DNA of 64,000 nucleotides from Heterodontus francisci. Taxonomy: Eukaryota. The stretch lies in contig NC_090403.1 of assembly GCF_036365525.1 (NCBI RefSeq), positions 26,173,461-26,237,460 of the forward strand, read 5' to 3'. The notes under the pieces were generated by a model, which did not search any database, was not told where the DNA came from, and saw only the letters and a program-made list of their open reading frames with translations. This document shows, piece by piece, positions 1 to 64,000 of the stretch (position 1 is the stretch's first letter; every line of letters starts with the position of its first letter). A program made the translations under genes and the position numbers.

Positions 1-240
1 CATTGTTTGTGATTGGAGCACGTCACTTTCAAACTTAACATGGAATTCAATTGTATTATGATCACTGCTTCCCATGGATCTTCTACTATGACGTTGCTTA
101 GTAACCCTGCTTCACTACACAAAATGATCTGGGATTGCTTTATCCTAGTTGCCTCTGCAATATATTGCTCAAAGAAACTGTTTCTGATTCTCTCCGAGCA
201 AAGAATTGAATCCCAGGTCCACCTGGCAAAATAGTGGAGA
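1..240 (-). mobile_element. Degraded CR1-type LINE fragment (endonuclease region)
   Basis: Resembles the CR1 copy at ~31770-32110 (cactttcaaac, ttgtattatgatcact, tattgctc-agaaac); runs off the window edge. Confidence 0.55.
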
Positions 241-1422
241 CATCCAAAAAAGTGTAGGCTTAGAGTAGAAACCATGTTTACCATATTGCATTGAAAATGC
301 TTAGCATGGAATTTACTAAACACTGAGATTTATTTGTGACATGAAATTTATCCAAGAACTTTGTGCATTCTTGCAGTTGAACAACTTTTCAAAGTATATG
401 AATTCTCAAAATGCAGTAAGTTACAGAGAAAAATCTATGTTTAATGACCAGGCCAAACATGCAGAGCAAAATTTTCATTATGAAAGATAGAAGCATAGCC
501 AAAAAAAAAATTAATCGGGTCACAAGCGAGGGTGGCCCAAATATTCCATCGCATGGAAGAGGGATCAGGCCCATTTTCTGACTCCAATGATTCTAGTAAG
601 ATTTTTTGTTATCAACATATTATATAAGCTGCATTGCAAATATGTAAAATATAAATTTATTAAAGCAGGTCTAACTGTTCTTCCTCTTTCATCACTTGCT
701 GTTTGGATAGGTTCAGTAATGTCATCTTTAATGATTCAAATATCTATGTTTTCTTTTTATTCTCTTTTTCTATTTTTACATATTTCTTTTTCTTTTTTCT
801 CTTTTTTAATTCTTGTATAGTCCTTTAGTTTTTGTATAGTCCATTATGAATTATGCACAGCCTCATGGCAGTTGTCACAATAGTTTGTCTTTCTGCTTGT
901 TGTGATGTACAGGCTGTTTAGACTCCAGCAGTCAGGCTTGCCAATTCAGATCGCCAAAGTGTAAACTAACAGAGTTTTTTGAGGGGAATGATGGTACAAT
1001 ATCTGGTAACAAAGTCCTCTTCCATGTGTGGAGAAAGGGTTTTATGATTGGAAATTCATCTCTGTGCTGTCAACATTGATGAATAATATCTACGCAATAA
1101 ATTGCATGCCAAAAGCTTTTGTGAAGCACAATTATATTCTGATAATTATCTGCCACAAAGTTTACATTCCACTTAACAGTGAAGAATAATGAATATATGC
1201 AACTGCAATTTGCAACAAATTTTATTCTGGGGGTAAGTTATTGATAAGCTCCATCTATTGCCATGTAACCTTTTTATATCCTGTGGCAAAGAAGGGTTTA
1301 TGCAAATGAATATAATCTTTTCAGCTTTATATTTCTAGATGCTCACTATAATAATTCACAACATGAACAGTTGGGACAAGTGCATATCTAACATTGTAGA
1401 TAAGTAAATGTGCTTATGAATA

Positions 1423-1857
1423 GTCACATTTATCTAACAAATGTCATTCATCAGTTTTAAAACACTTTGGACAAAGGTTTCTTCCTACCTGTTTGCTTAT
1501 TGTGTTGCATTTTAATACCTTTACACATTGAAGGAAACATGGAAGAATTTAGGACAAAGTATACATGCTTTAAGCAACTTTTGGTTAAAACAAGGAACCA
1601 TGACATGGTTTATGTGCTTTAGGTTAAGTGAGACATACCATTGTTCACCATTTCTATATTTATCATCGATGCCTTTTTGCTGATTTGATTTTGTAGCTGG
1701 TAATAATTAGCATTCTGTGCTTGAGTAAACGCAGGTATTTTGATCTTATCTAGCCAATCTCTGGGAAGGAGGGAGGGAGAAAGAAAGGAAGGAAGGAAGA
1801 AATCTTTGTCCAAGATGTTTTAAAGTTGATGAATGACCTTTTCTAGGTAAATGTGAC
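1423..1857. repeat. Imperfect inverted repeat, 64-nt arms
   Basis: The reverse complement of 1423-1486 matches 1794-1857 at 55/64 positions by manual alignment; spacer ~307 nt. Confidence 0.8.
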
Positions 1858-2338
1858 AATGAATTCAACACACAGCAAGGTCCTGCAATCAACAAGATAC
1901 AAACACAGACATACAGAAATATAATCATACAGTCAAATGTAGAAATGAATAATACAGTGAGGCAGTGGAGAAGATACAAAAAAATTATTGAAATATATCG
2001 TTTTGAATACAAAACCCTTTGAAAGATTAAATATGTTATAAAGACGATTCAATAAATATAAATAAAAAATAATAATTTTTGTATAACTTACATTCCCCAT
2101 TGTGCCACTGTAACATGTTATTGCGAAATATATGGATTTAATAAATAAAAATATTTAAGGACTTTACTACATGATAATTTCTTGATTCCTTCACAGTATC
2201 TCTGGCAGTGAGAGTAATTGTAACGTTGTCAATGTTGTAAGTAACAAATAGATGGGAATGACAAAAATATTTGAATAACTTAATGAATTTTTTCCAGGAT
2301 TAGAAAATACTCTGATCAAAATGATCGCTCCGTGGCCT

Positions 2339-3525
2339 TCATGTGTGTTGTTTCATTTTTCCTATTATGGTCTGGATCTGCTGTAAACGGGCCCTGGTCT
2401 GAGAACGGACGATTCTCCAGGCACATTCACTGAATTTCTGAAAGGCAGAAATATTGACATATATTACCGGGTCTATACATGTGTTCACCTGGGATGAAAA
2501 ATCTGCATACTATTTTTCAAGCCATGGAAGAGCTTTCTCACGGGAGTATCAGGATTAATTTGGTCCCGGAGATTTGGGTCATCGCAAATCTCTTCACGCT
2601 GAATCCCTCTGACTGACACAGGTACATTACAGTTAAAACATTTCTATTTTTGCAGACTTCATTAGAAATTTTGAACAGAAGAAATCTTCACAACTACACC
2701 TCCAGTGTGTACCTGTAGTGACTGCAGTCATTCTTACCCTGGGTATATACTGGTTGAGAACTCTGCCTCATTGGGGTTATCTACATGGCACTTTAGGGAT
2801 TAAACAGTCAAACATGCATCTCCATACCTCCAATTCTAAACGTTGCCTCAACTTCCTGAAGTATTCCTCAATTTCCACGCTCTTGGATTCTGACACAGGT
2901 TCCCTCACACATTGGCTCAGATGTTGTAGCTGTTGACTCAGCTGAGCGCGGAAACTTTCCAGCAGGACAGCATCCCAGGGCGCAGTGCTGAGGTTCCCAC
3001 TAAAAGTCTTGTTGATTTGATCCAGTGTTTGATGGAGAAGCAGCATTTTGCCCTCGTCCTATAAAATACATACAGTTATCTCACGGGAAACCTTGGCACT
3101 GATCAAAAGAATAAAGGACTATATAGAATATCGCATTCTGCCCCAATATTATTTATAAATTTAAAAGACTGAGTATGATGAGGGGCACAGCGACAATAGA
3201 AATACGTTCCAAACTGCACACTTTCAGTTAAGTTGTCTGAAAGTGTAATCAGGTTGAGGGATTGGATGTGCCCTGCTCCTCTCCTTGTCAGACAGTGCCG
3301 GGACAGTCTACCTCCCTGGAACACAGCAGAATTCCGGGTAAAGCAATGCGCGACATACACAAATCCTGACCATGGGATAGATCAAGATCAGTTCAAACTC
3401 ACCATTTCTTTCAGTTTGCAATTAGTCTTTTCGATGTGAACGTGCAGTTCCTCACAACCCAGACTCAGGGTACCGGGCAACAAGACCAACACCATCCAAA
3501 ATCCGCAAATAAATGAAAGAGCCAT
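2339..3525 (-). CDS. IFN1: Type I interferon, subfamily A (divergent), 180 aa if exon 2 is spliced; function uncertain because the intron-2 donor is non-canonical
   Basis: Exons 3525-3403 (MALSFICGFWMVLVLLPGTLSLGCEELHVHIEKTNCKLKEM|gtgagt), 3315-3226 (GGRLSRHCLTRR...SDNLT|gaaagt), 3058-2828 (DEGKMLLLHQTL...SQCVREP...EYFRKLRQRLELE|gtatgg) and 2437-2339 (KFSECAWRIVRSQTRARLQQ...HT*). It has a signal peptide, Cys 24/49/121/153 (plus 36), and the YFRKL and CAW-x-IVR motifs of type I IFN. All introns are phase 0 and the 3' UTR is AU-rich. The symbol is family-level only. Confidence 0.85.
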
Positions 3526-4019
3526 GTTCAAGGAAGACAGAGTAAAGCACGGATCTGAAATAGTAGAAATAAAATTAGCGACCAATGTCCATCAAACATA
3601 CTTAAACATCCGTTAGTAAATGAACAAACTCTACAGTTCTTGTTCAAGATGAATCCTCTGACAGAGACAGGTATCAACTGTTGTCAAACACAGGGTGAAG
3701 TGTCAGAGACCATGCCGAAGATAAATGATCTGCTGTTTGCCATTTCTGACCACATTCGTTTTTCAACTGTGAGGAATTCACCGTACAGAACAATTGACAA
3801 GAAAGACAATCGGCTGACGCCTGGTAAATCTTCGGCGATATCATTTTCAGTCCATTTCTGAACCGCGCTGCTCAGAACAGAGGAAATACCAAAACCCTCG
3901 TTAAATCTGAAACAAAAACAAAACTGCACTGCGTCAATGGGTGAATTTTTTTGTATTTTATTTAACAACGAATTCCCCCCAAAATCTGATTCTTCCAACT
4001 TTGTGAGATGCTATTAAGG

Positions 4020-4300
4020 ATTGGACAGCCGAACCGCATTATAGAACCACTCCACGGAAGATCATTATTCCCCTGAGTTCGTGTCTTCCTTTCTCTCCTT
4101 GGGTCTCCCAATATCTGGCACCTGGTGATATCCCAGATCTGGCCGCGGGCCTGAGCTCCATCATTGCGACTGCCGGCGGCTCCTTTCCCGCTTCCGCGGA
4201 ACAGGAAAGCGGCGCTCCAGACCCGATCTTTACCTTTCAGGACTGAAGCAGTAGAAAGCCTGATGGGAAACTTTTATTTTGTTGCTAATTACGCTTTCAG
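4020..4300 (-). promoter_or_regulatory. CpG-rich candidate promoter/leader region upstream of IFN gene A
   Basis: Local cluster of CpGs (ggccgcggg, gccggcggc, cttccgcgga, agcggcgct) in an AT-rich background; ETS-like CGGAAG on the minus strand; donor AAG|gtaaag at 4234/4233. Confidence 0.4.
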
Positions 4301-5384
4301 CCCAACCTGTCCTCCTGATTCATTGAAGTACATTTACCAAGGGCAGTAGTGCTCGTGTATTAAAAAGCCTAGGAATTCGCAGACAAAAGGTGAACTTCTG
4401 TGTTGTCTCCGAAGATGCTGAGTGAGCTGTTGCGCCGTTCCAGTGTTTTGTGTTTGAAATTTCCGGAGCTGTCAAAGGCTGGACTGCTTTGCAAGCCGGT
4501 AATTGAGGCAGATCTTGAAATCTTGTATCGCTTGAGAACCAGAATAGATGTATACTTGAAGCCTTAATGTACAGCGTGAAGGGAGTAGTGCAAGGTAGCA
4601 GGATTAATTTTGTATTGTTTCAGCAAAGGTGGAGCGCAGACGTGATGGGTCAAATTACCTCTTTATGGTGCAAACTTGGATGGCTCTAGGTCTGAGATTT
4701 CTGGTTGTTCGTATCTTCTCATAGCCTTTGGTATAATAACGTTTCCAGTGCCTACCTGAAAGTATGGGAGTGAATGAGGCCTAGTTTACTATTTTAGTAA
4801 TGAGATGGGGAAATGGCGCATCAAATATTTTCACCCAATTTCCAGAGTGAAAAGGCTCCCCAATTATTCCTTCCAGCTTTTTTGACACTCCTCACAATTT
4901 AATTTCTTCAGTTAAAAACGATTTATCTTTTGCTATTCTGACTGCATCACTTGTTATGATGTGGTCAGACCAGCGGCAGGTTTTCGCTCTCTACCCCTAG
5001 GTCACAATGAGGGATTATCAGGAACGGGGATGGCATTCCCACGGAGGAAGAGGCAAAGTGCTGTTTGGAACAAAGACAGAGTCAGGCAGCATTTAAGAAA
5101 GATGCAGCCTCCCAGTTCTTTACTCTCTACACCATTCTCCAGGCAGCACCTGTTATTTGAGGACCTTTCTGAGCGTTTGTGTGTAGATGTGGGTCTGTTA
5201 GGCTTGTTACTGTAAGTAATTCTTGTTAGGGGAGCAGTGTAGCCACAGTGCAAGTTCCGATATTAGAGCCCCTCATCAGCAGACTGCATTGCGAAGGGTT
5301 CGTGGGTGAAGCTTTGCTTTAAGGGTGTAGAAAATGCACGAAAACGCCAGGTGGCAGTCTTGAGGTTAAATGAGTTGGTCGAAG

Positions 5385-6580
5385 TAGGGATGTTCACTGA
5401 TGATCACGCAGTGTTTAGATTAGATTAGATTAGATTAGAGATACAGCACTGAAACAGGCCCTTCGGCCCACCGAGTCTGTGCCGAACATCAACCACCCAT
5501 TTATACTAATCCTACACTAATCCCATATTCCTACCAAACATCTCCACCTGTCCCTATATTTCCCTACCACCTACCTATACTAGTGACAATTTATAATGGC
5601 CAATTTACCTATCAACCTGCAAGTCTTTTGGCTTGTGGGAGGAAACCGGAGCACCCGGAGGAAACCCACGCAGACACAGGGAGAACTTGCAAACTCCACA
5701 CAGGCAGTACCCGGTCATATCATACCTAATTCCTTAGAAACTGTAACAGTTCGTGCCCGCATGCAGCAAGACCTAGACAACATCCAGGATTGGGCTGATA
5801 AGTGGCAAGTAACATTCGCACCACACAAATGCCAGGCAAGCACCATCTCCAACAAGAGAGAATATAGCCATCTCTTTTTGACATTCAATGCCATTACCAT
5901 CTCTGAATCTCCCATCCTCAAAATCCCGGGGGTTACCATTGCCCGGAAGCTTGACTGCATCAGCCATAGAAATACTGTGGCTACGAGAGTAGGCCAGAGG
6001 CTGGGAATTCACTGGAGACTAACTCACCTTTTAACTCCCTGAACCCTGTCCACCATCTACAGGGCACAAGTTAGACGTGTGATAGAATACTCTCCACTGG
6101 CCAGGATGAGTGCGGCTCCAGCAATGCTCAAGAAGCTTGACACCATCTAAGAGAATACACACCGCTTGATCAGTACTCCAACCATCACATTAAGCATTCA
6201 CCCCCTCTACTATCAGTACACAGTGGCAGCAGGGTGTACCATCTACAAGATGCACTGCAACAACTCACCAAGGCTCCTTCCATGGCATTTTCCAAACTCA
6301 TGGCTCTACCACCATGAAGAGCAACGGCAGCAGACAGATGGAAACAGCAGCGCCTACAAGCTACCCTCCAAGTCACACACCATCTGAATTGGAACTGTAT
6401 TAGCATTCCTTCATTGTTGGGTCAAAATCCTGGAACTTCCTCACTAAGCACTGTGTGTGCACTGCATAGACAGCAGCAGTTCAGAAAGGCAGCTCACCAC
6501 CACCTTCTCAAGGGCAATTAGGAATGGTGAATAAATACTGGCCTTATCAGCTATGCTCACACCCGAGGAATGAATAGAAA
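5385..6580 (+). mobile_element. 3' part of a CR1/L2-clade non-LTR retrotransposon, interrupted by a SINE
   Basis: RT C-terminal remnant (MQQDLDNIQDWADKWQVTFAPHKCQ); same family as 58345-61460. Confidence 0.85.
5414..5714 (-). mobile_element. HE1-like V-SINE, 5'-truncated
   Basis: Reverse complement of the V-domain (gtgtggagtttgcaagttctccctgtgtctgcgtggg...), a CR1-derived 3' end and a (TCTAA)n tail; matches 53266-53607. Confidence 0.9.
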
Positions 6581-8238
6581 TATTCCATTCCAAGCAGAAC
6601 AGTGACATTCCTGGCAGATTTCCAAGCAGAGACATATATGGGTCTGTGCCTCTTTAATTCAATTTCTATGAGGCAGGCTTGGAGGTCTGAATCAGAATGC
6701 AATCCATGTTCTTTTGTGCCCATAAACCACGTCCTGCTGCATTTTTGCGGTTTGCTCCAGAGGATCCTACTGTTGACCCTCTTGAAATGTTATCTGAGAA
6801 TTGCGTTATCTGAGAACCAAGCACTGTTTCTTCCTCAGCTGATTGTCCTCCCAGTCTGCTGCAGATGTGCACAGGCTGAACTGTCCTCTTAAATACTGCA
6901 ATCCCGTATGTATCCATGCACTGGAGTCATACCACTCACTCCTCAGATATTCAAATAAGCTGATGCAGGAGACCCTCAGTATCACCAGCCGGTGCATATC
7001 TATTTCTATTGGTGTAATATTGATACAGTTCATTGCATGCCTATTATTCACCCTTCACCCCTAACTGTCTCTATCCTGGCAGCCATAAGTCCCACTCACC
7101 CATCACGTCCATCCTTGTTAACCTTAATGGATTCCTGGTTCCTAATGTATCATATTTAAAATTCTTGCCTCAAATTTGAAGTTTTGTGCACCGCCTTTCC
7201 TGTCACCTCATTACTGGTGATAGAAACTTCAGCCGTAGGCTCTTCCTCTTCACCTCAAGCCTCAAATTACTGTGGATCTCCACCTTTCTCCTTCATTCAT
7301 CAAGCTTTTGGTCATCCTCCTATTCTATACCCCTACGATCGGGCATTCATCCTTCGACATGTTTTATTCATTTGTAAGCTGTCATTGATATCTTAACTAA
7401 ATCACAAAATGCAAGTTGGTGTGCTGTAACTGCCAGCTGACAACACTAAACTATTAGAAACTGGTTTATCTTGATGACACTGATTTGTTTTTGTGGGCAA
7501 AAAATACATGTTTGGGGAAAGTTTACATTGCCCAAATTCTTCACTTACTTGTATTTAATGGACAGAAATGGAACGGAATACTTGAGCACAACCATTCTTG
7601 GACAGGTTTGGCATTTTCTTGTGGACTTGAGACACTGCACACACATGGCACATTTTGAGCAAGTTATTTTTGAAGCTTAAAAAGATGGTTTCTTAACAGT
7701 AATTACACAGTGAATAATATGCATTTGACAATATTCGGAGCCCTCTTAATTTGCCAAGCTGGCAGATTGATTGACTGCTCAGTTCACTTACTGTTCTTGA
7801 TGTTGGAAATTGTCTCCTGTTCTTTTCGATAAAGTAATCAGTTGGTTTATATGACTTGAAGTCAGATAGCTGGAATTGCAAGATCACGTCTCTCCAGGGA
7901 AGTAAGATTCTATTATATCCTCTTTTTGAATGGTTTACAACTCTATTCGATATATTTCTCAATATCTCAACACTTCCAAGTTTGGAAGTGACCTTTCTCA
8001 GCATTTCGTTGTGAGGAAAGAAGGAAAGAAAAGAATCATGAAAGACAACATCTATGGAACAAATTCTACAGGAGAACGGCTGGAGAGAGGACAGGATCAT
8101 TAATAAGGAGACCGAAGAGATATAGGTCACCGCTTGTGTGTCAATGTGATGCAAAAACTCTCAGATTCAGAAACACAGTAACATTGGCCTATTAGGTAAC
8201 GACATTGTAATATTATATACATTTACTTAAATTACATT

Positions 8239-8765
8239 TAGAACATAAGAAATATTACCAGGAGCAGTCCATTTAGTCCTTCGAGCCTGCTTTACAATTC
8301 AATACGATCGTGGTTGAACTACCTCTGATCTTCCCCTGTAATTCACATATCCTTTAGTTCCCTTAGTATCCAGAAATCTATGGATTTCTGTTTCGAATGG
8401 ATTCAATGATTGAGCATCCACAGGCCTCTGGAGTAGAGAATTCCAAAGATCCACAATGCTTTGAGTGAAGAAATTCCTCCTCATCTCAGTATTAAACGCC
8501 TTATTCTGAGACTGTGACCTTAATTCTAGATTTCTCTGACAAGGGAAATATCCTCCCAGCATCTACTTTGCCAAGTCCCTTAAGAATTTTATATGTTTCA
8601 ATGAGGTCAACTCTCATTCTTCTAAATTCCAGGGAGTACAGGCTCAGTGCACTCATTCTCTCCTCAGAGGACAATCCCCTCATCCCAAGAATGAGTCTTG
8701 TGAACTGTTGTTGCACACCCTCCAAAGCTAGTGTAAGGCTTCCTTAAGTAATGAGACCAAAACTA
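8239..8765 (-). mobile_element. CR1 LINE 3' fragment (repeated at ~16845-17370 and ~25449-25974)
   Basis: EGVQQQFTRLI...LSLYSLEFRRMRVDLIETYKILKG, a typical CR1 ORF2 C-terminus. Confidence 0.9.
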
Positions 8766-9004
8766 ACATTTAAAACATCCACCCAAATACATAGCACCTT
8801 AAACTGACAGCTGTTCCCGATGCAGAATGGTTCCGCATTTTAGGATCTTAAAATATATATTATAACATTTTATTCATTGGATTTGTAAGTCCCAGGACCT
8901 GAGGAACAACCGATGTGAAATCTAGAGAAACATCTGTCCGGTATTTAATACCGAAGAATATTTATTGTATCTTAATTTACGAGAGACAATTCTCTTTTTT
9001 AATT

Positions 9005-9150
9005 AAGCAGAAAGTGAAAGGTTTCAAATTGAACTAATCACTTCGGAAAGAAGTTCAAAAGATTCCCTGAAAATGCACTGTGGTGAGAAGCAAAATCGAT
9101 CCGTTTTTGTAACGTCAAAGGAATATCCTGGTCTCCACTTTAAAATGGGT
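9005..9150 (+). promoter_or_regulatory. IFN-B1 promoter: IRF element, CRE/ATF-like, kB-like and TATA-like motifs
   Basis: GAAAGTGAAAG 9010-9020, TAACGTCA 9110-9117, GGAATATCC 9120-9128, TTTAAAA 9139-9145; the same motifs are retained in the diverged pseudogene at 44975-45582. Confidence 0.7.
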
Positions 9151-9290
9151 TAATCTCACCAAGAAGGAACATTCCTTTCAATCCAACAGTGAGGGACTTC
9201 AGCTCGTGTTGATATTGTTTTTGGAGCTGAACCCCGATCCAATTCGTTTCTGCGAATTCAGATCTCGGCTTTTCCCTGTGTTGGTTGAAC

Positions 9291-10761
9291 ATGATTTTTC
9301 CCAGTGTCTGGAGACTATGGCTTTTGTTCGTCTTGTTGCCCGGGACCCTGAGCCAGGACTGTCAGAGACTCAAGTTACAACAAGATTTGATCAAGAATGC
9401 TGAAAATATCCTGAGTAAAATGGTGAGTTTATATAGAGATTAGAGAAACCAATCTTAACCATTAGTTTCTTGGGATAATCTCCTGTCGTTGAACTGCTGA
9501 GACTGAATCCGTGCTATTACAAAAGGGCATGAACCAATGTGCAAGTCACATCGAAGCATTCAGATAACGAAGCAAATTTTGTATAAAAACGACTGATTCA
9601 GTTAGATGGTCAATTAAATTTGTGAGAGGTAAAATCTTTAAACAAATGGCGGGATGGCAATGATAAACTGTAGTGGTTTTCAGAAAACATTTCTGAGAGT
9701 AACTACCGATGGTGAAGTATGTGTTTGGAGCCGGTTCTGACAGTCACTCTCTCCTGTTGTAGGGACGGTCTTTTCCATTCCGGTGTGCACCAGAAAGGCA
9801 ATCGCTGAGAACCAAGCCCCTGAACCTGCATCAGCTCGTCAAGGGGTTAGAGGTGAGTGCGTACTTTGCACAACTGTCTGCTCATTCTGCTAATGTTGCC
9901 AGGAGCCATAACTATGCGGGAAATATATCCACCTCACCAACATAGAAATAAAATAAATAATGTATAGCAATTTATTCAATTTATAAAGAATGAACATTTC
10001 CTGTGGGGACGGACGAACACTGCGGAATGGTTTAACGTCCTTCCAGCAACTTGCATCAAGATGTTATTCTGCTAAAATAAACGGTTTAACTAGCCCACAG
10101 TGGAATGTGGTGGGATCAAGTTCGTGTTAACCAATGTTGCTAACAGCAGTAAGCAGCTGTGGTTTTAAATTCGGAATCTTTGCATATTTGCATCTATGGA
10201 TATGAAAATATGAAATGTCTAAGTTGTTGTAATTGGCTGTGAGTTTTGCTCCATTCGCGCCGGTTAAAGGGGAACATGTTCCCTCTAATGTCATTATGTA
10301 TGTATTTTGCACAGGCCCAGGACAAGATCCAAATTGTCCATCAAATTCTGCGTCACATCATCAAGATCTACAGCATGAACATGGCCTCAGTCACATGGCC
10401 CCGGGACATGGTGGAAAACTTTCGTCTTCACCTGGATCGGGAGCTCGGAGAGTTGGAAGAATGTGTCAGGAAACCGGGATCAGAGTCCAGGCTGAAGAGA
10501 AACGCTGCCATTCACCAATACTTCAGGAAACTGAGAAAGTTTCTCAAACAGAAGGTGGGACAATTGCTATTTGACTGTGTGATTTCTGACGTGTAGTTTA
10601 TTTCACCCCATTTAAATCCGTTCATTTTCTCATGAATTTTCCTGAATATTTCTCCTTTTCAGAGATTCGGTGACTGTGCCTGGGAAATAATCCGCGATGA
10701 GACCAGGGCCCGATTACAACAGATCCTTTCAATAACGGGACAAATTGGCAGAAAAAATTAA
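9291..10761 (+). CDS. IFN1: Type I interferon, subfamily B copy 1, 186 aa, four Cys
   Basis: Exons 9291-9422 (MIFPSVWRLWLLFVLLPGTLSQDCQRLKLQQDLIKNAENILSKM), 9763-9852 (GRSFPFRCAPER...KGLE), 10315-10554 (AQDKIQIVHQIL...EECVRK...QYFRKLRKFLKQK) and 10663-10761 (RFGDCAWEIIRDETRARLQQ...KN*). All introns are GT-AG and phase 0. Signal peptide, Cys 24/52/124/159 and CAWE motif present. Confidence 0.95.
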
Positions 10762-11077
10762 AGATTTTCCATAGATATATTTAATCGAGACTGGGAATAA
10801 TCATATTTATTTAAAAATTGTTGAATATTATGCAAGTTTATGTTGTTCAATCTACCATGCAAACTGTGACAGAATAACATTTCTAATACATTTCTAATAT
10901 TTAATTTATGATTTTAATATTTATATCTCGATGTACTGTGTAAACATATTTCAAATTGTAAGATATTTAGTGTATTCCAGAGGCGCTGAAAGATATATAT
11001 TTAAGCCAGTTCTATATTCGAACAGACTTTGTATTGATTGGCATCGGATGTGTCCCAAATTGCAGCTCCTTAATAAA
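10762..11077 (+). promoter_or_regulatory. IFN-B1 3' UTR with AU-rich elements and poly(A) signal
   Basis: About eight ATTTA pentamers; AATAAA at 11072-11077, which is also conserved in psiB (43404-43409). Confidence 0.75.
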
Positions 11078-12472
11078 TATTTTGTACTTTGATATTTATG
11101 AAGTGGTCTTCTTTCCTAGATTGTTGCTCATGTCCTTTGTATATGTTTCTGCTGACCTTGTATACGATATTGAAATCATCACCACCACTCATCTCTAACT
11201 AATATCTGATTGAGAATTGTCAGCCTTTTGACTTTATCTCTGTAGTTCAAGTGCACTGATTCGGGTCATTTTGAGTGCTCTTCCCAGTGAAGATTGTTCC
11301 GTGCATTCAAATAAATGGAACCATTTACCCGCAACTGGAGAACTGGCACATTTCCAGGAAATTAAATGGCATGATGGAGGTAACATTGCTCCTGTGAGTC
11401 CCTGTTGAGCTGCGCTATTCCCATTCTGATCCGAAATTTATTGAATTGTTGTTGGAATATATTGAGACCATTTACCAGTACTACATCTGTTTAAAAATAA
11501 AGTAGAAATTTTCTCTTCATTTTCATTTTTTTAATCCTTCATAGATCCCTTTTTACCAGTTTTCCTGCTTGAATGTGCAATCTGCGGCGTTTGTTTTCAG
11601 GAATCAGTCATAAACAATGTGTGAAGGAAAACAAACGTATATTGGTGACTCCGGAAATGAAGAGTTCCTTGCCATTCTATACAGACTTCAAAACTGGGAA
11701 TTACATTGATAAATTTATTCTTTTTATGAATGGTATATTTTGGCTAAATTTTAGCATCGAGAAAAATGATCGAATTATTCACAACATCGAATTCGACTGA
11801 ATAGAAACAAAAACAAAAATGTTGTAGAGAAATGGTTGTAAATCAGAACAAGTAAAAATCAACAACTGCATCTAAAGATAGAACAATACAATTAAAATCA
11901 GATTAAGCAGCAGTTACTGGCTCTTGTGTTTAGGCTCCCATTCATTACAGGCACTCTAACAAAATAGGCAATGACTGGGGCGGAGGCTGCCCAAAGCAGT
12001 CATCGGTGATCTTCTCCCACAATGTTTTTTATCCAGTACCATTCACATCGTACCACGCATTGACACTAATGTCAATGGGAAGAGATTAGAGCACTAATGG
12101 TGAATTTGTGGACAGTCATTCAAGTGTCGAGGGTGGAACAGACTTTGAAGCTATTTAGCTTGAGACTATTTCTTCCAGTGCAACTCACCCATCGAGCCTT
12201 GACTCCAGGTTCAGGTCATGGTTACATTTAATGTTCCTGTCAAACAAAACACATCCGACAGCTATAATGTGAATGTACCTTTAAGGTGCAGTATTGCTGC
12301 CACTTTTCCAACGAGGCCAAGCCAGGTTTTAGTGTGCGTTGAGGTAAATGTGGCAGTATAATTCAGATTACAGAGTGCATTCATATTATGTGGGTTGGAA
12401 TCCCCTCTGGAGATTTCTCACAGGTCTTTGAAATGGCACCCAGTCAACTCCAGCCTCAGGATACAGAGTTGG

Positions 12473-14505
12473 GAACATAGGAACATAGGAGCAGGAGTAG
12501 GCCAAACAGCCCATCGAGCCTGCCCCGCCATTCAATATGATCATGGCTGATCATCCACTTCAATGCCTTTTTCCCACACTATCCTCACATCCCCTTGTAT
12601 TGTCATTTGTATTTAGAAATCTGCCAATCTACACTTTAAACATACTCAATGGCTGAGCTTCCACAGCCCTCTGGGGTAGAGAATTCCAAAGATTCACAAC
12701 CCTCTGAGTAAAGAAATTTCTCCTCATCTCTATCCTAAGTGGCTTCCCCCTTATTTTGAAATTGTGCCCCTGGTTCCGGACTCCCCAACCAGTGGAAACA
12801 TTTTACCCGCATCTACCCTGTCTATCCCTTTAAGTCTTTTGTAGGTTTCAATGAGATCACCTCTCATTCTTTGAAACTCTAGAGAATACAGGCCTAGTTT
12901 CCCCAATCTCTCTTCATAGGACAGTCCTGCCATCCTGGGAACAGGTCTGGTGAACCTTCGGTGCACTCCCTTCATGGCAATAATATCCTTTCTAAAGTAA
13001 GCGGACCAAAATTGCACACAGTACTCCAAGTGCGATCTAACCAAGGTTCTCGACAATTGAAGCAAGACTTCACTAGTCCTGTATTCAAATCCTCTTGCGA
13101 TAAAGGTCAACATATCATTAGCCTTCCTACTTGCTTGCTGTACCTGCATGTTAGCTTTCAGTGACTTGTTGACAAGGACACCTTTGTACATCTACACTTT
13201 CTAATTTCTTACAATTTAAGAAATACTCTGCACATCTATTCCTCCTACCAAAGTGGATAACCTCACATTTTCCCACATTATATTCCATTTGCCACATTCC
13301 TGCCCACTGACTAAGTCTGTCCAAATCCCCTTGAAGCTGCTTTGCATCTTCCTCACAACACACATTCCCACCTAGTTTTGTGTCATCCGCAAACTTGGAA
13401 ATACTACATTTGGTCCCCACATCCAAATCATTGATACATATTGTGAACAGCTGATGCCCAAGCACTGATCCCTGCAGTATCCCACAAGTCACAGTCTGCC
13501 AATGTGAGAATGGCCCATTTATTCCTACTCTCTGCTTTCTGCCTTTTAACTAATCTTTAATCCATGCCAGTATATTATTTCTTATCCCATGTGCTTTAAT
13601 TTTGCTAACCAACCTCCTGTGGGGGACTTTATCAAAAGCCTTCTGAAAATCCAAGTATACTACGTCCACCAACTCCCCTTTATCAATTCTGTTAGCATCA
13701 TCCTCAAAAAACTCCAAAAGATTCACCAAACATGATTTCCCATTCATAAACCCATGTTGATTTTGCCCAACATTATTACCCAAGTGTCCATTTATCACAT
13801 CCTTTCGAACAGATTCTCGCATTTTCTCAATGACTGATGTAAGGCTAACAGGTCTGTAATTCCCTGTTTTCTCTCTCCCTCCCTTCTTAAATAGTGGGGT
13901 GACATTTGTGACTTTCCAATCTGCAGGAACCACTCCAGAATCTATTGAATTTTGGAAGATGATCACCAATGCATCCACTATCTCCATAGCTACCTCTTAC
14001 AACACTCTGGGATGTCAAATATCAGGTCCTGGGACTTATCAACCATCAGCCCCATTAATTTTTCCAATAGAATATTCTTACTAATACTAATTTCCTCCAA
14101 TTCCTCATTCCCTCTAATCCCTTGTGTCTCTAATTCTGGAAGAGCTCTTGTATCTTCCTCCTTGAAGACAGACACAAAGTAATCATTTAGCTTCTCTGTT
14201 ATTTCTTTATTCCCCATTATAAATTCTCCTGACTCTGTCTTAGCCAAACGTTTCCTTTTTATGTACCTGTAGAAGCTTTTACAGTCCCTTTTTATATTTT
14301 TTGCTAGCTTACATTCATATTCTATTCTCCCTTTCTTTATAAGTTCTTTTGTCCTCCTTTTCTGTATTCTAAAATACTCCCAATCCTCAGGTTTACTACT
14401 GTTTCTGGCAACTTAATAAATAGGCCTTTTCTTTTAATTTTATACAATCCTTAACAAACTTTGTTATCCATGGTTGACTGCCATTACTTTTGGGGGTTCT
14501 GTGCC
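12473..14505 (-). mobile_element. CR1 LINE (RT domain), truncated at the duplication junction
   Basis: WKVTNVTPLFKKG..GNYRPVSLTS, YLDFQKAFDKVPH, QGSVLG, KFADDTKL; frameshifted. Confidence 0.95.
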
Positions 14506-17500
14506 TTACCATCTCTGAATCTCCCATCCTCAAAATCCAGGATGTTACCATTGCCCGGAAGCTTGACTGTACCAGCCATAGAAATACTGTGGCTATGAGA
14601 GTAGGCCAGAGGCTGGGCATTCTCTGGAGACTAACTCACCTTTTAACTCCCTGAAGCTTATCCACCATCTACAGGGCACAAGTTAGACGTGTGATAGAAT
14701 ATTCTCCACTGGCCAGGATGAGTGCGGCTCCAGCAATGCTCAAGAAGCTTGGCATCATCTAAGAGAATGCACACCGCTTGAACGGTACCCCATCCATCAC
14801 ATTAAGCATTCACCCCCTCTACTATCAGTACACAGTGGCAGCAGTGTGTACCATCTACAAGATGCACTGCAACAACTCACCCAGGCTCCTTCCATGGCAT
14901 TTTCCAAACTCACAACTCTACCACCTTGAAGAGCAACGGCAGCAGACAGATGGAAACAGCACCACCTGCAAGCTACCCTCCAAGTCACACACCATCTGAA
15001 TTGGAACTGTATTAGCATTCCTTCATTGTTGCTAGGTCAAAATCTTGGAACTTCCTCACTAAGCACTGTGTGCATAGATTGCAGCAGTTCAGAAAGTCAG
15101 CTCACCACCACCTTCTCAAGGACAATTAGGAATGGTGAATAAATACTGCCCTTGTCAGCTATACTCACACCCCAGGAATGAATAAAAATATTATTCCATT
15201 CCAAGCAGAACAGTGACATTCCTGGCAGATTTCCAAGCAGAGACATATATGGGTCTGTGCCTCTTTAATTCAATTTCTATGAGGCAGGCTTGGAGGTCTG
15301 AATCAGAATGCAATCCATGTTCTTTTGTGCCCATAAACCACGTCCTGCTGCATTTTTGCGGTTTGCTCCAGAGGATCCTACTGTTGACCTTCTTGAAATG
15401 TTATCTGAGAATTGCGTTATCTGAGAACCAAGCACTGTTTCTTCCTCAGCTGATTGTCCTCCCAGTCTGCTGCAGATGTGCACAGGCTGAACTGTCCTCT
15501 TAAATACTGCAATCCCGTATGTATCCATGCACCGGAGTCATACCACTCACTCCTCAAACAGATATTCAAATAAGCTGATGCAGGAGACCCTCAGTATCAC
15601 CAGCCGGTGCATATCTATGTCTATTGGTGTAATAGTGATGCAGTTCATTGCATGCCTATTATTCGCCTTTCACCCCTAACTGTCTCTATCCTGGCAGCCA
15701 TAAGTCCCACTCACCCATCACGTCCATCCTTGTTAACCTTAATGGATTCCTGGTTCCTAATGTATCATATTTAAAATTCTTGCCTCAAATTTGTAGTTTT
15801 GTGCACTGCCTTTCCTGTCACCTCATTACTGGTGATAGAAACTTCAGCCGTAGGCTCTTCCTCTTCACCTCAAGCCTCAAATTACTGTGGATCTCCACCT
15901 TTCTCCTTCATTCATCAAGCTTTTGGTCATCCTCCTATTCTATACCCCTACGATCGGGCATTCATCCTTCGACATGTTTTATTCATTTGTAAGCTGTCAT
16001 TGATATCTTAAATAAATCACAAAATGCAAGTTGGTGTGCTGTAACTGCCAGCTGACAACACTAAACTATTAGAAACTGGTTTATCTTGATGACACTGATT
16101 TGTTTTTGTGGGCAAAAAATACATGTTTGGGGAAAGTTTACATTGCCCAAATTCTTCACTTACTTGTATTTAATGGACAGAAATGGAACGGAATACTTGA
16201 GCACAACCATTCTTGGACAGGTTTGGCATTTTCTTGTGGACTTGAGACACTGCACACACATGGCACATTTTGAGCAAGTTATTTTTGAAGCTTAAAAAGA
16301 TGGTTTCTTAACAGTGAATAATATGTATTTGACAATATTCGGAGCCCTCTTAATTTGCCAAGCTGGCAGATTGATTGACTGCTCAGTTCACTTACTGTTC
16401 TTGATGTGTGGAAATTGTCTCCTGTTCTTTTTGATAAAGTAATCAGTTGGTTAATATGACTTGAAGTCAGATAGCTGGAATTGCAAGATCACGTCTCTCC
16501 AGACAAGTTAGATTCTATTATATCCTCTTTTTGAATGGTTTACAACTCTCTTCGAAATATTTCTCAATATCTCAACACTTCCAAGTTTGGAAGTGACCTT
16601 TCTCAGCATTTCGTTGTGAGGAAAGAAAGAAAGAAAAGAATCATGAAAGACAACATCTATGGAACAAATTCTACAGGAGAACGGCTGGAGAGAGGAAAGG
16701 ATCATTAATAAGGAGACCGAAGAGATATAGGTCACCGCTTGTGTGTCAATGTGATGCAAAAACTCTCAGATTCAGAAACACAGTAACATTGGCCTATTAG
16801 GTAACGACATTGTAATATTATATACATTTACTTAAATTACATTTAGAACATAAGAAATATTACCAGGAGCAGTCCATTTAGTCCTTCGAGCCTGCTTTAC
16901 AATTCAATACGATCGTGGTTGAACTACCTCTGATCTTCCCCTGTAATTCACATATCCTTTAGTTCCCTTAGTATCCAGAAATCTATGGATTTCTGTTTCG
17001 AATGGATTCAATGATTGAGCATCCACAGGCCTCTGGAGTAGAGAATTCCAAAGATCCACAATGTTTTGAGTGAAGAAATTCCTCCTCATCTCAGTATTAA
17101 ACGCCTTATTCTGAGACTGTGACCTTAATTCTAGATTTCTCTGACAAGGGAAATATCCTCCCAGCATCTACGTTGCCAAGTCCCTTAAGAATTTTATATG
17201 TTTCAATGAGGTCAGCTCTCATTCTTCTAAATTCCAGGGAGTACAGGCTCAGTGCACTCATTCTCTCCTCAGAGGACCATCCCCTCATCCCAATAATGAG
17301 TCTTGTGAACTGTTGTTGCACACCCTCCAAAGCGAGTGTAAGGCTTCCTTAAGTAATGAGACCAAAACTAACATTTAAAACATCCACCCAAATACATAGC
17401 ACCTTAAACTGACAGCTGTTCCCGATGTAGAATGGTTCCGCATTTTAGGATCTTAAAATATATATTATAACATTTTATTCATTGGATTTGTAAGTCCCAG

Positions 17501-17609
17501 GACCTGAGGAACAACCGATGTGAAATCTAGAGAAACATCTGCCCGGTATTTAATACCGAAGAATATTTATTGTATCTTAATTTACGAGAGACAATTCTCT
17601 TTTTTAATT

Positions 17610-17755
17610 AAGCAGAAAGTGAAAGATTTCAAATTGAACTAATCACTTAGGAAAGAAGTTCAAAAGATTCCCTGAAAATGCACTGTGGTTAGAAGCAAAA
17701 TCGATCCGTTTTTGTAACGTCAAAGGAATATCCTGGTCTCCACTTTAAAATGGGT
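17610..17755 (+). promoter_or_regulatory. IFN-B2 promoter
   Basis: GAAAGTGAAAG at 17615-17625 plus the same CRE/kB/TATA-like motifs as copy 1. Confidence 0.7.
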
Positions 17756-17895
17756 TAATCTCACCAAGAAGGAACATTCCTTTCAATCCAACAGTGAGGG
17801 ACTTCAGCTCGTGTTGATATTGTTTTTGGAGCTGAACCCCGATCCAATTCATTACTGCGAATTCAGATCTCGGCTTTTCCCTGTGTTGGTTGAAC

Positions 17896-19366
17896 ATGAT
17901 TTTTCCCAGTGTCTGGAGACTATGGATTTTGTTCGTCTTGTTGCCCGGGACCCTGAGCCAAGACTGTCAGAGACTCAAGTTACAACAAGATTTGATCAAG
18001 AATGCTGAAAATATCCTGAGTAAAATGGTGAGTTTATATAGAGATTAGAGAAACCAATCTTAACCATTAGTTTCTTGGGATAATCTCCTGTCGTTGAACT
18101 GCTGAGACTGAATCCGTGCTATTACAAAAGGGCATGAACCAATGTGCAAGTCACATCGAAGCATTCAGATAACGAAGCAAATTTTGTATAAAAACGACTG
18201 ATTCAGTTAGATGGTCAATTAAATTTGTGAGAGGTAAAATCTTTAAACAAATGGCGGGATGGCAATGATAAACTGTAGTGGTTTTCAGAAAACATTTCTG
18301 AGAGTAACTACCGATGGTGAAGTATGTGTTTGGAGCCGGTTCTGACAGTCACTCTCTCCTGTTGTAGGGACGGTCTTTTCCATTCCGGTGTGCACCAGAA
18401 AGGCAATCGCTGAGAACCAAGCCCCTGAACCTGCATCAGCTCGTCAAGGGGTTAGAGGTGAGTGCGTACTTTGCACAACTGTCTGCTCATTCTGCTAATG
18501 TTGCCAGGAGCCATAACTATGCGGGAAATATATCCACCTCACCAACATAGAAATAAAATAAATAATGTATAGCAATTTATTCAATTTATAAAGAATGAAC
18601 ATTTCCTGTGGGGACGGACGAACACTGCGGAATGGTTTAACGTCCTTCCAGCAACTTGCATCAAGATGTTATTCTGCTAAAATAAACGGTTTAACTAGCC
18701 CACAGTGGAATGTGGTGGGATCAAGTTCGTGTTAACCAATGTTGCTAACAGCAGTAAGCAGCTGTGGTTTTAAATTCGGAATCTTTGCATATTTGCATCT
18801 ATGGATATGAAAATATGAAATGTCTAAGTTGTTGTAATTGGCTGTGAGTTTTGCTCCATTCGCGCCGGTTAAAGGGGAACATGTTCCCTCTAATGTCATT
18901 ATGTATGTATTTTGCACAGGCCCAGGACAAGATCCAAATTGTCCATCAAATTCTGCGTCACATCATCAAGATCTACAGCATGAACATGGCCTCAGTCACA
19001 TGGCCCCGGGACATGGTGGAAAACTTTCGTCTTCACCTGGATCGGGAGCTCGGAGAGTTGGAAGAATGTGTCAGGAAACCGGGATCAGAGTCCAGGCTGA
19101 AGAGAAACGCTGCCATTCACCAATACTTCAGGAAACTGAGAAAGTTTCTCAAACAGAAGGTGGGACAATTGCTATTTGACTGTGTGATTTCTGACGTGTA
19201 GTTTATTTCACCCCATTTAAATCCGTTCATTTTCTCATGAATTTTCCTGAATATTTCTTCTTTTCAGAGATTCGGTGACTGTGCCTGGGAAATAATCCGC
19301 GATGAGACCAGGGCCCGATTACAACAGATCCTTTCAATAACGGGACAAATTGGCAGAAAAAATTAA
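17896..19366 (+). CDS. IFN1: Type I interferon, subfamily B copy 2, 186 aa
   Basis: Exons 17896-18027, 18368-18457, 18920-19159, 19268-19366; differs from copy 1 at protein level only by L11I in the signal peptide. Confidence 0.95.
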
Positions 19367-21076
19367 AGATTTTCCATAGATATATTTAATCGAGACTGGG
19401 AATAAACATATTTATTTAAAAATTGTTGAATATTATGCAAGTTTATGTTGTTCAATCTACCATGCAAACTGTGACAGAATAACATTTCTAATAAATTTCT
19501 AATATTTAATTTATGATTTTAATATTTATATCTCGATGTACTGTGTAAACATATTTCAAATTGTAAGATATTTAGTGTATTCCAGAGGCGCTGAAAGATA
19601 TATATTTAAGCCAGTTCTATATTCGAACAGACTTTGTATTGATTGGCATCGGATGTGTCCCAAATTGCAGCTCCTTAATAAATATTTTGTACTTTGATAT
19701 TTATGAAGTGGTCTTCTTTCCTAGATTGTTGCTCATGTCCTTTGTATATGTTTCTGTTGACCTTGTATACGATATTGAAATCATCACCACCACTCATCTC
19801 TAACTAATATCTGATTGAGAATTGTCAGCCTTTTGACTTTATCTCTGTAGTTCAAGTGCACTGATTCGGGTCATTTTGAGTGCTCTTCCCAGTGAAGACT
19901 GTTCCGTGCATTCAAATAAATGGAACCATTTACCCGCAACTGGAGAACTGGCACATTTCCAGGAAATTAAATGGCATGATGGAGGTAACATTGCTCCTGT
20001 GAGTCCCTGTTGAGCTGCGCTATTCCCATTCTGATCCGAAATTTATTGAATTGTTGTTGGAATATATTGAGACCATTTACCAGTACTACATCTGTTTAAA
20101 AATAAAGTAGAAATTTTCTCTTCATTTTCATTTTTTTAATCCTTCATAGATCCCTTTTTACCAGTTTTCCTGCTTGAATGTGCAATCTGCGGCGTTTGTT
20201 TTCAGGAATCAGTCATAAACAACGTGTGAAGGAAAACAAACGTATATTCGTGACTCCGGAAATGAAGAGTTCCTTGCCATTCTATACAGACTTCAAAACT
20301 GGGAATTACATTGATAAATTTATTCTTTTTATGAATGGTATATTTTGGCTAAATTTTAGCATCGAGAAAAATGATAGAATTATTCACAACATCGAATTCG
20401 ACTGAATAGAAACAAAAACAAAAATGTTGTAGAGAAATGGTTGTAAATCAGAACAAGTAAAAATCAACAACTGCATCTAAAGATAGAACAATACAATTAA
20501 AATCAGATTAAGCAGCAGTTACTGGCTCTTGTGTTTAGGCTCCCATTCATTACAGGCACTCTAACAAAATAGGCAATGACTGGGGCGGAGGCTGCCCAAA
20601 ACAGTCATCGGTGATCTTCTCCCACAATGTTTTTATCCAGTACCATTCACATCGTACCACGCATTGACACTAATGTCAATGGGAAGAGATTAGAGCACTA
20701 ATGGTGAATTTGTGGACAGTCATTCAAGTGTCGAGGGTGGAACAGACTTTGAAGCTATTTAGCTTGAGACTATTTCTTCCAGTGCAACTCACCCATCGAG
20801 CCTTGACTCCAGGTTCAGGTCATAGTTACATTTAATGTTCCTGTCAAACAAAACACATCCGACAGCTATAATGTGAATGTACCTTTAAGGTGCAGTATTG
20901 CTGCCACTTTTCCAACGAGGCCAAGCCAGGTTTTAGTGTGCGTTGAGGTAAATGTGGCAGTATAATTCAGATTACAGAGTGCATTCATATTATGTGGGTT
21001 GGAATCCCCTCTGGAGATTTCTCACAGGTCTTTGAAATGGCACCCAGTCAACTCCAGCCTCAGGATACAGAGTTGG

Positions 21077-23109
21077 GAACATAGGAACATAGGAGCAGGA
21101 GTAGGCCAAACAGCCCATCGAGCCTGCCCCGCCATTCAATATGATCATGGCTGATCATCCACTTCAATGCCTTTTTCCCACACTATCCTCACATCCCCTT
21201 GTATTGTCATTTGTATTTAGAAATCTGCCAATCTACACTTTAAACATACTCAATGACTGAGCTTCCACAGCCCTCTGGGGGAGAGAATTTCAAAGATTCA
21301 CAACCCTCTGAGTAAAGAAATTTCTCCTCATCTCTATCCTAAGTGGCTTCCCCCTTATTTTGAAATTGTGCCCCTGGTTCCAGACTCCCCAACCAGTGGA
21401 AACATTTTACCCGCATCTACCCTGTCTATCCCTTTAAGTCTTTTGTAGGTTTCAATGAGATCACCTCTCATTCTTTGAAACTCTAGAGAATACAGGCCTA
21501 GTTTCCCCAATCTCTCTTCATAGGACAGTCCTGCCATCCTGGGAACAGGTCTGGTGAACCTTCGGTGCACTCCCTTCATGGCAATAATATCCTTTCTAAA
21601 GTAAGCGGACCAAAATTGCACACAGTACTCCAAGTGCGATCTAACCAAGGTTCTCGACAATTGAAGCAAGACTTCACTAGTCCTGTATTCAAATCCTCTT
21701 GCGATAAAGGTCAACATATCATTGGCCTTCCTACTTGCTTGCTGTACCTGCATGTTAGCTTTCAGTGACTTGTTGACAAGGACACCTTTGTACATCTACA
21801 CTTTCTAATTTCTTACAATTTAAGAAATACTCTGCACATCTATTCCTCCTACCAAAGTGGATAACCTCACAGTTTCCCACATTATATTCCATTTGCCTCA
21901 TTCCTGCCCACTGACTAAGTCTGTCCAAATCCCCTTGAAGCTGCTTTGCATCTTCCTCACAACACACATTCCCACCTAGTTTTGTGTCATCCGCAAACTT
22001 GGAAATACTACATTTGGTCCCCACATCCAAATCATTGATACATATTGTGAACAGCTGATGCCCAAGCACTGATCCCTGCAGTATCCCACAAGTCACAGTC
22101 TGCCAATGTGAGAATGGCCCATTTATTCCTACTCTCTGCTTTCTGCCTTTTAACTAATCTTTAATCCATGCCAGTATATTATTTCTTATCCCATGTGCTT
22201 TAATTTTGCTAACCAACCTCCTGTGGGGGACTTTATCAAAAGCCTTCTGAAAATCCAAGTATACTACGTCCACCAACTCCCCTTTATCAATTCTGTTAGC
22301 ATCATCCTCAAAAAACTCCAAAAGATTCACCAAACATGATTTCCCATTCATAAACCCATGTTGATTTTGCCCAACATTATTACCCAAGTGTCCATTTATC
22401 ACATCCTTTCGAACAGATTCTCGCATTTTCTCAATGACTGATGTAAGGCTAACAGGTCTGTAATTCCCTGTTTTCTCTCTCCCTCCCTTCTTAAATAGTG
22501 GGGTGACATTTGTGACTTTCCAATCTGCAGGAACCACTCCAGAATCTATTGAATTTTGGAAGATGATCACCAATGCATCCACTATCTCCATAGCTACCTC
22601 TTACAACACTCTGGGATGTCAAATATCAGGTCCTGGGACTTATCAACCATCAGCCCCATTAATTTTTCCAATAGAATATTCTTACTAATACTAATTTCCT
22701 CCAATTCCTCATTCCCTCTAATCCCTTGTGTCTCTAATTCTGGAAGAGCTCTTGTATCTTCCTCCTTGAAGACAGACACAAAGTAATCATTTAGCTTCTC
22801 TGTTATTTCTTTATTCCCCATTATAAATTCTCCTGACTCTGTCTTAGCCAAACGTTTCCTTTTTATGTACCTGTAGAAGCTTTTACAGTCCCTTTTTATA
22901 TTTTTTGCTAGCTTACATTCATATTCTATTCTCCCTTTCTTTATAAGTTCTTTTGTCCTCCTTTTCTGTATTCTAAAATACTCCCAATCCTCAGGTTTAC
23001 TACTGTTTCTGGCAACTTAATAAATAGGCCTTTTCTTTTAATTTTATACAATCCTTAACAAACTTTGTTATCCATGGTTGACTGCCATTACTTTTGGGGG
23101 TTCTGTGCC
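21077..23109 (-). mobile_element. CR1 LINE (RT domain), duplicate of 12473-14505
   Basis: Same RT ORF fragments at 21355-22851. Confidence 0.95.
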
Positions 23110-26100
23110 TTACCATCTCTGAATCTCCCATCCTCAAAATCCAGGATGTTACCATTGCCCGGAAGCTTGACTGTATCAGCCATAGAAATACTGTGGCTAT
23201 GAGAGTAGGCCAGAGGCTGGGCATTCTCTGGAGACTAACTCACCTTTTAACTCCCTGAAGCTTATCCACCATCTACAGGGCACAAGTTAGACGTGTGATA
23301 GAATATTCTCCACTGGCCAGGATGAGTGCGGCTCCAGCAATGCTCAAGAAGCTTGGCATCATCTAAGAGAATGCACACCGCTTGAACGGTACCCCATCCA
23401 TCACATTAAGCATTCACCCCCTCTACTATCAGTACACAGTGGCAGCAGTGTGTACCATCTACAAGATGCACTGCAACAACTCACCCAGGCTCCTTCCATG
23501 GCATTTTCCAAACTCACAACTCTACCACCTTGAAGAGCAACGGCAGCAGACAGATGGAAACAGCACCACCTGCAAGCTACCCTCCAAGTCACACACCATC
23601 TGAATTGGAACTGTATTAGCATTCCTTCATTGTTGCTAGGTCAAAATCTTGGAACTTCCTCACTAAGCACTGTGTGCATAGATTGCAGCAGTTCAGAAAG
23701 TCAGCTCACCACCACCTTCTCAAGGACAATTAGGAATGGTGAATAAATACTGCCCTTGTCAGCTATACTCACACCCCAGGAATGAATAAAAATATTATTC
23801 CATTCCAAGCAGAACAGTGACATTCCTGGCAGATTTCCAAGCAGAGACATATATGGGTCTGTGCCTCTTTAATTCAATTTCTATGAGGCAGGCTTGGAGG
23901 TCTGAATCAGAATGCAATCCATGTTCTTTTGTGCCCATAAACCACGTCCTGCTGCATTTTTGCGGTTTGCTCCAGAGGATCCTACTGTTGACCTTCTTGA
24001 AATGTTATCTGAGAATTGCGTTATCTGAGAACCAAGCACTGTTTCTTCCTCAGCTGATTGTCCTCCCAGTCTGCTGCAGATGTGCACAGGCTGAACTGTC
24101 CTCTTAAATACTGCAATCCCGTATGTATCCATGCACCGGAGTCATACCACTCACTCCTCAAACAGATATTCAAATAAGCTGATGCAGGAGACCCTCAGTA
24201 TCACCAGCCGGTGCATATCTATGTCTATTGGTGTAATAGTGATGCAGTTCATTGCATGCCTATTATTCGCCTTTCACCCCTAACTGTCTCTATCCTGGCA
24301 GCCATAAGTCCCACTCACCCATCACGTCCATCCTTGTTAACCTTAATGGATTCCTGGTTCCTAATGTATCATATTTAAAATTCTTGCCTCAAATTTGTAG
24401 TTTTGTGCACTGCCTTTCCTGTCACCTCATTACTGGTGATAGAAACTTCAGCCGTAGGCTCTTCCTCTTCACCTCAAGCCTCAAATTACTGTGGATCTCC
24501 ACCTTTCTCCTTCATTCATCAAGCTTTTGGTCATCCTCCTATTCTATACCCCTACGATCGGGCATTCATCCTTCGACATGTTTTATTCATTTGTAAGCTG
24601 TCATTGATATCTTAAATAAATCACAAAATGCAAGTTGGTGTGCTGTAACTGCCAGCTGACAACACTAAACTATTAGAAACTGGTTTATCTTGATGACACT
24701 GATTTGTTTTTGTGGGCAAAAAATACATGTTTGGGGAAAGTTTACATTGCCCAAATTCTTCACTTACTTGTATTTAATGGACAGAAATGGAACGGAATAC
24801 TTGAGCACAACCATTCTTGGACAGGTTTGGCATTTTCTTGTGGACTTGAGACACTGCACACACATGGCACATTTTGAGCAAGTTATTTTTGAAGCTTAAA
24901 AAGATGGTTTCTTAACAGTGAATAATATGTATTTGACAATATTCGGAGCCCTCTTAATTTGCCAAGCTGGCAGATTGATTGACTGCTCAGTTCACTTACT
25001 GTTCTTGATGTGTGGAAATTGTCTCCTGTTCTTTTTGATAAAGTAATCAGTTGGTTAATATGACTTGAAGTCAGATAGCTGGAATTGCAAGATCACGTCT
25101 CTCCAGACAAGTTAGATTCTATTATATCCTCTTTTTGAATGGTTTACAACTCTCTTCGAAATATTTCTCAATATCTCAACACTTCCAAGTTTGGAAGTGA
25201 CCTTTCTCAGCATTTCGTTGTGAGGAAAGAAAGAAAGAAAAGAATCATGAAAGACAACATCTATGGAACAAATTCTACAGGAGAACGGCTGGAGAGAGGA
25301 AAGGATCATTAATAAGGAGACCGAAGAGATATAGGTCACCGCTTGTGTGTCAATGTGATGCAAAAACTCTCAGATTCAGAAACACAGTAACATTGGCCTA
25401 TTAGGTAACGACATTGTAATATTATATACATTTACTTAAATTACATTTAGAACATAAGAAATATTACCAGGAGCAGTCCATTTAGTCCTTCGAGCCTGCT
25501 TTACAATTCAATACGATCGTGGTTGAACTACCTCTGATCTTCCCCTGTAATTCACATATCCTTTAGTTCCCTTAGTATCCAGAAATCTATGGATTTCTGT
25601 TTCGAATGGATTCAATGATTGAGCATCCACAGGCCTCTGGAGTAGAGAATTCCAAAGATCCACAATGTTTTGAGTGAAGAAATTCCTCCTCATCTCAGTA
25701 TTAAAAGCCTTATTCTGAGACTGTGACCTTAATTCTAGATTTCTCTGACAAGGGAAATATCCTCCCAGCATCTACGTTGCCAAGTCCCTTAAGAATTTTA
25801 TATGTTTCAATGAGGTCAGCTCTCATTCTTCTAAATTCCAGGGAGTACAGGCTCAGTGCACTCATTCTCTCCTCAGAGGACCATCCCCTCATCCCAATAA
25901 TGAGTCTTGTGAACTGTTGTTGCACACCCTCCAAAGCGAGTGTAAGGCTTCCTTAAGTAATGAGACCAAAACTAACATTTAAAACATCCACCCAAATACA
26001 TAGCACCTTAAACTGACAGCTGTTCCCGATGTAGAATGGTTCCGCATTTTAGGATCTTAAAATATATATTATAACATTTTATTCATTGGATTTGTAAGTC

Positions 26101-26213
26101 CCAGGACCTGAGGAACAACCGATGTGAAATCTAGAGAAACATCTGCCCGGTATTTAATACCGAAGAATATTTATTGTATCTTAATTTACGAGAGACAATT
26201 CTCTTTTTTAATT

Positions 26214-26359
26214 AAGCAGAAAGTGAAAGATTTCAAATTGAACTAATCACTTAGGAAAGAAGTTCAAAAGATTCCCTGAAAATGCACTGTGGTTAGAAGC
26301 AAAATCGATCCGTTTTTGTAACGTCAAAGGAATATCCTGGTCTCCACTTTAAAATGGGT
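26214..26359 (+). promoter_or_regulatory. IFN-B3 promoter
   Basis: GAAAGTGAAAG at 26219-26229 plus the same downstream motifs. Confidence 0.7.
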
Positions 26360-26499
26360 TAATCTCACCAAGAAGGAACATTCCTTTCAATCCAACAGTG
26401 AGGGACTTCAGCTCGTGTTGATATTGTTTTTGGAGCTGAACCCCGATCCAATTCATTACTGCGAATTCAGATCTCGGCTTTTCCCTGTGTTGGTTGAAC

Positions 26500-27970
26500 A
26501 TGATTTTTCCCAGTGTCTGGAGACTATGGATTTTGTTCGTCTTGTTGCCCGGGACCCTGAGCCAAGACTGTCAGAGACTCAAGTTACAACAAGATTTGAT
26601 CAAGAATGCTGAAAATATCCTGAGTAAAATGGTGAGTTTATATAGAGATTAGAGAAACCAATCTTAACCATTAGTTTCTTGGGATAATCTCCTGTCGTTG
26701 AACTGCTGAGACTGAATCCGTGCTATTACAAAAGGGCATGAACCAATGTGCAAGTCACATCGAAGCATTCAGATAACGAAGCAAATTTTGTATAAAAACG
26801 ACTGATTCAGTTAGATGGTCAATTAAATTTGTGAGAGGTAAAATCTTTAAACAAATGGCGGGATGGCAATGATAAACTGTAGTGGTTTTCAGAAAACATT
26901 TCTGAGAGTAACTACCGATGGTGAAGTATGTGTTTGGAGCCGGTTCTGACAGTCACTCTCTCCTGTTGTAGGGACGGTCTTTTCCATTCCGGTGTGCACC
27001 AGAAAGGCAATCGCTGAGAACCAAGCCCCTGAACCTGCATCAGCTCGTCAAGGGGTTAGAGGTGAGTGCGTACTTTGCACAACTGTCTGCTCATTCTGCT
27101 AATGTTGCCAGGAGCCATAACTATGCGGGAAATATATCCACCTCACCAACATAGAAATAAAATAAATAATGTATAGCAATTTATTCAATTTATAAAGAAT
27201 GAACATTTCCTGTGGGGACGGACGAACACTGCGGAATGGTTTAACGTCCTTCCAGCAACTTGCATCAAGATGTTATTCTGCTAAAATAAACGGTTTAACT
27301 AGCCCACAGTGGAATGTGGTGGGATCAAGTTCGTGTTAACCAATGTTGCTAACAGCAGTAAGCAGCTGTGGTTTTAAATTCGGAATCTTTGCATATTTGC
27401 ATCTATGGATATGAAAATATGAAATGTCTAAGTTGTTGTAATTGGCTGTGAGTTTTGCTCCATTCGCGCCGGTTAAAGGGGAACATGTTCCCTCTAATGT
27501 CATTATGTATGTATTTTGCACAGGCCCAGGACAAGATCCAAATTGTCCATCAAATTCTGCGTCACATCATCAAGATCTACAGCATGAACATGGCCTCAGT
27601 CACATGGCCCCGGGACATGGTGGAAAACTTTCGTCTTCACCTGGATCGGGAGCTCGGAGAGTTGGAAGAATGTGTCAGGAAACCGGGATCAGAGTCCAGG
27701 CTGAAGAGAAACGCTGCCATTCACCAATACTTCAGGAAACTGAGAAAGTTTCTCAAACAAAAGGTGGGACAATTGCTATTTGACTGTGTGATTTCTGACG
27801 TGTAGTTTATTTCACCCCATTTAAATCCGTTCATTTTCTCATGAATTTTCCTGAATATTTCTCCTTTTCAGAGATTCGGTGACTGTGCCTGGGAAATAAT
27901 CCGCGATGAGACCAGGGCCCGATTACAACAGATCCTTTCAATAACGGGACAAATTGGCAGAAAAAATTAA
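26500..27970 (+). CDS. IFN1: Type I interferon, subfamily B copy 3, 186 aa
   Basis: Exons 26500-26631, 26972-27061, 27524-27763, 27872-27970; protein identical to copy 2 (silent CAG>CAA near the end of exon 3). Confidence 0.95.
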
Positions 27971-29680
27971 AGATTTTCCATAGATATATTTAATCGAGAC
28001 TGGGAATAATCATATTTATTTAAAAATTGTTGAATATTATGCAAGTTTATGTTGTTCAATCTACCATGCAAACTGTGACAGAATAACATTTCTAATAAAT
28101 TTCTAATATTTAATTTATGATTTTAATATTTATATCTCGATGTACTGTGTAAACATATTTCAAATTGTAAGATATTTAGTGTATTCCAGAGGCGCTGAAA
28201 GATATATATTTAAGCCAGTTCTATATTCGAACAGACTTTGTATTGATTGGCATCGGATGTGTCCCAAATTGCAGCTCCTTAATAAATATTTTGTACTTTG
28301 ATATTTATGAAGTGGTCTTCTTTCCTAGATTGTTGCTCATGTCCTTTGTATATGTTTCTGCTGACCTTGTATACGATATTGAAATCATCACCACCACTCA
28401 TCTCTAACTAATATCTGATTGAGAATTGTCAGCCTTTTGACTTTATCTCTGTAGTTCAAGTGCACTGATTCGGGTCATTTTGAGTGCTCTTCCCAGTGAA
28501 GACTGTTCCGTGCATTCAAATAAATGGAACCATTTACCCGCAACTGGAGAACTGGCACATTTCCAGGAAATTAAATGGCATGATGGAGGTAACATTGCTC
28601 CTGTGAGTCCCTGTTGAGCTGCGCTATTCCCATTCTGATCCGAAATTTATTGAATTGTTGTTGGAATATATTGAGACCATTTACCAGTACTACATCTGTT
28701 TAAAAATAAAGTAGAAATTTTCTCTTCATTTTAATTTTTTTAATCCTTCATAGATCCCTTTTTACCAGTTTTCCTGCTTGAATGTGCAATCTGCGGCGTT
28801 TGTTTTCAGGAATCAGTCATAAACAACGTGTGAAGGAAAACAAACGTATATTGGTGACTCCGGAAATGAAGAGTTCCTTGCCATTCTATACAGACTTCAA
28901 AACTGGGAATTACATTGATAAATTTATTCTTTTTATGAATGGTATATTTTGGCTAAATTTTAGCATCGAGAAAAATGATCGAATTATTCACAACATCGAA
29001 TTCGACTGAATAGAAACAAAAACAAAAATGTTGCAGAGAAATGGTTGTAAATCAGAACAAGTAAAAATCAACAACTGCATCTAAAGATAGAACAATACAA
29101 TTAAAATCAGATTAAGCAGCAGTTACTGGCTCTTGTGTTTAGGCTCCCATTCATTACAGGCACTCTAACAAAATAGGCAATGACTGGGGCGGAGGCTGCC
29201 CAAAGCAGTCATCAGTGATCTTCTCCCACAATGTTTTTATCCAGTACCATTCACATCATACCACGCATTGACACTAATGTCAATGGGAAGAGATTAGAGC
29301 ACTAATGGTGAATTTGTGGACAGTCATTCAAGTGTCGAGGGTGGAACAGACTTTGAAGCTATTTAGCTTGAGACTATTTCTTCCAGTGCATCTCACCCAT
29401 CGAGCCTTGACTCCAGGATCAGGTCATGGTTACATTTAATGTTCCTGTCAAACAAAACACATTCGACAGCTATAATGTGAATGCACCTTTAAGGTGCAGT
29501 ATTGCTGCCACTTTTCCAGCGAGGCCAAGCCAGGTTTTAGTGTGCGTTGAGGTAAAAGTGGCAGTATAATTCAGATTACAGAGTGCATTCATATTATGTG
29601 GGTTGGAATCCCCTCTGGAGATTTCTCACAGGTCTTTGATTTGGCACCCATTCAACTCCAGCCTCAGGATACAGAGTTGG

Positions 29681-32600
29681 GAACATAGGAACATAGGAGC
29701 AGGAGTCGGCCAAACAGCCCATCGAGTCTGCCCCGCCATTCAATCTGATCATGGCTGATCATCCACTTCAATGCCTTTTTCCCACACTATCCTCACATCC
29801 CCTTGTTTTGTCATTTGTATTTAGAAATCTGCCAATCTACACTTTAAACATACTCAATGGCTGAGCTTCCACAGCCCTCTGGGGTAGAGAATTCCAAAGA
29901 TTCACAACCCTCTGAGTAAAGAAATTTCTCCTCATCTCTATCCTAAGTGGCTTCCCCCTTATTTTGAAATTGTGCCCCTAGTTCCTGACTCCCCAACCAG
30001 GGGAAACATTTTACCCGCATCTACTCTGTCTATCCCTTTAAGTCTTTTGTAGGTTTCAATGAGATCACCTCTCATTCTTTGAAACTCTAGAGAATACAGG
30101 CCTAGTTTCCCCAATCTCTCTTCATAGGACAGTCCTGCCATCCTGGGAACAGGTCTGTGAACCTTTGTTGCACTCCCTTCATGGCAATAATATCCTTTCT
30201 ATAGTAAGGGGACCAAAATTGCACACAGTATTCCAAGTGCGGTCTAACCAAGGTTCTCTACAATTGAAGCAAGACTTCACTAGTCCTGTATTCAAATCCT
30301 CTTGCGATAAAGGTCAACATACCATTGGCCTTCCTAATTGCTTGCTGTACCTGCATGTTAGCTTTCAGTGACTTATTGACAAAGACACCTTTGTACATCT
30401 ACACTTTCTAATTTCTTACAATTTAACAAATACTCTGCACATCTATTCCTCCTACCAAAGTGGAAAACCTCACATTTTCCCACATTATATTCCATTTGCC
30501 ACATTCCTGCCCACTGACTAAGTCTGTCCAAATCCCCTTGAAGCTGCTTTGCATCTTCCTCACAACACACATTCCCACCTAGTTTTGTGTCATCCGCAAA
30601 CTTGGAAATACCACATTTGGTCCCCACATCCAAATAACTGATACATATTGTGAACAGCTGGTGCCCAAGCACTGATCCCTGCAGTATCCCACAAGTCACA
30701 GCCTGCCAATGCGAGAAAGGCCTGTTTATTCCTACTCTCTGCTTTCTGCCTTTTAACTAATCTTCAATCCATGCCAGTATATTACTTCTTATCCCATGTG
30801 CTTTAATTTTGCTAACCAACCTCCTGTGGGGGACTTTATCAAAAGCCTTCTGAAAATCCAAGTATACTATGTCCACCAACTCCCCTTTATCAATTCTGTT
30901 AGCATCATGCTCAAAAAACTCCAAATGATTCACCAAACATGATTTCCCATTCATAAATCCATGTTGATTATGCCCAACATTATTACCCAAGTGTCCATTT
31001 ATCACATCCTTTCGAACAGATTCTCGCATTTTCTCAATGACTGATGTAAGGCTAACAGGTCTGTAATTCCCTGTTTTCTCTCTCCCTCCCTTCTTAAATA
31101 GTGGGGTGACATTTGTGACTTTCCAATCTGCAGGAACCACTCCAGAATCTATTGAATTTTGGAAGATGATCACCAATGCATCAATTCCTCATTCCCCCTA
31201 ATCCCTTGCGTCTCTAATTCTGGAAGAACTCTTGTATCTTCCTCCTTGAAGACAGATACAAAGTAATCATTTAGCTCCTCTGTCATTTCTTTATTTCCCA
31301 TTATAAATTCTCCTGACTGACTGTAATCGACCCACATTTGTCTTAGCCAAACGTTTCCTTTTTATGTACCTGTAGAAGCTTTTACAGTCCCTATTTATAT
31401 TTTTTGCTAGCTTACATTCATATTCTATTCTCCCTTTCTTTATCAGTTCCTTTGTCCTCATTTTCTGTATTCTAAAATCCTCCCAATCCTCAGGTTTACT
31501 ACTGTTTCTGGCAACTTAATAGGCCTTTTCTTTTAATTTTATACAATCCTTAACTTACTTTGTTATCCATGGGTGACTGCCATTACCTTTGGGGGTTTTG
31601 TACTTTGAAGAAATGTATAGTTGCTGTAAACTATGCAGTATTTCTTTAAAGACTATCCATTGCCTTTGTAGTGCCATACCTTTCAATGTATTTTTCCAAT
31701 CCACCTCAGCATATTTGCCCCTCATACCTTCACAATTTCCTTTGTTCAAATTTAAGACCTGGCTTCAGATTGAACCACCTCACTTTCAAACATAATGTAA
31801 AATTCTATCATGTTATGGTCACTCATCCCCAAAGGTTCTTTTACAACAAGATTATTAATTAGCCCTTTCTCATTACATAAAACTAGATCCAAAATAGCCT
31901 TCTGATGAAAGACCACTGACCTGCAATGTTAACTTTGCTTCCTTCTCCACAGGTGCTGCCAGACCTGCTGTATTTCCAGCATTTCTTGTTTTTATTTTAG
32001 ATTCCAGCATCTGCACTATTTTGCTTTTATCTATAATAGCCTGTTATCTTGCCGGTTCCTCAACATATTGCTCCAGAAAACCATCCCTAACACACTCCAG
32101 AAACTTGCCCTCCACAGCATTAGTGCTCATTAGGTTTATCCAGTCTATATGCAGATTGAAGTCACCCATGATTACTGTATTACCCATGCCACATACTTCT
32201 CTAATCTTCTGATTAATACCATGCCCCACACTACCACTAGTTTTTGGGGCCTATGAACAACTCCTACCAATTTTTGCTGCCCCTTACAATTTCTTAGCTC
32301 CACCCAAACAGATTCCACATTTTGTTCTTCCACTCTGAGATCCTCCCTTACTAATGAACTGATCCCATTCCTTATTATCAGCACAACACCACCTCTTTTT
32401 CCTTTTTGCCTGTCCTTCCTAAATGTAAAATATCCTTGAATATTCAGTTCCCTGTCTTAGTCACCCTGTAGCCATGCTTCCGTTATGGCAATTAGATCAT
32501 ACACATTTACCTCTATTTGGGCCTTTAAATCCTCTACCTTGTTGTGAATGCTGCATGCATTCAGGTAGAGTGCCCTTAACCTTGTCTTCTTGACATTATT

Positions 32601-33230
32601 CTGCATTCTAAGCCTAGTTGATGCTCCCTTTTGTTTTGCCTGCCTTCTCATGTCACTTGCTACTTTTCTACCTCCTGTTACCAGCTTTACAGCCTTCCAA
32701 TTTGAGCTACCCCTCAGGTTCCCATCCCCCTGACAAGGTAGTTTAAACCCTCCCCAACATAACTCACAAATCTCCCTGTGAGGATATTATTTCCTGGCCT
32801 GTTAAGTTGTAGCCCATCCATCTTGTACAGGTCCCACCTGCACCAGAACCAGTCCCAATGCCTCAGAAATCTGATGACCTCTCTCCTACACCAATTCTCC
32901 AACCACATGTTCAATCAATCAATCCTTCTATTCCTATGCTCACTAGCACGTGGCACTGGGAATAATCCTGAGATTACTGTTTTGGCGGGCCTGCTTTTTA
33001 ATTTCCTTCCTAACTCCCTAAAGTCTTCTTTCAGGACCTCATCCCACTCCCTACCTGTATCATTGGTACTAAGGTGGACCACAACCTCTGGTTATTCACC
33101 CTCCTCCAGAAGGATGTCCTGCAGACGCTCCCTGACATCCTTGACCCTGGCACCAGGGAGGAAACACACCATCCTGGAGTCACATTTACGGCTACAGAAA
33201 TGCCTGTCTGATCCCCTGACTATCGTTCTG
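29681..33230 (-). mobile_element. Long decayed CR1 LINE with ORF2 (APE endonuclease + RT) and part of ORF1 (SGNH esterase-like)
   Basis: RT motifs; endonuclease LYLNACSIHNK..DLIAITEAWL and VIMGDFN; ORF1 VCFLPGARVKDVRERL and WDLYKMDGLQLN. Confidence 0.93.
31900..32030 (+). mobile_element. Penelope-like 3' repeat fragment nested in CR1 (related copies ~37350-37450, 57830-57910, 58197-58325, 60674-60808)
   Basis: Recurring motif gatgctgccagacctgctgagtatttccagcatttcttgtttttatttcagatttccagcatctgcag; the family assignment is from recognition only. Confidence 0.55.
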
Positions 33231-35054
33231 ATCCCATGACAGGTGGGGAATAGTGTGGGTGACCTCCACTTTTCACCTCGCAATTGACCAAAGATAGTTT
33301 TTTAAAAAATAGTGTTTTTGTCCCTGAGTGTTTTAAGGGTCAAATAAACAATCAAACAATAGTTTTCTTTTAGAAGAAAGTTATCTATTTATTAAAACAA
33401 TACCCGAAAATATTCACAACCACACCCACTCACACATTCACACACATGCACGCACACACAAGAAAAGATAAACAATACAGGGTTGCATGCAATTAGAGTC
33501 CAATTGTTGTAAAGAGAATTCACTTTGAAACCTTCTTGGTTTTCTGGGAGGAATTTTTAACAACGTTGCAGGCCCGAATGTTCCTTGTCATGGAATTGAT
33601 GAAGTGTCATAGATTCCTTTGGTTAAAACTAAGTCCAAAATTGATGGTGGAAATCCTGGTTCAAATTCCCAGATGTGGAGTTTTCAAGATCACCTTGCAA
33701 TCTCTCTGCCACAGTAGTTTAAAGACAGTGCTGGCAGAGTTTGTTGCTTAGCTGGATCAATCTCACAGCCTCTCTGCTGGAATGGCTTTCTGTCTCACCC
33801 CCTCTCAGAGAAGTTATTTATTTTAATGTGAAAACTTATCAGGTTATGGTTTCAGTCAGGTGACTCAGATGCTGTCTTCTGGGGTGTTGATACGGTGTCC
33901 CAGGATGTGGGGACCATTGTTACATAATGGTGTCTGAATGTGGTCCATTTTGATAAATAGGTGTTATTTCACACTTATTCCCTTGGCCTTGGCTTCGGAG
34001 TCAGTCTGTCTGCAATGTCCATTTTCTTGGAGCTTCGTTCAACAGTTTACTTTTATTTCATAATTCCTGCAGTTCATTTCATATTTTGTTAATGTTCTTT
34101 CCATGAATGTGACGAGGGATAGTTTTTCAATGAGACCATTTCCTGTAGGAGCTACTGTTGTGCCTAATATACACTTACTCTTAAAGAATCCACAGAACCC
34201 GACTGGTAAGGCATGAGGTGATCAGTCTCGGACTTGCGGCTGCTCTTCTGTTCTCTGAGCCCTTGGCTCAGGGGTATCTTCTCGAGCGTTCTTCCCCAGG
34301 GTTCTCCCACCTTCCCTAGTTTCAGTCAGGGGTTAAATTTTGTTTCCAAGACCCTCCCCTCTTACTTACTCATAAGAGCCTGGTATAATGACATAATGAT
34401 AATTCCTTATTTGGCTCAGTGAGAACCTGTTCAACATTTTACAGTTTCCCATTGTCTACTATGAGTCCAATCATATCTGGTGTCCATAGCGACACCTTTA
34501 TCTGGTACATGCAAGGACAGTCTCTGGGATCGTCAATATGTCTCTCCTATACTGTCTACAATTCCTTGGCCATCTGTGTGCTGTGACCCCTTTCTATCCA
34601 GCCCTCCCTATGCTTTAACACACGGTTCATTGTTGCGTGACTAGCCCCTTTGTTTCAACTAAGTTCTTATGTGTTTTTACTGGGTCTACCCTACTACTAC
34701 ACAAATATCTGAAATAATAAGATAATATTATGAGTAACTTTTGGCTACCAGAACAAAAATAAAAGGATTTAGGCCAATTTACAGTAACAAATATTCAGAG
34801 AAGCTGAGGTGGGATATTCGTTAGGGATAGGATAGAGTCCAAATTGGATAGAATGGATTCAGACAGAAGTGCAACTATAGAGAAATTCAACAATAGCATT
34901 CATTTCAAACATAGAGCAATTTAATGGCAAATATTCAGAGTCTAAGGGATCTTGGTTAGCTTGTGGCGACTCCACAACTTCTAACTCTGATGAGAAATGT
35001 CAACTGTCTGGGACCCTCTACTCTACACTGACTGACAATCCAATGCAATACAGA

Positions 35055-35385
35055 TTGAGTACTGCACTGTTGGAAGGGCTATCTTTTAGATGAGATGTTA
35101 AGCCAAGGCCACATCTACCCAGGTGGACATAAAAGATTCCGTGGCACTATTCAGATGAAGAGCAGAGCAGTTCTCTCAGGTGCCCTGGCCAATATTTATC
35201 CCTCAACCAACATCACATAAACTAATTATCTGGTCATCATTATCCAAACCTCACTGTGTGAAAATTGGCGGATGCATTTCCTACATTACAACAGTGGCTA
35301 CATTTCAAAAGTACTTCATTGGTTGTAAAGCACTTTGGGACATCCTGATATTATGAAAGGCGCTACAGAAATGCAAGTTCTTTCT
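35055..35385 (+). mobile_element. Deu-domain SINE (SacSINE/AmnSINE-like)
   Basis: gagatgttaagccaaggcc...taaaagattccgtggcacta...cctggccaatatttatccctcaacc...acttcattgg..gtaaagcactttggg; related copies at ~45790-46025 and 54805-55600. Confidence 0.7.
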
Positions 35386-35899
35386 TTCTGTGTCAACTGG
35401 CAGGCTCTGGGATCTTCAGTCTGCAGTATACAATACAGTACAGCACAACAGTTAGCAGAGAAAATTGGACTGGTGTTCCATCACATCATAATGGATAAAA
35501 TTAGCCCAATGACAATGCATTTCAAGTATACAAGGAGCAAGACTTTGTTGAAGGACCAGGACCTAGCTGAAAACATTGTACAGTGCTCCTTTCCAAACTT
35601 ATAGGTAGTATGCAACAAAGGAGGGAGGTTGGAATGAAAGCACACATGTTCTTATTATCTCTGACAGTAGATGCAAAAAAGGTACAAATCAGTATGGCAG
35701 AATCCTAAAATGAGCCCAATGCATCAAGACAAGAAAATGACAACAATTGAAGACAAACCAAAGAACTGGGAAACTCCAGCAGGTGACACAAGAAGCCATT
35801 GCATCAAAAATAAAATAGAACCTACCAGATTCTGAAGGCTCATCAATGCTCTGAAAAGAAGAGGGAAATGCTGTCAGGAGGAGGAGGATGGGAGAAGAT

Positions 35900-37000
35900 T
35901 TCTGAACAAAAGCTAAATCCGCCCTGGATGTTGAAGGAGTATTCTCCTTCCTTAATGAGGAACAGTGTGCCAGATGTCTGCACTTCACTAAGGAGGTCCT
36001 CACTGCTACCTGCCACCTGCTGCAGCTGCAACTGCAACTGCAACCTCAAAGCAGTGCAAGGATAGCATTGCTAGTGACTGTGACCATGAACTTTTATGTG
36101 TGGGGCTCCTTCCAGTCTAGAGCAGGCGTCATTTGAAACATCTCCCAGTTTGCGATCCACTGTTGCATAAAGGATGTCACTGAGGCTCTGTATTCTAAGA
36201 GTGTTGAATAGAATTTCATTCTGTCTTGCCAGAGACAAGCAGGTATGTGAGCCTGCGGCTTCATGAGGATTGCAAGTTTCCCCATTGTGTGGGATGCCAT
36301 TGATTGCATGCCTATCGACTTACCTGGCAGCTCATGTCAACTCTGAAATGAATCGCAACTGAAAGGGATTTCATTCCCTCAATATCCAGCTGGTGTGCAA
36401 TCAGGCACAGTGTATCATGTAGCTCAATGCCTGGTATCCTGGCAGTATTCACGATGCCTTCATTCTGCAACAGTCCGTTGTGCCATCTGTGGTTGAGCCA
36501 TCAAAACAAACCAGAGGGTTGATACTTGATGACAAGGTATATCCTTTGACAACATGTTTTATGACTCCAATGTGCAACCTATGTACCCGTGGCCTGCATG
36601 CATACAAAAATGCCATTTTGCCCATGAAATGTGATAGAGCTGACCATTGGGGTGCAGTGTCAGAGAATCTTGGAGCATGTTTTCTCCTTTGTTGTGCCAT
36701 AATTTACTCTTCTTCTTACTCAAAGTCTCTTTCATAAATAGTTCCAGCACCTGCTCCAGCTATAATGCACCTCCCTTTAACAGGTAAAGGCTGGCTTTAA
36801 ATAGTGCAGACCAGCTTTAAGTGATGTTGGCCTTGCACAAACTAGGGTCCCCTGCTGACGCATGCAGCCACTCAACAGGGCATTTAGCATTGACTGCATG
36901 CAGCAATCATGAAAATTCGCAGGCAAGGAAGAAATGGGTGCAGGTTATTTGCACATCATGATCTCCACATCCATTTTTGGGGCTGTCCAATTTAGCCCCC
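35900..37000 (+). mobile_element. Decayed PIF/Harbinger transposon with DDE transposase remnant
   Basis: Fragments read GSFQ, FP-V--AIDC, KGFHSLNIQLVC, YPGSIHDAFIL and ILDDKVYPL---MTP with stops and frameshifts; TIR-like aatttagcccc near 36990. Confidence 0.85.
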
Positions 37001-37839
37001 TGCAGCATCCAATGATCATGGAATGTCTGAAGCATATTACTGCAGGCTTCCTCTCCGAGGCCACTTGGGCAAGGTCAACACCATGAAGGAGAAGCAGACA
37101 TCCTGAACAATGTTTCTGGGGTGGGCCACTTTCATCTTGGACTTTTGAATTGAAGCCTGTTGCATCTGGTATTTCCAGGAGATCTGCAGGCAAGTACAAA
37201 CCATATCTGACCTAGATTGTGCATTTGAGAAAGAAGAGACTTTGTCTCCTCTTGTTTATGGCTGTTATTTCAGTATATAGAGATGAAACAATAAAGGCAA
37301 TGGTGGGTGAATGAGCAGTCATGCACTCTACGAAACAAATCAACATTGTTTCTGTTGCTGTCTCCAGATATGTTGCCAGACCTGCTGAGTATTTCCAACA
37401 TTTTCTGCTTTTATATCAGATTTCCAGCATTTGCAGCATTTTGCTTTTGTAAATCAATAGTGATATCATGCTAAGTCTGGTAACGACATGAAAAGAGAAG
37501 AAAATTGAAGAGAATTTCATGCAACATACTTTGCTGGAATAGGAAACTGAAAGTTCTGTGGTGAAGAAAAAAATTAGTATCAGAATTTCAGTAATGAAGG
37601 CTTTGTCACAGTGAGACAGGAAATTGTGGCTGACTTATGAGAACCACTAACCTACCAAGTCTGAATTAATGGCAGTTGTGTGGATACCAGTACACAGCTG
37701 CATCCTTTTCTGCTACAAAAGCAGAGCAGGAATGATGAAGTGAGGAAGACCTGGTCCCCATAAGCAACTTATATGAAAGCTGTTAAACATTGAAATTAAT
37801 TTAGTAACAACAATTTATATCAGGAAAAACTGAATACAC

Positions 37840-38215
37840 TTTCCTTTAGAAAAGACAAGATTGAGGGGTGATGTCTTTAGATATTATAAAAAGGTTTGAT
37901 AGGGTAGGCTTAGGGAAAATGTTTCTACTTGTGTTGGAGCCCAACACAACAAGCCATAAATATAAGACAGTCACTAATAAATTGAATAGGGAATTTAAGA
38001 GGAACTTCTTTAGGTTAGGAAGTGGATCTCAATAACACATGGAGTAGTTAAGGTGAATAGCATAGATGCATTTAAGAGAAAGTTTGATAAATACATGAGG
38101 GAGAATGGAGTATATGTTATACTGTTAGGATTAGATAAAGAGCAGTGGGAGGAGGTTTGTGTGGAGCATAAACACCAGTGTAGACCACTTGGGCTGAATG
38201 GCCAGTTTCTATGAT
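37840..38215 (+). mobile_element. CR1 3' fragment
   Basis: agattgaggggtgat...gggaatttaagaggaacttctt...gggctgaatggcc. Confidence 0.7.
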
Positions 38216-38514
38216 ACAATATCAGTGATGTGGATCTAGCTAACTGGAGTCAAAGTGCACTAACAAAAGTAACATTAGCAGAAGAAATGGTGAGGCGGAA
38301 ATTTACTCACAGTTCAGAAAAATTTTCAAGTAGTTTCAAGCAGCTATAAAATAAAACTTTGAATGGAAAATTTTGGTTCAGTGGAATTTCTGCCAGTTTC
38401 GATTTCCTATTTCCTAAACAATCACAAATTAAATTAATTATTTGGTGATTCAGGAAATTCAGTCCATCATAGGCCCAACGTCTTCACTCACGATAACATC
38501 AGTGTTATAGCAAC

Positions 38515-38990
38515 AACAACTGGTATTTATATAGTAACTTTAAACTTAATAAAACATGCCAAGGTGCTTCACAAGAGCAATATAAAACAAAATTTGACAC
38601 CAAGACACATAATGAGATATTAGGGAAGATGACCAAAAGCTTGGTCAAAGAGGTAATTTTTGAGCAGCATCTTAAAGGAGGAAAGATAGGTAGAGAGATG
38701 GAAAGGTTTTGCCGGGAATTCCAGAGCTGGCACCTTGGTAACTGGAGGCATACCCACCAATGGTGAAGCAATTAAAATCAGGGATGCGCAAGAGATCAGA
38801 ATTAGAGGAGCACAGATATCTCAGAGGGTTGTGGGGCTGTGAAGGGATTTGAAAACAAGGCTGATAATTTTAAAATTGAGATCTTGTTTAACTGGATGCC
38901 AATGTAGGTCAGCGAGCAGAGGGGTGATGGGTGAATGTAAATTCGTGTGAGTTAGGACAAAAACAGCAGAGCTTTGGATGACCTGAAGCT
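38515..38990 (-). mobile_element. L2-like LINE 3' fragment
   Basis: Plus strand reads gaccaaaagcttggtcaaagagg...ttttgagcagcatcttaaagg...gaattccagag; similar pieces at ~43100-43280 and ~61700-61890. Confidence 0.6.
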
Positions 38991-39599
38991 GACAAAGAAT
39001 GTGGGAGCTGGCCAGGACACTGAGGCTGTGACATTAGTAAAAGAACTGGATGTCTATTCTTTAAAAAAGCATATAAAAGAATAATGGAAAAAATGGGGAT
39101 ATAGTGTTAATCAGCTGCAATTGAAGTGCAAAAGCAATGGGTTGAGTGGTATCCTTCTGAACTGCAACTTCAATGGTTCAGTGATTTAATCAGCAGCCAG
39201 GTTCAAGCCATCAACTGTTCAATATCATCTATGCCATGAGGGAGAGGCAGGGTGGGAATTGAGCAGTGCGAGACTATATTTTAGATGTGGATTCACAGTC
39301 ATTGCAGAAACCCGAATCCAGGCAGGTTTCAGTTATGTCGTATATTTCAGTTATTACCAAGTGGAAACTGTTACCCAATGAAGTAAAATGCACAGTATAG
39401 CTACAAGTATAGCTAGATTCACTTCATAAGTGGCTTAAAAAATCCATTTACTTAAAAATACAGAACAGCCTGCACCGGGAAGACAACTGAGACCGGCACT
39501 GATCAAGCCATTTCAACCTCATAGCTAGTTAAGTAAAATATTATTTTAATTATTATGCATGTAGTAATAAGAGTTGATCAGTACTATGATTTATCTGAC

Positions 39600-40205
39600 A
39601 CAACATCTTAGCATCCTGCAGCACAACATGAAGCATTAGATCCCTTGTGCCTTGCTGGCTCTTTGAAACAGCTATTGAGTTGTTCTCACTCTCCTGGTCT
39701 TTCTCCATAGCCCTTCAAATTTTCATTTTCAAGTATATATCTAATTTCCTTTTGAAAGTTACTATTGAAACCGCTTCCAACAGCCTTTCAGACAGTGCAT
39801 GCCAGATTGTTACAACTCACTAGTTAAAAAAAAGTATTCGCCTCATCTCCTCCCTAGTTCTTTTGCTAATTATATTAAATCTGTGTCATCTGGATACTAA
39901 CTCTCCTGCCAGGTGAAATACGTTCTCATTGCCTCAATCAAAACCCCTCAGAATTTTAAACGCCTCTATTAGATCTCCCTTTAATCATCTATACTCTAAC
40001 AAAAACAAATCTTAGCTTCTCTTTTCTCTCCACTTAACTGAAGTCCCTCATCCCTGGTATCATTCTGGTAAATCTCCTCTGCAAACTCTCCAAGACCTTG
40101 ACATTCTTCTTAAAATACAGTTCCTGGAACTGTACAATATTCCAGTTGAGGCCTACCAGTAGTTGATAAAGGTTTAGCATAACTTCCTCGCTTTTGTATT
40201 CTATG
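39600..40205 (-). mobile_element. CR1 3' fragment
   Basis: ORF 40034-40237 IEYKSEEVMLNLY...LESLQRRFTRMIPGMRDFS. Confidence 0.85.
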
Positions 40206-40819
40206 GGGGTTGTTATGGTGAAAGGATGAAAATGCATTGTCAGTGCTGTGTTAATAAGACATGCCTGCTTGAAAGTCCAATTTTAGCACACAGTTTTGGG
40301 GCTGACTGATGATTACCAGGATTTAAATATGCCTGCATGTGCTAAAACAAACTTCTGTAGGTTTAGCATTCAGGTGCTGATTAGAAAAAATTGTCATGGA
40401 GCATTTTTGAAGGAGTGAAGAGGAGTGTGCTGATTGACACACAGCGGTAGGTTTCAGGATAGCTCAGGGACCGAGGGAGAGAGTGCACGGATTCTTGGAT
40501 GCAGTACTGGAAGTCCCGTCGGAGGAGGTCCAGAGAAGGAGGGATGTCCTGTACTCGCAGGGAGGAAGAGTGCCGGCTCAGCCTCCTCTCTCCTGCAGCA
40601 GCTAGCGTTGCTCTGCCTGGCCTTCTCCCATTCCAGCTGTAGATTATGTGGGACCACGAGAAAGATAACGATACCAAACACTCCCTTTCTCCTGGTAAAA
40701 AAAAACTCCATAGGCCATCCAAATAAGGTAGAGTAACACAGCACTTACTCTTTTTCGGTGAAGGCCTCAGAGAATTTCTGGAATATATGTTGACAGAGTA
40801 TTGGTAAAGTTATGACAAT

Positions 40820-41576
40820 GGGACAAAATTTATGGTCCCACTGCCGAAATCAGCGGCAGGCGAAAACAATGAGCGGGCCGCTAGTCACGGAGCCACTGCG
40901 ATATTAAACACTCATTTAAATAGCTGGGGTGGATCGCCCACCGCCATGTCGAGGCACGGATGCCATTTTGAAAGGCTTCAAGCCCTGCCGTTCAATTTAA
41001 ATGTTTAAAGAAACATTGATTTTAAAAATGTAAATAAATTTATCGTGCCCCTCTCCTATCCCGCCAATAACAGCAGAATTAATTACTTACCCTCTCCTCC
41101 TCCAAAACACTTACCTTATCCACCTGACCTTGCCCGCCCCAACAAAACGCATAAACTTTACATTATAACCCTTTCCACCATCCCCTAAACCAATGGTAGG
41201 ACTTTGACCCCGCTTCTCCCCCTCCCAACTGAAAAACTTACTTGCTCCCCCCTCCCCACCAAAGGTCCACCTCGGTTCCCCGGACTGGGATCCAAAGGCA
41301 CGGGAGTTCCGGCCACTGGCACAAATATCACACTGGGACAGATGGCAGGAGTGTAAAGGTAATTAATTTGTTTCTTGAAATTAATTTACATATTTAAATT
41401 GGGCTCCTGTCACCAAGCAGCAGGGGACCGCCATGAAGCCTCGTCGTGCCGGCAATATCAAGCCGGGCCTTCCAGGCATTGAGGTCCATGGCAAGTCTCT
41501 CCCAGAGGCGTTTTCCAGCTCCCCCCCACCCCCAACCCAGGTATCAGGGGTCTGTAAAATTCAGCCCATTCAGCCC
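40820..41576. mobile_element. Harbinger-type MITE
   Basis: Ends GGGACAAAATTTA ... TAAAATTCAGCCC(ATTCAGCCC); AAT on both sides; internal similarity to 50420-51236. Confidence 0.7.
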
Positions 41577-42320
41577 AATGTGTCCCAGAAAATCTTCCGA
41601 TGTGTTTCAAATCTTCTCTTCAAACATCCAGCAGTGAGTGAACAGGAAAAGGTGAGGTTTTTTTTGTAAAAGTCCAGGCGAAATCAGCATAACTAGCCCA
41701 AATGATTACAGAAATTTAGGTACAATGATCTCTCAGTGCAGCTCGAATTTCCATGACCTTTGCGCGAATTTTCAAAACATCATGCTGGAAGCAGGCCCCA
41801 CCCACAATATTTGCCACATCCCGAAAAATTAATCACCATTGGGAATTTCCACAAACTGCACTGGTTCACAGGCCTTCAGGGAGGCTTTAAAAATTAAGCT
41901 GCTTCTTGTGGGCGCAAGCGCACTAAAAGTAACATTTAAAAACTTTTAAATGTGATTTTTAAAAAATGACTAAGCAACTGTCTAATGTACTCATATAACG
42001 AGAAAATAGTTTTAATTAAAAAAAATGAATTTCAGGAATTTAAAATCGAGCTACTCAAAGGTGGTGAATTAACACTGCTTAAAAATACTTATTTTTTGTA
42101 ATATTTCCAGCCGTTCTATTCAAACTTCCCCAAGTTACCACTTTTAAATAGATAAAAGAATTTTTTTTTAAGGCAATTAAAAAAAAAGTACTGTTTAAAA
42201 CGCTGCCCAATTGTGCTCATTCCTGGCAGATTTTGCATTCGATGATGCACAAATGAATTTAAATGGAATTTAAGGGGGGAAAAAGGACACTTTTCAAAAA
42301 GTGTATAATTTGCGCTGGGA

Positions 42321-42684
42321 GGGCTGGATTTGGTTCGGCTAGCTGGAGAGAGCATAAGAACTTCCAACAGCAGCCGCAGCAGTGGTGGATGTGGATCCAG
42401 CAGTTTGAAGTGCAGCAGCAGCGGGATGGTGGAGGGGGGTCCAGAAGTTAGCAAGAACATCAGAGGGATCTGGCAGCACTCCAGATTCACTGCCTCACGG
42501 AAAGGCAGCAGTACAAGGAGGGCTGGCAGTGCTTTGAAGCTGGTGCCTGCAGCTGCATTGCAGCCATCTGATTCTGCCATCAGTGCCTTGGAGCCCACCT
42601 CCGGCCGTGTGTGTCACATGCGGTGACAGCACCCACTTCGGGTGCCACCGCCAGGACCTGCGACAGGCTGACAAAATTCAGCCC
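42321..42684. mobile_element. Short MITE with GGGCTG(G/A)ATTT termini
   Basis: GGGCTGGATTT at 42321 and AAAATTCAGCCC ending 42684; no clean TSD. Confidence 0.55.
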
Positions 42685-43399
42685 AAAGTGTCAATTGTGC
42701 CCAAAGCAGAAACTCTACCCTGATATACCTTTAAGTAGCGCTTAAAATCCTCTCCAATGGTATGTTTACCCCCAATCAGCTGCTCACGGTCAGGAAAGGA
42801 CATTAGAGGTCAAGTTATTCACTAAAATGTCATGTTGTCTCATTACTGAGCAAAATCAAGCAATGTAACTGGTAATCAGTTCCTTAAAGTTCCCTGGGGA
42901 GCTGTTCCCAGCACAAGCTTCAATTCCTTTACCAAGATGGTGCCTTGCACTAAACATGGCTAAACAGGTGTTTCAGCTGAATCTTGGCCACTTTGGAGGC
43001 TCTTTGGCACCTAAAGTATCCAGGAAAAATGGCACATTATGCATGTATTATTAAAGGGCAGGATTTCACAATCATTTTTTAAAAACTGTTTTATCAACTT
43101 GTCCCGCCACCTTAAGCATCTCAAGCATACTTCACAGGAGCGTTATCAATGAAAATTTGACAACGGAGATATTAGGACAGGTGACCAAGCTCGGTCAGAG
43201 AGATAGGTTTTAAAGGGTATCTTAAAAGGAGAGAGCGAGGTGGAGAGACGGAAAGGTTTAGGCTGGAAATCCCAAGCTTTGCACTTCTCTGTATTAAATT
43301 CCAACTGCCATTTGTCCACCCATTTCACCAGATACAAACAAAAGACACAAATGCCGTTCTAAAAATGAAAACCACTTCATAAAACTGATTAAAGTGAAA

Positions 43400-44829
43400 A
43401 ATATTTATTGCTTCACTGTATTTTCGAACAAATCTGTTTTGAATAAATATGGTCTATCAAATTATACAACAAATTATACATATATGCATACACAATGAGC
43501 ACGTCTATCCCACACTAAACATTTTCATTACAGAATGAATAGATTTAAATGGGGTGAAATGTACTGTCGGTCATCGCAGAGTAAAATACCAATTGTCCTA
43601 TCATGTCTTTGAGGAACATCTCCAGATCGCTGAAGTATGTGTGAAAGGCGGCGTTTCTTCTCCGAATGAACTCTGATCCCACTTTCCTGACACATGTTTT
43701 CAGGTCTCTGAGCTGCCCGTCCAGGAGAAGTCGGAACTCTTTCACCTTGTCCCGGGGCTATGTGACTGAGCCCAGGTTCATGCTGTAGATCTTGATGATA
43801 TGAAGTAGACTGTGACGGATAATTTCGATCTTGTCCGACTTCTGTACAAAATACACACAATGACATTAGAGGGAACATTTTCCCATTTAACCTCACCGGA
43901 TGGAACAAAACTCAAAAAACCTCATGTTTTAAAAGTCATCTATAGATATGGATGATCAGCCATGATCATAATGAATGGCGGAGCAGGCTCGAAGGGCCGA
44001 ATGGTCTACTCCTGCTCCTATTTTCTATGTTTCTGTAATGGTGTGCCTTAAAAAAAAAAGCGGCCTAGTGATTGCTGCTGCCAATACTACTGGGTTAACA
44101 CTTCATTCAAGTAGACAAACCATTTTGCAGTTTTGGTCTGTCCACTAAAGTTCCAACAGTAGATTTTCATTGTTATAAAAATGAACAAAATAGCGCGTTC
44201 CTACTTAAAATATTTATTTTACTTTTATGTTGGTGATGTGGTTATAATTCTCACAGTTATTATTTTCATTCTTCTGTCAACATTAGCAGAATGATGAGAT
44301 AGTACACAAAATTCACACTCACCGTTAGGTCTTTGGTGAGCTGGAGCAAGTTCAACGCCTCGGTTTTCAATAATGTCCTTGTTTGTAGATAATGGAATGG
44401 AAAAGGCCTCCCTGCAATGGGAGAGAGTGATCGCCATGCTTCACAACCGCAATTATTCGCAAAAATGTTTCCCTTTAAACCACTACAGTCATTCATTGCT
44501 ACAGAACAATTTGTTTAAAGATTTTAACTAGCTAAATCAGTCATTCTTTAAACAGAGCATTGCGCGGCTTCTATACCATTCCTTCGTTATTTGAACCCAA
44601 CAATGTGAATTCCTCCAAGGAAATATTCCACATCGTTTTGTAATAAAATTAATGCAATCTCGTTATTTATCCCGAAAAGCTGATGGCTGAGATTGGTTAC
44701 TATCATTCCCGGATCTCTGAATAAAGTCACCATTTGACTCAGGATATTTCGACTACGTTGGTTTCCTCTGAGGGTCCTGGGCAACAAGACATACAGAATT
44801 CATAGTCTCCAGACACTGGGAAAAATCCT
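43400..44829 (-). pseudogene. Type I interferon pseudogene, subfamily B (psiB)
   Basis: Exon 1 44829-44731 (ATG>AGG, TGG>TGA at 44800-44802, internal deletion); exon 2 44411-44323 (89 nt, frameshift, Cys>Tyr); exon 3 43841-43602 (TGG>TAG at 43758-43760, donor gt>at); exon 4 deleted; distal 3' UTR and AATAAA retained at 43404-43409. Confidence 0.93.
43948..44034 (+). mobile_element. Short CR1 3' end inserted in psiB intron 2
   Basis: gatcagccatgatc...ggcggagcaggctcgaagggccgaatgg-ctactcctgctcctatt-tctatgtt. Confidence 0.75.
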
Positions 44830-45015
44830 TTTCAACCAACACAGAGTAAAGCCGCGATCTGAAATCTCAGAAACGAATTGGATCGGGCTTCAGCTCCGAA
44901 AAGAATATCAACACGAGCTCAACTCCTTCACTGTTGGACTGAAAGGAATATTCCTGCTCAGTGAGATTAACCCATTTTAAGGTGGACGCCAGGATATTCC
45001 TTTGACGTTACAAAA

Positions 45016-45500
45016 GTACATAATTGCTCTGGAGAGAGTACAGAGGAGATTTACAAGAATGTTGCCAGAACTTGAAAGTTGCAGCTATGAAGAAAGACTG
45101 GATAGGCTAGGATTGTTTTCCTTAGAACAGAGGAGTCTGAGGAGTGACTTAATTGAGGTGTACAAAATTATGAGGGGCTTGTTTCCCCTAGCAGAGAGGT
45201 CAATTACCAGGTGCACAGATTTAAGGTGATTGGTACAAGGATTAGAGGGGCCATGTGGAAAAAGTTTTTCACCCAGAGAGTGGTGGGTGTCTGGAATTCA
45301 CTGCCAGGAATGGTGGTGGAGGCAGAAACCCTCAATTATTTTAAAAGGTACCTGGACATGCACCTGAAGTGCTGTAACTTGCAAGGCCAAGAACCAAGTG
45401 CTGGAAGGTGGAAATAGATTGGGGTGGCTAGTTTTTTTGGCCAGCACAGACACGATGGGTTGAATGGCCTCCTTCTGTGCTGTAATTGTTCTATGGTTCT
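45016..45500 (+). mobile_element. CR1 3' fragment inserted in the psiB promoter
   Basis: IIALERVQRRFTRMLPEL...LGLFSLEQRSLRSDLIEVYKIM; promoter homology resumes on both sides. Confidence 0.9.
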
Positions 45501-46394
45501 AAAAACAAATTGATTTTGCTTTTAATCACAGTGTTTTCAGGGAATCTTTTAACTTCTTTCTGAAGTGAAACCTTTCACTTTCTGTTTAATTAAAAGAGAA
45601 AATTGCCTCTAATAAATGAAGATAGAAAAATATTCTTTGATATTAAATACAGGGCAGAGGGTTTCTAGATTTCACAACGGTTGTTCCTCAAGTCCCAGGG
45701 CTTTAAAAATCCAGTTAATAAAATTATTGCTTTATATATTTTTAGGATACAAAAATGTGGGAGCATTTTACATCAGAAACTACTCAGGACACTTTGTAAG
45801 GATCCTATGGCACTGTCTGAAGAACAGCAAAGGAGCTCTGGCCAATATTTATTCTTCAATAAAATTAATTATCTGGTCATTTATCTCATTGCAGTTTGTG
45901 GGACCATGCTGTGTGCAATTTGACTGCTGCATTTCCATTCATTTAAAAAGGACTTAATTCATTGCAACTCACCTTCGGGTACTCTGAGGTTGTGAAAGGT
46001 ACTATACAAATGTAAGTTCTTCTCTGCTTCTTCTATAAACCCACCTTTGCAATAAATTGGGTGTAATCATATCACAGAAAAAATATCCATATGACATTCC
46101 TCCATGTATATTTCTGTAAGTTTCCTTCAAAATTATTAGTAGGTGGGACAAAGAGCAACAGAACAAAGAAAGAGCAGGAATTGCTGAAGATAAAAGCAAA
46201 TGGCTGGAATGCATGTGTGTTAATGTTAGCAGTGTTGTAAATAAGGTTGACAAATTACAAACGCAAATTGGCGAGAAGTGAGACCTGGTTTAAACATGGG
46301 TAGAAATGGGAACGAAGCATTCCTGGCTGCAATGTATTCAAGGGGTGATAGGGAAGGAAAAATAACAGGGGATGTGGGTTTGGTAGTATTGGTC

Positions 46395-47725
46395 TGTGAA
46401 AGAATCCAGCCATAAGGCAGGGTTATAAGGTTAAATGAGTTATTTTCCTATGAATGAAGGATTTAAAAAAAAAGAAAGGGCTCATCTTCCTAAATGGTTA
46501 AAAAGCTCATCTCTATCATACTAAATGAACATGCCTCTGTGTTAAAAAAAAACTTGCCTCATCTCAGAAACATAAAGGCAGCTTCTGATAAGGAGAATTC
46601 ACTCTCTAATATCACAAACCTCACCATACGATAAAACATTGATAACATAATGTTGCAAACTGTACCAAAAACTACCACAGCTGATAAGATGGTTTAATGC
46701 TGATAGTCCTAAACAATAGTCAACTGAATTTTTGACAATTCTAACCAAACCCAAAAACTGAATTATAATCTTGGAACACAGTTTGATGACTAATGAAAAA
46801 TCAACCATCACAAAGCTCGCAGTTTGGCTTTTTTTTTATAGAAACCAAAGAGGCTGGGACCTTACTGAGAAATTAATAGTTATACAACCTTTCTTGGGAA
46901 TCAAAGAGGATGAACCTTACCTAGAAATCAACGGTTATACAGCCTTTTTTGGGAAATAAAGGGGGATGAACTTACTTACAGTTGAGGTAACATCTCCCAC
47001 ATGTAAGAAATTAGTTATGCAACTTGAAAAACAGTATAAATACTGGATGCACACATTGGATTTTTAGATTTGTTGGACTCTCTCCAACATCTCTCGTTGT
47101 AAAGGTACAACTGTTGGACTGAGGCGATGTTGTTTTCCTTTTAGCTTGACAGAGGTATCTTGCTAACCCTGTTGTCTTCTACTCAGGGATTTAAGGTAAA
47201 TGTTAATTTAATAATTGATAGATATCCTATTTAAATATTTTACTGTAACAATATATGGATTGAAAAATTGGATTCTCTGCTAGAAACAAGATTGTATTTT
47301 CTATTTTTTCATAAAACTATTAATGTTGTGATTGACTGTCTCATCAACTGTGAATTGCATGTTCGGTTCTTTAATAAACTTTTATACAAAGTAGAATTTT
47401 TATTGTCTCACATAGTCTTCTGTATCACTAACTCATGATCCCATCTCCTTACACTCTTTGGTGGGGAGATACATTACTGAGGAGCATTTCAAAAGCCCTC
47501 AATATATCTGGATTATTATAAATCTGGCTGAAACTTGTTAAAAAAGGCTATCTGGAGGACAGTAATATTCTCAGCTTCCTTTAGGGAGAGTTAGATCAGT
47601 CCTTAAGACCCATTCAAGTGTCTTTGAGATCTGTCTTTCTCAACCTTAAGTTGAGAATGATCATCTGAGAAGTATGCCTGATCCAGGATAGCTCCAGAAA
47701 AGGGCTAGGATTATAATCCATTAGA
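46395..47725. mobile_element. Unclassified insertion in CR1, possibly a solo LTR
   Basis: Interrupts the CR1 endonuclease region; starts TG; AATAAA at ~47373; flanks ggtc/gatc only imperfectly duplicated. Confidence 0.35.
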
Positions 47726-48978
47726 TCAAGATAACATGACAGTTCTTCAGAGGGACAATATACTACAGGATTCAAAGACTGAATCTATTTGTTTAGATCT
47801 AAGGAACAGAACATGCTGAATTGCTGAAAGTTTACCATAGACCCCCAATAGTGAGAAGGAGAAAGAAGAGAAAATTTGTTGCTAATTTTTGGAGAAATGT
47901 CAAAATAATGAAGAAGTAATAGCTGTGGGTTTCAATTAATCTAATATAGACTGGGGATAAACAGAGAAAAGGACAAGGAGGATGAAGAATTCTTAAAATG
48001 TGTACAGGAGAATTTTCTTAATCAGCATGTTTCTAGCTCCTTGAGGAAGAATGCATTACTGGATCTAGTTCTGGGAAATGAAGTAGGGCAAGTGGATTGT
48101 GTTTCAGTGGGAGAACATCTGGGTATTAATGATCATAATATAATTAGTTTTAAAGTAGTTATGGAAAGTGACAAAGAAAAATTAAAGATAAAAATACCTT
48201 ACTGGAAGAGAACTAATTTCAGTAATTTGAGAAGGGGACTAGCACAGGTGGACAGAAAACATATTATTGAAGAAAGTAGTAAATGAGCAATGACATACAT
48301 TCAAGATGGTGGTAGCTTGGATACAAGCCAAGCATATTCCCATAAGGAGGAAGGATGGGGCATCCAATGCTACAGCCTCCTGGATGACCAAGGAAATACA
48401 GGTTAAAATAAAACAGACAGAGGAGGTTTATGATAAATTTCAGTTACAGAATACAATCAAAAACAAGGCAGAATGCACAGGAATGAAGTGCAGGGAAAAA
48501 TTGAGAAAGGATTTAACAGGGGTCAATGTAGAAAAGATTAGTGGGTAACAAAAGGGAACCAAATTTATAAACATATAAAATGTAAAGGGATGGTTAAAGG
48601 AACTGTGAGACAGATTAGGAACAAAAAAGGAAAGCTTCTCATGAATGCAGAGAACATGATTGAAGTACTGATTGAGTGCTTTGTGTCTATCTTCAGGCTT
48701 AAATTAATGCCACAGTAGAGGAGGGGTGAGCAAAGATATTGGAAAGGATAAAAATAGATAGAAAGGTGTACAAAAATAGAGTGAAATCACTCAAAGTTTA
48801 AACGGCACCCAGTCCAGAAAGGATGCAACCTAAATTGATGACCGAAGCTCAGGTGGATATAGCAAAAGCTCTGACCACAATCTTTCACTCTGCCCTAGAT
48901 ATGGGAGAGATGGTTGAGGATCAGAGGATTGCAAATGTTACACCCCTGTTCAAAGAATGGGAGAGAGATAAACCTGGT

Positions 48979-49597
48979 TGTTAGCAGGAATGAATCTAGA
49001 AGAATCACTCGACACTCAGGTCTGTTCCAATGTCAAACAGTTTATTGAGTTACGCCAGCGGGGAGCAGGTCACTGGGCTGTCCAGATGCCTCTCCACTGA
49101 ACAAAGGAAAATCCACAACAGATATACAGTTACTCAGCCCATCCCGGCTGGACATAATCCAATTATAACGGTTATTGATTACATATATTACATTAATTAT
49201 TAATAAAATTATTAATTATGCATCATGTGGTTGTGGGGATAGTTCATGGTACGCCCCTGACCATCTCAGCTTGTTTACCAAAACCCCTTATCAAATATCC
49301 TTGAGTCTTCACAATGAATCCTTCTACCTCTATCAGGCCTGCATTCCTAGTTGCTTTGTGTAGTCCGCAATTAGACAGAGCAACTGACTTTTGCACTGAT
49401 ATGGGGGGCCCTCTTTGGTCAGTGTAATTGCATGTGCTAAGCAGTACCATGCTCAAGGCTGCAAACTAACTTGTCCAACAATGTCTGGAGTAAATACTCC
49501 ATTTTGTAACAATATATGGCTACACTTACATCTTATATATATATATATATGTGTGTGTATTTATTTAGCTGCATCGGCCACAATTTTTCCCTCTACA
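48979..49597 (-). mobile_element. Probable solo LTR
   Basis: TGTTAG...CTACA termini interrupting the CR1 RT; minus-strand AATAAA at ~49042; no clean TSD. Confidence 0.5.
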
Positions 49598-49777
49598 ACA
49601 GTTAATGTGGGAAAACTACTGGAGATCATTGTCAAGGGAAAAATTAATTCTCACTTAGAGAAGCGTGGGTTAATATGAAAGGCCCGGTACAGGTTTGAAT
49701 GGATGTTTTTCTGATTGGAGAAGCTATGCAGTGGGGTTCCCCCTGTGGCCAGTATAGGAATATTGCTTTTGTGATAG

Positions 49778-51536
49778 TGTTATGACCTCAGTAGAGATTG
49801 CTGACTTTAAAGCAAGAGTTATGAACTCCCCAGACCAATTAAAGAATGACGTGACAAAATTTTACATTTTAAGATGTTTATTATAGCAACTAAACCACAA
49901 ATGAACATTAATTAAACAGAACTTAGTAGGTAGCTAATACACTAAATTACAGAGAAAGGTATTTCCCATTAACTTATTTACAGACTCAAAAACTCCACAC
50001 CACATTTATACGTTACACAGCATTCTCATCATAAAAGTATCCTTGCAGTTAAAAAGTCCCAAACTCCTCCCAGCTGCGATGGGTTGGATTTCCCAGTGTC
50101 CTTCTGAAAACCAATGTCCTCTTTGTTCACTTCTCCTGAGCACATTCGACTGGTCTTCCTTCCATTAGTAAGGCAATCTCTGGTGAGCCTGTCTTTTATT
50201 TTCCTCTGCAAACCTCAGCTTTCGAATTAGGCTCAAGTCTTAGCAGCTTTTGATTATATCGGTGATCTGAGAGCAACTGTTTCTCTCCCTCTCTCTTTAG
50301 GTTGCCCAGCTGCTGGTCTTTGTGTCTTCCTTTCAGCCCGCCAGAGCTAAAAAAGCCTCTTGAATTTATTCAGATCAAAAGTCAATAGTCATTTGCTTTT
50401 TACAATTCCCAGAGTCCATGGGCTGAATTTTACAAGTGTGCTGCCGTTTGCAGTGGTGCACTCTGATGGCGGCATGCATCCCTTGCAGATGCGCTGTCCC
50501 TGAGCCCCTGCGATATTTTGCGCATGGTCTCATTTAAATGGAGGGGGTGGTCAGCCGCCCCTGATAACATAGAGAGGGTGGCCACTGTGTCCCCGGCAAC
50601 AGCGCCCAGTGCCACCGCACCGGCGGCGGTACCATTTTTAAAGGGCTTCAAGCGCTGACAGGTCATTAAAATTTTTAAAGAGGAAGGATGATGCAAATTT
50701 AAGTAAACATGTCATAACATTCTCACTACTATCACACACATCACCAAGGAAGAATTGATGGATTAATTGGACATGACCCCCCAAAAACGTTTCTGCTGAT
50801 ACTGACCTTTCCCCCCCAACCTTTAGCAACTTTAAACTGTGGCCTCTTCCCACCATCCCCCCAGCAAACAGAAGTGTTTTCCCTGCTTCCACCACCCCCC
50901 CCACCAGCCCTGAAATTTGCACTTCTCCCCCCTCCACACAAGTGTCTTGCCTTGGAATTCTGTATAGAGTTCGGTTGCGGCCTGCGCCCGTAATATCACC
51001 ATGGGATGGCCGCCCAGTCCAGGTAAGTTCATTACCATTTATTGTAACGCATTTAATATTTAAATGTAGGCCCCGCTGCCAAGCGGCAGGGGTGGCCGCA
51101 CCGAGGCCTCGTTGCTGCTGGTAATATGCGACGGGGCCTTCTTGGCTTTGTGGGTCATGGTGGGCCTCTCCCGCAAGTATTTTACAGATCACCCTGCCAT
51201 GACCCAAGGCATCAAGGGGCTGGTAAAATCCAGCCCCATAAGTCTGACGATGGCAAAACTACCTGGGCCTTCCTTTGTTTCCAGGTGTTAACAATCGCAA
51301 CTCAAATTTGCATTTTAAAGCCCTGGCTCCCTGTTTGTAGTCTTTGAGTCTTTGAGAGTGAAACCCATTGTCCTTTAGGTGTTGCAACCTTGCCCCTTGC
51401 TTTGAAAAGGATCTGAGTTTCTGATTCTCATGTAACCAAGACCCCTGGCTTGTCCCTGGGCAGATTTTACACTGTATTAAAGATCACAGTTTTTAAAACA
51501 TAACCACACTTCATAACTTTACCGGCATTCATAACT
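49778..51536 (-). mobile_element. Solo LTR (Gypsy-like) containing a nested MITE
   Basis: TGTTATGA...TCATAACT termini; 4-bp TSD ATAG (49774-49777 / 51537-51540); the CR1 rejoins across it. Confidence 0.75.
50420..51236. mobile_element. Harbinger-type MITE
   Basis: TIRs GGGCTGAATTTTAC / GTAAAATCCAGCCC; 3-bp TSD CAT. Confidence 0.8.
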
Positions 51537-53265
51537 ATAGGTATAAATACGTATAAAAGACCTGAGTATGGGGAGTACAATTTTGAAGTTTGTAAATGTT
51601 ACAAAAATTGGCAATGTAGTAAATATTTTTTAACATTTTTTTAAGGAGGATAATAGCAGACCTCTGGAGGACATGGACATACTGTTGCAATGGGCAGATA
51701 CGTAGCAGATGCAATTTAGTACAGCTAAGTGTGAAGTGATGCAATTTAAGAGGAACAACATGGAGAAACAGTACAATGTAAATGAGACTATTTTGAGGGG
51801 TGTGCAAGAACAGAGGGACCCGGGGGGTGCATATGCACCAATCTTTGAATGTGGCAGGGGCAATTTGATAAGGTGGTTAAATAGGTGAATGGGAGACTTG
51901 CCTTTGCAAATAGGAGCACTTAATACAATAACAAGGAAATCATGCTAAACCTTTGCAAATCACTGGTTAGGCCTCCTCTGGAATATCTGGGCATCAAACT
52001 TTAGGATGGATGCCAATGTCTTGCAGAGGGTACAGAGGAGGTTTACTAGGATGATACCAGGGATGAGGAATTTCAATTATGTAGAAAAATTGGAGAAGCT
52101 GAGATTGCTCTCCTTAGAGCAGAGAAGGTCTAATAGTCATAGTCAAAATTCTGAGGAGTTTTGTCAGAGCAAGTAGGAAGAATCTGGCAAGTGGGTGAGA
52201 TCATAGATTTTAAATAATTCGCAAAATAACTAAAGGAGAAATTAGGAGAATTTTCGCCACACAGAGGGTTGGTAAGATCTGCAACACACTGCCTGAAAGG
52301 GAATCAAGAACTTTCAAAACGTAAATGGACATATTTTTCATGGAATTAATTTACTGGATTATGGGGAAAAAACTGGGGTTTGGAATTAAATTGGACAGAT
52401 CTTTCAAAGAGCCAGCACAGCATGAACAGGCCGAACAGCCTCCTTCTGAGCTATAAGATTCTTGATTCTATGATTTATTTCTCTATTTTAGAAAATACAT
52501 ATAATATTGCTCTGAGATAATAATGAAAACACACTAATGCTAGTTTTCTGAAATAAAACAGAAAGTTGTAGAACAAATAGTATTGAAGAGTTTTCCGAAA
52601 ACAATAAGCCACATTATTCTTACTGATGTTGATTGATGTGCTGTGAATTTCCAATGCTTTCTGTTTTAATTTCAGATTTCTTTTCCATGTAACTCTTCTT
52701 CATCTTTTATACAGCTGCATATATACGTAACTTCCTTTTCTTGCTGATTGCTTTGTAATCTGAGATGGCAGCAGTCTTTGCTGATACGGTGGAGTTTAAA
52801 TCATTATGAAGGGATATAAAGCAGTTTGAACTACATGAAATAATCTGAATGAGGCCTGATAGAATTTTGACTTATGTGATCTGCTCTTTTTACTGTTTTA
52901 AACAAAATGCCTCCATCAGTTAGAGTGTAATCATGAGTAACTGAATCAGGATGAAACTTTAGGTAAAAATATAACTGCCACAAAATAAAATTCAAACTCA
53001 GCAACTGTTATATAAGAGCAGCTAATTATTTTGACATGGACACATGGTAGAAATAATCTATGCATAGATGCATTTTGTACTGAATTCTATTAGATGGTGC
53101 TCCACTCCCTTTGCAGTCCTATAAATGTATTACCCTGTTTTTAATCATGCATTATTAAAAATAAATCTAGCGTTGTTAGGGTCTGAAGTTCTGTTAATGG
53201 ATGATAAATACCTGGTAGTTCAAGATAATAGGGTGAACAGGTTTTGGGTGTTAATTAGTTAATTT

Positions 53266-53607
53266 GGGGCGGCACAGTGGCGCAGTGGTTAGCACCGCAG
53301 CCTCACAGCTCCAGCGACCCGGGTTCAATTCTGGGTACTGCCTGTGTGGAGTTTGCAAGTTCTCCCTGTGTCTGCGTGGGTTTTCGCCGGGTGCTCCGGT
53401 TTCCTCCCACAGCCAAAAGACTTGCAGGTTGATAGGTAAATTGGCCATTATAAATTGCCACTAGTATAGGTAGGTGGTAGGGAAATATAGGGACAGGTGA
53501 GGATGTGGTAGGAATATGGGATTAGTGTAGGATTAGTATAAATGGGTGGTTAATGGTCAGCACAGACTCGGTGGGCCGAAGGGTCTGTTTCAGTGCTGTA
53601 TCTCTAA
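53266..53607 (+). mobile_element. HE1-like V-SINE, full length
   Basis: tRNA-derived head (A box tggcgcagtgg, B box gggttcaattc), V-domain, CR1-like tail. Confidence 0.92.
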
Positions 53608-54804
53608 ATCAAAAAAAATTGTGTTCAAATGTATCTATAAAGAAGAGTCAGCCAGCACCAGCTGTGTGTTGTTAGGAGTGGAGTGGAGAAGTAAGCTCTG
53701 TGGCAAGCAATAAACAGTCTCTACCTAAGCTTCATGGTCTCAGTGTCTTGGAAGTTCTATAACAGTGTTTTGTGATTTGCTTAACTGGTCATATCTCAAG
53801 GTGTGAGGACATGGTTGTCAAAGATGCAAGGAATTAATTGTGACATTGTAGGAATTAATTGTGACATTGTAGTTCTCATACAGAGCAATATGAAATGATA
53901 GGATATAGATCCACTCACTGGTTACTTCCCTATTCCGGCAGTATTACTGTGGCGAAGCGTCAAGTGGCGGTTGGGCATTTCACTGTAGGAAAGGAGGGAA
54001 CCCAAAGCAACATGCTACCTCGGGATGCTATCAGACAACTCTGAACAGAGTGTCCGAGGTGTGTGCCTGCCTGGTAGCTTTCATATTGACTACAGTTGCA
54101 CAAGTCCTTAGTAAATGATGGACCATTGACAGAATCACCAAAGTAATCTAAGTAGACTCAATGCTGCACACTTAGGATGAACATGAAGTTTGCCGAATTG
54201 AAGTCTGGCTTTCTTTTTCTATTCTATTGTTTTATAATTTTTTCTTGTTTTCTTGGTAGGCCCACAAGGAGATTCATGCTGGTACTTTGCAAACGTACTT
54301 TCCTCCTTCTTCAACAATTTCCTCCCTCTCAATGCAGGTCACTAGGACCACTAATGACCACTGGCAATAGCTCTGGTTTTAGTCTGGGGTAAGGCAGATT
54401 CACACAGATCTCAGAAGGGAGAGGTGGACCTTTGGGACCCCTCCCAGAAGTGCTCATAGCAACTGAAATATTTATTTAACCATGTTGCCATTGGTGATAA
54501 GCGTGGCACAGTAGAGCTGACTTTCAGCAACAAACTTTAAAATTAGCTATGTGATAGAGGAGTACTGAGATTAGGGCTACATAAATCTACCTTTGAAGAA
54601 CCCCAATAATACTGATACTGGCCATAGGTGGTGTCCTAGTATTGCTGTGGTTTAATTGAACAAATGGAGGCTGAGTGCTTTTTGCTCGATAGGTAGATAT
54701 TAAATGCTGTTAAAGGCATTTTTCCATTTATACAGCACCTTTCACATGCTTAAAACACCCTAATAATCTTCACAGCCAATGGAGTACTCTTGACGTATAT
54801 AAAA

Positions 54805-55600
54805 AGACTTGGATTTATATAGTGCCTCTCAACCAAAGGACATCTCAAAGCTCTTTGCAGCCAATGAAGTACTTTTGAAGTGTAGTCACTGATGTAATGC
54901 AGGAAACACAGCAGCCAGTATGCGTACAGCAAGCTCCCACAAATAGCAATGTGATAATGACCAGATAATTTGTTTTTGTGATGTTGATTGAGAAATAAAT
55001 ATTGGCCAGGACACTGGGGATAACTTCTCTGCTCTTCTTCAAAACAGTGCCATAGGGCAGCACAGTGGTTAGCACCGCAGCCTCACAGCTCCAGGGACCT
55101 GGGTTCGATTCCGGGTACTGTGGAGTTTGCAAGTTCTCCCTGTGTCTGCGTGGGTTTCCTCCGGGTGCTCCGGTTTCCTCCCACAGCCAAAAGACTTGCA
55201 GGGTGATAGGTAAATTGGCCATTATAAATTGTCACTAGTATAGGTAGGTGGTAGGGATATATAGGGACAGGTGGGGATGTTTGGTAGGAATATGGGATTA
55301 GTGTAGGATTAGTATAAATGGGTGGTTGATGGTCGGCACAGACTCGGTGGGCCGAAGGGCCTGTTTCAGTGCTGTATCTCTAATCTAAAAAAATATTTTC
55401 AATCCACCCAATCAAGCAGATGGGGCCTGAATTTAACGTCTCATCTGAAAGACAGCACCTCTTGCAGTGCCACACTCCCTCAGTACTACACCAGAGTGTC
55501 AGCATTTTTTTTTGCACTGAAGCCCTGGAGTGAGACATGAACCAAGAATCTTATAACTGAGAAACAAGAGTGCTACTAACTGAGCCACAGCTGACACTAT
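54805..55600 (-). mobile_element. Deu-domain SINE interrupted by an HE1-like SINE
   Basis: tttaacgtctcatctgaaagacagcacctc...actccctcagtac and aaatattggccaggaca, the reverse of 35055-35385. Confidence 0.7.
55055..55387 (+). mobile_element. HE1-like V-SINE
   Basis: Near-identical to 53266-53607. Confidence 0.92.
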
Positions 55601-55699
55601 CAATTGCTATATATTCACTATTGCAATGCAGGCAATCTTAATACGATCTGTTAGACTGTGCATTGGATTGCATTGTGGGTGCGCTATCAGGCTTCACAC

Positions 55700-55933
55700 T
55701 AGAAGAAGGATATTGAGGCTGTATAGATTTTGCTTGGCACTGGGAAATAAAGTACATGACAGGACTTGAAAAATTGGGTGATTTTCCATTAGAACAACAG
55801 ATTAGAAGGCACTATCTTAGAAGTATTTAAATTAATGAGAGAAAGGGACAGCGAAGTCAGAAGCAGATTGTTTCCAGCATAGTGGGGTAATAGATGAGTG
55901 TCCATAGATACAAGATTAAGTTTAAGAGATTTT
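55700..55933 (+). mobile_element. Old CR1 3' fragment abutting psiA
   Basis: gaaggatattgaggc...ttttccattagaaca..agattaga...agaagtatttaaattaatgag. Confidence 0.55.
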
Positions 55934-55963
55934 ATCAATCTGCTTCACCCTGGGTTGGCGAAA

Positions 55964-56700
55964 ATGGCTCTTTCATGTATTTGGGGATTTTGGATTGTGC
56001 TGGTCTTGTTGCCCAGGACAGAGTCTGGCCATGAGAGGCTGAAGTTACAGCAACTTCTCAACACAAAGATTCTGAGCAAACTGAATAAAATGGTGAGTTT
56101 AAACAGATCTTCATCTATTCCATCACCAGACCTTGCGTATGTGACAAATTGTATTAACAGGAACACTCCTGTGTTCCAACTAGGTAGACTATCCCTGCAA
56201 TATGTGACAAGGAGAGGAGCACCTCAGAGCACCTTAAATGTAAGTATTCCAGTTCACTTTATATTTCTACTGTAGCTGCGCCTGACATGTTGATCAGGTT
56301 TTTAAATGGATAAATAATATTGTTGAAGAACACACTTAACTGTGGTCCTTTAAGCTTTTGAATAGTGTCAAGATACCTGTGAAGTAACTGTATATATTCT
56401 ATAGGCCAAGGAAAAGATCCTGGTTATCCATCAAATATTGGATCAAACCAACAAGACGTTGCTCTGCACCATGGGACTCTGTCAGGCTCCAATAATGAGG
56501 AAATTCAGGAATACCTCAGGAAATTGAGGGAGCTTTTAGAACTGGGATTCACATTTGATGGTTTTATTCCTAGTGAAGTACCATGTGGATAAACCCAATG
56601 TACAAAATCCTCAAGCAATAAATACCCGGGACTGAACGTGACTCCAGTCACTACACGTATTTTTAAAGATTTCCTCTGTTGTGTATTTCCTGTTAGAAAA
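55964..56700 (+). pseudogene. Type I interferon pseudogene, subfamily A (psiA)
   Basis: Exon 1 55964-56092 (MALSCIWGFWIVLVLLP...LNKM|gtgagt; first Cys lost); exon 2 56180-56239 (acceptor cag>caa, 30-nt deletion, Cys>Tyr); exon 3 remnant 56405-56545 with frameshifting deletions; introns alignable to gene A; exon 4 not found. Confidence 0.9.
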
Positions 56701-58344
56701 TATTGGGCCATAATTTGCTGTCAAAATAATGGTGTGACTAATAGTACTCACCGTTATTCATGCGCAAAAGGTACAGCAAGGGCAGATATGAGATAAAATG
56801 GAGAAAGCCAAAAGTTGCTGTTGGTAATGTGCTGCTCTGCAATTAGCTTTGTGAAAATGGCATCCTGCTTTACCATTGAAATACATCGAATGGTGTGATG
56901 TTGCTATATTTTCATGGTAGATAAAAACTAATCTTGCTACAGAAATTTAAGCTTTGCCCATTGCAGCCATTTTAGCAAGAGGAATGTTGATTACTGCCAG
57001 TTAACCTCTCTGGTACTGAGAAATGACCATTAAAAGTGTTGAGTCTCATTTCTTCAGCTTAGCTAGGGAATAGGATCTATGGCTGCAAGGACAGCACAAG
57101 CAAATCAATGCTGAATTTTAACTGTGTATTAGGCAATGCTATGGAATATGCAAATTATCACACACCCAGCTGTAGACAAGTACACTGAGCTCAGAACTGT
57201 AAAATGCTGTAAATTTCCAAAATAAAACTTGCAAGATCTTGTCGTAAGTGTATGTTTAATTATTTTCAATAATAATTAGATGCTTAATAAATCTGTGACT
57301 GTCTGACAGGACTCACCACCAGTTTTAAGGTGGGTTTGCAATGCAGAATCCAGACCAATATATCTTAATCCAAACTTCATTTTGCATCTCCCACACCAGC
57401 CATTCTGAGTGAGATTTGCAATTTCATGCTGAACTATAGGAAGTTTGTGTCGGGAAGCCTGTAAAAGTTCAATTGTTCCCCCAAGTCTGATCATATCAAT
57501 AGTTTGCACTGCCCACCTTATCAGGTGAGCTATTTGCACAGGAGGCTGCTCATTGACTGATCACATACGATGAGAAATCCCACTCTCCAAATTCAGTTTA
57601 AATGAAATTGAAAGTGATACTAAGACTGAAAGCGACTGTGAAAATAACAGGTGACTGGGCAGTGATTACTGCAGAGTTTAGCCACTTGTCTTACCACAAT
57701 AGAGAAAGAGATTCACAAAATAGAGGAAACTACTCTAATATTTTACAGGATATGTGTCAGGGCTGCGGCAACATGGAAGGGCATATGTCAAACTCAATCC
57801 AATGTTTCCATTCCATTGAATTTCCATCCTGACCCGAAACGTTAACTCTGCTTCTCTTTCCACAGATGCTGCCAGACCTGCTGAGTGGTTCCACCATTTC
57901 TTGTTTTTATTTCCATTCCATTGTTTTGCCGGTAATTCCAACCTGAAAAATCTAAACAGTAGATTGCTGAAGTGAAGCAATGCTACTTCTAGTGACATAG
58001 TACTCACTACATCAGTGACAATACATAAACAGGCCTCAGCAGTTCGTGGCTGGCAGACCTGGACTTGTAATTCACATCTATATGCTATAAATTACATTTA
58101 CTTTTGTAGAAACCATTTACTGTGCTTCAGTTGGATAATACTATTGTTAAACTTTCCTGAGACCTTTTCTTTATGCTATGCAAGTGCTTCTTTTACAAAT
58201 AAAAGCAAATACTGCAGATGCTGGAAATCTGAAACACTAACAAGAAATGCTGGAAATACTCAGCAGGTATGGCGTCATCTGTGGAGAGAGAAACAGAGTA
58301 AACATTTCAGGTCAGTGACCCTCTTTTACAAATACCGTTACTAT

Positions 58345-61300
58345 TGAGACCAGGAAGGTATTGGATTGTATCCCTCATTGGGGTTAACTAAGCTGGGATA
58401 GTATTATGGATGTCCTTAGTCTTAGCATTGACTTCAGACCCCATAAAGTCTCATGGCATCAAGTCAAACATGGGCAAGGAAACCTCCTGCTGATTGCCTC
58501 CCCCCACCAACTCCCCCCGCCCCCCACCCCCACTCCCATCTTGGCTGATGAACCAGTGCTTTTCCATGTTAAACACCAGTTGGAAGAAACACGAATGGTA
58601 GCAAGGGCACAGAATGTACTCTGGGTGGGGGACTTCAATGTCCATCACTAAGAGTGGTGTGGAAACACCATTACTGACCGAGCTGGCCAAGTCCTAAAGG
58701 ACACTGCTGCTAGAGTGGATCTGCGGTAGGTGGTGACGGTACCAACCTACTTGACCTCGTCCTCACCAGTCTACCGTCCCAGATGCATCTGTCCATGACA
58801 GTATTGGTAGGAGTGAGCACCACACTGTCCTTGTGGAGACGAAGTTCCATCTCCACATTGAGGATACCCACTATTGTGTTGTGTGGCTTAATGGGATAGA
58901 TTTCGGACAGATCTGGCAACTCAAAACTGGGCATTCATGTGGCACTGTTGGCCATCAGCAGCAGCAGAATTGTACTCAGCCACAATCTGTAAACTCATGG
59001 CCCAGCATATCCCTCACTCTACCATTAACGTCAAGCTGGGGGACCAACCCTGGTTCAATGAAAGGTGCAGGAGGCACGCCAGGAGCAGAACCAGGCATAC
59101 CTAAAAATGAGGTGTCAACCTGGTGAAGCTACAACACAGGACTACTTGCATGCCAAATAGTATAAGCAGCATGCGATAGACAGGGCTAAGCGATCCCACA
59201 ACCAACGGATTAGGTCTAAGCTCTGCACTCCTGCCATATCCAGTCATGAATGGTGGTGGACAATTAAACAACTAAAAGGAGGAGGATAAATATCCCCATC
59301 CTCAAAGATGAGGGAGCCCAGCACATCAGTGCAAAAGATGATGCTGAAGCATTTGAAACAATCTTCAGGCAAAAGTACCAAGTTGATGATCCATCTCGGC
59401 CTCCTTCCCAGCATCACAGATACCAATCTTCAGCCAATCCGATTCACTCCATGTGATATCAAGAAATGACTGAAGGCAATGGATATTGCAAAGGCCTAAC
59501 AACATTCTGGCCATAGTACTAAAGACTTTGCTCCAGAACTAGCCGCGTCCCTAGCCAAGCTGTTCCAGTACAGCTACAACACTGGCATCTACCCAGCAAT
59601 GTGGAAAATTGCCCAAGTATGTCCTGTGTACAAAAAGCAGGACAAATCCAATCCAGCCAATTACCGCCCTATCAGTGTACTCTCAATCATCATCAAAGTG
59701 ATGGAAGGGGTTGTCAACAGTGCTATCAAGCGACACTTGCTCAACAATAACCTGCTCACTGACACTCAGTTTGGGTTTTGCCAGGTTCACAAGGCTCCTG
59801 ACCTCATTGCAGCCTTTGTCCAAGCATGGACAAAAGAGCTGAACTCCAGAGGTGAGGTGACAGTAACTGCCCTTGACATCAAGGCAGCATTTCATGGAGT
59901 AGGACATCAAGGAGCTCTAGCAAAAATGGAGTCAATGGGCATCGGGGAAAAACTCTCCACTGGAGTCATACCTAGCATAAAGGAAAATGGTTGTGTTTAT
60001 TGGAGGCCAATCATCTCAGCCCCAGGCCATCACTGCAGGAGTTCCTCAGGGTAGTGTCCTCGGCTCAACCATCTTTGGCTGCTTCATTAATGACCTTCCA
60101 TCCACCATAGGTCAGAAGTGGGGATGTTCACTGATGATTACTCAATGTTCAGCATCATTTGTGACTCCTCAGATACTGAAGCAGTCTGTGCCCACATGCA
60201 GCAAGACCTGGAGAACATTTAGACTTGGGACAATTTTTGGTCTTTCATGGGTTGTGGGTGCCATTGACAAGGCCAGCATTTGTTGGCCATACCTAATTGA
60301 CCTTGAGAAGGTGAACCGCTGCAGTTCATCTGGTGCAGGTACACCCACAGCGCAGTTAGGGAGGGTGTTCCAGGATTTTGATACAGCGACAGTGAAGGAA
60401 TGGAATAGTTCCAAGTCAGGATAGTGTGTGATAAGTGATAAGCGGCAAGTAATATATACGCCACGCAAGTGCCAGGCAAGCATCGTCTCCAACAGAATAG
60501 AATCTAGCCATCTCCCCTTGAGGTTCAACGGTATTATCACAATTGAATCCCCTACTATCAGCATTCTGGGGGTTGCCATTGACCAGAACTGGACCAGCCA
60601 TATAAATACTGTGGCTATAAAAGCAGGTCTGAGGCTGGGCATTCTGCAGTGAGTAACTCACCTCCTGACTGCTAAAATAAAAGCAAAATACTGCAGATGC
60701 TGGAAATCTGAAATAAAAACAAGAAATGCTGGAACCACTCAGCACGTCTGGCAGCATCTGTGGAAAGAGAAGCAGAGTTAACGTTTCGGGTCAGTGACCC
60801 TTCTTCGGTTTCGGGTGGCACAGTGGCGCAGTGGTTAGCACCGCAGCCTCACAGCTCCAGCGACCCGGGTTCAATTCTGGGTACTGCCTGTGTGGAGTTT
60901 GCAAGTTCTCCCTGTGTCTGCGTGGGTTTTCGCCGGGTGCTCCGGTTTCCTCCCACAGCCAAAGACTTGCCGGTTGATAGGTAAATTGGCCATTATAAAT
61001 TGCCCCTAGTATAGGTAGGTGGTAGGGGAATATAGGGACAGGTGGGGATGTGGTAGGAATATGGGATTAGTGTAGGATTAGTATAAATGGGTGGTTGATG
61101 GTCGCCACAGACTCGGTGGGCCGAAGGGCCTGTTTCAGTGCTGTATCTCTAAATAAATAAATAAACTCACCAAGGGTCCTTTGACAACTTCTTCCAACCC
61201 TGTGACCTCTACCACCAGAAGAACAAGTGCAGTAGCTGCATGGGAACACCATGACCTGCAAGTTCCCCTCCAAGCCACACACCATCCTGACTTGGAACTA

Positions 61301-61460
61301 TATCACCCCCTTCCTAACAGTACTGTCAGTGTACCTACACCAGATGGACTTCGACAGTTTAAGAAGGTGGCTCACCACCATTTTCTCGAGGGCAGTTAGG
61401 GATGGGCAACAAATGCTGACCTTGCCAATGATGCTCACATCCCATGAATGTATTAAAAAA
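58345..61460 (+). mobile_element. Decayed CR1/L2-clade LINE ORF2 (endonuclease + RT) with nested insertions
   Basis: NVLWVGDFNVHH; WKIAQVCPVYKKQDKSNPANYRPISVLS; ALDIKAAF; GVPQGSVLG..FINDLP. Confidence 0.92.
60813..61164 (+). mobile_element. HE1-like V-SINE with (TAAA)n tail
   Basis: Near-identical to 53266-53607. Confidence 0.92.
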
Positions 61461-61889
61461 AAATCACCTTGGGGAAGAACTTAAAGTTAGAGCTGATTAA
61501 ATGAAGGAATCATTGTCAGCAATTTTTTTTCTAAATTGGGAGAAGCAATAACTGTTTCTGTACAAAATGACCTACCAAGCACTTTAGTAACATTAACGGA
61601 TAGTTAACTAGCTTTTTTTACTCTCTGATTTTGCTATTTTCATCTCAGTGTCTTAGGAATGCAATTTTCTCCTCTCAAAGGCAAAACAATTGTGCAGGAC
61701 CTTTAGCATAGTAAAGCATCTCAAAATGTTTCACAAAGATTAGAAATAGACTCCAAACAGTAGCAAAAGAAACAATGGAGGTGATTAAGGGCAAGGCAGG
61801 AAGGATGGATTTTGAGGAGGCCTTTGAAGATTGGAAGAGTCATAGCAAGGCTTTAAGGATAAAATTCTGGAGAATGGGCCCAAGGTCCT

Positions 61890-62045
61890 ATATTCATAAT
61901 CCATCCCCCCACTCCCACTCTGACTTCTCTGTACTCAGCCTCCTTCATTGTTCCAGTCAATGTAAGCCTGAGGAACAGCATATGCTTTCGATTAGACATT
62001 CGGGACTCAACATTGAGTTCAACAATTTCAGGTCATAACCATAGC
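61890..62045 (+). mobile_element. Penelope-like GIY-YIG C-terminal fragment
   Basis: HSHSDFSVLSLLHC...EEQHML-IR-SGLNIEFNNF. Confidence 0.6.
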
Positions 62046-62842
62046 ACCCAGTTTTTCAGATACAAGCTGTTTATAATGATTCTGCTATTACTGTTTACAC
62101 CTCCTGTCAGACTCTTAAAAAAGGTGTCTCACTTCTCTCTAAGGTCCTGACCCTGTACTGAGTAGCAATTGCACAAAAAAGACTTTGGATAAAACTCCCA
62201 CTTTATGTGGAACACCTTTATTAACTCACCAAGCAATGGTATATACTTACAACACCGGTTGCCTAGTAGACCTGCATACAGGAGCTCATTCCCGGGTGGT
62301 CCACTGAATGACTTCTCCTGCACGACTTCCTGTGACTGACCAAGTCATGCTACCAGGATGCAGCAATAATGTCCTTGTGAGCTGTGGCTTTATACCCCTT
62401 TCTGACCCTGGTGCCTCGACATATAAGGTAATGTTTTTAATTGGTTCGTCCGATTGGGTTTCCGTGCCTTATCAATCCCACCCTGGCTATTCAAGACTGC
62501 CTGCATGTGGTCATATCCTGCTGTCAGCAGAGGGAGTTCTTAGGTGCATATCACCCATAGATGTGATATCTGCATCTTGATAAGGCAAGAAGGAAAACAT
62601 TCACACATATTTTAAAAGGCCATTGTCCCTGAATGTGGTTGTAGACAGGCTGTTTGATGTTCTAACAGCCCAGGCAATCACATCAGTGGCATATCCTGAT
62701 TTGTCTGTCTATGTATGTATGTGTGAGGGTCCTAGTTCACTTACATTGTCTTTTATTTTTAAAAAATCCAAAATGGACCCCAGTGATGATGTCTTCAGTC
62801 AGAATTGTTCTCCCTTCATCCCAATATCGTTCACCTCCACAT

Positions 62843-63680
62843 TGTGACAGAAACCACACCTGCCAAATGGAAGCATATGGAACACTATTTGAACATTTAC
62901 TGTACATTGAACATTATTTGTTTAAAAAGACCACAGAGCTGAATGGCTGAAAACAGAGCTGCACATTTGCATTCTGAAAGACATAGAGAGACAATGGGAG
63001 TCCTCCCTGATTTAATTAGCCAGATGGATTTTGTCAACAGTGATGTTCAAAAGACATTGAGAGTCATTGTCTGTGTAAGAGCCAAAGTTCCACCAACCCC
63101 ACCGAGTGTGTCTCGTAAGCTTTGAAGAATCAACAATCCTCACAGGCGATGCTGTTTCAAACAAAGAGCTGGTCACATGACTAACCTGCTGTCCAACCTG
63201 GGAATTGGTTGAATTGTGCCTCACAGAAAAGTTTTGGGCAGACTGCAATTTTGAAGACCAAAGAGAAGAAAGGTCTCTCTCTCTTTCTCTGTGACGCAAA
63301 ATTCCAGGGACCTATGGAAGCAACTTAAGCCTCAAGACAGAAGACCTCTGCAGCCTTCTGGTACCAGCGAAACAGGTTTGAAAGTGTGCATTGGGCCCCG
63401 AGAACTGCAAGACTTAACTTCAATCAAAGACTTTACATCCAACCCAAAAACAGTAACTGAATTCCATCTACTACTCCAAACCTTCTCCCTTTAATTCTTT
63501 CTCCTCCTCTTTATCTATTTATTTGTGTGTTTATCGCGTATGTATGCTAGTATGGTTATGACACGGGTTCACTAAGGTGAAGCTAAAACACAGTGTTTTA
63601 AAAAGTTAAACCCTGTTATGGCCAAACCAGGAAAGGGGTGAGAGGGGAGCCTGAGACCCCTTCCACACCCAGTCGTAACA
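62843..63680 (+). mobile_element. Solo LTR
   Basis: TGTGAC...GTAACA termini with a perfect 4-bp TSD ACAT (62839-62842 / 63681-63684). Confidence 0.8.
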
Positions 63681-64000
63681 ACATCTTCACCGCCAGGTGA
63701 GCCCCACATGCTGGTCCACACCACAAATGGTTACATTTTACTTCTGAACAGAAACACAGAAGATATTAACAAAGGCCTCACAGCATAACAATAATATAAG
63801 AGTTATCCAAATGCCTTACGTTCCTCCAGATCCATCTTTTGTTTCTTTACTTCACCCATTATCATCCCTTTTGCCATTTAATCTCTCCTACCTTCCACCC
63901 TATCTTCCATTTTGGTCTTTCCTCCCCTCCCTTCTTTCCCTGCCTCTGTGCTTGCTTAAAACATATTACATCACCAACTTTTTTCAGTTCTGATGATCTG

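Follow-up and report, generated by a model that had tools for sequence, protein, structure and literature searches.

The arrangement of interferon genes in the window (the whole 64,000-nucleotide stretch of Heterodontus francisci DNA analysed) raises the question of whether a head-to-head pair of A and B genes was duplicated in inverted orientation, and whether this pair reflects an old two-class system with shared intergenic control, as was proposed in a sequence-only reading. Locus mapping confirmed the proposed order and orientation of the six interferon loci:

2339–3525, minus strand: gene A, four exons (3525–3403, 3315–3226, 3058–2828, 2437–2339)
5867–31601, plus strand: tandem array of three 8.6-kb units with one B gene each, both unit ends falling within LINE-like fragments
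9291–10761, plus strand: B1, exons 9291–9422, 9763–9852, 10315–10554 and 10663–10761
17896–19366, plus strand: B2, intact
26500–27970, plus strand: B3, intact
43524–45780, minus strand: psiB, promoter with an insertion of ~485 bases, exons 1–3 and introns 1–3
55920–56659, plus strand: psiA, exons 1–3, introns 1–2 and the start of intron 3

The mirror-image gene set is real, yet it constitutes only the middle part of a cluster of 19 type I interferon loci, which extends over 238 kb and comprises, in order, C, A2, A, B1–3, psiB, psiA, D and E1–10. Six of the 19 are the copies in the window, and gene D sits 10 kb past the window end. The minus strand carries 15 of the 19 loci, psiB and A among them, and four copies of the cluster are inverted. 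Exon 3 matches the Pfam domain that defines type I interferons (PF00143) with 48.3 bits for B and 46.5 bits for A, above the curated cut-off of 26.8, and a comparison of B with solved interferon sequences gave 20 matches, the top one being IFN-omega (E=1e-15). The genes have four exons and three phase-0 introns; their translations contain the conserved cysteines, a signal peptide (recognised by eye only), and a CAWE motif in B, D and E or CAWR in A. Database models already exist for B1–3, D, E and C. The last exon of a PF00103 gene, which we take to be growth hormone, is found on the same contig 240 kb beyond E10. Since at least four subtypes (A, B, E/D and C) are present, the cluster is not a two-class system. 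It likely grew via ordinary duplication and decay.

B1 is an intact four-exon type I interferon gene of 186 aa, with B-type database proteins P0001 and P0024. The units of B1–B3 are mutually 98.0–99.2% identical (65–128 substitutions per 8.1–8.6 kb), and the array is recent, in agreement with the proposed later re-amplification of B. It is very improbable that the triplet, or the mirror itself, is an assembly artefact. Such high identity, together with read contigs that collapse to one mosaic, would be expected of an artefact, but the copies differ too much to be a single sequence that was assembled repeatedly, two haplotypes could not account for three versions, and psiA and psiB are ~25–30% diverged, each with lesions of its own.

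The homology of psiB with B runs from −477 to the end of intron 3, with two additional 3′ patches. It covers the promoter, exons 1–3 and introns 1–3, while exon 4, implied by the sequence-only reading, is deleted. The start codon of psiB reads AGG, stop codons are found at 44802 (TGA) and 43760 (TAG), 33 bases of exon 1 and 1 base of exon 2 are missing, and the exon 3 donor is lost. The homology of psiA with A is confined to about −45 through the first part of intron 3; alignment with A revealed neither a promoter nor an exon 4, so that the claimed match stands for exons 1–3 and introns 1–2 and only in part for intron 3. psiA has lost the intron 1 acceptor and the exon 3 donor, and carries deletions in exons 2 and 3. 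A later death of psiA than of psiB was considered and set aside, as the dN/dS values (0.96 and 0.93) have wide, uninformative intervals.

With the splice sites of its relatives, gene A would have a 180-codon frame, equal in length to the A-type protein P0054 of Pristiophorus (180 aa). Its second intron begins with an altered donor:

3220–3225, minus strand: A intron 2 donor, reading GAAAGT (GTAAGT in A2 and psiA)

Both of the nearest alternative GTs are weak: use of the one at +4 shifts the frame, leading to a stop after 91 codons, and the one at +6 is in frame but agrees with only 2 of the 9 consensus bases. A 1248-base read contig across this site contains three differences, none of them at the donor. 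Judged by its GA donor, A is likely splice-defective. None of the contigs in two RNA-like sets aligned to A, which has no bearing either way on its expression or splicing. Its twin A2 has a LINE inserted in exon 2. The picture of one intact and one dead module is thereby not supported, because both A copies on the supposedly living side are damaged too; this suggests that Heterodontus francisci lost, or is now losing, an A subtype kept intact by other sharks.

The pairing of A with psiA and of B with psiB is real. Compared with shuffled sequences, intron alignments gave z=14–19 for A/psiA and z=16–19 for B/psiB, whereas the cross pairs (A/B, A/psiB, psiA/B and psiA/psiB) reached 1.7–3.6 in the introns compared. 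The intron K2P distance is 0.305 for A/psiA (352 sites) versus 0.271 for B/psiB (617 sites), a difference indistinguishable from zero (95% interval, −0.05 to 0.12), and the respective dS values are 0.25 and 0.31. The two divergences are therefore compatible, and the very different ages that would speak against a common origin were not found. Equal pair age is a weak test, since the D/E1 and psiB/D introns likewise differ by 0.27–0.31. By simple arithmetic, random order and strand would yield a palindromic, opposite-strand order in roughly one case out of 12.

The DNA outside the genes shows a different picture.

3526–9290, no strand: A–B spacer, 5.8 kb, ~29% interspersed repeat

Masked and unmasked comparisons revealed no unique DNA common to the A–B and psiB–psiA spacers beyond the B promoter, and none common to the outer flanks of the two modules. 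The sole mirror matches in the spacers (5411–5712 versus 53333–55407) are not block homology and represent a young SINE, which gave 45 hits over 464 kb. The symmetry is therefore gene-sized only. It is possible that spacer homology was lost through repeat turnover at such divergence; D and E1, with a like intron 3 divergence, retain ~1.8 kb of alignable 3′ flank. Of the proposed inverted duplication of an A/B module, the mirrored order on opposite strands, the pairing and the compatible ages hold, while collinear DNA in spacers and flanks is lacking; the claimed divergent transcription of both pairs stands as gene orientation, which is what was established here.

On balance, a single inverted block duplication is slightly favoured as the origin of the mirror. 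The less probable, though not negligible, scheme is that B and A were each duplicated singly in inverted orientation, at a similar age, in a one-strand E-B-A-C array, in which case psiB and A would have kept the old orientation and the mirror would be coincidental. That homology does not reach beyond the gene bodies and the promoter of B fits these two separate events, as do the 15 of 19 loci on the minus strand, and the number of events is the same as for an inversion plus a block duplication. However, chance must then account for the palindromic order as well as for the equal ages. A draft catshark model (P0002), in which B-type exons are joined to a downstream A-type exon 3, indicates that B and A are on the same strand in catshark; this agrees with the separate duplications but does not discriminate, as B and psiA share a strand in the mirror locus too.

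Various sharks share the A, B and E subtypes, and the A and B types were found in both squalomorph and galeomorph species, as expected of the old subtypes that had been postulated. In Chiloscyllium, Rhincodon and Heptranchias, the A and B models have consecutive or almost consecutive accession numbers, which suggests linkage; the available portions of PMC13176653 and PMC12232857 contain nothing on shark gene order. The subtype distribution and the neighbouring accessions would fit an A/B pair that was already head-to-head and under shared intergenic control in the shark ancestor, with a mirror that predates the shark radiation, and so would trees of exons 3–4, in which psiA groups with the A genes of Heptranchias (93/93). 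Exon 1 of psiA and of these genes also lacks a 3-residue gap common to A, Pristiophorus, Rhincodon and Chiloscyllium. The absence of this gap from psiA suggests either that the split is older or that E converted psiA, and psiA and psiB may be orthologues of Heptranchias genes (hidden paralogy). Yet the grouping vanishes under a mixture model, and the pair dS of 0.25–0.31 is about a third of that between subtypes (0.8–1.3). Together with the at least four subtypes, the damage to both A copies and the promoter layout described below, this makes such an ancestral pair improbable. Given that 15 of the 19 loci lie on one strand and that the duplication is about a third as diverged as the subtypes, the mirror duplication is more likely lineage-specific than ancestral in sharks. 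Protein trees neither joined nor rejected A+psiA and B+psiB (p-AU 0.31, 0.42 and 0.49).

In bidirectional-promoter pairs, the two starts are no more than about 1 kb apart and elements are shared. The start codons of A and B are 5.8 kb apart with repeats between, and each type has a proximal motif of its own, so that they do not appear to form such a pair and the proposed shared intergenic control is not upheld.

9010–9019, plus strand: putative ISRE/IRF-type motif GAAAGTGAAA, located at −281 of B1 and retained in B2, B3 and psiB

The pattern used for this call is one that we presume to be characteristic of ISRE/IRF sites. The A type has its own ISRE copy at −318 in A2, whereas the IRF site is lost in A. 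These motifs make it likely that every gene has a separate proximal promoter and that none is shared.

A further feature of the cluster emerged from the B genes, the two halves of which have different nearest relatives.

10315–10761, plus strand: B tract (exon 3, intron 3 and exon 4), 87–93% identical to D, likely a gene-conversion tract

B is closest to psiB in exons 1–2, and to D from exon 3 through intron 3 to exon 4. The informative sites that unite B with psiB or B with D number 35:1 in exons 1–2 and 3:11 in exon 3–intron 3 (Fisher p=1.1e-7). The dS between B and D is 0.81 in exons 1–2 and 0.10 in exons 3–4; for single exons, it is 0.70 (0.33–1.8) in exon 1 and 0.06 (0–0.14) in exon 3. 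Intron 3 is 90% identical between B and D (79% between D and E1), and the likeness is therefore not due to protein convergence. The 3′ flank of B is psiB-like and that of D is E1-like, the two being unmatched, which indicates that no crossover took place. Since flanks were not exchanged, a direct tandem duplication later flipped by a B/D crossover was ruled out. A tract closer in synonymous sites and intron, a changed nearest paralogue and unexchanged flanks are the marks of interlocus conversion. Thus, it is very likely that non-crossover conversion maintains the likeness of exons 3–4 among B, D and E and that exons 1–2 remain subtype-specific; transfer may have run in either direction.

The same contrast was observed in other sharks in part. 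A clade of the B group on exons 3–4 was rejected (p-AU 3e-6), and in these exons B and E of the same species group together in Heptranchias (95/86) and in Pristiophorus (99/95). Among 10 species, within-species likeness of B and E in exons 3–4 was clear in three, about equal to cross-species likeness in four, and absent in three (carpet sharks); in proteins, the mosaic pattern was seen in two other sharks and absent in three. An A+E clade on exon 1 received high branch support, yet it was not accepted, as B+E was not rejected (p-AU 0.11 on exons 1–2 and 0.31 on exon 1). The A/E1 dS of 0.29 in exon 1 and 1.26 in exon 3 is suggestive only.

Taken together, an inverted duplication of a head-to-head A/B segment, combined with homogenisation of the rear half of B with D within the 19-locus cluster, is the probable explanation. 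Subtypes A, B, E and C would predate the split of the main shark groups, and one gene would have been inverted, so that A and B came to point away from each other in an array whose other genes shared one strand. Duplication of this pair in inverted orientation would have followed, at a divergence of ~0.3 substitutions per site and probably in the lineage of this shark, after which psiA and psiB may have decayed, with loss of flanks and exon 4. B would have tripled through unequal recombination between LINE fragments, and A may have been duplicated again before both copies were damaged. Non-crossover conversion would homogenise exons 3–4 of B, D and E and spare exons 1–2.

According to the accessible text of PMC5332411, type I interferon genes of cartilaginous fish are clustered at the growth hormone/CD79 locus, with three loci in elephant shark. 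The present cluster is similar in its four exons, three introns, tandem arrangement and putative growth-hormone-family exon on the contig, but differs in having 19 loci, four inverted copies and mosaic subtypes. According to the part of PMC6640115 available, jawed-vertebrate IFN1 evolved by birth-and-death, and the cartilaginous-fish expansion is possibly related to IFN-f; repeated duplication and loss are seen here as well, and a B-type start is recognisable by eye in two of the Squalus sequences listed in its Table S2. The same portion contrasts birth-and-death with concerted evolution on whole proteins, whereas here each process acts on a different half of the gene, and whole-protein trees of shark IFN1 consequently mix two histories. 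In humans too, sequence is transferred within a type I interferon cluster, by gene conversion among IFNA paralogues, as far as described in the available part of PMC3244034. Those genes are intronless and highly alike; in the shark, by contrast, exon modules are likely transferred between subtypes whose other halves are ~0.8 synonymous changes per site apart.

The mirror itself represents routine cluster evolution, and the half-gene mosaic matters more. Exons 1–2 cover helix A and the AB loop, which in human interferons form the main IFNAR2 contact, and exon 3 covers the IFNAR1-contacting helices; two IFNAR2-type chains have been reported in cartilaginous fish. One tentative reading, less favoured than its converse, is that the exons are exchangeable modules, E genes having exon 1 in common with A and exons 3–4 with B. 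Exons 1–2 would keep the subtype across shark orders and exon 3 would be homogenised repeatedly within species, so that subtypes may choose an IFNAR2-type chain while co-evolving with one IFNAR1. Whole-protein trees, from which the interferon set of the vertebrate ancestor is reconstructed, can be misled by the mosaic, and the mosaic would predict which receptor chain tells shark interferon subtypes apart.

Self-comparison of the window revealed two inverted matches and a three-fold direct repeat of 8.6 kb, and exon mapping placed the following type I interferon loci, with psiA and psiB denoting pseudogenes.

Interferon loci and inverted matches (C33, contig NC_090403.1; the window spans C33:26173461-26237460; other positions are those of the window)
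3525-2339, minus strand: A, 4 exons
plus strand: B1-B3, 4 exons each
minus strand: psiB, pseudogene
plus strand: psiA, pseudogene
2710-3529 vs 55960-56659: inverted match, A/psiA
8813-10636 vs 43524-45780: inverted match, B/psiB
C33:26147034-26150115, before the window: C, open 4-exon frame, divergent subtype
C33:26161892-26167220, before the window: A2
C33:26247463-26255818, 10 kb past the window: D, intact
C33:26261764-26385120, past the window: E1-E10

Exon 3 of A and of B exceeded the Pfam interferon cut-off, and exon 4 is missing from both pseudogenes. A 55-base tandem repeat (2.4 copies) occupies positions 46841-46975. The B exon 3 search (18 matches) and the Pfam search (17) hit a single cluster of 19 loci across 238 kb (464 kb around the window was examined), of which 15 are minus-strand and the remainder, B1-3 and psiA, plus-strand. 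B1-3, D and E1-10 each retain an open frame and GT-AG introns; for B, D and E, databases contain identical proteins from Heterodontus francisci, and none of the proteins retrieved represents A or A2. The ten E genes are all intact, have an intron 2 of 1.8-7.2 kb each and make up a tandem array of recent origin, with a dS of 0.015-0.085 between E1 and E10. On C33, 240 kb past E10, is the last exon of a growth-hormone-family gene, consistent with the setting of the cartilaginous-fish interferon locus, whose growth hormone linkage and 4-exon structure are described in PMC5332411. Since C, D and E exist besides A and B, the cluster does not agree with the earlier proposal of a two-class IFN1 system.

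The mirror order described in the sequence-only reading is borne out by the inverted matches and by pair-specific introns (alignment z of 14-19 for A/psiA and 16-19 for B/psiB, but at most 3.6 across these pairs), except that psiA has lost exon 4 and, in comparison with A, has no counterpart of the A promoter. The introns of A and psiA have diverged by 0.305 over 352 sites, those of B and psiB by 0.271 over 617, with dS of 0.25 and 0.31, respectively. The 95% interval of the intron difference (-0.05 to 0.12) spans zero, so that the two pairs are of compatible age and a single event is allowed for both, although it is a weak test, the introns of D/E1 and psiB/D being similarly diverged. The B/E dS is ~0.8 in exons 1-2 and the A/B dS 0.9-1.3 in exon 3; judged by divergence, the mirror is probably about one third as old as the subtype splits and lineage-specific. 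Counting against this view, an exon 1 gap common to A and three other shark genera is absent from psiA, and protein trees neither recovered nor rejected A+psiA and B+psiB. The B/psiB promoter (8813-9290 vs 44830-45780) has a K2P of 0.15, compared with 0.27 in the introns, despite psiB being dead, and may reflect either long-lasting constraint or conversion.

One inverted duplication of a head-to-head A/B segment is, by a modest preference, our explanation of the mirror, as a palindromic order would come from random order and strand about 1 time in 12 (simple arithmetic). Two separate inverted duplications, which we consider rather unlikely, would fit the lack of common unique DNA in the spacers and outer flanks: with repeats masked or unmasked, the A-B and psiB-psiA spacers have nothing in common except the B promoter and a young SINE, and the outer flanks no inverted match besides repeats. 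D and E1, similarly diverged, can still be aligned over ~1.8 kb of 3' flank, so this lack counts moderately against the block duplication. The central region holds two common patches, neither more than 560 bases from the B stop. The unique upstream DNA of A recurs solely in front of A2, and that of B is confined to the B array. Young SINE copies (5430-5712, 53263-53619, 55060-55395 and 60809-61163) are 92-98% alike and can pass for mirror homology in a dot-plot, but were rejected as such; the element gave 45 hits across the 464 kb.

The best-supported addition to the first reading is half-gene conversion. From the promoter through intron 2, B tracks psiB; from exon 3 on it tracks D, with B/D identities of 93% (exon 3), 90% (intron 3) and 87% (exon 4), compared with B/psiB identities of 77% in exon 3 and 80% in the retained part of intron 3. 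When B, psiB, D and E1 are compared, the informative sites that group B with psiB rather than with D stand at 35:1 in the 5' part, whereas exon 3-intron 3 gives 3:11 (p=1.1e-7), and the B/D dS falls from 0.81 in exons 1-2 to 0.10 in exons 3-4. The intron and synonymous signals exclude protein convergence and faster psiB decay as the whole cause. Since the B and D flanks are not exchanged, conversion between B and D, in one direction or the other, appears to have acted from exon 3 onward without crossover. Compared with E1, D is 89-98% identical over ~5 kb upstream and in exon 1 but only 77% in exon 2, and its exons 3-4 match B; D is thus itself a patchwork, part E-like and part B-like. Exon 1 of A (3403-3525) and of psiA (55964-56092) is 80-85% identical to E1, and A exon 3 only 62%, hinting at a second conversion track at the 5' end; tree tests were not significant. 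Conversion among interferon paralogues as such is already known from the human IFNA genes (PMC3244034). No account of shark interferon cluster order or mosaic structure was found in literature that covers a minority of subscription journals.

For comparison with other sharks and rays, 151 proteins were fetched, and 41 were used together with 7 rows from the H. francisci genome, after removal of near-copies, fragments, the majority of fused models and hits from outside the chondrichthyans. Subtypes were labelled by eye before the trees (A via exon 3, B vs E via exon 1). The exons 1-2 tree set A+E apart from B (99/98), a B grouping that is circular on exon 1, as exon 1 set the B and E labels. 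In the exons 3-4 tree, A stood apart (100/98) and B and E intermixed, with a B clade rejected (p-AU 3e-6). Of 10 species compared for exons 3-4, three have a B that is nearer to own-species E than to any other-order B, namely Heterodontus (0.82 vs 0.79), Heptranchias (0.95 vs 0.81) and Pristiophorus (0.81 vs 0.75); in four the two are about equally near, and in three carpet sharks own-species E is clearly not the nearer (0.66 vs 0.73-0.75). All four ray proteins used were E-like; sampling covered sharks and rays. Models P0002, P0058, P0077 and P0081 (catshark, skates, stingray) fuse exons from adjacent interferon genes; they are probably misannotations that reveal tandem order on one strand. 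Draft catshark model P0002 runs from B-type exons into an A-type exon 3 further downstream, which places both on one strand and fits a head-to-tail array and the mirror alike.

The intron 2 donor of A reads GAAAGT, and GTAAGT in A2 and psiA; same-organism read contigs span the site without difference. The nearest alternative donors are weak, one causing a frame shift, while skipping exon 2 would leave the frame intact. A2 is a recent twin of A (2 coding differences outside the insertion site), with an intact donor and a 4144-base LINE where exon 2 begins. All three A-type copies are thus damaged, and A is presumably non-functional in this genome; intact-looking A proteins occur in Pristiophorus, Heptranchias, Rhincodon and Chiloscyllium. 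In models P0055, P0103, P0105, P0107 and P0108, from other sharks and rays, exon 2 is missing with the frame kept; this is due to faulty models or to repeated loss of exon 2, the outcome that a weak donor as in A would be expected to give. The suggested shared A/B intergenic control found no backing: B carries its own motif at -281, which we take to be an ISRE and which is kept in psiB, and A has lost the presumably ISRE-like motif found at -318 in A2. An enhancer common to both may nevertheless exist. A motif at ~-340 in D, E1 and E10 is, we assume, NF-kB-like.

Based on alignment of B to human interferons, we take helix A and the AB loop to come from exons 1-2, the middle helices from exon 3 and the last helix from exon 4. 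The mosaic would make sense if shark subtypes kept distinct IFNAR2 faces while the IFNAR1 face was homogenised, but exon 4, presumably also an IFNAR2 contact, is partly homogenised too. From the first reading, mirror order and pairing stand, and the two-class and shared-control readings fail on cluster make-up and motifs. For IFN1, PMC6640115 prefers birth-death to concerted evolution. The mirror is a real yet ordinary episode of a birth-and-death cluster.
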